In this document: positions 1-64,000 of the stretch, piece after piece
How positions within the stretch are numbered: the stretch's first letter is position 1
Layout: each line of letters begins with the position of its first letter
The notes under the pieces: generated by a model
Database searches by the model: none
Told to the model about the DNA's origin: nothing
The model's input: the letters and a program-made list of their open reading frames with translations, nothing else
Position numbers and translations under genes: made by a program
Origin: Mustelus asterias
Lineage: Eukaryota
Direction: 5' to 3'
Assembly (NCBI RefSeq): GCF_964213995.1
Contig: NC_135826.1
Location: 41,850,001 to 41,914,000 of the forward strand
DNA: 64,000 nt

Positions 1-289
1 GAAGGTGAAATTGCTTCATGTTGAACACACGCTCCCCGTGCTATACTCAGTATTGTTTGAACAGGCCTTTCCCTTCCCTTTATGCTCCATAATATTTACA
101 TGGCAGGAACGGGCCATTCAGCCCATCTGGTCCATACTGGTGATGATGCTCCGCATGAGCCGCCTCCTATCCCCTTGACATCTCAGCAATTCCTCTCTCC
201 CTCAGGTCTCTGTATTATTCTCTACTATTTGCTTCAGACTCCTATGGTAATGAGTGCCACATTCTCCCCATTCTCTGAGTAAAAAAGCT

Positions 290-500
290 AGACTGAGTGA
301 ATTAACTCCTCCGAGGCCAGTGTCCCCTCACCAGATTCCCTTTATTTACACACTCTACAAGTGCTCCAGGTATAAAGTCAGAATCAGGAGTCACAGTGGA
401 CCTGACACTCCTATATTTATATACAGGTGAGGCTCCCTGATTGGGCAGGTAATTATGACCTCAATCAGAGAACTCTTTTTGTCCAACCAAATAAACAAAA
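290..500 (-). mobile_element. LTR-like fragment
   Basis: AATAAA on the minus strand; shares the gctccctgatt motif with the solo LTR at 24794-25028. Ends not defined. Confidence 0.35.
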
Positions 501-519
501 TCAGACTAACTTAGGGGCA

Positions 520-940
520 ACTGTAAAAGGGGCGGCTCCTGAAAAGGAGGGGGAACCACCCAAAACAAAAGACAAAATGGAAAGGAAACTTAAAACATCA
601 AATTAAAATTTGACTGAAGGGGTCAGTAATGCACCCCAGACCCTGCGGTGCCCAGCGGGCACGGAAGGCATCCACTGTGCCCTCGGACACCGCATGCTCC
701 CTCTCCAGGGACACCCGGCCGTGAACATAGCCGCGGTAGAGGGGCAGACAGTTGGGTTGGCCGACCCCCTCGATTGCCCGCTGCCTGGACCTGTAGATGG
801 CACGCCTTGCCAGGCCCAGGAGCAGGTTCACGAGGAGGTCCCCCTCCTTCCCCGCCCCCCTCCGCACCAGGTGTCCATAGATCAGGAGCGTGGGACTGAA
901 GTGCAAACAAAACATCAATAAAAGGTTTTTGAGAAAACTG
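520..940 (-). mobile_element. Tx1/L1-clade LINE 3' fragment (ORF2 C-terminus)
   Basis: Translation LLLGLARRAIYRSRQRA...RGYVHGRVSLEREHAV...FRARWAP is typical of Tx1-type ORF2 ends. Confidence 0.7.
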
Positions 941-1139
941 AAAAGGTTGAGGAGCTCATACTCCAAGAGACTAACCTCATGGGCCTCGTTGAGGTCATTA
1001 CACTGAGTTCTCAACTCTGAGTCATCGTCTTCCAGGCTGAAGCCACACTCCACAGCGAGGGTGACCTTGCCCTACAGTAATGAAAGAGTCATTCGGGTTT
1101 ATATGAAGATTTCTCCTCAATGGGTCACAGTCTCCAGGT

Positions 1140-1565
1140 GATTGGAGTTGTACCCAGAGCTATGTGCCCAAGCACCCCATGCATAAATATCCACTCCCTC
1201 CACCACCGATGCACAGTGGCAGCTCTACAAGATGCAGTGCAGAATTCACCAAGGCTCCATCAGCAGAAACCTTCCAAATCCACGACCACAACCATCTAGA
1301 AGGACAAAAGCAGCAGAAAACCGGAAACACCTCCAGCTGGAAGTTCCCCTCCAAGCCACTCATCATCCTAACCTTGAAATATATCGATGTTCCTTCGCTG
1401 TCGCTGGGTCAAAACGCTGGAACTCACTTTCTAACAGCACTGTGGGTGTACCTACACCACATGGGTTGCAGCAGTTTGGGTTCAAGAAGGTTCACTGCCA
1501 TCTTCTCAAGGAGTTCAGGAGGGGCAATAAATGCGGCACCCACATTGCCATAGATAAAAGAAAAC
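1140..1565 (+). mobile_element. CR1/L2-type LINE 3' end; related fragment at 2230-2405
   Basis: KFPSKPLxILT motif and 3' tail shared between the two copies and with Deu-SINE tails. Confidence 0.6.
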
Positions 1566-1825
1566 TCGCAAGAAACAGCTGAAACCTCCAGCCACAATTG
1601 ATGATCCGGCTGAGATTGCAGGATTGGCCAGAGTAAGCAACTGGCAAACGCTAAAGGAATTGTTGGTTGTGCCAATTGTTTAATGGGCCAATCTTTTTGT
1701 TGGAAACGCTTGCTGCAATTTGAAAGTAATGGTAAGAGAGTTGATATAAATGAGAATGTCCAACTTTAAAGGAAGTGCAGGATTGGAAGGACATGCAGGA
1801 TTCCATATGCGAGTCTTTGAGTGCA

Positions 1826-1922
1826 CACAGTAAGAGTTTTAACAACACCAGGTTAAAGTTAACCTGGTGTTGTTAAAACTCTTACTGTGTTCACCCCAGT
1901 CCAACGCCGGCATCTCCACATC
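1826..1922. mobile_element. Minimal Penelope hairpin insertion
   Basis: About 32-bp inverted arms of the Penelope terminus; 14-bp TSD agtctttgagtgca (1812-1825 and 1923-1936). Confidence 0.8.
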
Positions 1923-1929
1923 AGTCTTT

Positions 1930-2960
1930 GAGTGCAGCAGGACAATTGAGAAGATGGTTAACAAAATCTGATGGGATCTTTGACTTCATAATTGAGGAAG
2001 AGGAACAAAAACAAGGCAGTGATGTTAAACCTTTTGAAGTCACTGGATAAGTCTCAGTTGAAGTGTTGTGGCTAATTCTGGGCATCACAGTTTCGGAGTG
2101 TTCACATTAAGGCAGAGTCAGATAGATTCCTGACCAACAAGAAACCAAATGTTATCAGGAAACTGGCGTTGAGGCCACAGTGGAACAGGCATGATCGTAT
2201 TCAATGGCAGGGAAGACCTGAGGGCCTTCTGGAAGTTCCCCTCTAAGCCACTCACCATCCTGACTTGGAAATATATCGCCGTTTCCTCACTGTCGCGGGG
2301 TCAAAATTCTGGAACCCCCTCTCTAACAGCACATGGACTGGCAATGGTTTGGGTTCAAGAAGGTTCACCGCCACCTTCTCAAGGAGTTCAGGAGGGGCAA
2401 TAAATGGTATGGCTGCTCCTGCTCCTAATTTGCATGTTTATATGTAAGAAGGATGCCAAGGTTTCAGAGAGGGTTCAGAGGAGATGTACTCAAATGGTCC
2501 CCAGGATAAAGGACTTCAGTTATGTGGAGAAGCTGGAAATTGGGGTTGTTCTCCTTAGAACAGAGAAGGTTAAGGGGGAGATTTAATGGAGGCGTTCAGA
2601 ATGATGTGGAATTGTGCTAGAATAGATAGGGTGCAAGTGTTTTAATTGGCTGGGGGAGTCAGTAACTGGAGGACACAGATTTGAAATAATTGGTAAAACC
2701 ATCAGTTTGGAAATGAGGAGAGTGTTTTTACCCAGCAAGTGGCTGTGATCTGGAATGCGCTGCCGAAAAGGGCGGTGGAAGTAGATTCAATAATAACCTT
2801 GAAAAGGAAGTTTGGTAAATACTTGGGGGGAACGAAACTGCAGTGCCAAGGAGAAAGAACAAGAGTTTGGGATTAATTGGATAACTTTTTCAAAAAGCTA
2901 GTACAGGCACGATGGGCTGAATGGTTTCCTGTCTGTTGGAATGTCTTTAATTCTTACTGC
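1930..2960 (+). mobile_element. Decayed CR1 LINE 3' fragments
   Basis: Degenerate RT C-terminus (ERVQRR) and gggctgaatgg tail. Confidence 0.6.
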
Positions 2961-3646
2961 TCTTACTATAGATAGGAAAACTCTGGAAGAAACTGGCACC
3001 AGTGCAATGGCAGCTAATCGATCTGAGTTCTCAGCTCCCTGGCTTCTCCTTCCTTCATTTTGTGTCTCTTCTCCTGGAACTGGTGATGGATAAAAGTGAT
3101 TGGACCTTACAACAAGCAAGAACGGCCTGTCAATGTTCCTCTCCCACACACCCAAAGCCACTCTGCAGGCCGCTATGGCATTATCCTTACATCAAGTCTA
3201 AATGCCACAGACACAAAGAGACAGCACCAAGTCAGACACATTGTTTGGTGAAATAGTTTTGCATCAAATTCGGGTTTGTAATGAGTTCCACAGTGCATGA
3301 ATTGGCCACACAGACTTTGGTTCTTTGAAGATCAGTGCTGCAAAACCCTTGCAGATTCACCTTCTAATACCCCCGCCCCAATCATGCCCCAGTCTTGTGT
3401 CCCCTCTTCACTTTGTTCTTGCTGAACATCTCAGGGTTGAAGTCTCATGCCTGCCCCACTGTCCCAGGGGCATCTTGTTGCCACGCCCCTTTTCCTCACA
3501 TCTCATGCATCATTTTCTGTTCAATCATCTCAATGCTTTCTGTGGACTCTTGCTATGTACAAATTGCCGTCTTTCCTACACTACAGCAATGACTACACTT
3601 CAAAAGGGTACTCAATTGGCTATAAGATGTTGCAGGATGTCCTGAG

Positions 3647-3996
3647 ATAAGAACATAAGAACATAAGAAATAGGAGCAGGAGTAGGCCATCTAGCCCCTC
3701 GAGCCTGCCCCGCCATTCAATAATATCATGGCTGATCTGAAGTGGATCAGTTCCACTTCCCTGCCTGATCCCTATAACCCCCTAATTCCCTTACCAATCA
3801 GGAATCCATCTATCCGTGATTTAAACATATTCAACGAGGTAGCCTCCACCACTTCAGTGGGCAGAGAATTCCAGAGATTCACCACCCTCTGAGAGAAGAA
3901 GTTCCTCCTCAACTCTGTCCTAAACTGACCCCCCTTTATTTTGAGGCTGTGCCCTCTAGTTCTAGTTTCCTTTCTAAGTGGAAAGAATCTCTCCAT
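3647..3996 (-). mobile_element. Young CR1 LINE 3' end
   Basis: RTRGHSLKIKGGQFRTELRRNFFSQRVVNLWNSLP; (TTCTTATG)n tail; same family as 41181-43843. Confidence 0.9.
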
Positions 3997-4477
3997 CGAA
4001 ATAGTTATAAGTCCTCCTTTCCTTCTCTCATCAGTTTGATAAGACATACCTGCATGAGAAGAACAAGGTGATAATGGCCTGTTCTCATTTGATAGGTTGA
4101 TGCACAGAAGGACATCTCCTGTTCCAACACAACAGGCGGCGACTATACATGAAACTGTGACACAGTTCAGCACAGGAAGGGTGCGGTTGAGTCACACAGG
4201 CCAAGGCAAGCCTTTGTGAATGGTGTATTGTTACACACAATCATGAAGGAGTGCATTCAGTTATAAAGAGAGCCTTTAAGTCAGTGCCCATGGTTATATG
4301 GACGCTCAGTTTTGTTTAAAGTGGGGGATATTCAGTGGAAGGATCTGAGAAAGCTTGGGCACCTCTGGTGAGGATCAATGGTGAACATAAAAGATCCCAC
4401 AGCACTTTCCAAAGACAAAGAGGGGAGTTCTTCCCGATATCTTGTGGCATATATTTATTGCTCCCCCAGAACCTAAA

Positions 4478-4770
4478 TCATAGAATCCCTACAGCGCAGA
4501 AGGAGGCCATTTGGCCCATCAAGTCTGTACCGACCACAATCCCACCCAGGCGGTATTCCAGTAACCCCACATATTTACCCTGCAAATCCCCCTGACACTA
4601 GGGTCAATTTAGCATGGCCAATCCACCTAAGCTGCACATCTTTTGGACTGTGGGAGGAAACTGGAGCACACGGACGAAACCCACGCAGACACGGGGAGAA
4701 AGTGCGAACTCCACACAGACAGTGACCCGAGGCTGGAAATGAACCTGGGCCCCTGGGCTGTGAGGCAGGG
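4478..4770 (-). mobile_element. HE1-type tRNA-derived SINE
   Basis: Central gggtttcctccgggtgctccggtttcctcccacagtcc domain and CR1-like tail. Confidence 0.85.
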
Positions 4771-5456
4771 ACTCAGCGCATGGGACTATCTGACCATTGC
4801 TTATTGTGGTATCTTACTTTGTGCAAATTGGCTCCCGCATTTAGTCTGTTAGAGCCGCGATTACGCATTAGAGAATACCTCATGCGCTGTAAGGCACTTC
4901 AATTTCCTGAAACAAGGAAAGGCGCTTTAGAAAATGCAAGTACATTCTTTCCCTCTTCACAAGATGGACACTTAGTCCACCAGACTGAAGTCCAAACTTT
5001 GGTGAGAACTGTGAACTCTCCCCATGCACTTCCATGGAATGACCTTGAACATAACTGACAGTTAGCAGCTGTCAGGGGTATACACCAGGGGGCTGTGCAC
5101 TTACCCCAAGGGGCTCAGAGTGCAACCTCTCAGGAACATTCGCTCTCTGCCTCCTCCCACAGAGCTACACAAAGAGGAGGCGCCAAAAGACACCTCCAAA
5201 AACACTCATTTTTGTCTTCCATAATGATGGAGGAAATCAGGAATAAATACTCACCCAACGGTGAGGTGCATTGGCCATGCTACATTGCCTCTTAGTGTCC
5301 CGGGACGCATTGATTAGAGGGATTAGCGGGGTAAATATGTGGGGTTATGGAGATAGGGCCTAGGTGGGATTGTTGTCAGTGCAGGCTCGATGGGCCAAAT
5401 GGCCTCCTTCTGCACAGTGGGGCTTCTATGATTCTTCTATGACTCTAAACCATGCT

Positions 5457-5705
5457 TTGCTCTGTATCTAACCCCGTGCTGTACCTGTCCTGGGAGTGTT
5501 TGATGGGGACAGTGTAGAGGCAACTTTACTCTGTAACTAACCCCATTCTGTACCTGTCCTGGGAGTGTTTGATGGGGACAGTGTAGAGGCAACTTTACTC
5601 TGTAACTAACCCCATTCTGTACCTGTCCTGGGAGTGTTTGAAGGGGACAGTGTAGAGGCAACTTTACTCTGTAACTAACCCCATTCTGTACCTGTCCTGG
5701 GAGTG
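5457..5705 (+). repeat. 69-bp tandem repeat, about 3.5 copies
   Basis: Unit resembling tttactctgtatctaaccccgtgctgtacctgtcctgggagtgtttgatggggacagtgtagag. Confidence 0.9.
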
Positions 5706-5714
5706 CTTGGTAGT

Positions 5715-6100
5715 CATGATGTGGAGATGCTGGCGTTGGACTGGGGTAAACACAGTAAGAAGTTTAACAACACCAGGTTAAAGTCCAATAGGTTTATTTG
5801 GCAGCAAAAGCCACAAGCTTTCGGAGCCTTAACCTCTTTCTTCAGGTGAGTGGGAATTCTGTTCACAAACAGGGCATATAAATACACAAACTCAATTTAC
5901 AGAATAATGGTTGGAATGCGAATACTTACAGCTAATCAAGTCTTTAAGGTACAAACAATGTGAGTGGAGAGAGCATTAAGACAGGTTAAAGAGATGTGTA
6001 TTGTCTCCAGACCGGACAGCCAGTGAGACTCTGCAGGTACAGGCAAGCTGTGGGGGTTACAGGTAGTGTGACATGAGGATAGCCTCAACCGGGATATTGG
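5715..6100 (-). mobile_element. Penelope-like element 3' fragment with hammerhead motif (5812-5848)
   Basis: Homologous to the terminal region of 27232-29230. Confidence 0.85.
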
Positions 6101-6915
6101 GCACTCTCTCAAGAATCCTCTACTCCATCTTAACGCAGTGGAGAATACCAGAGAAGATGAAGTATCTTCGACTTTGATGAAGAATTGTACAACTGGATCA
6201 TTCACTGATGCACGAAGGCAAAAAAGGTATTCAACGCCTGAGATTTGAATCAATCTGGGAGACAGGAGAGGAATATTGAAGCTGTGGACATTGCAAGCTA
6301 TGGAAATATTCAAGTTCCCAACCAGACTACTTTCTGTAGGTGGTGGCAACATTGCCACACTTGCTGCAGCACCAGCTGCCTCACTGCGGGCAATGGGATG
6401 ACTGGATCAGCATGAGGAGGAAAGACGACGCCATCTTCATCAATGGAATGAATCTCCAGGGCTGCTTCCAAATGAAATTCCTGCGTAAATCTCTTCAACT
6501 GGACAGACTCTGGAGATTTGGCCTCTGCTGAGGGACCACTTTAAAGGAAGGATGACTCACTGATTGAAGTTTAGGCATCAACTTTTTAAAATTCAATCGT
6601 GGGACATGGGCGTCGCTGGCCTGGCCAGCATTTATTGCCCATCGCTAGTTGCCCCTTGAGAAGGTGGTGGTGAGCTGCCGCCTTGAATCGCTGCAGTCCG
6701 TGTTCAGTGGGTTGACCTGATTTACTTTCACGCAAATGACTCGACTCTACGTCTACTCCAGCTGCTTGATGCACCTTTGGATTTCTCTGGACAGCTCGCG
6801 TGCTCAGCTAGTGACCTACACAGCATCTCATTGGTGGGCTCAGTGCGGCAAATTGACAAATTCAGCTCTTCAGTGGCAATCGCAGATCAATGTCGACTCC
6901 GATTGCTTTGGCAGT

Positions 6916-7198
6916 TGTGCTAAACCACTGTTAACTTATTACCTATATATGTGACATGCCTGGACACATCCCTGCCAGCCCTACCCGAGACTCTCTTTCA
7001 CCCTCTTTCACCCTCTTAGACCCTCTTTCACCCTCTTACACCCTTTATACCTGGTCCAGGCATAAAGGTGACTGCTCCCCACCCCCCTGCCTCAGTCTGG
7101 ACCAGTTCATCGGCATGGGTGTGCTCCAAGTCTTTTGCTAATAAAAGCCTATTTGTTCTTGCATACAAACTAGTCTTTACTCGATTGATGGTGCACCA
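6916..7198 (+). mobile_element. Solo LTR
   Basis: TG...CA ends, internal AATAAA, flanked by gcagt/tcagt (TSD with one mismatch). Confidence 0.65.
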
Positions 7199-8479
7199 TC
7201 AGTGGATTCAAGAACTTTCCAATCTGGAGAACTTCATCTTCCAGTGGATCATCCATTGCTATAGCGACCTCTTTCTCATAACCTTTGCCTGGAAAGCGGC
7301 AACCAACGTCTAGAAACTCCTCCCGCGAGTGGTGGCATTCGGCTTCAGTCCCTTCCATTTCCACACCTTCTGGCCCAGTGGTGAGAAACCTGTGACCCAG
7401 GGTCACATGTGGCCCACCAGGGTTCCAAGTGCGGGCCCGCGAGACATTTTGTTGACCGTTGCCCCAGGCGGACGGTTGCCACATTCCGCTGATTTCTGTC
7501 CGTGTAGTGTTTTTTCCATTGGGTCTGACTGAAGTGATTCTCACGTAAAGCAACGGCACCGTGAAGTGAGGTGTGTGCTGATTTCTCACAACATTGACTG
7601 AGAGCTGTGCGCTCCCTCTGGGTCCAATCAAAGCACAAAGATTTCTTTTGTTTTTATCATTTGCAGTTGATGGCAGTTTTATTCATATATAAATGATGAA
7701 GCATTTTCTATAACTCGTTACGAAATATTCGGCAAGTATTAAGTGTACCTTATCTGATTTATGGGGTCACGGTTAGTGAACAAGCCCGATTTCAATCTTG
7801 CGGCCAACTGAGGGGAAGGAGGGGCCACTCATGCAGCTCACTCACTAGCCCAGCTCACCCATCACTGTTCTAGCCTGTGTACTAAATGAGCTGAGATCTG
7901 CAATCCCCCACAGGGGTGCAGCAAATGGTGAGTCAATGGCCCCGACTCAATGAAAAAAACCACAACAGCTGCTGCTGAACCCAAATCTGTCCGTTCATCA
8001 CCCAACCAATCACTATCTCATTACTGTAACTACAAAGCTGTTATTCCACAGGTCACCTCCTGCTCTGTACATATTCGCATACATCAGTGCCAGTGCCAGA
8101 GTTTAAGATGCATATGGATGTTGCACATGTCTCCAGCCACTGCAACATCCACTGAGCAACATCAAGCACAGAAACAGGCCATTTGGCCCATCGGGTCTAT
8201 GCTAGTCTTTATGCTCTCACCCCCTCTTCATCTCACCCTATCAGCATTCTCTTCTATTCCTCTCCCTCTTGTGTTTATCCAGTTTCCCCTCAAATACATC
8301 CAGACGATTCCTCTGAAGCACTCCCTGTGGGGGTGAGTTCCACATTCTCACTGCTCTCTGGGCGGAAAGGTTTCTCTTGAATCCCCTGTTAGATTTATTA
8401 GTGACTGTCCCAGAGTTTTGTTTTCCCCACTCTTGGAAACATGGTATTCGGTCATCACGCTTGGTGTAACAGAAAGTGG

Positions 8480-9163
8480 GTGGCACGGTGGCACAGTGCT
8501 TAGCACTGCTGCTGCTTCACAATGCCAGGGACCCACGTTCGATTCCCGGCTTGGGTCACTGACTATCTGGAGTTTGCACATTCTCCCCGTGTCTGCGTGG
8601 GTTTCCTCCGGATGCTCTGGTTTCCTCCCACACTCCAAAGATGTGCAGGTAATGATTGGCCACGCTAAATTGCCCTTAGTATGCGGGGGATTAGCTAGGG
8701 TAAATGCATGGGGTTATGGGGATAAGGTCTCCATGGGCTTGTTGGCAATGCAGGTTCGATGGGCTGAATGGCCTCCTTCTACACTGTAGAGACTCTATGA
8801 CGCCCTCAGTGTACCCGAACAGGCGCAGGAGTGTGGCGACGAGGAGATTTTTTTTTATCATAGAAACCCTACAGTGCAGAAGGAGGCCATTCGGCCCATC
8901 GAGTCTGCACCGACCACAATCCCACCCAGGCCCTACCCCCACATATTTTACCCGCTAATCCCTCTAACCTACACATCCCAGGACTCTAAGGGGCTATTTT
9001 TTTAACCTGGCCAGTCAACCTAACCCGCACATCTTTGGACTGTGGGAGGAAACCGGAGCTCCCGGAGGAAACCCACGCAGACACGAGGAGAATGTGCAAA
9101 CTCACAGTAACTTCATTGCAGTGTTAATGCAAGCCTACTTGTGACACTAATAAATAAACTTTC
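8480..9163. mobile_element. Nested HE1-type SINE cluster (plus copy, alternative-tail fragment, minus copy inserted in it)
   Basis: SINE head and central domain in both orientations; the alternative tail is split by the inner copy (about 8850-9100). Confidence 0.8.
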
Positions 9164-9914
9164 AATGAGTGGACGACAGTGTAAGATAATGCCCACCTGA
9201 AATTAAACTTGGACATACCGAGACCTGGCTTGTGTGAGAGGGAATCTGAGAGAGTTTAGTTATTTCCGTGCACCTGGGCTCATCAGAAATTGATTCCTCT
9301 TAAATTGCCAAGTTCCCGGAATTAAGCTTTCGCTTTCATTCTATCAGCCTGCGGTCCTGGGGAAGAGAGAGACAACGTGTAAACATTTCTGAGCGGGTAC
9401 AGGACTGGGGTCCTCTGCACAAGCAGAGCTCAGGGACTGCGTTATGCAGAGTCCTGGCTCACCGGTCTGTATTAAGCCAAGTCCAGGTTTGCATTATTCA
9501 GGATCCTGGGTTTGCGTTAACAGAATTGGACTGGGGGCAGTCACAGAGTTTGCACAAGGCTGCCACCTCCAGCTCAGACTCTGCTGCTGTAGCACCTGGC
9601 GTCTGTTTGCAAACATCACTCAACGTGTGGGGAATTCTGAAAGATTTTCCAACTGACTGCGTTCTTCATTTTCCCGGTAAAGCAGCTTATCTTGAAGCAG
9701 CACCTTCTCCGACTGTCAGAAAGGCACGTAGACAGATCAATTATGGTTTAGTGTAATCAAACCTTGTCATAACTTGCAGTCTCGCTGGTTAATAGAAACT
9801 TTGGAGATAATTATCAGCTGTGACAGTGGACATAACACAAGGTTCTGGATTTAAACCCTATTCCTGAAATTTGAGCCTATAATCCAGACTGACACTGCCC
9901 AGGACAATACTGAA

Positions 9915-10610
9915 GTTTAAAGTTGATTTATTAGTGTCACAAGTAGGCATACATTAACACTGCAGTGAAGTTACTGTGAAAATCCCCTAGTCGCCACACT
10001 CCGGCGCCTGTTCGGGTACACCGAGGGAGAATTTAGCATGGCCAACGCACCTAACCCGCACGTCTTGAAGAATGAGGGGAGATCTTATAGAAACATATAA
10101 GATTATGAAGGGAATAGATAAGATAGGAGCAGGGATGTTGTTTCCACTGGCGGGTGAAACTAGAACTAGGGGCCATGGCCACAAAATAAGGGGAAGCAGA
10201 TTTAGGACTGAGTTGAGGAGGAACTTCTTCACACAATGGGTTGTGAATCTGTGGAATTCCCTGCCCAGTGAAGCAGTTGGGGCTACCTCATTGAATGTTT
10301 TTAAGGCAAAGATAAATAAATTTTTGAACAGTAAAGGAATTAAGAGCGAGTAGGTGCATAAGTGGAGCTGAGTCCACAAAAAGATCAGCCATAATCTTAT
10401 TGAATGGCGGAGCAGGCTCGAGCGGCCAGATGGCCCACTCCTGCCCCTAGTTCTTATGTTCTTGGGACTGTGGGAGGAAACCGGAGCACCCGGAGGAAAC
10501 CCACGCAGACACAGGGAGAATGTGCAGACTCCACACAGACAGTGACCCGAGGCTGGAATTGAACCTGGATCCTTGGCGCTGTGAGGCAGCAGTGCTAACC
10601 ATTCAGCCAC
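9915..10610 (-). mobile_element. HE1-type SINE (alternative tail) interrupted by a plus-strand CR1 3' end (about 10067-10463)
   Basis: SINE sequence cgtctt|ggactgtggg is split by a CR1 fragment MRGDLIETYKIMKG... Confidence 0.85.
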
Positions 10611-10699
10611 CCAGATCAATCTGGTTAGCTTCCTGCTGGATAGGTTTGCTTCAGATTCGCCCCCCTTCCCAGCCTTGCTTCCCTGAGCTGCTTCATGCT

Positions 10700-10860
10700 C
10701 TGGAGATGCCGGCGTTGGACTGGGGTAAACACAGTAAGAGTTTTAACAACACCATATCCACTCCATCTGACGAAGGAGCAGGGCTCCGAAAGCTAATGGC
10801 ATTTGCTACCAAATAAACCTGTTGGACTTTAACCTGTTGTTGTTAAAACTCTTACTGTGC
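10700..10860. mobile_element. Short Penelope inverted insertion
   Basis: Inverted terminal arms; imperfect TSD tgcttc(a/c)tgc. Confidence 0.75.
10763..10799 (+). ncRNA. Minimal hammerhead ribozyme (Penelope-associated)
   Basis: CCAT-CTGACGA-A-GGAGC-agg-GCTCC-GAAA-GC-TA-ATGG: catalytic core, stem II and stem I. Confidence 0.7.
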
Positions 10861-11629
10861 TTCCTGCAGCACAGAGTCAGGCAGCTTGGAAGTTCCTGTC
10901 ATGCCAACCTTGGTCAGTGAGATGGGGAGAGGAATGGGAAGAAGATTGGGGGAGGGGAGGGGGAGGTGGAGAGGGGGTGGGGGTGGGGGGGAATCTCAAT
11001 GGCCTCAGGACCCCATCAGGATCTCAGGTCATTTGAAGCAATCCCAGGAGCTGGGGCTGCGGGGTAAGAGCAACACGAGATTGGGATACGATGGAAATCC
11101 CACCAACTTCCCTTCCACGCCCACCCCCTTCATCCCACTTGAGACCCCTTGGGGGGATGCACTGACGGACGCCACAAGGAGAGACGGGAAATGGTTGGCA
11201 TATCAGTGGACAGAATGTCAGCTCAGGTAAAGAGACGTGTTTCAATCAGCAACTTAATTCCACATCAACATCCTTCTTTACATTAGGACAGTGTGCATAC
11301 TATCTCTTTTTATAGCTAAACCGCTGTGTTGGCCGATGCCTATTTGCTGGCAGGCAGAAAGTTGGCGGCCTCCTGCTTTCAGTTTGTGCATGTGTCCACG
11401 GGTCAGTGGGTTTAATATTGTCTCGTGTATGAACTCCATACCCCATCGCTGGCCGCAGTCCCACCTCGCCAGCCAGCTCTGTGCCCAGAATGAAGACGTC
11501 AGCAAAGGTAATGGCATCTTCTGAGCTGAATTCTAGCTTAACCTTCAGGCGGTGAGAAATTGTGACGCACCCTTTTATTCTAACACTACTGTATTTGGCA
11601 AACTCACACAGGATGTTGCACAGGGAGGC

Positions 11630-12579
11630 AGGGAGCTTTAACTCTGTATCTAACCCCGTGCTGTACCTGTCCTGGGCGTGTTTGATGGGGACAGTGTAGA
11701 GGGAGCTTTACTCTGTATCTATCCTTGTGCTGTACCTGTCCTGGGAGTGTTTGATGGGGACGGTGTAGGGGAAGCTTTACCCTGTATCTAACCCTGTGCT
11801 GTACCTGTCCTGGGAATGTTTGATGGGGATGGTGTAGGAGAAGCTTTACCCCGTATCTAACCCTGTGCTGTACCTGTCCTGGGAATGTTTGATGGTGCGG
11901 CGGTGTAGAGGGAGCTTTACTCTATATCTAACCCCGTGCTGTACTTGTCCTGGGAGTGTTTGATGGGAGACAGTGTAGAGGGAGCTTTACTCTATATCTA
12001 ACCCTGTGCTGTACCTGTCCTGGGAGTGTTTGATGGGGGACAGTGTAGAGGGAGCTTTACTCTGTATCTAACCCTGTGCTGTACCTGTCCTGGGAGTGTT
12101 TGATGGGGGACAGTGTAGAGGGAGCTTTACTCTGTATCTAACCCTGTGCTGTACCTGTCCTGGGAGTGTTTGATGGGGACAGTGTAGGGGAAGCTTTACT
12201 CTGTATCTAACCCCGTGCTGTACCTGTCCTGGGAGTGTTTGATGGGGGACAGTGTAGAGGGAGCTTTACTCTGTATCTAATCCCGTGCTGTACCTGTCCT
12301 GGGAGTGTTTGATGGGGGACAGTGTAGAGGGAGCTTTACTCTGTATCCAACCCCGTGCTGTACCTGTCCTGGGAGTGTTTGATGGGGGACAGTGTAAAGG
12401 GAGTTTACTCTGTATCTAACCCTGTGCTGTACCTGTCCTGGGAGTGTTTGATGGGGACAGTGTAGGGGAAGCTTTACTCTGTATCTAACCCCGTGCTGTA
12501 CCTGTCCTGGGAGTGTTTGATGGGGGACAGTGTAGAGTGAGCTTTAGTCTGTATCTAACCCTGTGCTGTACCTGTCCTG
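11630..12579 (+). repeat. 69-70-bp satellite array, about 14 copies
   Basis: Same unit as 5457-5705. Confidence 0.95.
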
Positions 12580-13060
12580 AATTTGTGATAGGACACAGGA
12601 TACCAGATGTGTGAATCACTATAATCTCTGCTAGTCACATTGTCGTTGATGCAGAGCTGAGCAGCTTTTCAGAGAGAGAGAATCAGAGACACTGGGTGTT
12701 TATCTGGGTATTTGTCTGGGATCATTTCAGGCGTGTATGTAACAGTCAGATATTTATAATTTGTTTATAATGAGGCCAACGAGTGACTCGTCAAGAGGCT
12801 AATTTCAGTTTCCAAGTAAGGGTGGGCAGTTAATTATAGAGTGTCACAGTGCCCAGCTGGGATTATTTTGATTGCTGTTCTAACTCAGCACTGAAAGGGA
12901 ATCTGTGTTTATCTCATTCAAGGCTCTGATTTCTGGGAACTCTTACTCGGTGTCTGGTTGTGTTGTCTGTTTAGAACTGGATCACTCCCAGAGACAAGTG
13001 TTGTAAATACTGATTGAGAGCAACTCACTATCTCCAGCAGAGTCTTGCTCGGTTCAATGG

Positions 13061-13370
13061 TTGGATCCCGACAGTGCAGAAGGAGGCCATTCAGCCCATC
13101 GAGTCTGCACTGACAACAATCCCACCCAGGCCCTATCCCCATAACCCACCATATTTACCCCACTAATTCCCCCGACACTAAGGGGCAATTTATTATGGCC
13201 AGTCAACCTAACCTGCACATCTTTGGACTGTGGGAGGAAACTGGTGCATCCGGAGGAAACGCACACAGACACGGGGAGAACTTGCAAACACCACACAGCC
13301 AGTGACCCACGTGGGAATCGAACGCAGGTCCCTGGCACTGTGAGGCTGCAGTGCTAATCACTGTGCCACC
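13061..13370 (-). mobile_element. HE1-type SINE (diverged)
   Basis: tRNA-like head, central domain and CR1-like tail. Confidence 0.85.
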
Positions 13371-14069
13371 CTCCAGATAAAGAGCCAATTGACAGCAGGA
13401 CACGAGTTTGAGAATGGGGACAGGCGTGAGACCGTGTTCAATCTCCCAAATGATGTTCCCATGGACTGTGACTCTCCCGCTGTGTGTATGGGATTGGACA
13501 CACTGTCCATTGAGGAAAATAGATGTATACTGCTGGAGAGGTTGTTCTACCAGAATCCTGATTAGACCAGGTGACACCTTCCTCCATCCCCCATTGCTCA
13601 TTGGCCAGTTAGATCAACTCTTGTTTGGGTGATGTTTGGATTGCTCCAATTAGCAGACCCCCACCGGGGAAATTCAGTCCAAACAACTCCCACTCCCCAC
13701 CCTGGACCCTGCTCATTGCTTTAGATGAGGAAAGACCAACCAAGCTGCCCCCTTCCCCTCCCCCCACTCCACCCCCATCCAAGCAAATCTCTGGGTGCTT
13801 TGAGAATGGCGATCCAGGCAGGGGACAGGAGGGAGACCCGCAGCCAATCAGTGCTGAGTAAAAGCAATGGTTAGCGATGAAAATCTTCCTCACCCACAAC
13901 CTTTGAACCTTGACCTGTTTCCACATGGCTGATGTAAGAAACATCACTGGAGAAATACAGGGGTTGGGGGGGGGGGGGGGGGGGAGTGAAGGTCACATCC
14001 TAGGGCTCCAAAGGTTGCCATAACACCAAAGGCCATGGCCTGTGATAGATGCTCAGTAACTGTAAAGGG

Positions 14070-14295
14070 AAGGTGGCGGGGGGGGGGGGCTTGGTTGGCG
14101 GGGGGGGGGGGGGGGGGGGCTTGGTTGGCGGGGGGCGGGGGGGGGGCTTGGTTGGCGGGGGGGGCAGGGGGGGCTTGGTTGGCGGGGGGGGCTTGGTTGG
14201 CGGGGGGGCATGATTGGCGGGGGGGCGGGGGGGGGCTTGGTTGGCGGGGGGGGCGGGGGGGGCTTGGTTGGCGGGGGGGGGAAGGCTTGGTTAGG
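14070..14295 (+). repeat. G-rich minisatellite (Gn-cttggttggc-Gn), G-quadruplex-prone
   Basis: About 8 units with long G runs. Confidence 0.9.
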
Positions 14296-14563
14296 GGATG
14301 AGGTCATTCACCGCCTCGAGCCTGCTCCACAATTCAGTCGGGTCACAGCTGGTCTGCTGCACCACTCCGCTTAATCCAATATCCTGAAATAGCTTCACCT
14401 CAGAAAAATCTCTCAACCTCAGCTGTGAATGTTTCAGCCGACTCCAAGTATTGGGTTCTGGGACAGCGTGTAGGATTCCTGCCCTTGAGTCTGACGGTTC
14501 CGAGTTTGAGTCTCAGTCCAGTTACTCCAGACTGACACTCAGTGCCGGTAATGAGGGAATGCT

Positions 14564-15750
14564 TGATTTGATTTGATTTATTATTGTCACATGTATTAGT
14601 ACACAGTGAAAAGTATTGTTTCTTGCGCGCTATACAGATAAAACATATCGTTCATAGAGAAGGGAACGAGAGGGTGCAGAATGTAGTGTTACAGTCATAG
14701 CTAGGGTGTCGAGAAAGATCAACTTAATGCAAGGTAGGTCCATTCAAAAGTCTGACAGCAGCAGGGAAGAAGTTGTTCTTGAGTCGGTTGGTACGTGACC
14801 TCAGACTTTTGTATCCTTTTCCCGACCGAATAAGGTGGAAGAGAGTATGTCCGGGCTACATGGGGTCCTTCATTATACTGGCTGCTTTGCTGAGGCAGCG
14901 GGAAGTGTAGACAGAGTCAATGGATGGGAAGCTGGTTTGCTTGATGGATTGGGCTACATTCACGACCTTTGGTAGTTTCTTGGGCAGAGCAGGAGTCATA
15001 CCAAGCTGTGATACAACCAGAAAGAATGCTTTCTATGATGCATCTGTAAAAGGTGGGGAGAGTCGTAGCTGATGTGCCAAATTTCCTTAGTCTTCTGAGA
15101 AAGTAGAGGCGTTGGTGGGCTTTCTTAACTATAGTGTCGGCATGGGGGGACCAGGACAGGCTGTTGGTGATTTGGACACGTAAAACTTGAAGTTTTCGAC
15201 CCTTTCTACTTCGTTGTAGCATTAGGCAAACTGTAGTGGATCCAGGCAATCTGGGAGGCTGGAATTGATTCTTTTTTTTTTTAGAAACCCTACAGTGCAG
15301 AAGGAGGCCATTCGGCCCATCGAGTCTGCACCGACCACAATCCCACCCAGGCCCTATCCCCACATATTTACCCGCTAATCCCTCTAACCTACACATCCCA
15401 GGACTCTAAGGGGCAATTTTTAACCTGGCCAATCAACCTAACCCGCACATCTTTGGACTGTGGGAGGAAACCGGAGCACCCGGAGGAAACCCACGCAGAC
15501 ACGAGGAGAATGTGCAAACTCCACACAGACAGTGACCCGAGCCGGGAATCGAACCCGGGACCCTGGAGCTGTGAAGCAGCAGTGCTAACCACTGTGCTAC
15601 CGTGCCGCACTCGTGTCATGACTAACCTCATGATTCGTGTCATGACTAACCTCTCGAAGCACTTCATCATGATGGATGTCAGAGCCACCGGCCGATAGTC
15701 ATTAAGACATGCTGCTTTGGTACTGGGATGATGGTTGTCTTCTTGAAGCA
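14564..15750 (-). mobile_element. Rex1/Babar-type LINE fragments with an HE1 SINE (15280-15608) inside
   Basis: NDYRPVALTSIMMKCFERLV and KKAHQRLYFLRRLRKFG...IESILSGCITAWY; (TCAAA)n tail. Confidence 0.8.
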
Positions 15751-16277
15751 GATAAGAATCCCCCCCTCCACCATCTCCCCTCTCAGATGGATGTAAAAGA
15801 TTCCACAGGCACTGTTGCAAAGAAGAGCTGGGGGCGCCACCTGGCCTCAATCGACATCAATAAAAAATGATCTGATCTTTATTATGGTGCCATTTATTGG
15901 GATCTTGCTATGCACAGATTGACTGCTTACATTACAGTGACTATGATTCAGAAAGTATTCCATTGGCTGGAAGGCACGTTGCAATGGCCTGAGGGAATGA
16001 AAGGTGTTGCAATAACATGTTATTTTTCTCATTGAACACAATCAAGATGGAAATTTGGAGAGGATCTGATTTCTGATGAGCCCAAAATCGTCACAAATTT
16101 TACCACCATTCGTAGCTCATTGGTCTATGGGCTGGGTGCAGGAAGATGGGATTAGAAAGAGTATCTGGGCGAAATCAGGCTGGCATGGGAAAGACAGGCT
16201 GAATGGCCTCCTTCCATGCTGTAACTTTTCTATGGTTCTATCAAAGTAAACACAGCAACAGCAACTTGCATTTCTAA

Positions 16278-17270
16278 TACAGGGCTCTGTACTGGGACCT
16301 CTGCTATTTGTGATATATATAAATGATTTGGAAGAAGGTGTAACTGGTGTTATCAGCAAGTTTGCGGATGACACAAAGATGGCTGGACTTGCGGAAAGCG
16401 ATGAACATTGTCGGACAATACAGCAGGATATAGATAGGCTGGCAAATTGGGCAGAGAAATGGCAGATGGAATTTAATCCAGATAAATGCGAAGTGATGCA
16501 TTTTGGAAGAACTAATGTAGGGGGGAGTTATACAATAGATGGCAGAGCCATCAAGAGTATAGAAACACAGAGGGACCTAGGTGTGCAAGTCCACAAATCC
16601 TTGAAGGTGGCAGCACAGGTGGAGAAGGTGGTGAAGAAGGCATATGGTATGCTTGCCTTTATAGGACGGGGTATAGAGTATAAAAGCTGGAGTCTGATGT
16701 TGCAGCTGTATAGAACGCTGGTTAGGCCACATTTGGAGTACTGTGTCCAGTTCTGGTCGCCGCACTACCAGAAGGGCGTGGAGGCTTTAGAGAGAGTACA
16801 GAGAAGGTTTACCAGGATGTTGCCTGGTATGGAGGGTCTTAGCTATGAGGAGAGATTGGGTAAACTGGGCATGTTCTCCCTGGAAAGACGGAGAATGAGG
16901 GGAGACCTAATAGAGGTGTACAAAATTATGAAGGGTATAGATAGGGTGAACAGTGGGAAACTTTTTCCCAGGTTGGAGGTGACGATCACGAGGGGTCACG
17001 GGCTCAAGGTGAGAGGGGCGAGGTATAACTCAGATATCAGAGGGACGTTTTTTACACAGAGAGTGGTGGGGGCCCGGAATGCGCTGCCAAGTAGGGTGGT
17101 GGAAGCAGACACGCTGGCATCGTTTAAGACTTACCTGGATGGTCACATGAGCAGTCTGGGAATGGAGGGATACAAACGAATGGTCTGGTTGGACCAATGA
17201 GTGGCACAGGCTTGGAGGGTCGAAGGGCCTGTTTCCTGTGCTGTACTGTTCTTTGTTCTTTGTTCTTTAT
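16278..17270 (+). mobile_element. CR1 LINE, 5'-truncated (RT C-terminal ORF 16310-17200)
   Basis: IYINDL...KFADDTK...RPHLEYCVQFWSP; (TTCTTTG)n tail. Confidence 0.92.
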
Positions 17271-17519
17271 TCTGTTTTTAAGGCAGTAAAATATCTCACG
17301 GTGCTTCACGAGCTTTATAAAACACATTGAGGAGATATTAGAACGGACACCCAAATAACTGGTCAAAGATTTTAAAGATTGTCATAAAGAAGGAAAGTGA
17401 GGTTGAGAGGCGAAGAGGTTCAGAGAGAGAATTCCAGAGCTCGGAGCTAAGGCATGGCCACTGATACTGGAGTGATCAAAATAGGTGATATTCAAGAGAT
17501 CAGAATTGGAGAGGTAGAC

Positions 17520-17822
17520 ATAGAATCATAGAATTGCGACAGTACAGAAGGAGGCCATTCAGCCCATCGAGTCTCTACCGATCACAATCCCACCCAGGCC
17601 CCGTTCCCGTAACCTCACACATTTACCTTGCTAATCCCCCTCACACTAGGGTCAATTTTAGCATGGCCAATCCACTAACCCGCACATCTTGGACTGTGGG
17701 AGGAATCCGGAGCACCCGGAGGAAACCCACGCAAACACAGGAAGAATGTGCAAACTCCACACAGACAGTGACCCGAGGCCGGAATTGAACCTGGGTCCCC
17801 TGTGAGGCAGCAGTACCGCCCC
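17520..17822 (-). mobile_element. HE1-type SINE
   Basis: Central domain and CR1-like tail. Confidence 0.85.
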
Positions 17823-18333
17823 ATTTGGGCGAGTTATAGGGCAGCAAGAGATTACAGAGGTGTTTGGGGGGGATGGGGGGGCGGGGGGAGTGAGGCCATA
17901 CAAGGATTCGAAAAACAAAAACCAAAAGAGGAAGTGCTGGAAAGTCTCAAAACTTTGACAAAGGGTCATCTGGATTCGAAAGGTCAGCTCTTTTCTCCCC
18001 TTACAGATGCTGCCAAGACCTGCTGAGATTTTGCAGCATTTTCTCTTTTGGTTTCAGATTCCAGCATCTGTAGTCAGTAGCTGTTATTTCGAAAAACAAA
18101 AGGCGAGAGGTTTAAAATGGAGATGTTGTTGGACTGGGAGCCAGGGTCATTCAGTGAAGGAGGTGCCAGTCCCTCGAAATTTCACAACTCACTTGCTCTT
18201 CGAAAGCAGTTTACAAATTGCTACATTTCAGCTGGTTTTTTTTGCATTGAGCGATTAAACGGAGTTGTCTGTAACAGTTCAGTATGATGGCCCCCCACTG
18301 CCCGAGGTCCAGGAGGAAGGGCAGGGGGGTTCA

Positions 18334-18512
18334 TCAACAGCTGATCTGTGTAGATGGACTTTTTGAGGAGCTGCTGTTAGGAGTCGAAGACTTTCCCTTT
18401 ATCAAGTCTTTGATCAGCCGTTTGCGAATTAAGCAAATCAGAAGTCCAAACCCCGACAAGCTGGCCAGAGGTACAGAGAGGCCCAGAGTGATAACTTCCT
18501 GCTGAGGTGTCT
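18334..18512 (-). CDS. Exon 8: transmembrane segment and Ser-rich cytoplasmic tail
   Basis: Acceptor tttctctttgtcgttccag| in phase 1. Protein ETPQQE-VITLGLSVPLASLSGFGLLICLI-RKRLIKD...SKSPSTQISC-stop. Confidence 0.88.
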
Positions 18513-21500
18513 CTGGAACGACAAAGAGAAAGTGTTCATTAATCAAACTCCACATCATCACTGGAGAAACATTTGATCCCTTACCCACAGTGAGAGGGAG
18601 CGAGCTCCAATGAAAGGCCCCTCCCATTCCGACACTATAGTTAAGAAAGCCCCACCAATGCCTCTACTTTCTCGGAAGACTAAGTAAATTTGGCATGTCA
18701 GCTACGACTCTCACCAACTTTTACAGATACAATCAGAAAGAATGCTTTCTATGGTGCATCACAGCTTGGTATGGCTCCTGCTCTGCCCAAGACCGCAAGA
18801 AACTACAAAAGATTGTGAATGTAGCCCAATCCATCGCGCAAACCAGCCTCCCATCCATTGACTCTGTCTACACTTCCCGCTGCCTCAGCAAGGCAGCCAG
18901 CATAATTAAGGACCCCCACGCACCCCGGACATTCTCTCTTCCACCTTCTTCCTTCGGGAAAAAGATACAAAAGTCTGAGGTCACGTACCAACCGACTCAA
19001 GAACAGCTTCTTCCCTGCTGCTGTCAGACTTTTGAATGGACTTACCTTGCATTAAGTTGATCTTTCTCTACACCCTAGCTATGACTGTAACACTACATTC
19101 TGCACTCTCTCCTTTCCTTCTCTATGAACGGTATGCTTTGTCTGTACAGTGGGCAAGAAACAGTACTTTTCACTATGTTAATACATGTGACAATAATAAA
19201 TCAAATCAAATCAAAAATCATCTAAACCATTAATCCCTGTTTCCTTCTCTGTACATGCTGCCTGGCCTGCTGAGGAGTTTGCTGTTATGTTATCCACGGT
19301 GACAGTGCAAACGCTTTGAAACAACTCCAACTGCTCCAAAACATTCTGGGATATCCTGAGGTTGTGAAAGGTGCTATGGAAATGCAAACTCTTTCTTGTG
19401 CTTTTTTGTCCTCTCTCTATGTGGCCAGTTGTCCCTGAACTTTTCAAACCCCCATCTCTACATACTCTCCCCCCCGCCTCACTGTACAGAAATCACCATT
19501 TATTGCAACTTTCACTTTAACACTTTGTTCCCCAGAGTGATTGAAATTGTAAACGTTTCTCTCCGTCAGTATTACACCCTTCACACAGTCCGCAGGTTTG
19601 TAATATCCTGCCTTCATCAATCTCAACTAACCTCCGACCCCACACAACCATTGACTTCATTACAGACAAGGGGTGGGATTTTCCAGCCGCGCTCACCCCA
19701 AGACTGGAAAATCCCACCTGAGGTCAAGGGACGTTTGCATGGTCCTACGATTCCCATGGAGGGCGGAATTGGAAAATTCTGCCCAAGGTCTTGTCCCTCA
19801 TTGGGTTTCATAGGCCTTCATTGGGTGGCACAGTGGTTAGCGCTGCTGCCTCACAGCGCCAGGGACCCAGGTTCAATTCCGATCTCGGGTCACCGTCTGT
19901 GTGGAGTTTGCACGTTCTCCCTGTGTCTGTGTGGGTTTCCTCTGGGTGCTCCAGTTTCCTCCCACAGTCCGAAAGATGTCCTGGTTAGGTGGATTGATCG
20001 TGCTAAATTCTCCCTTGGTGTCCCAAGATGTGCAGGTTAAGGGGATTGGTGGGGTAAATATCTGGGGTTACAGGGATAGGGCATGGGTGGGATGCTCTGT
20101 CGGAAAGTTGGTGCAGACTTGATGGGCCGAATGGTCTCCGCTTGCAGTGTAGGGATTCTAAGGTTCATTGGCTGTCTTGAGAGAGTCAGTATGAAAGTCA
20201 TAAACACGTACCTAATACAGTGACCTGAGCTCTCAGTCTCACTTCACCCAGTTCATTCTCCACCACACACTCGTACAGTCCCTGGTCATCCGGTGTCAGA
20301 GAATCGATTCTCAGCTCCGACTTCCCTCGCGAGCTGGAAATGTTCCACCTCCACTGCTTGCTGGGGTCTGTCCTTCCCCAGGTGATGTTGGGTTCAGGGT
20401 TGGCATCTCCTTGGCAGGTTAATGCCAGCGTCTCGCCCGCCCTGGCACTGCCCCCACCGTCAATGGAAACGTTCCGGGGACCGTCTGGAAAATCAGGAAA
20501 CAAATTTCAGCTCATCGGAAAAATCTGCTGTCTTGTATCCTGACTCTCAGCAATTCCCACATGCCCATCACCCTCTGTGCGTTCACTGTACACTGGCTTC
20601 CAATCCATGGAATCCCAACACTGCAGAAAGAGGCCATTCAGCCCATTAAGCCTGCACCAACAAAATTCCTCACCCAGGCCCTATCCCCATAACCCCACGT
20701 ATTTATCCTGCTCGCCCCCTGACACTAAGGGGCAATTTAGCATGGCCAATGCATCTAACCCGCACATCTTTGGACTGTGGGAGGAAACCGGAGCACCCGG
20801 AGGAAACCCACGCTGACACGAGGAGAATGTGCAAACTCCACACAGACAGTGACCTGAGGCCGGAATTGAACCCGGGTCCCTGGCGCTGTGAGGCAGCAGT
20901 GCTAACCACTGTGCCACCACCAAGCAACAGCTTCATTATAAAATTCACATCCTCATGTTTAAATCCCTGTCTGTCTCATCGAGTCACAAAGATTTACAGA
21001 ACAGGAGACCATTCAGCCCGTCATCACTGTTCTGGCTGGCAAACAGTTATCCAGCCTAATCCCATTGTCTAGTTCTTGGTCTGTAGCCCTATCAGTTACA
21101 GTAATTCATGTAGAAATCCAACAATTTAATTAAAGTTAAAGTTTATTTATTACTGTTACAAGTAGGCTTACATTAACACTGCAATGAAGTTATTGTGAAA
21201 ATCCCTCTAGTCGCCACACTCCGGTGCCTGTTCGGGTACACTGAGGGAGAATTTAGCATGGCCAATGCGCCTAACCAGCACGTCTTTCGGACTGTGGGAG
21301 GAAACCGGAGCACCCGGAGGAAACCCACGCAGACACGGGGAGAACGTGCAGACTCCGCACAGACAGTGACCCAAGCCGGGCATCGAACCCGGGTCGCTGG
21401 CGCTGTGAGGCAGCAGTGCTAACCACTGTGCCGCCCACATGAAAAGGGTCTCTGCCTCTAGCACCTTTCACCCTCTGGGAGACACAATCTCCTCGAATCG

Positions 21501-24500
21501 TTGTACCATTTACTTCATATTTTCCACCTGGTTGTTGACTTCTCTGCTAAAGGAAATAAGTACTTCCCCATCCAGACTGGTTATAATTTTATACACCTCA
21601 ATGATCTCACCTTTTCCAAAGTAAACAACCCCAGTCCACCTGAAACAAAAACAGATAATGTTTGAAAATCTCTGCAGGTCTGGCAGCATCTGTGAAGAGA
21701 GAGACAGAGTCAGTCATAGCGACTCAAATTAACTGTCTCTCTCCACAGAAGCTGCCAGACCTGCTGAGGTTTTCCAGCACTTTCTATTTTATTTCACGTT
21801 TCCCACACTCTCAGGATTTTATTTTTGTTTCCCCAGTCTATCTAATTTTTAGATTAAAATTCTCCAGTCCTGGCAACATCCTTGTAAATTTTCTCTCTTC
21901 CCCACTCCAGCACACTTACATCCTTCCTGTGGTGACCAGATCTACACAGTATCCGAGCTGTGTGGCCATATTAGTGCTTCATATCTTTCTAGTGTCACCT
22001 CGGGGCTGGAGGAGGTCACAGAGATAGGGAGGTGGTGTAGGGACTGGAGGAGGTTACAGAGATAGGGAGGGTTGTAGGGGCTGGAGGAGGTTACAGAGAT
22101 AGGGAGGTGGTGTAGGGGCTGGAGGAGGTTACAGAGATAGGGAGGTGGTGTAGGGACTGGAGGAGGTTACAGAGATAGGGAGGTGGTGTAGGGACTGGAG
22201 GAGGTTACAGAGATAGGGAGGTGGTGTAGGGGCTGGAGGAGGTTACAGAGATAGGGAGGGTTGTAGGGGCTGGAGGAGGTTACAGAGATAGGGAGGGTTG
22301 TAGGGGCTAGAGGAGGTTACAGAGATAGGGAGGGTTGTAGGGGCTGGAGGAGGTTACAGAGATAGGGAGGGTTGTAGGGGCTGGGAGAGGTTACAGAGAT
22401 AGGGAGGGTTGTAGGGGCTGGGAGAGGTTACAGAGATAGGGAGGGGTGTAAGGGCTGGAGGAGGTTACAGAGATAGAGAGGAGTGTAGGGGCTGGAAGAG
22501 GTTACAGAGATAGGGAGGCGGTGTAGGGACTGGAGGAGGTTACAAAGATAAGGAGGGTTGTAGGGACTGGAGGAGGTTACAGAAATAGGGAGGGTTGTAA
22601 GGGTGGGAGGAGTTTACAGAGATAGAGAGGAGTGTAGGGGCTGGAGGAGGTTACAGAGATAAGGAGGGTTGTGGGGCAAGAGGAGGTTACAGAGATGGAG
22701 AGAGTTGAAGAGGTTACGGAGATAGGGAGTAGTGTGGAGGCTAGAGGAGGTTACAGAGATAGGGATGGTTGTAGGGGCTGGAGGAGGTTACAGAGATAGG
22801 GAGGAGGTGTAGGGGCTGGAGGAGGTTACAGAGATAGGGAGGGGGTGTAGGGACTGGAGGAGGTTACAGAGATAGGGATGGTTGTAGGGGCTGGAGGAGG
22901 TTACAGAGGTAGGGAGAGTTGTAGGGGCTGGAGAAGGTTAGAGATAGGGAGGGTTGTAGTGTCTCGAGGAGGTTACAAAAATAGGGAGGGGTGTAGCGGC
23001 TCTAGGAGGTTACAGAGGTGGGAGGGTTGCAGGGGCTGGAGGAGATTACAGAGATAGGGAGCGTTATAGGGCCTCGGCGCCAGTGAGAAAATTAAACTGG
23101 CATTAACCTGTCAGATACACCTACCCTAAATCCTACTTCACATTTGTATGTAACTCTTCTTATCTCTGTAACCTCCTCCAGACCCTACACCCCTCCCTAT
23201 CTCTGTAACCTCCTGAAGCCCCAATAACCTCCGTATCATCCTCCAGCCCCTACACCCCTCCCTATCTCTGTAACCTCCTCTAGCCCCTACAACCCTCCCT
23301 ATCTCTATAACCTCTTCCAGCCCCTACAACCCTCCCTATCTCTGTAACCTCCTCCAGCCCCTACAACCCTCCCTATCTCTGTAACCTCCTCCACCCCCTA
23401 CACCCCCTCCCTATCTCTGTAACCTCCTCCACCCCCTACACCCCCTCCCTATCTCTGCAACCTCCTCCAGCTCCTGGAACCCTCTGCGATCTCTGTTCTC
23501 CTTCAATTCCAGCCTCTTGCATATTCCTGGTTCCCAGAATCCCAGCCATAGCTGCTGTTTCTCCAGCTGCCTGGGTTCTAAGCTCTGTTGTTCCCTACCT
23601 AAACCCCTCCACCTTCATTCCTGAGACACTTGTAAAACCTGTCTCTTTGACACTTGTAAAACCTGTCTCTTTGACAAAGATATTGGTTGCCTTTCCCAGT
23701 AACTCTGAGTGGCCGGGAGTCACATTTTGACAGATTATCAACACTTCTCAAACTGAATTTCCCAAAGGTGGGAACTGTCAGTAATTGGATCGAGTTCAGA
23801 CTGAAAATTAAACGACAAAATTCTCTGTTCTGATCAGGATCTGAACCTGATTCTGGCATGGATCACTCCCTGCTGCGTGTTCATTGACTCTCTCCACTGC
23901 ATCCTCACTCCCTCCCTCCTCATCACTTACTCCACACATACATTTGCGGGTCAGAGTGTTACCCTCCTGGTTGAATGTCTCCTCTCAGACTGAGTGTTGT
24001 GAAATCAGCAGACTGGCAAACCCTGTACTGGTCATGTCTATAAAAACCACAGTATCAGGGTTTGAGATAATTCCTGTCCTTGTGGGACTGAGTTAGTCAC
24101 TGCGTCAACTTCTGCTTTTAAACTTTTCTGTGGTTCAATTCTGTGAATTGCATGAAATTTTTAATTATTGCGCAAAGTTACAGATGGGAACACGTCTGTC
24201 TGAGAGTCAGGTTCCAGAAGCTGCTCAGACGCACTCCGAGAGAGAAACACATTTGAATTTAATCAGTCAGCGTCCTGCACAGTCCACACTCAATAACTCT
24301 GTATGAACTTCCAGCCCAGTCCATATTAACTCCATCCACCCCGCATCTAATCTGTATCCACCTCACATCCACTCCCAATCCACAGCCCAGTTACTCCCAA
24401 TCCACAGCCCAGTTACTCCCAATCCACAGCCCAGTTACTCCCAATCCACAGCCCAGTTACTCCCAATCCACAGCCCAGTTACTCCCAATCCACAGCCCAG

Positions 24501-27500
24501 TTACTCCCAATCCACAGCCCAGTTACTCCCAATCCACAGCCCAGTTACTCCCAATCCACAGCCCAGTTACTCCCAATCCACAGCCCAGTTACTCCCAATC
24601 CACAGCCCAGTTACTCCCAATCCACAGCCCAGTTACTCCCAATCCACAGCCCAGTTACTCCCAATCCACAGCCCAGTTACTCCCAATCCACAGCCCAGTT
24701 ACTCCCAATCCACAGCCCAGTTACTCCCAATCCACAGCCCAATTACTCCCAATCCACACCCCAGTTACTCCCAATCCACAGCCCAGTTACTCCTGTAATG
24801 ACGTCAATCAGGCCATTGCGGTTGGTCTATTGGAATATGAGCTCCCTGATTAAGGAGTCAATTGATGGGCCAATCAGGGAGTCTTTTCCTTGTATTTAAC
24901 CGGGAGTGTCAGTTCCTCTGGCACTCCCGAGGGTAGACTGCTGACTGCGAGCACTCTGAGTACTGCTGTTGGAATTGTAAATAAAGGGATTTTGATGAAG
25001 GGACTTCTGCCTCCAAAGACTTATTACACCTCCCAATCCACTCCACATCCAGTCCCCACCCACTCCCTGTCCACTCTACATTTACTCCAGATTCACTCTG
25101 CACTCACTCCATATTCACCTGGGCAGCACGGCGGCACAGTGGTTAGCACTGCCGCCTCACAGCGCCAGGGACCCGGATTCAATTCCCAGCTTGGGTCACT
25201 GTCTGTACGGAGTCTGCACGTTCTCCCCGTGTCTGCGTGGGTTTCCTCCGGGTGCTCCGGTTTCCTCCCACAGTCCGAAAGACGTGCTGGTTAGGTGCAT
25301 TAGCCATGCTAAATTCTCCCTCAGTGTACCCGAACAGGTGCCGGAGTGTGACGACTAGGGGATTTTCACAGTAACTTCATTAAGTGTTAATGTCAGCATT
25401 ACTTGTGACTAATAAATAAACTTTACATCCAGCTCCACACTCCTTCCACATTCCCTCCAGATGCATATTGTATTCCGGCGAAGGGGGCATTTAGAACACT
25501 TAGAATCCCTACAGTACAGAAGGCGGCCATTCAGCCCATTGAGTCTGCACCACCTCTTACCTAGATTTACCCCATAGCCTTACATATTTACCCCACTAAT
25601 CCCCCCAACCCAAATATCTTGGGATACTAAAGGGCAATTTAGCATGGACAATCCACCTAACCCGCACATCTTTGGAGTGTGGGAGGAAACCGGAGCACCC
25701 GGAGGAAACCCACGCAGACACGGGGAGAAAGTGCAAACTGACAGTGACCCGAGGCCGGAATCGAACCTGGGTCCCTGGCGCTGTGAGGCAGCAGTGCTAA
25801 CCACTGTGCCACCGTGCCGCCCACATTGAGCTGGGTAGGATTGGGGGGGGCTGCAGTGATAATACAAATGAGCTCATAATCCGGGGACCTGGGTTAATGT
25901 TCTGGGGACACGGTTCAAATCCTACCATGGCAGCTGGTGGAATTTAAATTTACTTTCAAAATCTGGAATATAAAGGTTGTACAAATATTATTGATTGTCA
26001 TAAAACCCATCTGGGTCACTAATGCCCTTTAGGGAAGGAAATTTGGTGTCCTTACCTGGTCTGGCTGACATGTGACAGTAAGTAGTCTCATAACACCAGG
26101 TTAAAGTCCAACAGGTTTATTTGGCAGCACGAGCTTTCGGAGCGTTGCTCCTTCATCAGGTGACTGAAGAGTTGTGTTCACAAACAGGGCAGACACAGAC
26201 ACAGACTCAACTTACAAGATAATGGTTGGAATGCGAGTCTTTACAGGTAATCAAGTCTCCACAGGTACAGACAATCTGAGTGGAGAGAGGGCCAAGCACA
26301 GGCCAAAGAGGCATGAACCGTCTCAAGCCAGGACAGTTGGTGAGATTCTGCACGCCCAGGCAAGTCATGGGGGTCACAGATAGTGTGACACAAACACGAC
26401 TTTGTCTATCTGATACGCTGCGGGAGGGAATGACCCGGGGGCATGGTGCACATGGGAGACCATGCAGACGCTGCGACAACGGATGAATGAACACCGCTCG
26501 ACAATCACCAGGCAGGAGTGTTCCTTTCCTGTTGGGGAGCACTTCAGGAGTCACGGGCATTCAGCCCCTGATCTTCGGGTAAGCATTCTCCAAGGTGGCC
26601 TTCACGACACACGACAGCGCAGAGTCACTGAGCGGAGGCTGGTGGCCGGGTTCCGCACACATGGGGACGGCCTCGACCGGGATCTTGGGTTCATGTCGCA
26701 CTATCTGTGACCCCCATGACTTGCCTGGGCGTGCAAAATCTCACCAACTGTCCTGGCTTGAGACGGTTCATGCCTCTTTGGCCTGTGCTTGGCCCTCTCT
26801 CCACTCAGATTGTCTGTATCTGTGGAGACTCGCATTCCAACCATTATCTTGTAAGTTGAGTCTGTGACTGTGTATGCCCTGTTTGTGAACACAATTCTTC
26901 ACTCACCTGAAGAAAGAGCAGCGCTCCGAAAGCTCGTGCTACCAAATAAACCTGTTGGACTTTAACCTGGTGTTGTGAGACATTTTACTGTGCCCACCCC
27001 AGTCCAACGCCGGCATCTCCACATCATGGCTACACGTGACTCCAGACCTCTTTAGTGTCCTATGAAATATTCACTTTGAGGGCAATTAATGATGGGCAAC
27101 AAATGCTGGCTTTGCCCACATTTCACGAAAGAATAAAAGAAAGAAAAACTCCACATCCATTCGCTGTAGTCTCACTTTCCTGAAGTTTATTCCGTCACTC
27201 ATTGGCGATCATGCAGCCTTGGACATTTGGTGTAAACACAGTAAGAAGTTTAACAACACCAGGTTAAAGTCCAACAGGTTTATTTGGTAGCAAAAGCCAC
27301 CAAGCTTTCGAGGCTCTAAGCCCCTTCTTCAGGTGAGTGGGAATTCTGTTCACAAACAGAACTTATAAAGACACAGACTCAATTTACATGAATAATGGTT
27401 GGAATGCGAATACTTACAACTAATCCAGTCTTTAAGAAACAAAACAATGGGAGTGGAGAGAGCATCAAGACAGGCTAAAAAGATGTGTATTGTCTCCAGA

Positions 27501-30500
27501 CAAGACAGCCAGTGAAACTCTGCAGGTCCACGCAACTGTGGGAGTAACAAATAGTGTGACATAAACCCAATATCCCGGTTGAGGCCGTCCTTGTGTGTGC
27601 GGAACTTGGCTATCAGTTTCTGCTCAGCGACTCTGCGCTGTCGTGTGTCGCGAAGGCCGCCTTGGAGAACGCTTACCCGAATATCAGAGGCCGAATGCCC
27701 GTGACCGCTGAAGTGCTCCCCAACAGGAAGAGAACAGTCTTGCCTGGTGATTGTCGAGCGGTGTTCATTCATCCGTTGTCGCAGCGTCTGCATAGTTTCC
27801 CCAATGTACCATGCCTCGGGACATCCTTTCTTGCAGCGTATCAGGTAGACAACGTTGGCCGAGTTGCAAGAGTATGTACCGTGTACCTGGTGGATGGTGT
27901 TCTCACGTGAGATGATGGCATCTGTGTCGATGATCCGGCACGTCTTGCAGAGGTTGCTGTGGCAGGGTTGTGTGGTGTGGTGGTCACTGTTCTCCTGAAG
28001 GCTGGGTAGTTTGCTGCGGACAATGGTCTGTTTGAGGTTGTGCGGTTGTTTGAAGGCAAGAAGTGGGGGTGTGGGGATGGCCTTGGCGAGATGTTCGTCT
28101 TCATCAATGACATGTTGAAGGCTCCGGAGGAGATGCCGTAGCTTCTCCGCTCCGGGGAAGTACTGGACAACGAAGGGTATTCTGTCCACTGTGTCCCGTG
28201 TTTGTCTTCTGAGGAGGTCGGTGCGGTTTTTCGCTGTGGACACAGTGGACAGAGTACCCTTCGTTGTCCAGTACTTCCCCGGAGCGGAGAAGCTACGGCA
28301 TCTCCTCCGGAGCCTTCAACATGTCATTGATGAAGACGAACATCTCGCCAAGACCATCCCCACACCCCCACTTCTTGCCTTCAAACAACCGCACAACCTC
28401 AAACAGACCATTGTCCGCAGCAAACTACCCAGCCTTCAGGAGAACAGTGACCAAGACACCACACAACCCTGCCACAGCAACCTCTGCAAGACGTGCCGGA
28501 TCATCGACACAGATGCCATCATCTCACGTGAGAACACCATCCACCAGGTACACGGTACATACTCTTGCAACTCGGCCAACGTTGTCTACCTGATACGCTG
28601 CAAGAAAGGATGTCCCGAGGCATGGTACATTGGGGAAACTATGCAGACGCTGCGACAACGGATGAATGAACACCGCTCGACAATCACCAGGCAAGACTGT
28701 TCTCTTCCTGTTGGGGAGCACTTCAGCGGTCATGGGCATTCGGCCTCTGATATTCGGGTAAGCGTTCTCCAAGGCGGCCTTCGCGACACACGACAGCGCA
28801 GAGTCGCTGAGCAGAAACTGATAGCCAAGTTCCGCACACACAAGGACGGCCTCAACCGGGATATTGGGTTTATGTCACACTATTTGTAACTCCCACAGTT
28901 GCGTGGACCTGCAGAGTTTCACTGGCTGTCTTGTCTGGAGACAATACACATCTTTTTAGCCTGTCTTGATGCTCTCTCCACTCCCATTGTTTTGTTTCTT
29001 AAAGACTGGATTAGTTGTAAGTATTCGCATTCCAACCATTATTCATGTAAATTGAGTCTGTGTCTTTATAAGTTCTGTTTGTGAACAGAATTCCCACTCA
29101 CCTGAAGAAGGGGCTTAGAGCCTCGAAAGCTTGTGTGGCTTTTGCTACCAAATAAACCTGTTGGACTTTAACCTGGTGTTGTTAAACTTCTTACTGTGTT
29201 TACCCCAGTCCAACGCCGGCATCTCCACATCATTTGGTGTAAAACAGCCCCACCTGGTGTCAGGAGCAGGAAATGCTGGAATGGCACAGCGGCTCAAGAG
29301 TTTGGAGTGGTCAAATGAGGAGACACTGTCTCCAGTGGCAGCAGGGTCGGTGAACAGAGGGACACAGGTTTAAGGGGATTGGCAAAAAGAACCAGAGGAG
29401 GAGATGAGGAGAATTTTTGAACGCAGCGAGTTGTTGTGATCCGCTGAAAAGGGCGTTCAACAGTAACTTTCGCAAGGAAATTGGAGAAATACTTGGAGGG
29501 GAAAGAAATACAGGCCCAATGAGGAAAGAGCAGAGTGGGAAAAAAGTTAAAGTTTATTTATTAGTGACACAAGTAAGGCTTACATTAACACTGCAGTGAA
29601 GTCACTGTGAAATTCCCCGAGTCGCCACACTCCGGCACCTGTTCGGGTCCAATGCACCTAAACCAGCACGTCTTTCAGACTGTGGGAGGAAACCGGAGCA
29701 CCCTGAGGAAACCCACGCAGACATGGGAAGAACGTGCAGACTCCTCGCAGATCCAAGCTGGGAATCGAACCCAGGTCCCTGGTGCTGTGAGGCAGCGGTG
29801 CTAACCACTGTACCGCCCCCTACTAACTTTATGTAGTTTTTACTCGTCTTTAGTTTAGAAAGGCATCATGTGGCTTCCAAAACCCTCCAAAGATGTATAG
29901 ATTAGGTGGATTGGCAATACTAAATTGCCCCTTAGTGTCAGGGGGACTAGCTAGGGGTTATAGGGATAGAGCCTGGGTGGGATTGTGGTCAAATGGCCTC
30001 CTTCTGCACTGTAGGAATTCTATGATCTCTGTGTCGGCGTAGAGTTGGTGGGCCGAAGGGCCTGTTCCTGTGCTGTACTGTTCTTTGTTCTAACTAGAAA
30101 GCTCTTTCAAAAGGCAGAGAGAGAGATAAAAATTCACAATTTTAACTGTCCTGGGTTTTCCTCCAGTTTAGAAAGGACACTTTACCAGTAATGATTTGGA
30201 AAAGCAGCAAGCAGCATTGGGAAGGCCTCATGCACGGATTTGTTATAGGCGGATATATTTCTAGCCAGAAACATCACGAACCCGGGATATTTGGAGGAAA
30301 ATGTTCTGCCTCCAGAGAATAAAATTCCTAAAGTTTGTAACAGACTGTGAACCCCATCAGTAGTGCAGAACGAAGGCTTTGAACATTCAAACATTCACCA
30401 AAATGATTTGTCATCAAGGGATCTGGCCCCTGAAATGCTTTTGTGACACTCGTCCGGGTATAATGTTTAAAGGGACCGGTTATTGATGCATTGGCTGTGC

Positions 30501-33500
30501 CTGGTTTCGAAACTGACCAACCAACCGGGTTAAAATGGACAGGGATTGTTAGAGGATACGGCAAGATATCGATAGGCTGGAGACTTGGGCAGAGAAATGG
30601 CAGATGGAGTTTAATCCAGACAAATGTGAGGTGATGCATTTTGGAAGATCAAATTCAGACGTGAATTATACTGTAAATGGCAGAATCCTTAGGAACATTA
30701 ACATACAGAGGGATCTGGGCGTACAGAACCCCAGCAGGGATCTGTACATAGGGCGGCACTGCTGTCTCACACCGCCAGGGGCCCGGGGTTCGATTCCCGG
30801 CTTGAGTCACTGTCTGTGCGGAGTCTGCACTTTCTCCCTGTGTCTGCGTGGGTTTCCTTCAGGTGCTCCGGTTTCCTCACACAGTCCAAAAGACGTGCTG
30901 GTTAGGTGCATTGGCCATGCTAAATTCTCGCTCGGTGTACCTGAACAAGCGCCAGAGTGTGGCAACTAGGGGATTTTCACAGTAACTTCATTGCAGTGTT
31001 AATGTAAGCCTACTTTACTTGTGACACTAATAAATAAACTTTAAAAGTTACAGGTCCTCGATACCCTGAAAGTGGCAACACAGGTGGTTAAGATAGTCCA
31101 GAAGGCATGTTTGCCTTCATTGGCCGGGGCAGAGTATAAAAGTTGGGAAATCATGTTGCAGCTTTATAAAACCTTGGTTAGGCCGCATTTGGAGTATTGC
31201 GTGCATTTCTGGTCACCACACGACTAGAAGGACGTGGATGCTTTGGAGATAGTGCAAAGAAGGTTCACCAGGGTGTTGCCTGGTCTCGAGGGTGTTGACT
31301 ACGAGGAGAGTTTGGGTAAACTTGAATTATTTTCACTGGAAAGACAAAGGCTGAGGGAAGACCTGATAGAAGTCTACAAAATTATGTGAGGCATAGACAG
31401 GGTGGGCAGAAGCTTTTTCCCAGGGTGGTAGTGTCAGTTACAAGGAGGCACAGGTTTAAGGTGAGGGGGGAAAGTTCAGGGGAGACGTGCAGGGAATGTT
31501 TTTCACACAGAGGGTGGTGGGTGCCTGGAATGCGCTGCTGGAGGTGGTGGTGGAAGCAGGAACATTAACAATGTTCAAGATGCATCTTGATAGACACATG
31601 AATGGGAGGCGAACAGTGGGATAGAAACAGTGTATCGGCACAGGCTTGATGGGCCGAAGGGCCTGTTCCTGTGCGGTATTCTATGCTCTTTTTTTCTGTT
31701 TTTTGGAATAAAAACCATGATGCTGCACAGGTATTCGGTCCACAATACAAACCGTTCTGTCACAGATGGCTTGTACAACAATAACTTACTGCAGTGGGTG
31801 CAGTTTTAAGTCCCGGTTTTCACTGAGCACGAGATATTTCTGCAATTTGTCCAAGATCTCACGCTGTCATAACTTTCAGATTACTATTAGAGATCATGTT
31901 CAAAGAGCCAACACCACAGACACAGCGGGCTGAATGGCCTCCTGTGGTGTATAATTTTATGATTCTATGCAGGTCAAGAGCTTCATGTTTTTAGGTGTCC
32001 AGGTCACCAACAGCCTGTTCTGGTCCCCCCCATGCCGACACTATAGTTAAGAAAGCCCACCAACGCCTCTACTTTCTCAAAAGACTAAGGAAATTTGGCA
32101 TGTCAGCTACGACTCTCACCAACTTTGACAGACGCACCATAGAAAGCATTCTTTCTGGTTGTATCACAGCTTGGTATGGCTCCTGCTCTGCCCAAGACCG
32201 CAAAGAACTACAAAAGGTTGTGAATGTAGCCCAATCCATCACGCAAACCAGCCTCCCATCCATTGACTCTGTCTACACTTCCCGTTGCCTCGGCAAAGCA
32301 GCCAGCATAATTAAGGACCCCACACACCCCGGACATTCTCTCTTCCACCTTCTTCCTTCGGGTAAAAGATACAAAAGTCTGAGGTCACATACCAACCGAC
32401 TCAAGAACAGCTTCTTCCCTGCTGCTGTCAGACTTTTGAATGGACTTACCTTGCACTAAGTTGATCTTTCTCTACACCCTAGCTATGACTGTAACACTAC
32501 ATTCTGCATTCTCTCGTTTCCTTCTCTGTGAATGGTATGCTTTGTCTGTATAACACGCAAGAAACAATACTTTTCACTGTATGTTAATACATGTGACAAT
32601 AATAAATCAAATCAAATTAAAAGACTCTTCATCGGAACGGTGTGAATCCCTACCTGTGTGTAAAACACATTCTCTTGGCTTTATGAAGCCCGCTTTATAA
32701 TCTCGAAGTGTATATAACAGAGATACTCACACTCCACAGCCACCTGAGCTCTCAGTCTCACTTCACCCAGTTCATTCTCCACCACACACTCGTACAGTCC
32801 CTGGTCATCCGGTGTCAGAGAATCGATTCTCAGCTCCGACTTCCCTCGCGAGCTGGAAATGTTCCACCTCCGCTGCTTGCTGGGGTCTGTCCTTCCCCAG
32901 GTGATGTTGGGTTCAGGGTTGGCATCTCCTTGGCAGGTTAATGCCAGCGTCTCGCTCTCCCTGGCACTGCCCCCACCGTCAATGGAAACGTTCCGGGGAC
33001 CGTCTGGAAAATCAGGAAACAAACCTTAGCTCATCATAAAATCCTGCTGTATTGACTACCTGGGGAACAGGGAATCAGAGATAGGGGCATTTAAAAAGGA
33101 AGGTTCTGGAGCTTGTTAGTTAACCTTACTCACATGGAACAAGAGAAGATATGAGGAATGATAAAACCCCCTTAACCGTAACCATATGGTGGGATGGGAT
33201 ATAAAGGAAGACGTAATGGGAGCTTGTTAGAAAGTGTAATAACACAGGAAACCCGACTAGATAGGAACATCATTTATTGACAGAATGGAAAGTAAAGCCA
33301 CATCCACAGTGTACACACACAATTGTCCCTGCCTGGGACTACAGTTCAGCAGGCCCAGTCCCAGGCCTGCCTTATAAAAGGCCCAGGTAATGAGTTTCTT
33401 TTAAAGTTTAATAAATTAGTCACAAGTTAGGCTTGCATTAACACTGCAATGAAGTTACTGTGAAAATCCCCTAGTCGCCACACTCCGGCGCCTGTTCGGG

Positions 33501-36500
33501 TACATTGAGGGGTAATTGAGCACAGCCAATGCACCCTAACCAGCACGCCTTTTGGGCTGTGGGAGGAAACCCACGCAGACACAGGGAGAACGTGCAAACT
33601 CCACACAGAGAGTGACCCAAGCCGGGAATCGAACCCGAATTCCTGGCAAGAATGCTAACCCACTGTGTTGCCCCAGCTGGGCAGGTCACTGCCTGTTATC
33701 AGGGGACCTCATACTCAACAAGCCCCAGAGGGAGGTCAATCAGTGATTCCCCATGGACATTGTGGCGGTTATCAAACTGCCAACATCTTCCCCCTACACC
33801 GAGTGTGAGGGTCTCCCCTCACTCCCATGCCGATGGCGACTTCTCTGTCTCTTCTCTTTGGCATCCTTTCCATTGTTGGGGTCTGGTCGAGGTGGGGAAG
33901 TGGGGGGGGGGGGGTAACGGATTGGGAAACATCTCTTTCCTGCAGAGCGCTGAAGAGCCACTGTGGAGGGCTTTCCTTAGTGGCGACTCGGACTGGGTTT
34001 CTGCCGCCTCTGTCATATCGGAACCAGAATCATCAGCATCCGGAGGCTGGCTCTTGGTGTTATTGAGTGTGGAATGTCCTGACCGCAGGCCAGAGTAAGG
34101 GACACCGACGTAATGGTAGAACCCGCTGCCTCTGTGGAGGGTTCCCTGTGACGGAGATGATCGATGTGTTTTTTGGAAGGTCTTCTCTCTACTTTGTACC
34201 CGATATGACACCGCTCTAGTTTTTTTTTCCAAGAATCATTCTGGAATCCACAGAGAGCCGTCACCAAAATTCCTCATGTGGACCATAACTCCCGGCCCGA
34301 AGACTGTAACCGGTCTGTGAGCATCGTGGGCCCCTTTTCTGGGCTTCTCCTTTCAACCAAACTTCTCTGCCCAAATTTGGGAACATCAGTTTAAGCCTAG
34401 TCCAAACCTGTCAGCCATCAATAGCTTCACCAGGGCTATTCCTGTCGTCAAAAGGACATGGGTCAGGAAGCAGGAGAGGGGATTCACAAAGTCTCCTGTC
34501 ACTAATGAGACTGAAATCTAATTAATACATGAAATAAGAACACCTTTACGATGTACTTTGAAACACAGAATTTCTTAGTTATATTGTATACTATACGATG
34601 ATCTATAATATCTGAATTTTAGCAATCATACTAATTACAATGCTGAAGTTTAAAGTTTTATTAGTGTCACAAGTAAGGCTTACATTAACACTGCAAGGAA
34701 GTTACTGTGAAAATCTCCTAGTCGCCACACTCTGGCGCCTGTTCGGGTCAACGCACCTAACCAGCACGTCTTTCAGATTGTGGGGGGAAACTGGAGCACC
34801 CGGAGGAAACCCACGCAGATATGGGGAGAACATGCAGACTCCACACAGACAGTGACCCAAGTCAGGAATCGAACCCGGGTCCCTGGTGCTGTGAGGCTGC
34901 AGTGCTAACCACTGTGCCAGCGTGCCGCCCGCAATGTTACTAATGCTGCATGGTTGGTGGTTTTTTATTGGTCACGGGTCACGTACATTTTCAAATGTTA
35001 AAACAGGGTCATGTTGGAACATCTTTTGGGAACCACTGCCCCAAGGAGACGCCCACATAATGTTAGCAACTCCAGGTAAGTGTCAGGGAGAATTCAGTAA
35101 AAAACCCCCAAGTGATTGATTCTATTCTGTTGCGTTGGCTGCAAAAGGAACCTGTTATTCTGGAAATCCTACAAGAAAACGTTGAAAAGGAGTTGGGCCT
35201 TTGCCTCAGTAATCAAGCTGTGTCGTTTGGTAACCGATATGTCTGTTCAATTCTAATTCCTGGGGCAAAGCCCGCCCACATATTCTCTCCAAGAAAAATC
35301 CAATTTCCTGTTTAAAGACATTGATGCGACAACTGCAATGCATCGTCCCTTTCTGGAGGACTGAGGGTTCCCTTCACTCCTCACTGGGAGGGCCCTGTAA
35401 GCAAAATGGATTATCCAGTCATCCGGAATGTTAAAAAGGACATTGGATAAATATTCGTAAAGGAGAATATTTGTATGGCTTTGAGGAAAGGCAGAGGAAG
35501 TGGATCTAATTGGACGGTTCTTTCAAAGAGGCAGCACAGGCACAGTGGGCTGAATAGCCTCCTTTCGCATTGTAATGCTCGCTATTTCTAAACAGAGTCT
35601 TTATTGGAATGGAGTAAACCCCCATTTGTGTGTTAGCCTGTGTGTAAAACACATTCTCTTGGCTTTATGAAGCCCCCTTTATAATCTCGAAGTGTATATA
35701 ACAGAGATACTCACACTCCACAGCCACCTGAGCTCTCAGTCTCACTTCACCCAGTTCATTCTCCACCACACACTCGTACAGTCCCTGGTCATCAGGTGTC
35801 AGAGAATCGATTCTCAGCTCCGACTTCCCTCGCGAGCTGGAAATGTTCCACCTCCGCTGCTTGCTGGGGTCTGTCCTTCCCCAGGTGATGTTGGGTTCAG
35901 GGTTGGCATCTCCTTGGCAGGTTAATGCCAGCGTCTCGCTCTCCCTGGCACTGCCCCCACCATCAATGGAAACGTTCCGGGGACCGTCTGGAAAATCAGG
36001 AAACAAACCTTAGCTCATTGGAAAGCCCTGCTGTCACGTATCCTAGTGATGGCCTCATGGTATTATCGCTAGACTATTAATCCAGAAACTCAGCTCATGT
36101 TCTGGGGACCCGGGGTTCGAATCCCGCCACGGCAGATGTTGGAATTTGAATTCAATAAAAAATATCTGGAATTAAGAATCTACTGATGACCATGAAACCA
36201 TTGTCGATTGTCGGAAAAACCTATCTGGGTCACTAATGTCCTTTCGGGAAGGAAATCTGCTGTCCTTACCTGGTCTGGCCTACATATGACTCCAGAGCCA
36301 CAGCAATGTAGTTGACTCTCAACTGCCCTCATGCAACTAGGGATGGACAGTAAATGCTGGCCAGCCAGCGACGCCCATGTCCCACAAATGAATATTAAAA
36401 AGTCCTGACTCACAGCATTTCCCACATGCCCAGCACCCACCGGCTCCTAACTCTGTTTCCCTTTGAAACTCGATCAAGGGCCTGTAAAAAAAGAAAAGTC

Positions 36501-39500
36501 GATTTTTAATCCCTATATGCACCAAGGGTCCCCAACCCTCCAGGTTTGTCCTTGAGTCTCCAGGATTTAAAGTTTAAATTCTGAAATACTGTCACTAACT
36601 GCCTTTGAATGATTTATTAAAGATGGGAAACCTGGGGATGAATCCTCCGGGAAAGCGCTCCAGCAGAATTGCCGAGACTCAGTAAGTACCGGGGAGAATT
36701 CAGTAACCACAACCCTCGGTGCTCGATGCTGCTCTGTGGCATCGGCTGCAAAGAAAACCTCTTGTTCCAGAAACCTGACAGGAAAGCATCAACTGGAGTC
36801 TGCCATTCGGCCCAGCAGCAACTCAGCTCCGCCATCTTGTGGCAGGAGGGTCAGCTCGATTCCAATTCCTGGGCTTCCCCATCCAGTGGCACGGTGGTCA
36901 GCACCACTGCCTCACAGCGCCAGGGACCTGGGTTCGACTCCCGGATTGGGTCACTGTCTGTGTGGAGTTTGCACGTTCTCCCCGTGTCTGTGTGGGTTTC
37001 CTCTGGGTGCTCCGGTTTCCTCCCACACTCTAAAGATGTGCAGGTTAGGTAGATTGGCCATGCTAAATTGCCCCTTCGTATCCCAAGATGTGGGGGTTAG
37101 GGGGATTAGCCATACAAAATGTGTGGGGTTAGAGGAATAGGGCCTGGTTGGGATGCTTTGTCAGAGGGTCAGTGCTGACTCGATGGACAGAATGGCCTGC
37201 ATCTGCACTATAGAGATTCTATGATAGAACATAGAACATAGAACAGTACAGCACAGAACAGGCCCTTCGGCCCACGATGTTGTGCCGACCTTCATCTGAA
37301 ACCAAGATCAAGCTATCCCACTCCCTACCATCCTGGTGTGCTCCATGTGCCTATCCAATAACCGCTTAAATGTTCCTAAAGTGTCTGACTCCACTATCAC
37401 TGCAGGCAGTCCATTCCACACCCCAACCACTCTCTGCGTGAAGAACCTACCTCTGATATCCTTCCTATATCTCCCACCATGAACCCTATAGTTATGCCCC
37501 CTTGTAATAGCTCCATCCACCCGAGGAAATAGTCTTTGAACGTTCACTCGATCTATCCCCTTCATCATTTTATAAACCTCTATTAAATCTCCCCTCAATC
37601 TCCTCCGCTCCAGAGAGAACAGCCCCAGCTCCCTCAACCTTTCCTCATAAGACCGACACTCCAAACCAGGCAGCATCCTGGTAAATCTCCTCTGCACTCT
37701 CTCCAGCGCTTCCACATCCTTCTTATAGTGAGGTGACCAGAACTGCACGCAATATTCCAAATGCGGTCTCACCAAGGTCCTGTACAGTTGCAGCATAACC
37801 CCACGGCTCTTAAACTCCAACCCCCTGTTAATAAAAGCTAACACACTATATGCCTTCTTCACAGCTCTATCCACTTGAGTGGCAACCTTTAGAGATCTGT
37901 GGATATGGACCCCAAGATCTCTCTGTTCCTCCCGTCTTCAGAACCCTACCTTTGACCCTGTAATCCACATTTAAATTTGTCCTACCAAAATGAATCACCT
38001 CACATTTATCAGGGTTAAACTCCATTTGCCATTTTTCAGCCCAGCTTTGTATCCTATCTATGTCTCTTTGCAGCCTACAACAGCCCTCCACCTCATCCAC
38101 TACTCCACCAATCTTGGTGTCATCAGCAAATTTACTGATCCACCCTTCAGCCCCCTCCTCTAAGTCATTAATAAAAATCACAAAGAGCAGAGGACCAAGC
38201 ACCGATCCCTGCGGCACTCCGCTAGCAACCTGCCTCCAGTCCGAAAATTTTCCATCCACCACCACCCTCTGTCTTCGATCAGATAGCCAGTTACCTATCC
38301 AATCGGCCAACTTTCCCTCTATCCCACACCTCCTTACTTTCATCATAAGCCGACCATGGGGGACCTTATCAAACGCCTTACTAAAATCCATGTATATGAC
38401 ATCAACCGCCCTACCTTCATCAACACACCTAGTTACCTCCTCAAAAAATTCAATCAAATTTGATAATATCATAGAATCCCTACTGTGCAAAGGGAGGCCA
38501 TCCGGCCATTGAGCCTGCACTGGCAACATTCCCACCCAGGCCCTATCCCCATAACCCCATGTATTTAACCTGCCAATCCCCCTGACACTAAGGGTCAATT
38601 TAGCATGGCCAATCCACCTAACCCGCACATAGAAACATAAAAGATAGGAGCAACAGGAGGCCATTCAGCCCTTCGAGCCTGCTCCGCCATTCATCACAAT
38701 CATGGCTGATCGTCCAACTCAACAGCCTAATCCTGCTTTCTCCCCATAACCTTTAATCCCATTCACCCCAAGTGCTATATTTAGCCGCCTCTTGAATACA
38801 TTCAATGTATTGGCAGCAACTATTTCCTGTCGTAATGAATTCCACAGACTCACCACCCTGGGTGAAGAAATGTCTCCTAATCTCCGTCCTAAATAGTCTA
38901 CCCTGTATCCTCAGACTGTGACCCCTGATTCTGGACACCGTCGGGAACATCCTTCCTACGTCTACCCTGTCTTGTCCTCTTTGGATATCCTCTCCTTCTA
39001 AGAAAATTTCCACTTAAGCACATTGATTGATTCTAAGTCTGCAATGCAGTGTCCCTTTAAGGAGTGCGGAGGATGTAATATAGTGCGCAGTGTGCCCACA
39101 TTCCACCCTGGCAGGGGGGTGGGGAGGGGGGGGGGGGGGGCACTGCACTCCAAATCGGTGAGAGCGCCTTGCAGGAGTAACTTTCAAACTGGAATTGGAT
39201 AAATACCAAGGACTGTTTGGGAAGCAAAGGGGCTAATTGGATCTCTCTCTCAAAGGGCTGGCATTGGTACAATGGGCTGAATGGCCTGCTTCCGTTATTT
39301 TCTGATGAGATAGAGACACTCACACCAAATAACTACTGAACTCTGGTGTTGGGTGCTGTTTATGCCATTGCTGATATCACAAGTGTAAACTCCTCCATCC
39401 TGAGGTTCCAGCTCGTTAATATACAGCGTGGAATGGCCACTTCCCCGGGTGATGTTCCAGTGGGATGGCCTCCTACGTCCTGAGTCAGCTTTCCTCCAGG

Positions 39501-42500
39501 TGATGGCAGGGACCGGGTCACCCGCTCCACTGCACCGTATTGACAGCGGCTGTCCTGTTTGTTTCACTGTGTGAGTTGGTTCAATCCGGGTGTTGTAGAG
39601 TCCAGCTAGATTTAACAGAAAGTATTTCAATTAGGACTCACGACAGAGACACAATTAAAAACTCAGAGACACTCTGAAATGAGAGAATTCATAAAGAACA
39701 TTTAAAATACTCTCATTATCACAAAACCTTTTTAATGAGGGAATCCCATTGTTAGGGATCTACTTAAACAAAGGAATCTCACTATTAGGGATAAGAACAT
39801 AAGAACTAGGAGCAGGAGTAGGCCATCTGGCCCCTCGAGCCTGTTCCGCCATTCAATAAGATCATGGCTGATCTTTTCGTGGACTCAGTTCCACTTACCC
39901 ACCCGCTTGCCCTTCGTTCCTTTACTGTTCAAAAATCTATCTTTGCCTTAAAAACATTCAATGAGGTAGCCTCAACTGCTTCACTGGGCAGGGAATTCCA
40001 CAGATTCACAACCCTTTGTGTGAAGAAGTTCCTCCTCAACTCAGTCCTAAATCTGCTCCCCCTTATTTTGAGGCCATTCCCCCTAGTTCTAGTTTCACCC
40101 GCCAGTGGAAACAACTTCCTTAATTCGACCTTATCTATTTAGATCTATTTAAATGAGAGAATCTCACTATTGGGGATCTATTTTAAAGAACTCATAATCC
40201 AAAGGCCCAGACTTATGCTCTGGGGACCCAGGTTCAAATCCCACCACAGCAACTGGTGAAATTTAAATTCAATTAATAGATCTGGGATTATAAAAGCCAG
40301 TCTCAGTATTGGTGACCCTGACAACTATCATCAATTGTTGGAAAAACCCATCTGGTTCACTAATGTCCTTTAGGGAAGGAAATCTGCCGTCCTTACCTGG
40401 TCTGGCCTACATGTGACTCCAGAGCCACAGCAATGTGGTTGATTTTTAACTTCCCTCTGCGCTCTGAAGTGGATTTGCGAGCCCAGGGTCAATTAGGGAT
40501 GGAGGACATGAAAGTATAAAATAAAAATCTCCTTTGCACAACTCCCAAGGCGTTGCCATCCTTCCTGAAGTGTGGTGTCCACAGTTGGACACAATACTTT
40601 ATCAAATCATTCATACGCCTTTAAAAGCTCAAACTAGATATTTGGATTATATAGAAACAGGACATTCAGCCCAACTACTCTGCTGATATTTATGCTCCAC
40701 ATGAACCTCCTCCCATTCCAGCTGCCCCGTCTCAACCTTTCAATATATCTTTCTAATTGCGTGGCATGGTGGCACAATGGTTAGCACTGCTGCCTCACAG
40801 CGCCAGGGACCCGGGTTCAATTCCAGCCTCGGGTCACTGTCTGTGCGGACTCCGCACATTCTCCCCGTGTCTGCGTGGGTTTCCTCCAGGGGCTCCAGTT
40901 TCCTCCCACAGTCCAAAAATGTACAGGTTTGGCCATGCTAAATTGCCCCTTTGTGTCCCAAGATGTGTAGATTAGGGAAATTGGCATGATAAATGTGTTG
41001 GGTTACTGGGATATGGTGGGGGGAGGGGGGCCTGGGTAAGATGCTCTGTCGGTGCAAACACGATGGGCTGAATGGCCTCTTCTGCACTGTAAGGATTCTA
41101 CGATAATCCTTTTCTCAATCTAATGAGAAGTCCTTGGCAGGTCGGATCAAGGAAAACCGCAAGGCTTTTTACTCTTATGTAGTGAGAGACGACATAGGCT
41201 CTAAGGAGCAAAACGTGGAATCGTTGTGGGTGGAGATAAGGAATAGTAGGGGGAGAAAGACACTGGTAGGTGTGGTCTATAGGCCCCCAAATAATAACCT
41301 AGAGGTGGGGAGGGCTATAAACAAGCAAATAATGGATGCGTGCAAAAGTGGAACGGCAATAATCATGGGGGATTTTAACCTACATATTGATTGGTCGACT
41401 CAAATTGGACGTGGAGGGCTTGAGGAAGAGTTCTTGGAATGCTGTCGGGATTGTTTCATTGAACAGTATGTTACAGAACCTACGAGAGAGCGAGCTATCT
41501 TGGATCTGGTTCTGTGCAATGAGACAGGTAGGATTAAGGATCTTCTTGTGAAGGATCCTCTTGGGATGAGTGATCATAATATGGTGGAATTTCTGATACA
41601 GATGGAGGGTGAGAAAGTAGGGTCCCAAACCAGTGTCCTCTGCTTGAACAGAGGGGAGTACGATAGGATGAGGGTGGAATTGGCTAATGTAGACTGGGCG
41701 AGCAGACTGGTAGGTAGGACAGCTGAGGAACAGTGGAGGATTTTCAAGGAGATTTTTTTAAGTACTCAGCAAAAATATATTCCAGTGATAAAGGACTGTA
41801 AGAAAAAGGATAACCGGACGTGGATAACGAAGGAAATAAAGGAGAGTATTAAAATAAAATCAGATGCGTACAGAGTGGCCAAAAATAGTGGAGAATTAGT
41901 GGATTGGGAAAGCTTTAAAGAAAAACAAAGAACGACTAAGAAAGCGATTAAGAAAGGAAAGACAGATTATGAAACTAAACTAGCTCAAAATATAAAAAAT
42001 GATAGTAAAAGTTTTTACAAGTATATAAAAAGGAATAGAGTGGCTAGAGTGAATGTTGGACCCTTGGAAGATGAGAGGGGGGATTTAATAGTGGAAAACG
42101 AGGAAATGGCTGAGACTTTAAATAAGTTCTTTGTGTCGGTCTTCACGGTGGAAGACACAAATAGTTTGCCGAATATTAGAGATCGAGAGTTGGTGGGAGG
42201 TGAGGTCCTTAATACAATTACTGTTACTAAGGAGGTGGTGCTTGGTAGACTAAAAGGACTGAAGGTAGACAAGTCCCCGGGCCCGGATGGAATGCATCCC
42301 AGGGTACTGAAAGAAATGGCTGAGGTAATAGCAGATGTGTTAGTAGTAATTTATCAAAATTCGCTGGACTCTGGGGTAGTGCCGGCTGACTGGAAAACAG
42401 CTACTGTTACGCCGCTGTTTAAAAAAGGAAGTAGACAAAAGGCGGGTAACTACAGGCCGGTTAGCTTAATGTCGGTAGTTGGGAAGATGCTAGAGTCCAT

Positions 42501-45500
42501 TATTAAAGAGGAAATAACAGAGCACCTGAATAAGAATGGTTCGATCAAGCAGACGCAGCATGGATTCATGAAGGGAAAGTCGTGTTTGACGAATCTACTG
42601 GACTTTTATGAAGATGTCACTAGTGCGGTTGACAGAGGGGAACCGGTGGATGTGGTGTTTTTAGATTTCCAGAAGGCGTTCGATAAGGTGCCTCACAAAA
42701 GGTTGTTGCAGAAGATTGGGGTACACGGAGTTAGGGGTAAGGTGTTGGCGTGGATTGGGGATTGGCTATCTAACAGGAAGCAGAGAGTTGGGATAAATGG
42801 GTGCTTTTCTGGTTGGCAGTTGGTGACCAGTGGCGTGCCGCAGGGATCGGTGCTGGGGTCTCAATTGTTTACCATTTACATAGATGATCTGGAGGAGGGG
42901 ACTGAATGTAGGGTATTCAAGTTTGCTGATGACACGAAGGTGAGTGGGAAAGCGAATTGCGTGGAGGACGCGGAAAGTCTGCAGAGAGATTTGGATAGGC
43001 TGAGCGAGTGGGCGAGGATCTGGCAGATGGAATATAACGTTAGCAAGTGTGAGGTTATCCACTTTGGAAGAAATAATAGTAAATTGGAATATTATTTAAA
43101 TGGAGAAAAATTACATCGTGCGACTGTGCAGAGGGACCTGGGGGTCCTTGTGCACGAATCGCAAAAACTCAGTCTGCAGGTGCAGCAGGTGATCAAGAAG
43201 GCGAATGGAATGTTGGCCTTTATCGCGAGGGGGATAGAATAGAAAAGCAGGGAGGTCTTGCTGCAACTGTACAAGGCACTGGTGAGGCCGCAACTGGAGT
43301 ACTGTGTGCAGTTTTGGTCCCCTTATTTGCGAAAGGATATATTAGCCTTGGAGGGAGTGCAGAGAAGGTTCACCAGGTTGATACCGGAGATGAGGGGTGT
43401 AGCTTATGAGGAGAGATTAAACAGATTTGGTCTGTACTCGTTGGAGTTTAGAAGGATGAGGGGTGATCTTATAGAGACATATAAGATAATGAAGGGGCTG
43501 GATAGGGTCGAGGTGGAGAGATTTTTTCCACTTAGAACTAGAGGGCACAGCCTCAAAATAAGGGGGGGCCAGTTCAGAACAGAGTTGAGGGGGAACTTCT
43601 TCTCTCAGAGGGTAGTGAATCTCTGGAATTCTCTGCCCATTGAAGTGGTGGAGGCTTCCTCGTTGAATATGTTTAAATCACGGGTAGATAGTTTTCTGAT
43701 CGATAAGGGAATTAGGGGATATGGGGAGCAGGCGGGTAAGTGGAACTGATTCGCTTCAGATCAGCCATGATCTTGTTGAATGGCGGGGCAGGCTCGAAGG
43801 GCCAGATGGCCTACTCCTGCTCCTATTTCTTATGTTCTTATGTGAGGAATAAAAGGATGACCAGGGTGAGGTTAGGGCCGGTCAAGGACAGTAGTGGGAA
43901 CTTGTGTATGGAGTCAGTAGAGATAGGCGAGGTGATGAATGAATACTTTTCTTCAGTGTTCACCAAGGAGAGGGGCCATGTTTTTGAGGAAGAGAAGGTG
44001 TTACAGGCTAATAGGCTGGAGGAAATAGATGTTCGGAGGGAGGATGTACTGGCAGTTTTGAATAAACTGAAGGTCGATAAGTGCCCTGGGCCTGATGAAA
44101 TATATCCTAGGATTCTTTGGGAGGCAAGGGATGAGATTGCAGAGCCTTTGGCTTTGATCTTTGGGTCCTCACTGTCCACGGGGATGGTGCCAGAGGACTG
44201 GAGAGTGGCGAATGTTGTTCCTCTGTTTAAGAAAGGGAATAGAAATGACCCTGGTAATTATAGACCGGTTAGTCTTACTTCGGTGGTTGGTAAATTGATG
44301 GAAAAGGTCCTTAGGGATGGGATTTATGACCATTTAGAAAGATGCGGATTAATCCGGGATAGTCAGCACGGATTCGTGAAGGGCAAGTCGTGCCTCACAA
44401 ATTTGATTGAATATTTTGAGGAGGTAACTAAGTGTGTTGATGAAGATAGGGCAGTTGATGTCATGTACGTGGATTTTAGTAAGGCGTTTGATAAGGTCCC
44501 CCATGGTCGGCTTATGATGAAAGTAAGGAGGTGTGGGGATAGAGGGAAAGTTGGCCGATTGGATAGGTAACTGGCTATCTGATCGAAGACAGAGGGTGGT
44601 GGTGGATGGAAAATTTTCGGACTGGAGGCAGGTTGCTAGCGGAGTGCCACAGGGATCAGTGCTTGGTCCTCTGCTCTTTGTGATTTTTATTAATGACTTA
44701 GAGGAGGGGGCTGAAGGGTGGATCAGTAAATTTGCTGATGACACCAAGATTGGTGGAGTAGTGGATGAGGTGGAGGGCTGTTGTAGGCTGCAAAGAGACA
44801 TAGATAGGATACAAAGCTGGGCTGAAAAATGGCAAATGGAGTTTAACCCTGATAAATGTGAGGTGATTCATTTTGGTAGGACTAATTTAAATGTGGATTA
44901 CAGGGTCAAAGGTAGGGTTCTGAAGACTGTGGAGGAACAGAGAGATCTTGGGGTCCATATCCACAGATCTCTAAAGGTTGCCACTCAAGTGGATAGAGCT
45001 GTGAAGAAGGCCTATAGTGTGTTAGCTTTTATTAACAGGGGGTTGGAGTTTAAGAGCCGTGGAGTTATGCAGCAACTGTACAGGACCTTGGTGAGACCAC
45101 ATTTGGAATATTGTGTGCAGTTCTGGTCACCTCACTATAAGAAGGATGTGGAAGCGCTGGAAAGAGTGCAGAGGAGATTTACCAGGATGCTGTATAGTTT
45201 GGAGGGTAGGTCTTATGAGGAAAGGTTGAGGGAGCTAGGGCTGTTCTTTCTGGAGCGGAGGAGGCTGAGGGGAGACTTAATAGAGGTGTATAAAATGATG
45301 AAGGGGATAGATAGAGTGAACGTTCAAAGACTATTTCCTCGGGTGGATGGAGCTATTACAAGGGGGCATAACTATAGGGTTCATGGTTGGAGATATAGGA
45401 AGGATATCAGAGGTAGGTTCTTTACGCAGAGAGTGGTTGGGGTGTGGAATGGACTGCCTGCAGTGATAGTGGAGTCAGACACTTTAGGAACATTTAAGCG

Positions 45501-48500
45501 GTTATTGGATAGGCACATGGAGCACACCAGGATGATAGGGAGTGGGATAGCTTGATCTTGGTTTCAGATGAAGGTCGGCACAACATCGTGGGCCGAAGGG
45601 CCTGTTCTGTGCTGTACTGTTCTATGTTCTAATTTCCTTCTCAAAGGATTTTGAAATAAATGTATTATTTCCTTTTTGGATGTTTTTTGTTAACTATCTT
45701 GTATTTGTTCCTAGTTTTGGAATTCAAAGGGCCAGTCCAGAGTGACTCACTGTTTAGATGCATCTCCAGTGAACTGTTCTTGCTTCTCAATCCACCTCTG
45801 GTCAGACCCAGTTGAATCTCACAGGTGAATGTGAGGTCTCTGTTTCCAGTGTTCGTCGTGTAGACTAGCTGAGAGGTTACGTTGCATGTAGCGACATTGG
45901 TTTCATTCCAAATCGGTGTTTGTCTCTCACATCTGAGCAGCTCGAAGTTCTGATACCAAAGAACATCGATCTTGTCGCAAGGGTAAAGATCTCGCCCCAA
46001 ACACACCAGGGTCACGGTTTGCCCGGAAACTGGATTGAGTGAGCGTAATTCCACCATGGGATTGTGTGGGAATGCTGAAAGAAAGAAATATCAAAGTCCC
46101 CATGCATCAAACGTAACCACCTCCATGTTACTGAAATTATTGCTGTGACCCTTATTGCGGTCCCCTCCTTTCTCTCTCACTTTGTACCTCTCTCTCAATA
46201 TCACTCTTTCTGCACGTCTTTCTCTATCTCTTTCTCTGTGTCTGCACCTTTCTCTTCTTTCTTTCTAACTTCTGTCTGTTCCTGTGCAGTAAGAAGTCTC
46301 ACAACACCAGGTAAAAGTCCAACAGGTTTATTTGGTAGCAAAAGCCACTAGCTTTCGGAGCGCTGCTCCTTCGTCAGGTAAGTGGGAGTTTTGTTCACAA
46401 ACAGGGCATATAAAGACACAAACTCAATTTACAAAATAATGGTTGGAATGCGAGTCTTTACAGGTAATCAAGTCTTTAATACGTAGAGTTTGTGTCTTTG
46501 TATGCCCTGTTTGTGAACAGAACTCCCACTTACCTGACGAAGGAGAAGCACTCCGAAAGCTAGTGGCTTTTGCTACCAAATAAACCTGTTGGACTTTAAC
46601 CTGGTGTTGTGAGACTTCTTACTGTGTTTACCCCAGTCCAACGCTGGCATCTCCACATCATGTTCCTGTGTATCCATTACTTCGACTGCCTTACTCTCCC
46701 TCTGCCAGTCCCTGGTCTACATTCTAATGAAAGATTATCCACCTGAAACATTAACTCTGTTTCTCTCTCTTCACAGATGCTTCCAGACCTCGAGTATTTC
46801 CAGCATTTTCTGGAAGGACTGGTACGCTCAAAGGCTAAATCACCAGGGCCAGATGGATTGTAACCCAAGTTGTTGAAGGAAGCCAGGAAGGAAATAATGG
46901 ATGCTCTGAGAATTATTCTCCAATGCTCACTAGATACAGGCGAAGTCCCAGAGGACCAGAGGATATTGCCAGGACTCAAGGGACTGAGTTATAGGGAGTG
47001 ATTGGACAGGTGAGGACATTTTTCTTTGGAGCATAGGAGACTGAGGGGTGATCTTCTAGAGGTGTATAGGATTATGAGAGGCATGGATAGGGTGAATGCA
47101 CTCAGTCTTTTTTCCAGGGTTGGGGAATCGAGAACTAGGTTTAAGAGGGGAAAGAATTAATGGGAATCTGAGGAGCAACTTTTTTTTTTTACAGAGGGTG
47201 GTGCGTGTGTGGAATGAGCTGCCGGAGGAAGTGGTTGAGGCAGGGACATTGACAACATTTAAAAGGCATTTGGACAAATACATGGATAGAAAAAGTTTAG
47301 AGGGATATGGGCCAAATGCAGGCAAATGGGGTTCGTTTAGATAGGCATTTTGGTCAGCATGGACTACTTTGGGCCGAAGGGCCTGTCTCCATGCCGTAGA
47401 TTCTATGACTCTATGACTGAAGGTCTTTGAATGTTGTAACATTATTTAAAATGGGTATAAGGATAGGCCAGAAAACAATAGGCCTGTCAGTCTGACTTCA
47501 ATGGTGGGAAAATTATTGGAAACAATTCTGAGAAACAGGATAAACTGTCACTTACAAAGGCACGGATTGATCAGGGATAGTCAGCATGGTTTTGTTAGGG
47601 AAAGGTCATGTCTTACTAATTGTGATGATACTATGCCTTTAGGAAATGTATTTTTATCATGTTTCTTGTAAGGGGTATGTTTAAAAGTCAGCTCTGGTTT
47701 ATGCAGTACCGGCACGGTGGCACAGTGGTTAGCACTGCTGCCTCTCAGCACCAGGGACCTGGGTTCAATTCCAACCGTGGAATACTGTCTGTGTGGAGTT
47801 TGGGTGTTGTCCCCGTGTCTGCGTGGGTTTCCTCCGGGTGCTCCGGTTTCCTCCCACACTCCAAAGATGTGCAGGTTAGGTGGATTGTCCATGCTAAATT
47901 GCCCCTTAATTGCCCAAGATGTGTAGGTTAGATGGATTAGCCATGGGATAGAGCAGGGTGATGGCCCTGGGTAAGATACTCTGTCAGAGAGTCAGTGCAG
48001 ACTTGATGGGCCGAATGGCCTCCTTCTGCACTGTAGGGATTCTCTGGCTAACAGGCAGCTCAAATGTTGAGAATGCAGGATAACGACTGATTTTAGGTAA
48101 CGGTGTGTTTGTCTAAACAGAATGAATGCATTTTTGTTTACTTAGGTTTCCCTTGGGGTTCAGGGTAGGTTTTGATTAGGGTGATTGACAGAGAGAGTCA
48201 TGTGTTAATGGGCGGAGCTAAGCTTGTAGGAAAGACGGTGTTTCAGTTTCATTTTTAAAAAGAAGAGCAGTTGCTGACCGGAGCTGTTTAAAAGAGATGG
48301 CCCTCTCTGAAACAATCTCCCCAGAGGTTTTCAAAAAGCTCTCGGACTGTTAACAGGTACAGGAACATAAGCTTATGTTTTGCTAACTGATTTTGAAGAG
48401 GGGATTTTAAGTCTATAAGAGGAATATTGCTTTAAGTGGAACTCATGGGGATAGGCTAGCAGTTAAGAATTGTATCTTGTCATGTTCAAGTATTTCAAAT

Positions 48501-51500
48501 GGTAAATGTTAAGCTAGTTCATTTGTTGTAGTTAAACTGTGTTAAATAAAGTTTATTTTGATAAAAGCTTCCCAGTTTGTCAGTAGAATCGCGCCTGGAA
48601 TGAAACATCTTATCCTCACATTAATGCCAAAATAACAAACAGTTGGGGTCTAGTCTAACTTCATAATTACTTTGGGATTTCTGATTTCATACCCTGACAC
48701 TAACTTAATTTTTTTGAGGAAGTAACAAGGAGGATTGATGGGGTTAGTCCAATGGTTGCTGTTTACATGGGGTTCAGGAAGACCATTGACAAGGTGCCTT
48801 ATGGTAGAATGATCAGAAAGGTGAGATCCCATTGGATACAGGGGAAAGTGGCGAGTTGGAACCAGTATTGGTTCAGTGACAGGAAACAAAGGGTAACAGT
48901 TGATGGATATTTTTATGGGTGGAAAATGGTTTCCAGTGGTGTCCCACAGGGCTCAGTGTTGAGATCCTTGCTATTGTTGCATATATTAATGATTTAAGTT
49001 TTATTTATTAGTGTCGCAAGTAGGCTTACATTAACACTGCAATGAAGTTACTGTGAAAATCACCTAGTCGCCACACTCCGGCGCCTGTTCGGTTACACAG
49101 AGGGTGAATTTAGCATGGCCAATGCACCCTAACCTGCCTGTCTTTTGGACTGTGGGAGGAAACCAGAGCACCCGGAGGAAACCCACACAGACACAGGGAG
49201 AACGTGCAAACTCCGCACAGACAGCGATCCAAGCCGGGAATCGAACCCAGGTCCCTGGCGCTGTGAAGCAGCAGTGCTGATCACTTTAAACTAAAATGTG
49301 AGTGGCGTGATTGGAAAATTAGCAGATGACACAAAATGTTGCCATGTAGTTTATAGTGAAGAGGACAGCTGTCAACTCCAGAATAATATCAATGGTCTGG
49401 TTGAGTGGACAGAGAAATGGCAAATGGAATTCAATCTGGAAAAGTGTGAGGTGATGCATTTGGGAAGGGCAAATAAAGCAAGGGAATTCTCAACAAACGG
49501 GAAGATATTGAGAGGGGTTGAGGAAGCGAGAGTGCATGTCCACAGGTCCCTGAAGGTGGCAGGACAGGTGGACAAGGTGGTTAAGATAGCATTTGGAACA
49601 CTTTCCTTTATTGGGCGAGATATTCAATACAAAAATCAGGGAAGGAATGATGGAACTGTATAAAACACCGGTTATGCCACAATGGAATTTTTGTGCATAA
49701 TTCTGGACACCACCTAACAGGAAGGACATAACTGCTCTGGAGAGAGTGCAGAGGAGATTTACAAGAATGTTGCCAGGGCTTTAAATTTTCAGCAATGGGG
49801 AGAGATTGGATAGACTAGGGTTGTTTTCCTTAGACAGAGGAGGCTGGAGGGTGACCTGAGGTGTACAAAATTATGAGCGACTGAGAAAGGGTAGACAGGA
49901 AAGACTTGCTACTGTTAACTGAGGGGTCAGTTACCAGGGTACATAAGAGTTAAAATGATTGGTAGAAGGATGAGAAGGGACAAGAGGAGAAACTTTCTCA
50001 CCCAGAGGATGGTGGGTGTCTGCAATTCACTGCCTGAATTAGTGTTTGAGGCTGAAACACTCAACTCATTGAATAGGTTCCTGCGTCTGCATCTTAATTG
50101 TTGGAACATGCAAGGCGATGGACCAGGTGCTGAAAAATGAGATTAAAATGAGCGGCTAGTTTCTTTTCTCTCTTCTTTGGCTGTTGCAAACATGATGGGC
50201 TGAATGGCCTCTTTCTACACAGTAATTTTTCTATGATTGTTTTTATTTCAGATCTCCAGCAGCCATTCTATTTTCTGTTTGTCTCTCGGTCTCTATCTGC
50301 CTTTTTGCTTCATCTCGTGTGTGTGTTTTTCTCTGTGTGACTCATAGCTTTGCATAATGATATATAATGGGGGGCACGTAGAACAGGGAACAAATAGCAC
50401 AGGTGAGAATGTAACAAGCCAAGACAAATTTCTGCCCGAGACACACTGCTTTGATGTTTCTCTCTCATTTACTGACCTCTCTGTCACTTACAGTAAACTG
50501 CGAGAAAGACCTTGCTCTTGAAGAATTTTCCTTCACACTTGATGATGCACGTGTATTCATCCTCGTATATATCCAGCACCTTGTTGATTTGTAAAACCGA
50601 CTTTGAACTGGAAGAAGTCACTTTTCCGGGTGTTGAGTCAATGGTTTTCTCCCACCTTGGTTGACCACTTTGGCAGGAAGACTCACACATCAGCTCCACT
50701 CTCTCACCAATCCTTACAACAGGAACTTTCGGGGTAATGAGTAGAACCTCTTCTTTCCCTGTCACAAGAACTGGCGAACAAAGAATATATTGAGTTAGTC
50801 AATAAACCACAGGGTTCTACAAAAATGTCACTGGGGTGTTTGACGGGAGTGCAGAGGAAGCTCAACACTATAGGTACTGCAGGGCGGCACGGTGGCACTG
50901 TGGTTAGCACTGCTGCCTCACAGTGCCAGGGACCCAGGTTCATTCCCTGCTTCGGTCATTGTCTGTGCGGAGTCTGCACATTCTCCCCGTGTCTGCGTGG
51001 GTTTCCTCCGGGCGCTCCAGTTTCTTCCCACAGTCCAAACGATGTGTTGGTTAGTTAGGCGCATTGGCTATGCTAAATTGTCCCTTAGTGTATCCGAACA
51101 GGCGCTCGATTGTGGTGACTAGGGAATTTTCACAGCAACTTCATTGCAGTGTTAATATAAGCCTACTTGTGACTAATAACTAAATAAACATTAAACTCTT
51201 GTTGGTTTGGGTTCACTCGGGTTTATTTTCTCGCATTTAGCTTGTGCTTATTTATCAGAAAATCTAACCCACTGAACCAAAGAAGGTTCAAACTCAGGGC
51301 TGGGGGGCAGTGGTCATTCATGGCACCATGCCTATGCAAGTGTTTGCTAGACTATTCTCAAACTGGTCCCACTGCCCTGCTCTCCAGGTGATACAGTAAG
51401 AAGTTTAACAACACCAGGTTAAAGTCCAACAGGTTTATTTGGTAGCAAAAGCCACACAAGCTTTTGGAGCTCTAAGCCCCTTCTTCAGGTAACTCACCTG

Positions 51501-52434
51501 AAGGGGCTTGGAACTCCGAAAGCTTGTGTGGCTTTTGCTACCAAATAAACCTGTTGGACTTTAACCTGGTGTTGTTAAACTTCTTACTGTGTTCACCCCA
51601 GTCCAACGCCGGCATCTCCACATCATGGTCCCCAGGTGATAGAACAAAGAAGAAAGAAAAGTACAGCACAGGAACAGACCCTTTGGCCCTCCAAGCCTGC
51701 GCCGATCATGATGGCTACCTAAACTAAAACTGTACGCACTTAGAGTCAGTATCCTTCCATTCCCATCCTATTCATGTATTTGTCTCGTTGCCCCTAAAAT
51801 GACGCTATCCTATTGTTACAAATAATCTAACTTTCCTTTGAAAGTAGCAATGGTCTCTACCTCAAGGACTTGCTGAATCTAATCATTCCATTCTCCAAAA
51901 ATAGTACCTCTGTAAATACACTTTCTATAACCGCTAGCCTCCACCTCTGTGAGTTTTAGATTGGTGATCCTCTCATTGTTGACTCTCTAATTAGTAGAAA
52001 CCCATTCTCCCTCAAAACTCTTGATATATATTTTTTAAAAACCTGTATTAGAAGATTTCCTTCCAACTCAAAGTGCTCGAGTGGAAATAGCCCCTCTATC
52101 TCCAGTCTCCTCAATGCTCAATTCCTCCATTCCTGGTAGCATCCCTGTGAATTTACACTGTTCTCAAAACATGCAGATACCAAAGCTGTGATCAATGTTT
52201 TATTGAATTATGGTACATATTTGCACCTGAACATCTCCCAGTAAAAACTACAATTCAAACACATTTTTCTCAAGTTTCTCACAATTAAATCACCAAAGTT
52301 ACCTTTAAGTTTATAAGTACAGGTTTTGTCCACAAATATTTAGGTTGAGATTTCAAATCGTAAAATAAATAATACCTACCAAGAATCTGGATGAGTACAA
52401 ATAAAGTAAAAATTGGGGAAGAGATTTTTCTCAT
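18334..52434 (-). CDS. Spliced VCAM-1/MAdCAM-1-like Ig-superfamily adhesion molecule, 8 coding exons (52434-52380, 50770-50492, 46074-45751, 39605-39324, 35987-35715, 33003-32731, 20484-20212, 18512-18334), 645 aa, 6 Ig domains
   Basis: All seven introns are GT..AG and phase 1, and the joined frame is open from ATG to TGA. Signal peptide, 4-Cys D1 with IDS motif, D1/D2 junction YSFP (VCAM-1 has YSFP), TM followed by RKR. Orthology to VCAM1 versus MADCAM1 cannot be settled from sequence alone. Confidence 0.88.
18628..19213 (+). mobile_element. Rex1/Babar-type LINE 3' end
   Basis: CITAWYGSCSAQDRKKLQ; aataaatcaaatcaaa tail; same family as 31972-32618. Confidence 0.85.
19670..19784. mobile_element. 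Short MITE-like element
   Basis: Imperfect terminal inverted repeats gggtgggattttcc ... ggaaaattctgccc. Confidence 0.5.
19823..21437. mobile_element. Three HE1-type SINEs flanking exon 7 (19823-20160 plus, 20610-20920 minus, 21130-21437 minus with alternative tail)
   Basis: Recognisable head and central domain in each; the span also contains exon 7. Confidence 0.85.
20212..20484 (-). CDS. Exon 7: Ig domain 4, copy c (membrane-proximal)
   Basis: Same acceptor; donor G|GTACGT. Versus copy b it has 3 internal substitutions (ES>AG, R>W) and a different last 11 nt (VTVL versus VAVE). Confidence 0.9.
21999..23480. repeat. 31-33-bp purine-rich tandem array (21999-23070) followed by an inverted array of the same unit (23150-23480)
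   Basis: Unit ggggctggaggaggttacagagatagggagggttgta and its reverse complement. Confidence 0.92.
24370..24793 (+). repeat. 22-bp minisatellite, about 19 near-perfect copies
   Basis: Unit cacagcccagttactcccaatc. Confidence 0.95.
24794..25028 (+). mobile_element. Solo LTR (235 bp)
   Basis: TGTAAT...ATTACA inverted ends, internal AATAAA, flanked by actcc/cctcc. Confidence 0.75.
25121..25822. mobile_element. Two HE1-type SINEs, tail to tail (25121-25425 plus with alternative tail; 25500-25822 minus)
   Basis: Head and central domain in both. Confidence 0.85.
26076..27026. mobile_element. Penelope element with inverted arms and a GIY-YIG fragment, inserted in a Deu-domain SINE (about 25870-27140)
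   Basis: TMQTLRQRMNEHR motif; about 300-bp inverted arms; imperfect TSD tggct(g)aca(t/c)gtgac; hammerhead motifs at 26128-26162 (minus) and 26904-26938 (plus). Confidence 0.85.
27232..29230. mobile_element. Young Penelope-like element as a 2-kb inverted duplication; GIY-YIG endonuclease C-terminal ORFs 27350-28243 (minus) and 28191-28889 (plus)
   Basis: CKTC...NVVYLIRC...WYIGETMQTLRQRMNEHR...GLN. Arms 27232-28196 and 28238-29203 are nearly identical; 13-bp TSD catttggtgtaaa. Confidence 0.95.
29099..29135 (+). ncRNA. Minimal hammerhead ribozyme in the Penelope terminus (mirror copy about 27299-27335, minus)
   Basis: CAC-CTGAAGA-A-GGGGC-ttaga-GCCTC-GAAA-GC-TT-GTG. Confidence 0.7.
29545..31690. 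mobile_element. SINE/CR1 cluster: HE1 29545-29818 (minus), decayed CR1 30550-31690 (plus) interrupted by HE1 30750-31045 (plus)
   Basis: MEFNPDKCEVMHFGR plus CR1 tail; SINE central domains. Confidence 0.8.
31972..32618 (+). mobile_element. Rex1/Babar-type LINE 3' end
   Basis: ORF 31995-32459 ending RLKNSFFPAAVRLLN. Confidence 0.88.
32731..33003 (-). CDS. Exon 6: Ig domain 4, copy b (protein identical to copy a)
   Basis: Same splice sites as copy a; only 2 synonymous differences in 273 nt. Confidence 0.88.
33215..34490 (-). mobile_element. Decayed Gypsy-like LTR retrotransposon 3' portion (LTR split by a SINE at 33405-33670)
   Basis: LTR-like segment with minus-strand AATAAA, an adjacent purine tract (gtagggggaaga) and degenerate post-integrase-like sequence. 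Confidence 0.45.
34645..34930 (-). mobile_element. HE1-type SINE (alternative tail)
   Basis: Head, central domain and taataaaactttaaac tail. Confidence 0.85.
35715..35987 (-). CDS. Exon 5: Ig domain 4, copy a (I-set)
   Basis: Acceptor cctgattttccag|, donor T|GTGAGT. Protein GPRNVSI...LTCQGDANPEPNITW...DDQGLYECVVEN. Confidence 0.9.
36045..36401 (+). mobile_element. Deu-domain SINE (SacSINE1-like); related copies near 40190-40500, 56150-56450, 58600-59110 and 6590-6720
   Basis: Core ggaaggaaatctgc.gtccttacctggtctggcctaca..tgactccagagccacagcaatg; flanked by tcct on both sides. Confidence 0.75.
36887..37223 (+). mobile_element. HE1-type SINE
   Basis: Head, central domain and tail. Confidence 0.85.
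37224..38462 (-). mobile_element. Young CR1 LINE 3' part (same subfamily as 43844-45630)
   Basis: RT motifs DFSKAFDKVPH, GVPQGSVLGPLLF, FADD; one frameshift. Confidence 0.92.
39324..39605 (-). CDS. Exon 4: Ig domain 3 (I-set)
   Basis: Acceptor tttctgttaaatctag|, donor T|GTGAGT. Protein has IRCSGAGDPVPAITW...LYINELEPQDGGVYTC. Confidence 0.92.
39790..40140 (-). mobile_element. CR1 LINE 3' end
   Basis: RTELRRNFFTQRVVNLWNSLP plus tail. Confidence 0.88.
40760..41103 (+). mobile_element. HE1-type SINE
   Basis: Head, central domain and tail. Confidence 0.85.
41122..45630 (+). mobile_element. Host CR1 LINE (41122-41180 plus 43844-45630)
   Basis: The rejoined frame reads KENRKAFYSYV|RNKRMTR; RT motifs; tctaat at both outer ends. 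Confidence 0.9.
41181..43843 (+). mobile_element. CR1 LINE (partial APE endonuclease plus RT) nested in another CR1
   Basis: VYRPP, GDFN, LDLVL, SDHN, NYRPVSL, FADD; premature stop at 43240-43242; tcttatgt on both sides. Confidence 0.93.
45751..46074 (-). CDS. Exon 3: Ig domain 2 (I2/C2-type)
   Basis: Acceptor tttctttctttcag|, donor A|GTGAGT. Protein SFPHNPMVEL...TLVCLGRDLYP..IDVLWY...FTCEIQL. Confidence 0.92.
46287..46660. mobile_element. Penelope inverted insertion with hammerhead motifs (46346-46380 minus, 46531-46565 plus)
   Basis: Inverted arms; 10-bp TSD tgttcctgtg (46277-46286 and 46661-46670). Confidence 0.85.
46827..50240 (+). mobile_element. Old CR1 LINE fragmented by a younger CR1 end (about 46965-47415), a solo LTR and SINEs (48995-49285 minus)
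   Basis: Successive RT motifs KSPGPDG, QHGF, GVPQGSVL, ADDTK, MEFN are collinear across the insertions. Confidence 0.75.
47621..48699 (+). mobile_element. Solo LTR containing an HE1 SINE (47709-48045)
   Basis: TG...CA ends; ctaat/ctaac TSD; splits the host CR1 motif SCLTN|LI.FFEEVT. Confidence 0.75.
50492..50770 (-). CDS. Exon 2: Ig domain 1 (integrin-binding, ICAM/VCAM/MAdCAM D1 type)
   Basis: Branch-like GACTAAC, acceptor ttctttgttcgccag|, donor T|GTAAGT. Protein has MCESSC...RWEKTIDSTPGKV...YTCIIKC (two CxxxC pairs). An alternative in-phase acceptor lies 12 nt downstream. Confidence 0.92.
50881..51190 (+). mobile_element. HE1-type SINE (alternative tail)
   Basis: Head, central domain and tail. 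Confidence 0.85.
51394..51627. mobile_element. Penelope hairpin insertion
   Basis: About 100-bp inverted arms; TSD ccaggtgata (51384-51393 and 51632-51641); degenerate hammerhead cores. Confidence 0.85.
52380..52434 (-). CDS. Exon 1: signal peptide MRKISSPIFTLFVLIQIL(V)
   Basis: ATG with A at -3 (acaagATG), basic N-region plus hydrophobic core, phase-1 donor G|GTAGGT. Joins in frame to LVTG|KEE of exon 2. Confidence 0.85.
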
Positions 52435-52704
52435 CTTGTCCCTTTTGGAATGTCAGCTATTTTTAAATGAATAGTCCTGGGGTAAACTATTTAAATTAAA
52501 TTCACACTATAATATTGATGCCCAGGTTATCTCCAAGCTCACAACTCTACGAGGCTTCTCCAGAAGTTGGGAGTTCGTTACACAGCAGATTTTGTTCTCC
52601 CAGTAGACATTTCTCCAGACGCTGTGGGTTTCAATGAGTCCTGGACTTCTTATGAAGGGCTCTCTCTCTTCCTGAAAGGAAGAGGGATGGGTCTTGTCTT
52701 GCCA

Positions 52705-52802
52705 GTTATATCCTGGCCCCTCAGAGGGATTTCCCAAGGGTCACTTCTCTCATTGCACATTTCAGCTGTTTTAGCTGTGGAAACCACCGATTTGAAATGA
52801 AA
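52705..52802 (-). promoter_or_regulatory. Putative proximal promoter of the VCAM-like gene: NF-kB site, TATA-like box, IRF-like site
   Basis: GGGATTTCCC at 52726-52735 (consensus kB site); TATAA on the minus strand at 52710-52706, 15 nt further toward the gene; weaker kB-like GGTGGTTTCC at 52788-52779; GAAATGAAA at 52794-52802. Lies in unique sequence about 270-370 nt upstream of the ATG. Confidence 0.55.
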
Positions 52803-53869
52803 TTTCTCAGAGAACAAATCAATTGTTTGTTTCTAGAAATAATCATTAGGAACAGAGGAAAAGTCGCTTCATTTCCTTGAACTTGTTCCATCATTCAATT
52901 ACACCGCAGCTGATTTGTATCTTAACTCCATTTATTCAACTCAGTTCAGTAACCTTTAATATCCTTGCCTAACAAAAGTCTGCCAATCTCAATTTTTACC
53001 ATTCAATTAATTCCCAGCCCCAACAGACTTTGGGACAGAGAATTCCAGATTTTCATTCCCCTTTGTGTAAAGAATTGTTTCCACACATTGCCTAACTCCG
53101 CTCTTACCATCTGCTGCCAAAGACCCGCTTCCATGTTGCCTCTTAATTTCCTGGTTCCTGTACTCTCTTCATAGAATCATAAAAACCCGCACAGTGCAGA
53201 AGAGACCATTCGGCCCATTGAGTCTGCACTGACTCTCTGACAGAGTATCTGACCCAGGCCCTCTCCCTCACCCTGTCCCTGTAACCCACACATTCACCAT
53301 GGCCAATCCGTCTAACCTGCACATCTTGCAAGAGTCCCATCTTCCATCCTATCTAAACTTAAGCTCATTCAAAACTCTGCTGCCCACATCCTAAGTCTAG
53401 GCAAGTCCCATTTACCCATCGCTCCTGTTCTCTCTGATCTACATTGGCTCCAGTTGAGCACCATCTCATGTTTAAACTTTTCACATGGCTTCATCTTTTT
53501 AAGTCCCTGCGTGAGATAGCTGTACTCCTCCAATTCCGGCCTTTTGGGCACCAGGATTTCCATTTCTCCATCATTTGACAACCGCACCTTCAGATGCCAT
53601 GATCTGAAAGTTTGGAATTACCTCCCTGAATCACTCTGCCTCTTCCTCTCTCTTCTCCCTTAAGACACTTGTTAAATCCAACTTCACTGTCTAAGTTTTT
53701 GGTTATCTGCCCTAATATCCCCATGTGGCTCAAAGGTCAAATTTGATTCAATAATCACTCCTGTGGTGTCTTGGGAAACTATATTATGGTAATAAGCAAC
53801 TCTAGAAGGAGGTCAAAAAATTTACATAACTAGGGAAATACAACTGGAGCCAAGACTAAGAGTCAGTCT

Positions 53870-55044
53870 ATGGGGGGAATTTTACCATTTTGAGTCGAAG
53901 TGCTGGATCTGGGCGTCAAATAGATCCGCGCCCATGCACGTTTTGCCAGCTCCGGCCCGATCCGCGCTGTGGGCGGGGCTTAGCGCTGCCGGACCGATCG
54001 GAGCTCTGAACTGCGCATGCGCAGTTCGAAAAAAATCTGACAGCACGCCCGGGCATGAAACAAAAAGCAGAAAGCGGAGAGAGCGGCTCTCTGACGTTCA
54101 TCCTCTGGCCGGGGTGCAGTGGGTGGGGTGGTGGGGGGGGGGGGAGAGAGAGAGGAGAGGGGGTGTGACGTATCATCACCTGCGGGGGGGAGGAGAGGGG
54201 GTGTGATGTCTCATCCTCTGGTCGGGAGGGGGTTCCGCTGCCTGTCTGTGGCCGATCCCTCCTGGCACCATCACTGGGACACTACCAGCCACAGATTACT
54301 CTTCCCTGCAGGTGCAAGAGAGCGGGAGAGATGGCTGTGGCTGGTAGTGAACCAGTGATGGTGCCAGGAGGGATCGGCCACAGACAGGCAGCGGAATCCC
54401 CCCGACCAGAGGATGAGACATCACACCCCCTCTCTCCCCCTCCCCCACCCCGGCCAGAGGATGAACGTCAGAGAGCCGCTCTCTCCGCTTTTTGTTTCAT
54501 GTCACACCCCCTCTCCTCCCCCACCCCCAGGGGATGAGACATCACACCCCCTCCCCTCCCACCCCCCCCCCCCCCAGAGGATGAGACGTCACACCCCCTC
54601 TCCTCCCTCCCGCCCCCCTCAAGAGGATGAGATGTCACACCCCCTCTTCCCCCCCCCACCCCCGGGATGAGACGTCACACCCCCCTCCCACTCCGACCAG
54701 AGGATGACCTGGGTCAGAGAGCCGTTGCAGTCTCTGACCCCGCTCTTCGGAGGCTGCAGCGGCGACTTCAGACTTTTATTCTGCAGGTCGGTAACAGCGC
54801 TGACACGGATTGGGCCAGAAGACGGTAAAGTGGAATTTGGCGGTAGAGTTGGGTGCGCGGTTCATTAAGTCGATTGAAATGCATTTAAAATGACCTGCCG
54901 CCCGATTCGGGTGCGGGCCGGACCCGAGCCCAAATCGGGTGTCGGCAAAGCCGCGATCTGCTCAGATTCGGGTGCAGATCGCGTTAAAGGCCCGACACCC
55001 AACTTTACCGCGATTTCGCACCCGTTTTGGTAAAATCAGGCCCT
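53870..55044. mobile_element. GC/CpG-rich non-autonomous DNA transposon-like element with an internal hairpin and short tandem repeats
   Basis: Imperfect TIRs ggggaattttacca ... tggtaaaatcaggccc; ctatg at both ends; internal inverted segments about 54190-54290 and 54340-54440. Confidence 0.55.
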
Positions 55045-55276
55045 ATGTGTGTGCAAGCAGGCAGGTATTAGCGTGGGTGCCATCATCCAGGTGATTATAG
55101 ACAACCTGGTAGGTGAGTTTCCTTCCGGGTGTCAGGGAGGGAAGCAATGAAGCAGGTGGACCAACTTCTGGACAGAAAAGGGGAATTGGGCCAAAGTTAT
55201 AGTTCATGACAGAATAAACATGGGAAAGAAAAATAGGTTGGAATCTTTTAACAACAAACAATTTGCATTTTTCCCA

Positions 55277-56090
55277 AATCCCTACAGTGCAGAAGGAGGC
55301 CATTCGGCCCATCGAGTCTGCACTGACCACAATCCCACCCAGGCCCTATTCCTGTAACCCCACGTATTTAAGTTTAGCCTGCTAATCCCCCTTACACTAA
55401 GGGGCAATTTAGCATGGCCAATCCACCTAACCCGCACATCTTTGGACTGTGGGAGAAAACCGGAGTAACCGAAGGAAACCTACGCAGACAGGGGGAGATG
55501 TGCAAACTCCACACAAACAGTGACTTGAGGCTGGGATTGAACCCGGGTCCCTGGTGCTGAGGGGCAGCAGTGCTAACCACTGTATCACCGTGCCGTCTGG
55601 CACTTGTAATGCAATAAATTGTCCCAAAGTGCAGCACAGGAACGTTATTATAAAATGTTGACTCCAAGTCAGATAAGGAAACATTTGGGCTCAAAATGAC
55701 CTAAAGTTTGGGCAAAAGAGATAGGTTTTAAGAATTGTCTCAAAGTGGGAAGTGCAGTTGGGTTTAAAAGGTTTTCACTAGTAGGAAAAACTAGAACCAG
55801 AGGGCACAACCTCAGGCTAAAGGGACAATCCTTTAAAACAGAGATGAGGAGGAATTTCTTCAGCCAGAGGGTGGTGAATCTGTGGAACTCTTTGCCGCAG
55901 AAGGCTGTGGAGGCCGGGTCATTGAGTGTCTTTAAGACAGAGATAGATAGGTTCTCGATTAATAAGGGGATCAGGGGTCATGGGGAAAAGGCAGGAGAAT
56001 GGGGATGAGAAAAATATCAGCCATGATTGAATGGTGGAGCAGACTCGATGGGCCGAGTGGCCTAATTCTGCTCCTATGTCTTATGTTTTT
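55277..56090. mobile_element. HE1 SINE (55277-55596 minus) and CR1 3' end (55765-56090 plus)
   Basis: SINE domains; RTRGHNLRLKG...RVVNLWNSLP. Confidence 0.85.
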
Positions 56091-59000
56091 TTTGATCCAA
56101 GGAGGAAATTCCAGAGCTTAAGGTCCAGACTGCTTTTAAAAATTATTTCATGGGATGTGGACATCACTGACAAGGCCTGTATTTGCTGTCCGGTCATTTC
56201 AGAGGGCAGTTAAGAGTCAGCCACTTGACCATGGATCTGAAGTCCATGTAGTCCAGACCAAGTAAGGATGGCAGATTTCCTTTAGTGAACTAGTTTAATA
56301 ACAATGATAGCTTCATGCTCACCATTACCGAGACCAGCTTTCAATTCCCCATTTTATTGATTGTAATTGAACTCCACCAGCTGCTGCAGTGAGATTTGAA
56401 CCCATGTCCCCAGAGCATTACCCCAGGGTGACATTACCATTAAACTACCATACTCCCCAAAGGGAGCAAATGGCAGATCTCAGGGAGGTTACAGAGAAAG
56501 AGAGGGTAAGGCCAAGAAAATATGATTAAAAGGTTAAGAATTTAAAAGTTGAGTTGCAAGAGAGAGTTTAAGGAGTTCAGTCCCTGAATAAAGGAAGCTC
56601 TTGTATTTATAAAATACTTCTCATCTTTCGGACATCCCAAAGAGCTGGACAGAAACAATGAAGTTTTTTTTTGTGAAGCAACCTTTCCATACCAACATTT
56701 ACAATATGACTTCCTTGGTTCTAAACCTAGGAAACCCTCCACCATGTTTGACAGGACCCTCAACCGTATCCATTCCATTTCCTATATTTCTGCTCTCACT
56801 CCTTCCCCTCCCTCCCAGAATGAGATACCCTTGTCCTCGCCTCCCACTTCAACTGTAGAATAGTTACAGCATAGGAGGCCATTCACCCCAATTTAAATGT
56901 GCTGGCCCTCCAAGGGAGCAATTCACCTCGTTCTGCACCCCATAGTCCTGCACATTCATTCTTTCCAGATAACAGTTCAATTCCTTCTCGAATGTCTCGA
57001 TTGAACCTGCCTCCACCACACACTGAGGCAGCATGTAGCAATTCCTCACCACTGGCTGTGTAAAAATGTTTTTCCTCATGTTTCCATTGCTTCTTTGCCA
57101 ACTACCTCAAATCCTTGCCCTCTGGTTTTCGACTCATCTATTCATTTCTTCCCATCTATTCAGTCCAGAAACTTACGATTTTGATCACCTCTATCAAATC
57201 CTTTCTCAATCTCTTCTCCAATCTATCCACATAACTGAAATATATTTTTTCTTTCTAAAGTGTAGTCACTGTTGCAATATGGCAACAAACTGTGCACAGC
57301 AAGCCCCCACAAACAGCAATGAGATAATCCGGGGACTAGGCCCTGAATTTAGGAATTCCTTCCCTAAACCCCTCTACCTCACTCTCCTCTCTTAAGAAGC
57401 TCCTTAAAGCCCCCATCCTTGATCAAGCTTTTGTTCACCAGTCCTAATATGTCCTTTGGTGGGTCTGTGTCAAGTTTTGATCTATAACACTTCTGTGAAA
57501 CACCTTGAAATGTTTTATAATGTTAAAGGCGATATACAAATACAAACCATTGCTGTTGTAAGGAGTGGAACAGCTTTTACGTCCTTAAAGAACAGTTTTC
57601 TCTACTTCAAAACGGTGAGAACAGAAGAAGCTGTGAGAACATTAAGGCAGGGTACTGATTTTTTTTAAAAAGTTACACAGGAGAGTTACTTAGATAAAGG
57701 GATTGCGAATGAGTAAAGGATTACCTGGTACAGAGGTGAGAGGAAAAATTGATTAATTGTGGACAGGCAGGTCAGAGATTGGTACTTAATAAAATATAAG
57801 AATTTCTTTCTCTACAGCAAGTTAAAACTTGCCCTTAACTTTGCTTCTCAATTTCACATTAAATAAAACAATTTGGGGAAAATCTGAAGGTCTCAACAAC
57901 AGCTGCTTAACACAGGGACCCGGTGGTTGACAATTGTTTGACAATGATTAATTTCTCGATGTTTAACCTCTGTGCAGAAGTTTAAAAAGTGTTCTAAAAA
58001 CGAGGCACGAACGTGAAGCACAACATCCTGCTACGTGCCAAGAGCTAGAATCTCCACAGATGAGTTATTTATGGAAATCTGATATTTTCATTTTCCTCTC
58101 TGCAGGTCACAGGACCATTGTTTGTGACACTCGGTGGTCACTTGGTGTTGGCAGAATTGAAGAGAATCAAAAAAGCTCTCACAATGTTGATTGCCCTCTG
58201 AAATGGCCTAGCAATTCTCTGAATTGTGTTGAAGGGTTGAAGAATAAAACCGGACAGACCACCTGGAAACAGCAAGGACACATCCTTCCCAGTCAAACCT
58301 ACAAAGTCCTCCCTACGAACATCTGTGGACTAGAGCCAAAATTGAGAACTGTCAAGATGTTCCTTGGTAAGCCCACGTGAGTCCAAGTTCATTTCAAGAG
58401 CTTGATGTCTTACTTGGGAGCAATGTACAAAGGATGCATTGCTATGGCACCTTTCACCTCAGAATCCCACAAAACAGTTTACCGCTAATCAAGTCATTTT
58501 AGGTGTGTAGTGACTTTTATAAATTAGGAAACTAAACAGCCAATTTACATGCAGCAAACACCCATAATATAACAACCGGAGCATGCTTTTGTGCTGGATG
58601 AGGTGGTGGTGTAGTAGTATTGTCACTGGCTTAGCAATCCTGAAACCCAGCCTAATACTCTAGGTACCTGGGTTCAAATCCCACCGTGGCAAATTTGAAT
58701 TCAATAAAAAATCTACAAGTAATGACCATGAAACCATTCATTCACAGGATGTGGTTGTTGGCAAGGCCAGGATTTATTGGCCACCCCTAATGGCCCTTGC
58801 ATCACCTTCAGACAGACAATGGAGTGACCTGATGGGCCATTTCAAATGGTAGTTAAAAGTTAAACACATTGGTCTGGCTTATGACTCCAGACGCACAATC
58901 AAGGACAGCAAATTTCCTTCAATAAAGGCCATTAATGAACCAAGATGAGTTTGTAAACCACAATTCAATAGATTCATGGTCACAATTACTGTTCCTCGCT

Positions 59001-62000
59001 TTTTATTCTGGATTTAGTTAGTTGAATTTAAAGTCTGCAGCTGGTGTGGAAGAAATTGAATTCATGGCCTCAGCTCATTATCTCTGATTACTGGTTTAGC
59101 AACATAGCCACTATGCCACCACTCCTTAGCCGAACCTGCAATGTTGCATTTTCAGAGCTCCTCTCCCTTGAACCAAGTTCCCCGCTGCCTGATGCAGCAG
59201 TTTGGGTGGGTGTTGAAAGATCCCAGGGTACTTCTCAAAGATTGGGGACTTCCTTGACTAACCACCCCCCCCCCCCCCCCCCCCAAATTAACTGGGCATT
59301 CATTTCCAAGGGGTTTGTGGGGTTTTCCAGTGTGAAAATTGGCCCTCAGGTTTCCCTACGTAACAGTTACTGACAAAGCAATTTCCGGGAAGTACTTGAG
59401 GTTTCAGATAAAGCAAAGTCTTTGTGTTGACTTCAAACTAGCCCATAGATAGACTCACTCAGCCAAATGTTTTGTTAAACTTGAAAGAAAAATTAGATTA
59501 AATTGTCAATATCCCTTTATCACCAACGTAATTGCTGAGGCAAAAGCTTTTGCAGATACATATTACAGACATACTGTCCAGATGTAATTTGAAAGCTGTT
59601 TGCACGGGAGATCATTTATGACTTCAAGGTACAAGTATTGTGGATTTTAAAATACTGTAATTCTTTCATAACCCTCCGAGAGCAGTACTGTCTCTTTGTA
59701 TTACAGTCTGACTGCAGAGATGGTGGACGTACAGCCCAAATCTAAAGAAAAATACACTTATATTTATATAAAACATCTCAAAGATAATTCACAGTGGATC
59801 ATTTTAAATGGAATAACCATATTATGTAGGCAGCCATTAGCATGATCCCATAAACAGCAAAATCACTGACTGATATACCCAGAGCACTCTGCTTTCTTTC
59901 AAATAGCGTAATGGCAATCCACCTGAACACAAACAGGACTTCCATTTAACGTGGTTTTTGTGTTACTTTTTATGATTTGGGGTCTCCCAAAAGCACTTTA
60001 CAATGAAGTACTTCTGAAGCATCGTCACCATTGTAATCTGCGAGTCATTTTGCTCAAAGCCAGCTCCTAACAACAACAATGTGATAATGACCAAAATGTT
60101 CTGTTTCAGTGATGTTGGTTGAGGGGTGAATCTTTTTGCTTCCACCTGAGGGAGCACCGCCGAGAGTTCGGCACTCGATCATGTTGCACAAGAGTGTCAG
60201 CATATAGACCAGAAAGACTCCAGGTTTCATCCCTTATCTTTTTGAGTTATTTAATCTCCTTGAATGAGTTATCCAATTAGGACCACTCTCCGCACTCTGT
60301 CGCCATAGCCCAGCACTTTGTTTTCCTTTTCAAGTATGTCTGATTGACCCTTGAAGATTGCCACTGAATTGATTTCACCCACCTTTCAGACATCGTGTCC
60401 CAGTTAACACTACACATATTAATAATCTCATCGCCCTCTTCTCTTTATGGCACCTGGTTCAGACTCCTGCACAGGTGGAAAAATCCTCCCTACATCTGAG
60501 CTCATTGCTCCAACCCCTTTGTAATTTTGAAGACCTCTATTCAGTCACTTCTCAGCCTTTGCTTTTCTAGAGAATAGAAGAGGTGGTGTAAATTTTTTAA
60601 AAAGTCACAACCAATCACATTTGGTTTCATGTACATTTTTAATAAATACTTTTCTTTGACAATTCCTATTTACAATTTGTACAGGTTTGATAGGCACATT
60701 TGAAGGAGGCAACAAGCTTTAACCAAAACCTCCAAAAGACAAATTGAAATGTTACACCTTGCAATTTTTGCAGGAGCTGCACTGAATCCAGTGTCTGAGA
60801 ATTTAGACAGGCAGATATTTCGAGCTATGTTTTTGAGCAGGGCATTTTTTAAACATATGGCAAGGTATGTTGCAGAAACATAGTCTGCTAACAAACCTGG
60901 AGATGTTCAGTTTCTTCAAAATACCGATGGCTGTCTGTTCAACACTTAATAAGTGGGTAAAGAAAGAACTTACATTTCTATAGCACCTTTCACAACCTCA
61001 AGGACATCCTAAAAGCATTTTACAGCCAATGAAATACTTTTTTTTTTGAATTGTAGTCAATTGCGAGATAGGAAATGCAGCAGCCAATTTGCATACAAGC
61101 CGCCAAAAACCAGCAGAGATAAGTGACCAGATAATTTGTTGTAAGTGTTGTTTGAGGGGCACCTATTGGCCAGGACACCCAGGGAATGTTTACATCTACC
61201 AGGGGAAAATGGGATCTTGGTTTAACATGTCAGCCGAGTGATGGCACCTCTGATAGTGCAGCACTCCCTCGCACTGGCAATGGAGCGTCAACCTGGATGC
61301 TTTTGCTCAAGTTCCTGGAATGGGACTCCAATCTTGTGTCTCAGACACAAGGCAGCTAACGCAGAGCCATAGTTGACAGGTGTTCACCAGGGGTACACTT
61401 GGGTTATGTTGCAACTCTCAATGTAAATCTGCAGCAGATTTCCAAATACAATATCGTTTCTGTGTATGTGTGTTTTTTTTAAAAACAAGTTAGGAGGATT
61501 TGGAAAGGGAATAGAATGATTTCTCTCAATTCAGTGTCCACTAACCCCTTTGCTTTGGTTTGAAGGTATATGCTGAAGTTTTTTAAACGAATCTTGCTCA
61601 ACAGATACTGCAAATCAATAGACAACAGCATAATACTTGAATGTGGGAAAGGAAGGCCAGCGCACTTGGATAAGGAGTTAAAAATCTGACACAGGACTTG
61701 AGTAGACATGGGCCTGGTGTGGTTTGAATTTTGCTCAGGGTTTTAATTTTGCAGCATGCATCAACTCTCCAGATTCAGGCAACTGAACAAATAGAAAAGT
61801 ACTGAACAGAAAATGATTTGGGTCATTTATCTTCAGTCTCTATGTTGATTCAGCTAACTGCAGATCAGTGTGAGCATTCACATCATTTCTCACCCATTAA
61901 CTGATTGGCTATTTTCAGGAAAATAAGAGTATCAAAAACTCCAAACTACTTATACCTTTCAGCCTCGTGCAGAGTGCGAATTAGAAATCCAACCATGCGA

Positions 62001-64000
62001 TTGCCACCATTTCAATTGGCAGGTCAAAACAGTTAAGCTCAAGTTTTCTATTTTTCCCTCTCCAGTGTGTCTCTCTCTCTTTCCTGGGACACAGATTTAC
62101 ACATACGGAGCACCCTCTGCAACCTCTCTCTACACCACGCCATTCTTCCTCTCACAAGTCATCACTCTTCCTAGACAGTGTAAAACTTCACATGGGATAC
62201 ACCGTCATGCTTGAGGTTTGCTCTTAGCAGAGAGCCACAAGCATTCCCAGCAGTGATCACACGCATTGTGCGATGCCTTCTCAATGGAGGCTGGCAGAGG
62301 GAGAATTGGGCAAGGCAAATCCAGAGCTCATTCTAATTCAGAGCACATGAATATATGACATAATACAAAGGAAAGCTGGAGAGCTGAACACACACATACA
62401 CATTGCATTGCTCCTAGGGTCAGGGAGATGTAAATAGTGATCGAGTGCCCTGGGGTGCACCAAGAGCATCATGTCAACCATCTCACAGTAATCTTTTTTT
62501 AAAAAAGGCAATATATAAGGTGACATTTTTCTTACCCCTTTCAAGGGGGCAAGTGAAACTTTTACTAGACAGCGCATGCAATTAAGTCAGGTTCAGTCCA
62601 TCACTGTAAACCAAGATCTGCAGAATGGGAGACACCAACAGATATTCTGCTTGTTCAGCTGGCCACAAGAAGGTGGGCAAAATGGGCAATGTTGTTGGGG
62701 GTGAGGCCAGGGGAAGAACGAACAAAAAAGTGACAGCAACTATACCTCAAAATTTAAAAAGGAACAATCAGATTTGCAGCTTTGTGGCTGGCAGGAGGAC
62801 CCTGATGTCAACAGGATACACCCAGAAAGAATGCAGAGCCATACAGGGCACCCTGAATGATATGCAGTGGGCAAGCAGAAGGACTGATGTGGCCTTCAAG
62901 CAGACATTCCATATTAAAATATTAAGTGGTATGTACTCTGATGTTCTGGTCTATTAGAGCAGCACCTACCATCCATCAACAAAAAGCACTGAGAATCGAA
63001 GTTGTGTCTGGGCGCTGCATGACACACGCCACTCGAGTGAGGGGGAAACAGGAGATGTAGCCAGCTATTGCACTCACTGGATTTATGAAATCTAATGAAT
63101 GCCATTTCCATTGCCATTAAACTCATCCCCGCTTTCCACTGATTGCCTGCCTTTCTGAAATCCCTGCATCCAGGAGCTCAATCCTGACAGCAAGTAATTG
63201 TTGAGTGTGCATGGGGATGGTGTGGAGCTGGGTTCTAGAAACATGACCCATTCTGTTACTCAAACTGGCACCAGCCAGTAAAATTGTTATTTATCCTTCC
63301 TTCTCTGACAAACAACAGTCTACAGTCTTCATAATCCCTTTGAAATCAAAACCTGATTGGGATAACAACTTGCCAAGAAATGCAATAGATTTGCACTTCT
63401 GTTTTTCGAATGCCAGCCAAATGGGCATGCAACCCACTTGAAACAAAAACAGAACATAAACACAACTACATTCCCAAGAGGGAATGGTGGGCTAACCATC
63501 TTTAACACTTCTAATTTACCCTACAGCCTGTGATTTAGAACACCTGAACAGCCGTGATGAACAGCCCCATGGAGCAGATTATAAAGACCAAGTCACACCC
63601 CAAATACATGCTTTTGTTCACTGAACTTAGTACAATTAAAAGACAGCTGAATGCATTGTGGTCCTTCGCCAGCATGCAAATTTACCTCTGGGGTGAGGCT
63701 TGAATTAAGATTAAACTCTCACATTTCCTAGTCACATTTGGAGCTATTCACTGTCGGTGCCCCTCACTGCGATTTATCCAAATTGATCAATCTGTAATAA
63801 TACCACTGGCCTAGATTTTCTGGGACCCCGCTTCATCGAGTGCAAGTGAGCAGAGTGGAATCCCCAGGCAAAAGCCAGAGGTTCTGACCAAAATTTCAGG
63901 GCAGGAGTATTTGCATGGCCAGGCTGGCCCACTCGAGGCAAAGCTAATCTGTCCTTCCAATACCGAGCGGAGTTCTCTGGAGACCAAAATCTTTTGGAAC

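Follow-up and report, generated by a model that had tools for sequence, protein, structure and literature searches.

Is the VCAM/MAdCAM-type gene on chromosome C26 of the shark Mustelus asterias a recent novelty of cartilaginous fish or an old sister of VCAM1, and what does its long Ig stalk say about the origin of MAdCAM-1? We analysed this gene at positions 18334..52434 of a 64,000-nt stretch of DNA (the window). The answer that we favour, with reasonable though far from full confidence, is that genome duplication made it a sister of VCAM1, that it is likely the orthologue of MADCAM1 and that its stalk consists of Ig domains where the mammalian one is mucin.

Gene model and stalk repeats

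The gene was rebuilt on the minus strand as eight exons (1938 nt, Table 1) encoding 645 aa with no internal stop, and all seven introns are in phase 1 with GT..AG borders, which bears out the open, 8-exon model of an earlier sequence-only reading. The protein has the domain order D1-D2-D3-(D4)x3-TM, with a signal peptide, a single transmembrane (TM) helix and a short tail all present, and an AATAAA lies at 17271, about 1.06 kb downstream of exon 8. The N termini of the database proteins P0001 and P0005 resemble the exon 1 product, and database proteins from other sharks share its domains and their order, which argues that the model is not a product of chance. The gene is intact and its predicted product is a type I membrane adhesion protein. 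At the RNA level, the D2 exon region was compared with four of 18 candidate runs; only a repeat was covered, and the exon in none of the four.

Table 1. Exons of the VCAM/MAdCAM-type gene, numbered as in the window
Feature	Position	Strand	Remarks
Exon 1: start codon and signal peptide (aa 1-18)	52380..52434	-	Model; hydrophobic peak aa 3-23
Exon 2: D1, VCAM/MAdCAM-type head, predicted integrin-binding site	50492..50770	-	Weak ICAM_N and I-set; PDB matches
Exon 3: D2, C1/C2-type Ig domain, five Cys, acidic loop absent	45751..46074	-	
Exon 4: D3, first I-set domain of stalk, 31% identity with D4	39324..39605	-	
Exon 5: D4a, I-set repeat of stalk with NVS/NIT/NIS	35715..35987	-	
Exon 6: D4b, protein identical to D4a, 2 silent differences	32731..33003	-	
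Exon 7: D4c, final stalk copy, 95% identical, 3' end and donor site its own	20212..20484	-	
Exon 8: transmembrane helix (about aa 594-616), basic stop-transfer, short Ser-rich tail, stop codon	18334..18512	-	

The presence of one head and three copies of a single I-set domain, each with the sequons NVS, NIT and NIS (3/3), had also been read correctly. Between D4a and D4b, 2 of 273 nt are different; D4c departs from D4a at 12 nt and from D4b at 10, with seven of these differences falling within the last 11 nt. The introns flanking the D4 copies have about 50 nt upstream and 78 nt downstream in common, interspersed repeats aside, and are otherwise largely unlike, which, together with the absence of any N in the window, argues against a duplicated-haplotype artefact; an origin of D4a and D4b by assembly duplication was rejected on the same difference between flanking introns. 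The copies are near-identical within species, and across the family stalk copies cluster by species or genus; gene conversion may homogenise them. The glycosylated repeats would serve as a spacer, with stalk length setting reach and being tuned through exon gain, loss or skipping.

Orthologues were found in five other sharks and in chimaera (37-72% identity to the 645-aa model). Sturgeon and lungfish likely have counterparts: a sturgeon protein searched against the M. asterias genome returned exons of the C26 gene as its top five matches, D1 among them, and a lungfish fragment has a stalk of the same family. Database models of the family (XP_041059806.1, XP_078412253-5.1, XP_067824635.1, XP_043576685.1, XP_072450486.1, XP_007897028, XP_058870260.1, XP_058870962/3.1 and XP_043911348.1) carry the automatic names VCAM1-like, hemicentin-2-like, contactin-like, CEACAM5-like and Schwann cell myelin protein. 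Counting D4 copies elsewhere, as had been suggested for their exons, gave one in chimaera (D3-D4) and sevengill ((D3)x2-D4) and two in white, basking and bamboo sharks (D3-(D4)x2), D3-(D4)x3 being found in M. asterias only. Sturgeon proteins have D1-D2 followed by five to nine stalk domains, which runs counter to the earlier expectation that such a layout would be missing from other jawed vertebrates. Nor is the architecture unusual, contrary to the earlier claim: VCAM1 in the same genome likewise combines one head with tandem I-set repeats, and skate VCAM1 has 15 stalk domains. The idea of a third, independent way to extend reach fares no better, because human VCAM-1 has seven Ig domains and the M. 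asterias protein six. From these comparisons, one head on an I-set stalk looks like the ancestral design and not like a third invention. A D1 homologue search retained none of 92 candidates, and a profile search gave 10 matches out of 3815, tetrapod MAdCAM-1 being absent among the 10.

The head and its predicted integrin site

In both sequence and fold, the latter assessed on the chimaera orthologue, D1-D2 is closest to VCAM-1 and MAdCAM-1. D1 has four Cys (47, 51, 93 and 97), fitting two disulfides, and an Asp in its CD loop (TIDST) that aligns with those of VCAM-1 and MAdCAM-1, which were the only PDB matches at E<=0.01 (1e-5 and 1.5e-3, respectively; 8/8 rows). This Asp is present in all six family rows having D1, from chimaera to sturgeon, while the residue preceding it varies (I, M, R, T or L). 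According to PMC6080939, Asp40 of VCAM-1 and Asp42 of MAdCAM-1 coordinate the metal site of the integrin beta-subunit, and an acidic DE loop determines alpha4beta7 preference. The CD-loop Asp of the shark D1 would coordinate that metal site in the same way and thereby bind an alpha4-type integrin, with expression predicted on endothelium or stroma. In M. asterias the D2 loop is not acidic, whereas a sturgeon protein has EESADD there; the D1 loop is GLDA in sturgeon and GLDT in human MAdCAM-1. About nine beta-integrin loci were found in the genome (31 matches among 44 candidates). Beta7 was not identified among the four examined, three exons compared with the PDB being beta2, beta1 and beta1-like and the fourth locus, judged by eye, a degraded beta1-like copy. 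There is a faint leaning towards alpha4beta1 rather than alpha4beta7 as the partner in M. asterias.

The head shows similarities to, and differences from, known ligands. VCAM-1 is the best PDB match of D1 and, among two-domain heads, of the D1-D2 profile; it also ranks first by fold, and it shares the four-Cys D1, the Asp of the CD loop, an I-set stalk and a layout in which each domain has its own phase-1 exon. Unlike VCAM-1, the C26 gene has a D1 one residue shorter at two loops, a D2 with extra Cys, no second head and a locus separate from that of VCAM1 proper. MAdCAM-1 is the second-best D1 match and has the same Cys-x3-Cys and Asp-x3-Gly spacings, so that D1 aligns with it free of the two gaps, each of one residue, that the VCAM-1 alignment requires; other gaps are required near the Trp. 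The Cys-x3-Cys spacing is common to ICAMs also and may be ancestral. Mammalian MAdCAM-1 has a mucin stalk, whereas the C26 gene encodes four I-set stalk domains, no Ser/Thr/Pro-rich mucin and a D2 lacking the acidic DE loop. The likeness to ICAMs is a weakly ICAM_N-like D1; they differ in forming a separate clade and in having a cluster of their own on C19, and D1 of shark and ray ICAMs lacks the W-x4-D loop.

The D1-D2 profile of the family scored MAdCAM-1 at 45 bits and VCAM-1 at 89, and a VCAM1-derived profile scored them at 37 and 176 bits; taken as MAdCAM-1/VCAM-1 ratios, these scores favour MADCAM1 orthology. In the fold comparison, made with the chimaera orthologue and not the M. asterias protein, VCAM-1 came top (Z 16.3, rmsd 4.2, 183 aligned) and MAdCAM-1 reached Z 13.9 (rmsd 3.2, 179 aligned). 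In absolute scores of profile and fold, however, the head is nearer human VCAM-1 than MAdCAM-1, which speaks against MADCAM1 orthology, as does the lack of a mucin stretch and an acidic D2 loop. Among the 60 matches listed for sturgeon protein P0161, VCAM-1 scored 46 bits and ICAM-5 50 bits, with MAdCAM-1 absent. Foldseek with a four-domain model returned generic multi-Ig chains only, and an atlas search with the sturgeon D1-D2 generic Ig clusters only.

Chromosomal setting and trees

The true VCAM1, located at C8:75.14 Mb, is preceded by an MFSD14-type exon (74.70) and CDC14 (74.93), which is the gene order of human 1p21; the MFSD14A-CDC14A block is thus occupied by this gene and not by the one on C26. 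The C8 gene has D1-D2-D3 and then three I-set exons that are related to each other, two of them near-identical, a terminal domain and a KGSY-type tail. An ICAM_N match at C8:86.77 Mb was dropped because it is a single Ig exon with neither D2 nor stalk within 40 kb. The C26 gene follows a third gene of the MFSD14 type (76% to the C8 copy) directly downstream and adjoins arrestin-domain and PGPEP1-like genes; an atlas search with the arrestin-domain exon gave generic arrestin only. C26 has POLRMT, POLR2E and a gene with SHIPPO repeats (Pfam) as well as BSG-, HCN2- and ARHGAP45-like exons, among whose human counterparts MADCAM1 is located (19p13.3), and by these markers it is the chromosome matching 19p13.3. 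The synteny check suggested earlier shows agreement with MADCAM1 at the level of the chromosome and with VCAM1 in the MFSD14-type neighbour; the direct neighbours lie 15-19 Mb from the 19p13.3-type markers. Unlike MADCAM1, the C26 gene does not adjoin the SHIPPO-repeat gene or BSG; 15 Mb separate it from the former, beside which there is no Ig gene. No VCAM/MAdCAM-like exon was found in 800 kb around the 19p13.3-type markers, with BSG Ig exons as positive control, in a scan covering about 1.2 of the 50.4 Mb of C26. In human, the local neighbours of MADCAM1 are SHC2, ODF3L2, TPGS1 and CDC34. Neither short motifs nor the 60 UQ_con matches yielded CDC34, and TPGS1 and SHC2 were likewise not located. 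The genome searches were insensitive, one missing D1 of both the C26 gene and VCAM1 and another recovering only its query, and the zero matches of the Pfam C2-set and Adhes-Ig_like searches are to be read in that light.

Trees built without tetrapod MAdCAM-1 gave three groups: the C26 family with sturgeon (88/90; 92), VCAM1 (86/83; 84) and ICAM (100). The D1-D2 phylogeny called for earlier thus places the C26 gene outside both VCAM1 and the ICAMs, and the case for MADCAM1 orthology is built on synteny at the level of the chromosome. The sturgeon branch is long, and p-AU values of 0.10 and 0.069 allow its grouping with VCAM1. The stalk domains of the C26 gene form a clade of their own; sturgeon and lungfish stalks group with the C26 family, apart from VCAM1 stalks, with support of 99.

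Rival readings and significance

The strongest rival, unlikely but to be taken seriously, is that an ancient VCAM1 sister ('VCAM2') was retained in cartilaginous fish, sturgeon and lungfish and lost in amniotes, MADCAM1 having a separate origin and the shark protein acting like VCAM-1 with alpha4beta1. It would account for the profile and fold results, the missing mucin and acidic loop, the apparent lack of local synteny with direct human neighbours of MADCAM1 and the failure to identify beta7 in the loci examined. However, it requires either that a single ancestral chromosome bore two genes of VCAM type or that there was an additional origin, no second such gene appeared in the 800 kb scanned, and fast evolution of mammalian MAdCAM-1 could explain its lower scores. 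We consider it improbable that the gene is real but that the 645-aa form is not its main product, owing to D4 skipping, or that the protein binds no integrin and acts as a spacer, as a decoy or in homophilic adhesion: database isoforms of the basking shark are without D4b (X2) or D3 (X3), the motif around the CD-loop Asp is loosely conserved and the odd D2 Cys could make dimers, but the D4 exons are all open with intact splice sites, the D4a/D4b differences are silent and the Asp itself is invariant. Least tenable, and largely refuted, is a VCAM1 duplicate specific to cartilaginous fish with a newly invented third stalk-lengthening route, for although the clear orthologues are all chondrichthyan and the triple D4 was seen only in M. 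asterias, a shark-specific duplication was rejected (p-AU 0.018 and 4.5e-6), sturgeon and lungfish stalks group with the C26 family and VCAM1 of M. asterias and skate also has tandem stalks. The suggestion of a paralogue informative about VCAM/MAdCAM origins therefore stands, VCAM1 being separate on C8, while its restriction to cartilaginous fish probably does not.

Under MADCAM1 orthology, the mammalian mucin stalk would have replaced an older Ig stalk. A broader version, which we regard as evenly balanced between true and false, holds that MAdCAM-1 is as old as jawed vertebrates, that genome duplication produced VCAM1, MADCAM1 and the ICAMs as sisters, now on separate shark chromosomes, that an accordion-like, gene-converted Ig stalk caused fish MAdCAM-1 to be overlooked under names such as hemicentin-like, and that tetrapods later acquired the mucin stalk and the selectin-binding role in its place. 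A comparative paper lists MADCAM1 for terrestrial vertebrates only (PMC7916592, Table 2). Titles and abstract openings in the literature covered, mostly outside subscription journals, contained nothing on the C26 gene family or fish MAdCAM-1, and a link between the family and MADCAM1 may already exist in Ensembl/NCBI orthology calls or in annotation tables. The repeated stalk is by itself of little weight, as VCAM1 likewise has one. If the C26 family is the MADCAM1 orthologue, the lineage of the gut-homing ligand would date from the first jawed vertebrates, its spacer would have been swapped from tandem Ig exons to mucin, and sharks, sturgeon and lungfish would gain a named candidate for tests of tissue-specific lymphocyte homing.

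Gene model and stalk

The window gene is real and intact, and its model is that of the sequence-only reading: its eight exons keep a 645-aa frame open, all seven introns are phase 1 with GT-AG ends, and Pfam recognizes D1 to D4 as Ig domains, with no match for the transmembrane (TM) exon. D4a and D4b encode one and the same protein, both of their differences over 273 nt being silent; D4c has 95% identity to the other copies, and each carries the sequons NVS, NIT, and NIS. Of 15 predicted N-glycan sequons, 14 are extracellular and 11 lie in D3-D4. Interspersed repeats aside, similarity between D4 copies reaches only ~50 nt into the upstream flank; downstream it extends 78 nt for D4a/b. The introns preceding them differ in size (3336, 2711, and 12246 nt). 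These features argue against an assembly duplication.

D2 has five Cys, including an extra pair common to chondrichthyan orthologues and an unpaired-looking fifth, Cys160, whose only other carriers are the white and basking shark proteins and which could permit covalent dimer formation. Donor sites after D3 and the internal D4 copies are alike at 11 of 13 nt, with the same phase-1 T, and may be traces of an origin by unequal crossing over that involved the ends of D3 and D4; that of the last copy is unlike both. The gene also harbors a near-intact CR1 LINE ORF2 and two CR1 pieces (97% identical, inverted) flanking the D3 exon, and intron 6 holds fragments of a Penelope-like endonuclease.

The stalk has an ordinary design and a varying number of domains. 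Orthologues have two stalk domains (chimaera) or three (sevengill, with D3 doubled; white, basking, and bamboo sharks, with D4 doubled), against four in the window gene, and sturgeon proteins have five and nine; basking shark isoforms among database models omit D3 or D4b. VCAM1 likewise has a multi-domain stalk, of five domains in Mustelus asterias and 15 in skate, so the architecture first read as unusual is not novel. Nor does a count of six domains make the protein longer than human VCAM-1.

Identity among D4 copies is 92-100% inside a species, against 68-86% from one genus to another, and the copies cluster by species or genus in the stalk tree. Internal copies in all these lineages finish with Val-Glu, Tyr coming next, and the last copy ends differently in the window gene and in white and basking sharks. 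We infer a single old duplication, subsequent gene conversion confined to exons, and recent gain of the third copy; duplication may instead have happened repeatedly and independently.

Features and their positions (window, or M. asterias chromosome)
Feature	Position	Strand
Window gene	52434 to 18334	minus
D2	45751-46074	minus
Donor after D3	39324	minus
Donors after internal D4 copies	35715/32731	minus
CR1 and Penelope-like pieces	41107-43746, 37232-38462, 44398-45631, 26000-29200	
Intron 6 minisatellites (37-bp and 22-bp units; 37-bp array has inverted partner)	22002-23496 and 24371-24793	
Canonical VCAM1 (~5 kb; two of three related stalk exons near-identical)	C8:75.138-75.144 Mb (75138656-75143861)	
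ICAM cluster	C19:7.45-7.78 Mb	
Sialomucin-like gene, ~180 kb downstream (Thr/Ser-rich exon, TM exon, short tail; no Pfam match, no Ig exon found)	C26:41.682-41.689 Mb	minus
Retroviral env-like fragment	C26:42.078 Mb	
LTR-retrotransposon gag-pol frame	C26:41.824-41.826 Mb	
Atypical beta1-like integrin adjoining ITGB1, altered metal-site motif	C2:35.43-35.45 Mb	
Degraded beta1-like copy with stop	C9:134.83 Mb	

A family separate from VCAM1

PDB matches to D1 at E<=0.01 are VCAM-1 and MAdCAM-1 only, and the D1 Asp aligns with their integrin-binding Asp. A D2 search returned four proteins from 34 candidates, three being white and basking shark orthologues. Of 6428 HMMER matches to the basking shark protein, 150 were listed; 12 of these were examined, picked by high identity or N-terminal coverage. 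Names were looked up for 18 proteins (17 among the 150): they cover sevengill and bamboo sharks, chimaera and sturgeon, with one fragment from lungfish, and family members carry unrelated automatic names. The chimaera orthologue's AlphaFold model (pLDDT 74) ranks VCAM-1 first (Z 16.3), then MAdCAM-1 (13.9) and ICAM-2 (13.8).

The window gene is distinct from VCAM1 and, as first proposed, its paralogue. VCAM1 lies on C8: a VCAM-type D1 leads into D2 and D3, then come three I-set exons related to one another, a terminal domain, and a TM segment with a KGSY-type tail. Before it lie an MFSD14-type exon (a presumed name; the MFS_1 match is weak) and CDC14, in the gene order of human 1p21. At least seven ICAM-type D1 exons, accompanied by near-identical D2 exons, cluster on C19. 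Trees of 17 rows, built without tetrapod MAdCAM-1, separate window family, VCAM1, and ICAM. Uniting chondrichthyan window-family members with chondrichthyan VCAM1 was rejected (p-AU 0.018 for D1-D2, 4.5e-6 with two stalk domains).

Sturgeon joins the window family at 88/90 and 92, on a long branch; placement with VCAM1 instead was not rejected (p-AU 0.10 and 0.069). Separate support comes from the sturgeon protein's five best genome matches, all window-gene exons, and from a 44-row stalk tree (with five of the 15 skate domains and one of the two sturgeon proteins) that sets sturgeon and lungfish stalks with the window family against VCAM1 stalks (support 99). The lungfish record, without D1-D2, would belong by its stalk. 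Sturgeon has two family genes (proteins P0160 and P0007/P0155) on different contigs, with differing stalk counts.

Predicted integrin partner and probable relation to MAdCAM-1

The D1 Asp of VCAM-1 and MAdCAM-1 lies at the beta-subunit metal site, with D2 determining integrin preference (PMC6080939), and mucin holds mammalian MAdCAM-1 upright (PMC7767916). By analogy, the window protein's D1 Asp would complete that site, and four I-set domains with N-glycans would serve as spacer in place of mucin. Integrin beta1 and beta2 genes were identified and beta7 was not, among four examined of about nine beta-integrin loci, tentatively making alpha4beta1 the likelier partner. ITGB7 is listed for zebrafish and frog (PMC4030831), MADCAM1 for terrestrial vertebrates only (PMC7916592), and in nurse sharks the plasma level of a VCAM1-annotated protein, paralogue unspecified, goes up after immunisation (PMC9207270); passages of PMC5263138 and PMC12422189 hold nothing relevant.

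Immediately upstream of the window gene is a third MFSD14-type gene, an arrangement that parallels the C8 VCAM1 block and points to large-scale duplication. On its chromosome, C26, Pfam identifies POLRMT, POLR2E, and one gene with SHIPPO repeats, and there are BSG-, HCN2-, and ARHGAP45-like exons; in human, all six surround MADCAM1. Local synteny with MADCAM1 was not found, and no VCAM/MAdCAM-like exon turned up in C26 22.27-22.87 or 26.42-26.62 Mb, in insensitive searches covering ~2% of C26.

D1 loop spacings follow the MAdCAM-1 rather than the VCAM-1 pattern. Relative to VCAM-1, MAdCAM-1 fares better with the window-family profile (MAdCAM-1/VCAM-1 45/89 bits) than with the VCAM1 profile (37/176), the two being not strictly matched as the former includes stalk positions. 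Against orthology, the absolute likeness is closer to VCAM-1. Unlike mammalian MAdCAM-1, the window gene has no mucin stalk, and shark family members lack the acidic D2 loop of MAdCAM-1. On balance, we lean toward MADCAM1 orthology. The window gene is likely an Ig-stalked fish MAdCAM-1, and this identity is the aspect worth pursuing.

Follow-up and report, generated by a model that had tools for sequence, protein, structure and literature searches.

How can three exons of one gene remain nearly identical in DNA sequence while the introns around them have drifted apart? This question is raised by the 64,000-nucleotide stretch of the Mustelus asterias genome that was analysed here (the window), for which the original prediction had proposed an old duplication followed by recent gene conversion focused on the exons. 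The host gene consists of eight exons that encode 645 amino acids in an intact frame, and every splice site is GT-AG on the minus strand. Its exons, in the order of transcription, are:

52380..52434, minus strand: signal-peptide exon with the ATG, found by tblastn with the leader of a shark orthologue (E 4e-5); GT donor, continuous frame
50492..50770, minus strand: Ig domain D1 of the VCAM-1/MAdCAM-1 type with four Cys, from PDB matches and named non-shark matches
45751..46074, minus strand: Ig domain D2, gene model
39324..39605, minus strand: Ig domain D3, gene model
35715-35987, minus strand: D4 copy a, 273 nt, AG...GT, phase 1
32731-33003, minus strand: D4 copy b, 273 nt, AG...GT, phase 1
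20212-20484, minus strand: D4 copy c, the terminal copy with its own last 11 nt and donor, 273 nt, AG...GT, phase 1
18334..18512, minus strand: transmembrane (TM) and cytoplasmic exon with the stop, gene model; c-to-TM junction in a contig of run X13

Judged by its sequence, the host gene is a member of the VCAM/MAdCAM family and the three repeated exons are its fourth Ig domain (D4). The layout of the ICAM/VCAM/MAdCAM group is present, with an N-terminal four-Cys Ig domain, an acidic motif in the C-D loop, more Ig domains and a TM segment. The top PDB matches of D1 were VCAM-1 (E 1e-5) and then MAdCAM-1, its best named non-shark matches were mostly MAdCAM-1, and its IDS motif aligns to the integrin-binding loop of VCAM-1. 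The ICAM_N profile scored above the cut-off in one of four proteins and just below it in a second. Each D4 repeat carries three N-glycosylation sequons, and the whole genome contains exactly three D4 copies. The NCBI model P0002 begins within the D3-a intron and does not include D1-D3. The D4 motif had at first pointed to a Siglec/CD22 identity, which was dropped after D1-D3 had been found. In contigs of run X13 exon-to-exon and c-to-TM splice junctions were present, with near-identical copies; this run behaves like an RNA library.

Copies a and b differ at 2 of the 273 nt (exon positions 26 and 194), and both differences are synonymous, in about 65 synonymous sites. Between b and c there are three internal differences (positions 46, 48 and 132), followed by an abrupt switch in which 7 of the 11 terminal nt differ and the donor is distinct. 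As all three internal differences change the amino acid, being changes private to c, b and c have no synonymous difference over about 62 synonymous sites. These recounts agree with the differences originally reported, where the effect of the internal b/c differences on the protein had not been mentioned. Alignable paralogous flanks diverge by 17-27%; at 15% expected, the binomial P of the exon synonymous counts is 0.002 (a/b) and 4e-5 (b/c). GC at third codon positions is 59/90 in D4 versus 184/351 in the other four coding exons (P 0.03; P 0.10 versus D3 alone).

On the acceptor side identity is perfect for 31 nt (a/b) or 20 nt (a/c and b/c) and then patchy to about -50, a decay close to the acceptors that had been noticed before. 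On the donor side a and b agree at 77 of 78 intron nt, which had been overlooked. This implies that the exchange between a and b was DNA-templated and exon-centred rather than exon-exact: the old duplication and the recent conversion that had been proposed are supported, and the confinement to the exon has to be given up. Single tracts are hard to delimit, since three nearly identical copies leave too few informative sites. The tracts and their surroundings are:

35637..36034: homogenised tract around a (46 nt of acceptor side, the exon and 78 nt of donor side), 390/398 nt identical to 32653-33050
32653..33050: homogenised tract around b, the counterpart of the a tract
36045-36402: interspersed repeat in the acceptor flank of a, 358 nt, with a 4-nt duplicated target
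20505..20573: acceptor flank of c, alignable to that of a in about 57/69 columns (hand count from the alignment)
31972-32620 (approximate ends): retro-element fragment in the donor intron of b, absent from a, with an ALKBH8_N-type domain match
36682..36785: old paralogous island in the D3-a intron, 73% identical to 35076-35178 in the a-b intron
35076..35567: islands of the a-b intron, 73-74%, collinear with the D3-a islands 36682-36785, 39026-39072 and 39233-39294

The first pair of islands (36682..36785 and 35076-35178) occurs at only these two places genome-wide. The D3-a and a-b introns gave a collinear alignment (score 844 versus a shuffled maximum of 293), and 35522-35563 in the a-b intron is 82% identical to 31899-31943 in the b-c intron. 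With the repeat excised, the alignment of the a and c acceptor flanks extended to about -90 (local score 86; the best of 1000 shuffles scored 38). Alignable flanks around this repeat and an insertion private to b had both been noticed before and were both confirmed, the repeat being 358 nt and not 355 nt long. The score of the D3-a versus b-c intron alignment was not significant (271 versus a shuffled maximum of 270.5), and the c-TM intron did not align with the D3-a and a-b introns (246 and 231, under the shuffled maxima). These heavily gapped alignments were judged by their scores against shuffles only, and percent identities were not drawn from them. The introns before a and b are thus old paralogues, their islands of 73-74% being broken by repeats, versus 99% identity in the exons. 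This divergence had been anticipated, and it rules out a recent tandem duplication of the whole unit.

The intron evidence comes from the window locus and from contigs of relatives, and other shark orders are represented by proteins. Among nine sharks with two to three copies each, the nearest neighbour of all 21 D4 copies was a copy of the same species (one tie), and mean D4 identity was 95.0% within species (15 pairs) versus 74.5% between species (195 pairs). Diagnostic columns common to all copies of a species occurred in each of the nine, and the number of columns diagnostic for position was 0. In the tree starred clades were obtained for five of the nine species, the window's species stood at 89/79, and Stegostoma and two Chiloscyllium were not resolved. 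The Heptranchias copies are merely 78.7% alike. The chimaera orthologue has a single D4. Batoid and catshark orthologues were not among the matches listed in word-limited searches, which is not evidence of absence. Clustering of the exon copies by species and not by position, on which the original prediction had staked concerted evolution, is thus what the sharks display.

Relatives were represented by eight runs, all with collapsed contigs, so that copy assignment is partial; polarity assumes organisms B and E to be outgroups, and depth-2 variants of X12 contigs were not used singly unless flagged. Synonymous changes between close relatives were found at positions 95, 110, 155, 194 and 248. 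At positions 248 and 110 copies a, b and c have a base in common that is absent from organisms B and E, for position 248 also from their c-type contigs. At position 194 b and c agree on a base that a and organisms B, C and E do not have. At position 263, within the limits of collapsed contigs and assumed outgroups, a and b have a derived allele in common; position 155, a CpG, is inconsistent with the polarity of the other shared alleles. Organism E has the b-type acceptor flank, the a/b-type donor flank and the c-type donor flank, and organism B has the b-type flank and the c-type end. In a second-sample contig (X3, depth 7.7) the allele of a at position 26 is joined to the b/c allele at position 194, which may reflect polymorphism or contig collapse.

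Taken with a probability of about 0.85, the reading that we prefer is that the tandem D4 copies are kept near-identical by recurrent, DNA-templated intragenic gene conversion amid diverged introns. It appears that copies have been overwriting one another in every shark lineage examined. Renewed duplication of D4 in each lineage by unequal crossover, which would make the copies young rather than converted, is improbable, though less firmly so for the other shark orders. The protein models do vary from 2 to 3 copies, crossovers inside exons would be expected to leave hybrid exons as well, and a D3 duplicate in Heptranchias (88/92 amino acids alike) indicates that such duplications recur. However, a crossover would copy the whole intron, whereas the paralogous introns of the window show 73-82% identity confined to short islands and contain insertions of their own, and the flank types of organisms E and B predate the alleles now common to a, b and c. 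We consider it very improbable that assembly or polishing homogenised the exons: polishing errs at near-identical short repeats, but the same species clustering was seen in eight other sharks with independent assemblies, contigs from two samples of organism A had 0 and 1 exon differences from b with no diverged alternative path, and the splice junctions in X13 carry near-identical copies.

There is hardly any likelihood that selection on the protein and on exonic splice signals acted alone, without exchange. D4 is conserved between sharks (55-96%) and the 20-nt acceptor identity could reflect splice constraint, but the synonymous positions listed above differ between close relatives and a and b agree in 77 of 78 intron nt, which bears out the earlier argument that protein selection is insufficient; moreover, amino acids vary between species yet agree within them, and the species-diagnostic shared columns largely refute the idea. 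About as poor are the prospects of a reverse-transcribed spliced mRNA as template, by which only exons would be homogenised. The peak of identity on the exon and the wealth of retro-elements in the genome would suit such a template. Against it, the a/b tract reaches 31 bases into the intron on the acceptor side and 78 on the donor side, 4 of the first 19 donor bases on which a and b agree are different in organism E (one contig, depth 2), and no intron losses were found; conversion from mRNA was rejected on the strength of the intronic tracts.

Recurrent intragenic conversion could have been set up in an early shark if the 3' end of the D3 exon crossed over unequally with that of D4; this would have duplicated a unit of D3 donor, intron and D4 exon. 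Such a unit would make the internal copies end like D3 and leave the original D4 end and TM donor to c only; the D3 donor and the a/b donor are alike in 11 of 12 nt. The last 11 nt of c, correctly described as distinct, are therefore likely to be the original, non-homologous D4 end and not the mere end of a tract. The introns would then have diverged and filled with repeats, and purifying selection on the exons would leave 270-400 nt as the sole island where ectopic repair could still pair the copies. Tracts of conversion would begin within the exon and die where homology breaks: within 20-50 nt of acceptor flank, after the 78 nt of donor flank that a and b have in common, and, for c, at nt 262. 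Beyond nt 262 the downstream sequence of c would be non-homologous. Since the TM exon starts with AG, c cannot end in T without forming TAG: if the last base of b were copied there, translation would stop ahead of the membrane anchor. Orectolobiform proteins hint that the terminal exon is converted right up to its final base only where the TM exon begins otherwise than with AG, AA or GA.

The process is already known, and the shark locus is a clean new case of it. In a metazoan survey repeat homogenisation within genes was rare and lineage-specific (PMC5100051). In its genes, as in shark D4, the repeats of a gene resemble those of the same species more than those of other species, but the shark pattern is found in 9/9 sharks. 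The repeats of Dumpy share a single exon, with unequal crossing over given as their cause, and in Argiope MaSp2 the introns are homogenised too, whereas in the shark homogenisation affects one-domain exons spaced 3 and 12.5 kb apart and spares the introns. The variable exons of protocadherins (PMC1852091) resemble D4 in region-restricted conversion, and both these and mammalian DDX19A/B, TUBG1/2 and BMP8A/B (PMC2720389) resemble it in synonymous identity, sharp tracts and long persistence, and may do so in raised GC3; there, exchange is between genes or alternative first exons, while the shark exons are consecutive in one transcript. According to the primate L/M opsin account (PMC3924837), interlocus conversion requires a few hundred similar nt and is ended by divergence and transposon insertion, which is reminiscent of D4. 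Selection can keep opsin conversion out of certain sites, and the would-be stop at the last base of c may act likewise, but the polarity is opposite: in the opsins conversion homogenises the introns and passes over an exon. No published account of the shark gene or its repeats was found among freely accessible papers, as judged from titles and the openings of abstracts. At this locus separate exons of one gene offer a compact, well-bounded instance of conversion that has apparently persisted across shark orders. Because its tract ends (acceptor decay, 78-nt donor tract, would-be stop in c) are legible at single-base resolution, existing shark assemblies would allow tests of how long the tracts are and what part repeat insertions play.

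The host gene is likely to be the counterpart of MAdCAM-1, and its presence in cartilaginous fish would then bear on how lymphocyte homing arose. An unrooted D1-D2 tree without an ICAM outgroup separated the window family, a gar gene and MAdCAM-1 from VCAM1 and a gene on contig C8 (100/99); an earlier tree that lacked the C8 gene was not resolved. Orthology to VCAM1 was rejected on account of this separate gene of seven Ig exons (contig C8, 75.138-75.144 Mb), which groups with VCAM1 and has a similar exon pair. The database labels contactin-5, hemicentin(-2) and MAG were discarded because the domain layout has no FN3 repeats or GPI anchor, no giant Ig array and no Siglec V-set head. Tetrapod MAdCAM-1/VCAM-1 and the shark protein have in common a four-Cys D1 with an IDS-type loop, a D2 and a single TM. 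A mucin stretch rich in Ser/Thr/Pro, present in P0020, P0022 and P0024, is absent from the window model and the shark orthologues, where D3 and two to three D4 repeats appear to make up the stalk in its place. This glycosylated stalk would stand beneath an integrin-binding D1-D2 head. A review table gives MADCAM1 for terrestrial vertebrates only. We tentatively entertain the wider possibility that the gene is a true orthologue in which an Ig-repeat stalk replaces the mucin, that exon-centred conversion, sustaining itself, has kept the stalk exons identical in all lineages from the origin of sharks onward, and that the same holds for shark VCAM1 and perhaps catfish VCAM1. If so, the family would be a standing model of how exon selection keeps a conversion island alive amid diverged introns.

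In the surroundings of the gene, no direct neighbours were matched for synteny. The markers TP_methylase and CDC37_N had no match in the genome, and UQ_con had none on contig C26 among the 60 matches listed. A Pfam scan of 88 of the 1207 candidate frames (window and 200 kb flank) gave 8 with a match, mostly retro-elements; a weak Ig match in L011 was set aside, the translation being unlike an Ig domain. A mitochondrial-type RNA polymerase gene lies on the same contig, 19 Mb off, and an arrestin-domain exon 95 kb downstream; the human genes of both kinds are presumably located near MADCAM1.

The whole host gene was mapped in the window using shark proteins found with the D4 repeat, and reads, in this order:

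52434-52380, minus strand, leader exon
50770-50492, minus strand, D1 exon
46074-45751, minus strand, D2 exon
39605-39324, minus strand, D3 exon
35715-35987, minus strand, D4 copy a
32731-33003, minus strand, D4 copy b
20212-20484, minus strand, D4 copy c
18512-18334, minus strand, TM/cytoplasmic exon

All introns are GT-AG and of phase 1, and the frame of 645 aa has no internal stops. The NCBI model P0002 from Mustelus asterias, labelled contactin-5-like, agrees with the D4 and TM exons and starts inside an intron. Its first 54 residues come from the D3-a intron (36835-36674), and the leader and D1-D3 are absent; the label 'contactin-5-like' is wrong.

The genome contains exactly three copies of the D4 exon. 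As stated in the original prediction, a and b are separated by just 2 differences in 273 nt, each of them synonymous, and c differs from b at three internal positions and has another end and donor. All three internal differences change the amino acid, and of the final 11 nt of the exon 7 are different. The claim that identity is lost quickly at the acceptors held: perfect intron identity reaches 31 nt in a/b and 20 nt in pairs with c, and decays beyond. On the donor side a/b identity continues into the intron for 77 of 78 nt, which had been overlooked. The flanks are indeed still alignable: once the 358-nt repeat ahead of a is cut out, a and c align to about -90 (score 86 versus a shuffled maximum of 38).

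The introns preceding a and b share three collinear islands with 73-74% identity, one of which was checked genome-wide and is present at just these two places. The a-b and b-c introns have in common the 78-nt tract and another island at 82%, their similarity being interrupted by a private retro-element in b; the c-TM intron aligned to neither the D3-a nor the a-b intron. The donors of D3 and of a/b agree at 11 of 12 nt, and in the chimaera orthologue just one D4 comes after D3. We infer from these sequences that the duplicated unit probably comprised the D3 donor, the intron and the D4 exon, which would provide the internal copies with a D3-type end and leave the original end to c. If 15% divergence is expected, the probability of at most 2 synonymous changes in 65 sites is 0.002, and that of none in 62 sites 4e-5.

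For the comparison across sharks one protein per species was taken (9 of 14 repeat-search hits; the other five are isoforms or a fragment from the same species). The nine sharks are hexanchiform and galeomorph, lineages that separated more than 200 million years ago. Their 21 D4 repeats are 95.0% identical within species (15 pairs) versus 74.5% between species (195 pairs), and the nearest neighbour belonged to the same species in all 21 cases, once through a tie. Between 1 and 9 diagnostic columns per species are common to all copies of that species, and no column among these 21 repeats separates terminal from internal copies. In the tree, starred clades were obtained for five of the nine species; the species of the window has 89/79, and three orectolobiform species were without resolution. 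Heptranchias is the weakest case, with copies 78.7% alike. The proposed old duplication followed by recent conversion is well supported by the intron islands and by this clustering. Further duplications are present in proteins P0008 and P0028: in Heptranchias D3 is duplicated as well (88/92 aa), and a catfish VCAM1 has three D1-D2 units of 91-94% identity.

Exchange was followed in eight runs, related organisms among them, all as contigs, in which the copies are collapsed; polarity assumes organisms B and E as outgroups. At the synonymous exon positions 248 and 110, a, b and c have one base in common that is absent in B and E; for position 248, c-type contigs from B and E also show the base of their own species. 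In X13, an RNA-library-like run, the c-type contig of B is joined to the TM exon. At position 194, b and c carry the base of organism D, and a, B, C and E the other one; at 263, a and b are unlike the a/b-type ends found in B and in E. Position 155 (CpG) departs from this pattern. The three internal changes of c and that of a at 26 were not seen in the contigs of the other organisms. Evidence against an artefact of polishing comes from two samples of organism A, which differ from b at 0 and 1 positions and lack a diverged path, and from X13, which contains junctions between exons and from c to TM. GC3 is 59/90 in D4 versus 184/351 in the other coding exons (P 0.03), and P is 0.10 versus D3 alone. 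An X13 contig (depth 3.1) carries 29 nt matching 34266-34294 (a-b intron, minus strand) spliced to a D4 exon via a GT donor. From 34265 upward two candidate acceptors were tried and both frames contained a stop; the piece is possibly a cryptic or poison exon.

According to PMC3924837, conversion requires a few hundred nt of similarity, and divergence or inserted transposons disrupt it. As repeats cover about half of the window, the selected exon is likely the sole island where ectopic pairing is still possible, and tracts would fade a few dozen nt beyond it. A spliced-RNA template is excluded for a/b because the tract extends into the intron. The boundary in c probably reflects both the absence of downstream homology and the T in which a and b end, which would make TAG in c because the TM exon begins with AG. 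At the protein level, the terminal repeat of Rhincodon, Stegostoma and Chiloscyllium equals the internal ones through the last residue; a barrier at the end of c that is lineage-specific would fit.

Intragenic concerted evolution (PMC5100051, PMC2930355, PMC9779670) and region-limited conversion with raised GC3 (PMC1852091, PMC2720389) are already known. PMC5100051 calls the pattern rare and lineage-specific, whereas it is present in 9/9 sharks for D4; unlike the known intragenic cases, separate one-domain exons are homogenised here amid diverged introns. The locus is not unique even within this genome, since a VCAM1-like gene on another contig, C8 (75.140-75.142 Mb), has tandem Ig exons (L029:5002-5262 and 6346-6606) differing at 5/261 nt. 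Their identity stops about 14 nt before the exon but continues in the following intron for about 240 nt; a third copy is at about 80%. The phenomenon at D4 is real and well supported, and it is a clean new case of a known process.

The structures that D1 of the host gene matches are those of VCAM-1 and MAdCAM-1, and the IDS loop is aligned. When D1 was searched exhaustively with HMMER, 45 hits were obtained; the 20 looked up by name comprised nine MAdCAM-1, two VCAM1, two VCAM1-like (chimaera, gar) and seven uncharacterised or unnamed proteins. In an unrooted D1-D2 tree (19 rows) the window family stands beside MAdCAM-1 (100/99 split) and the C8 gene clusters with VCAM1; a tree built without the C8 gene gave no resolution. 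The gene is called MAdCAM-1-like. Tetrapod MAdCAM-1 has a mucin stalk, whereas the shark gene has none. Literature searches, judged by titles and the opening lines of abstracts, found no paper on this shark gene, and PMC7916592 lists MADCAM1 under terrestrial vertebrates only. Set against the human gene order around MADCAM1, synteny is suggestive only. About 95 kb downstream of the host gene lies an ARRDC-type arrestin-domain first exon (L018:2609-3034, plus strand).

Among the repeats, two inverted LINE fragments (37232-38462 and 44398-45631; 97% identical, 1.2 kb) lie on either side of the D3 exon. A GIY-YIG element at 27214-29233, presumably Penelope-type, has an internal inverted arrangement around 28240 and a more decayed relative at 26075-27029. 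L013:4570-6354 (minus strand) holds the pol of an LTR retro-element, a frame of 595 aa that includes RNase H and integrase domains. The minisatellites are:

22002-23496, 37-38-nt array, after which its unit recurs in an inverted block
24371-24793, 22-nt array
11630-12579, 70-nt array with a relative at 5454-5709
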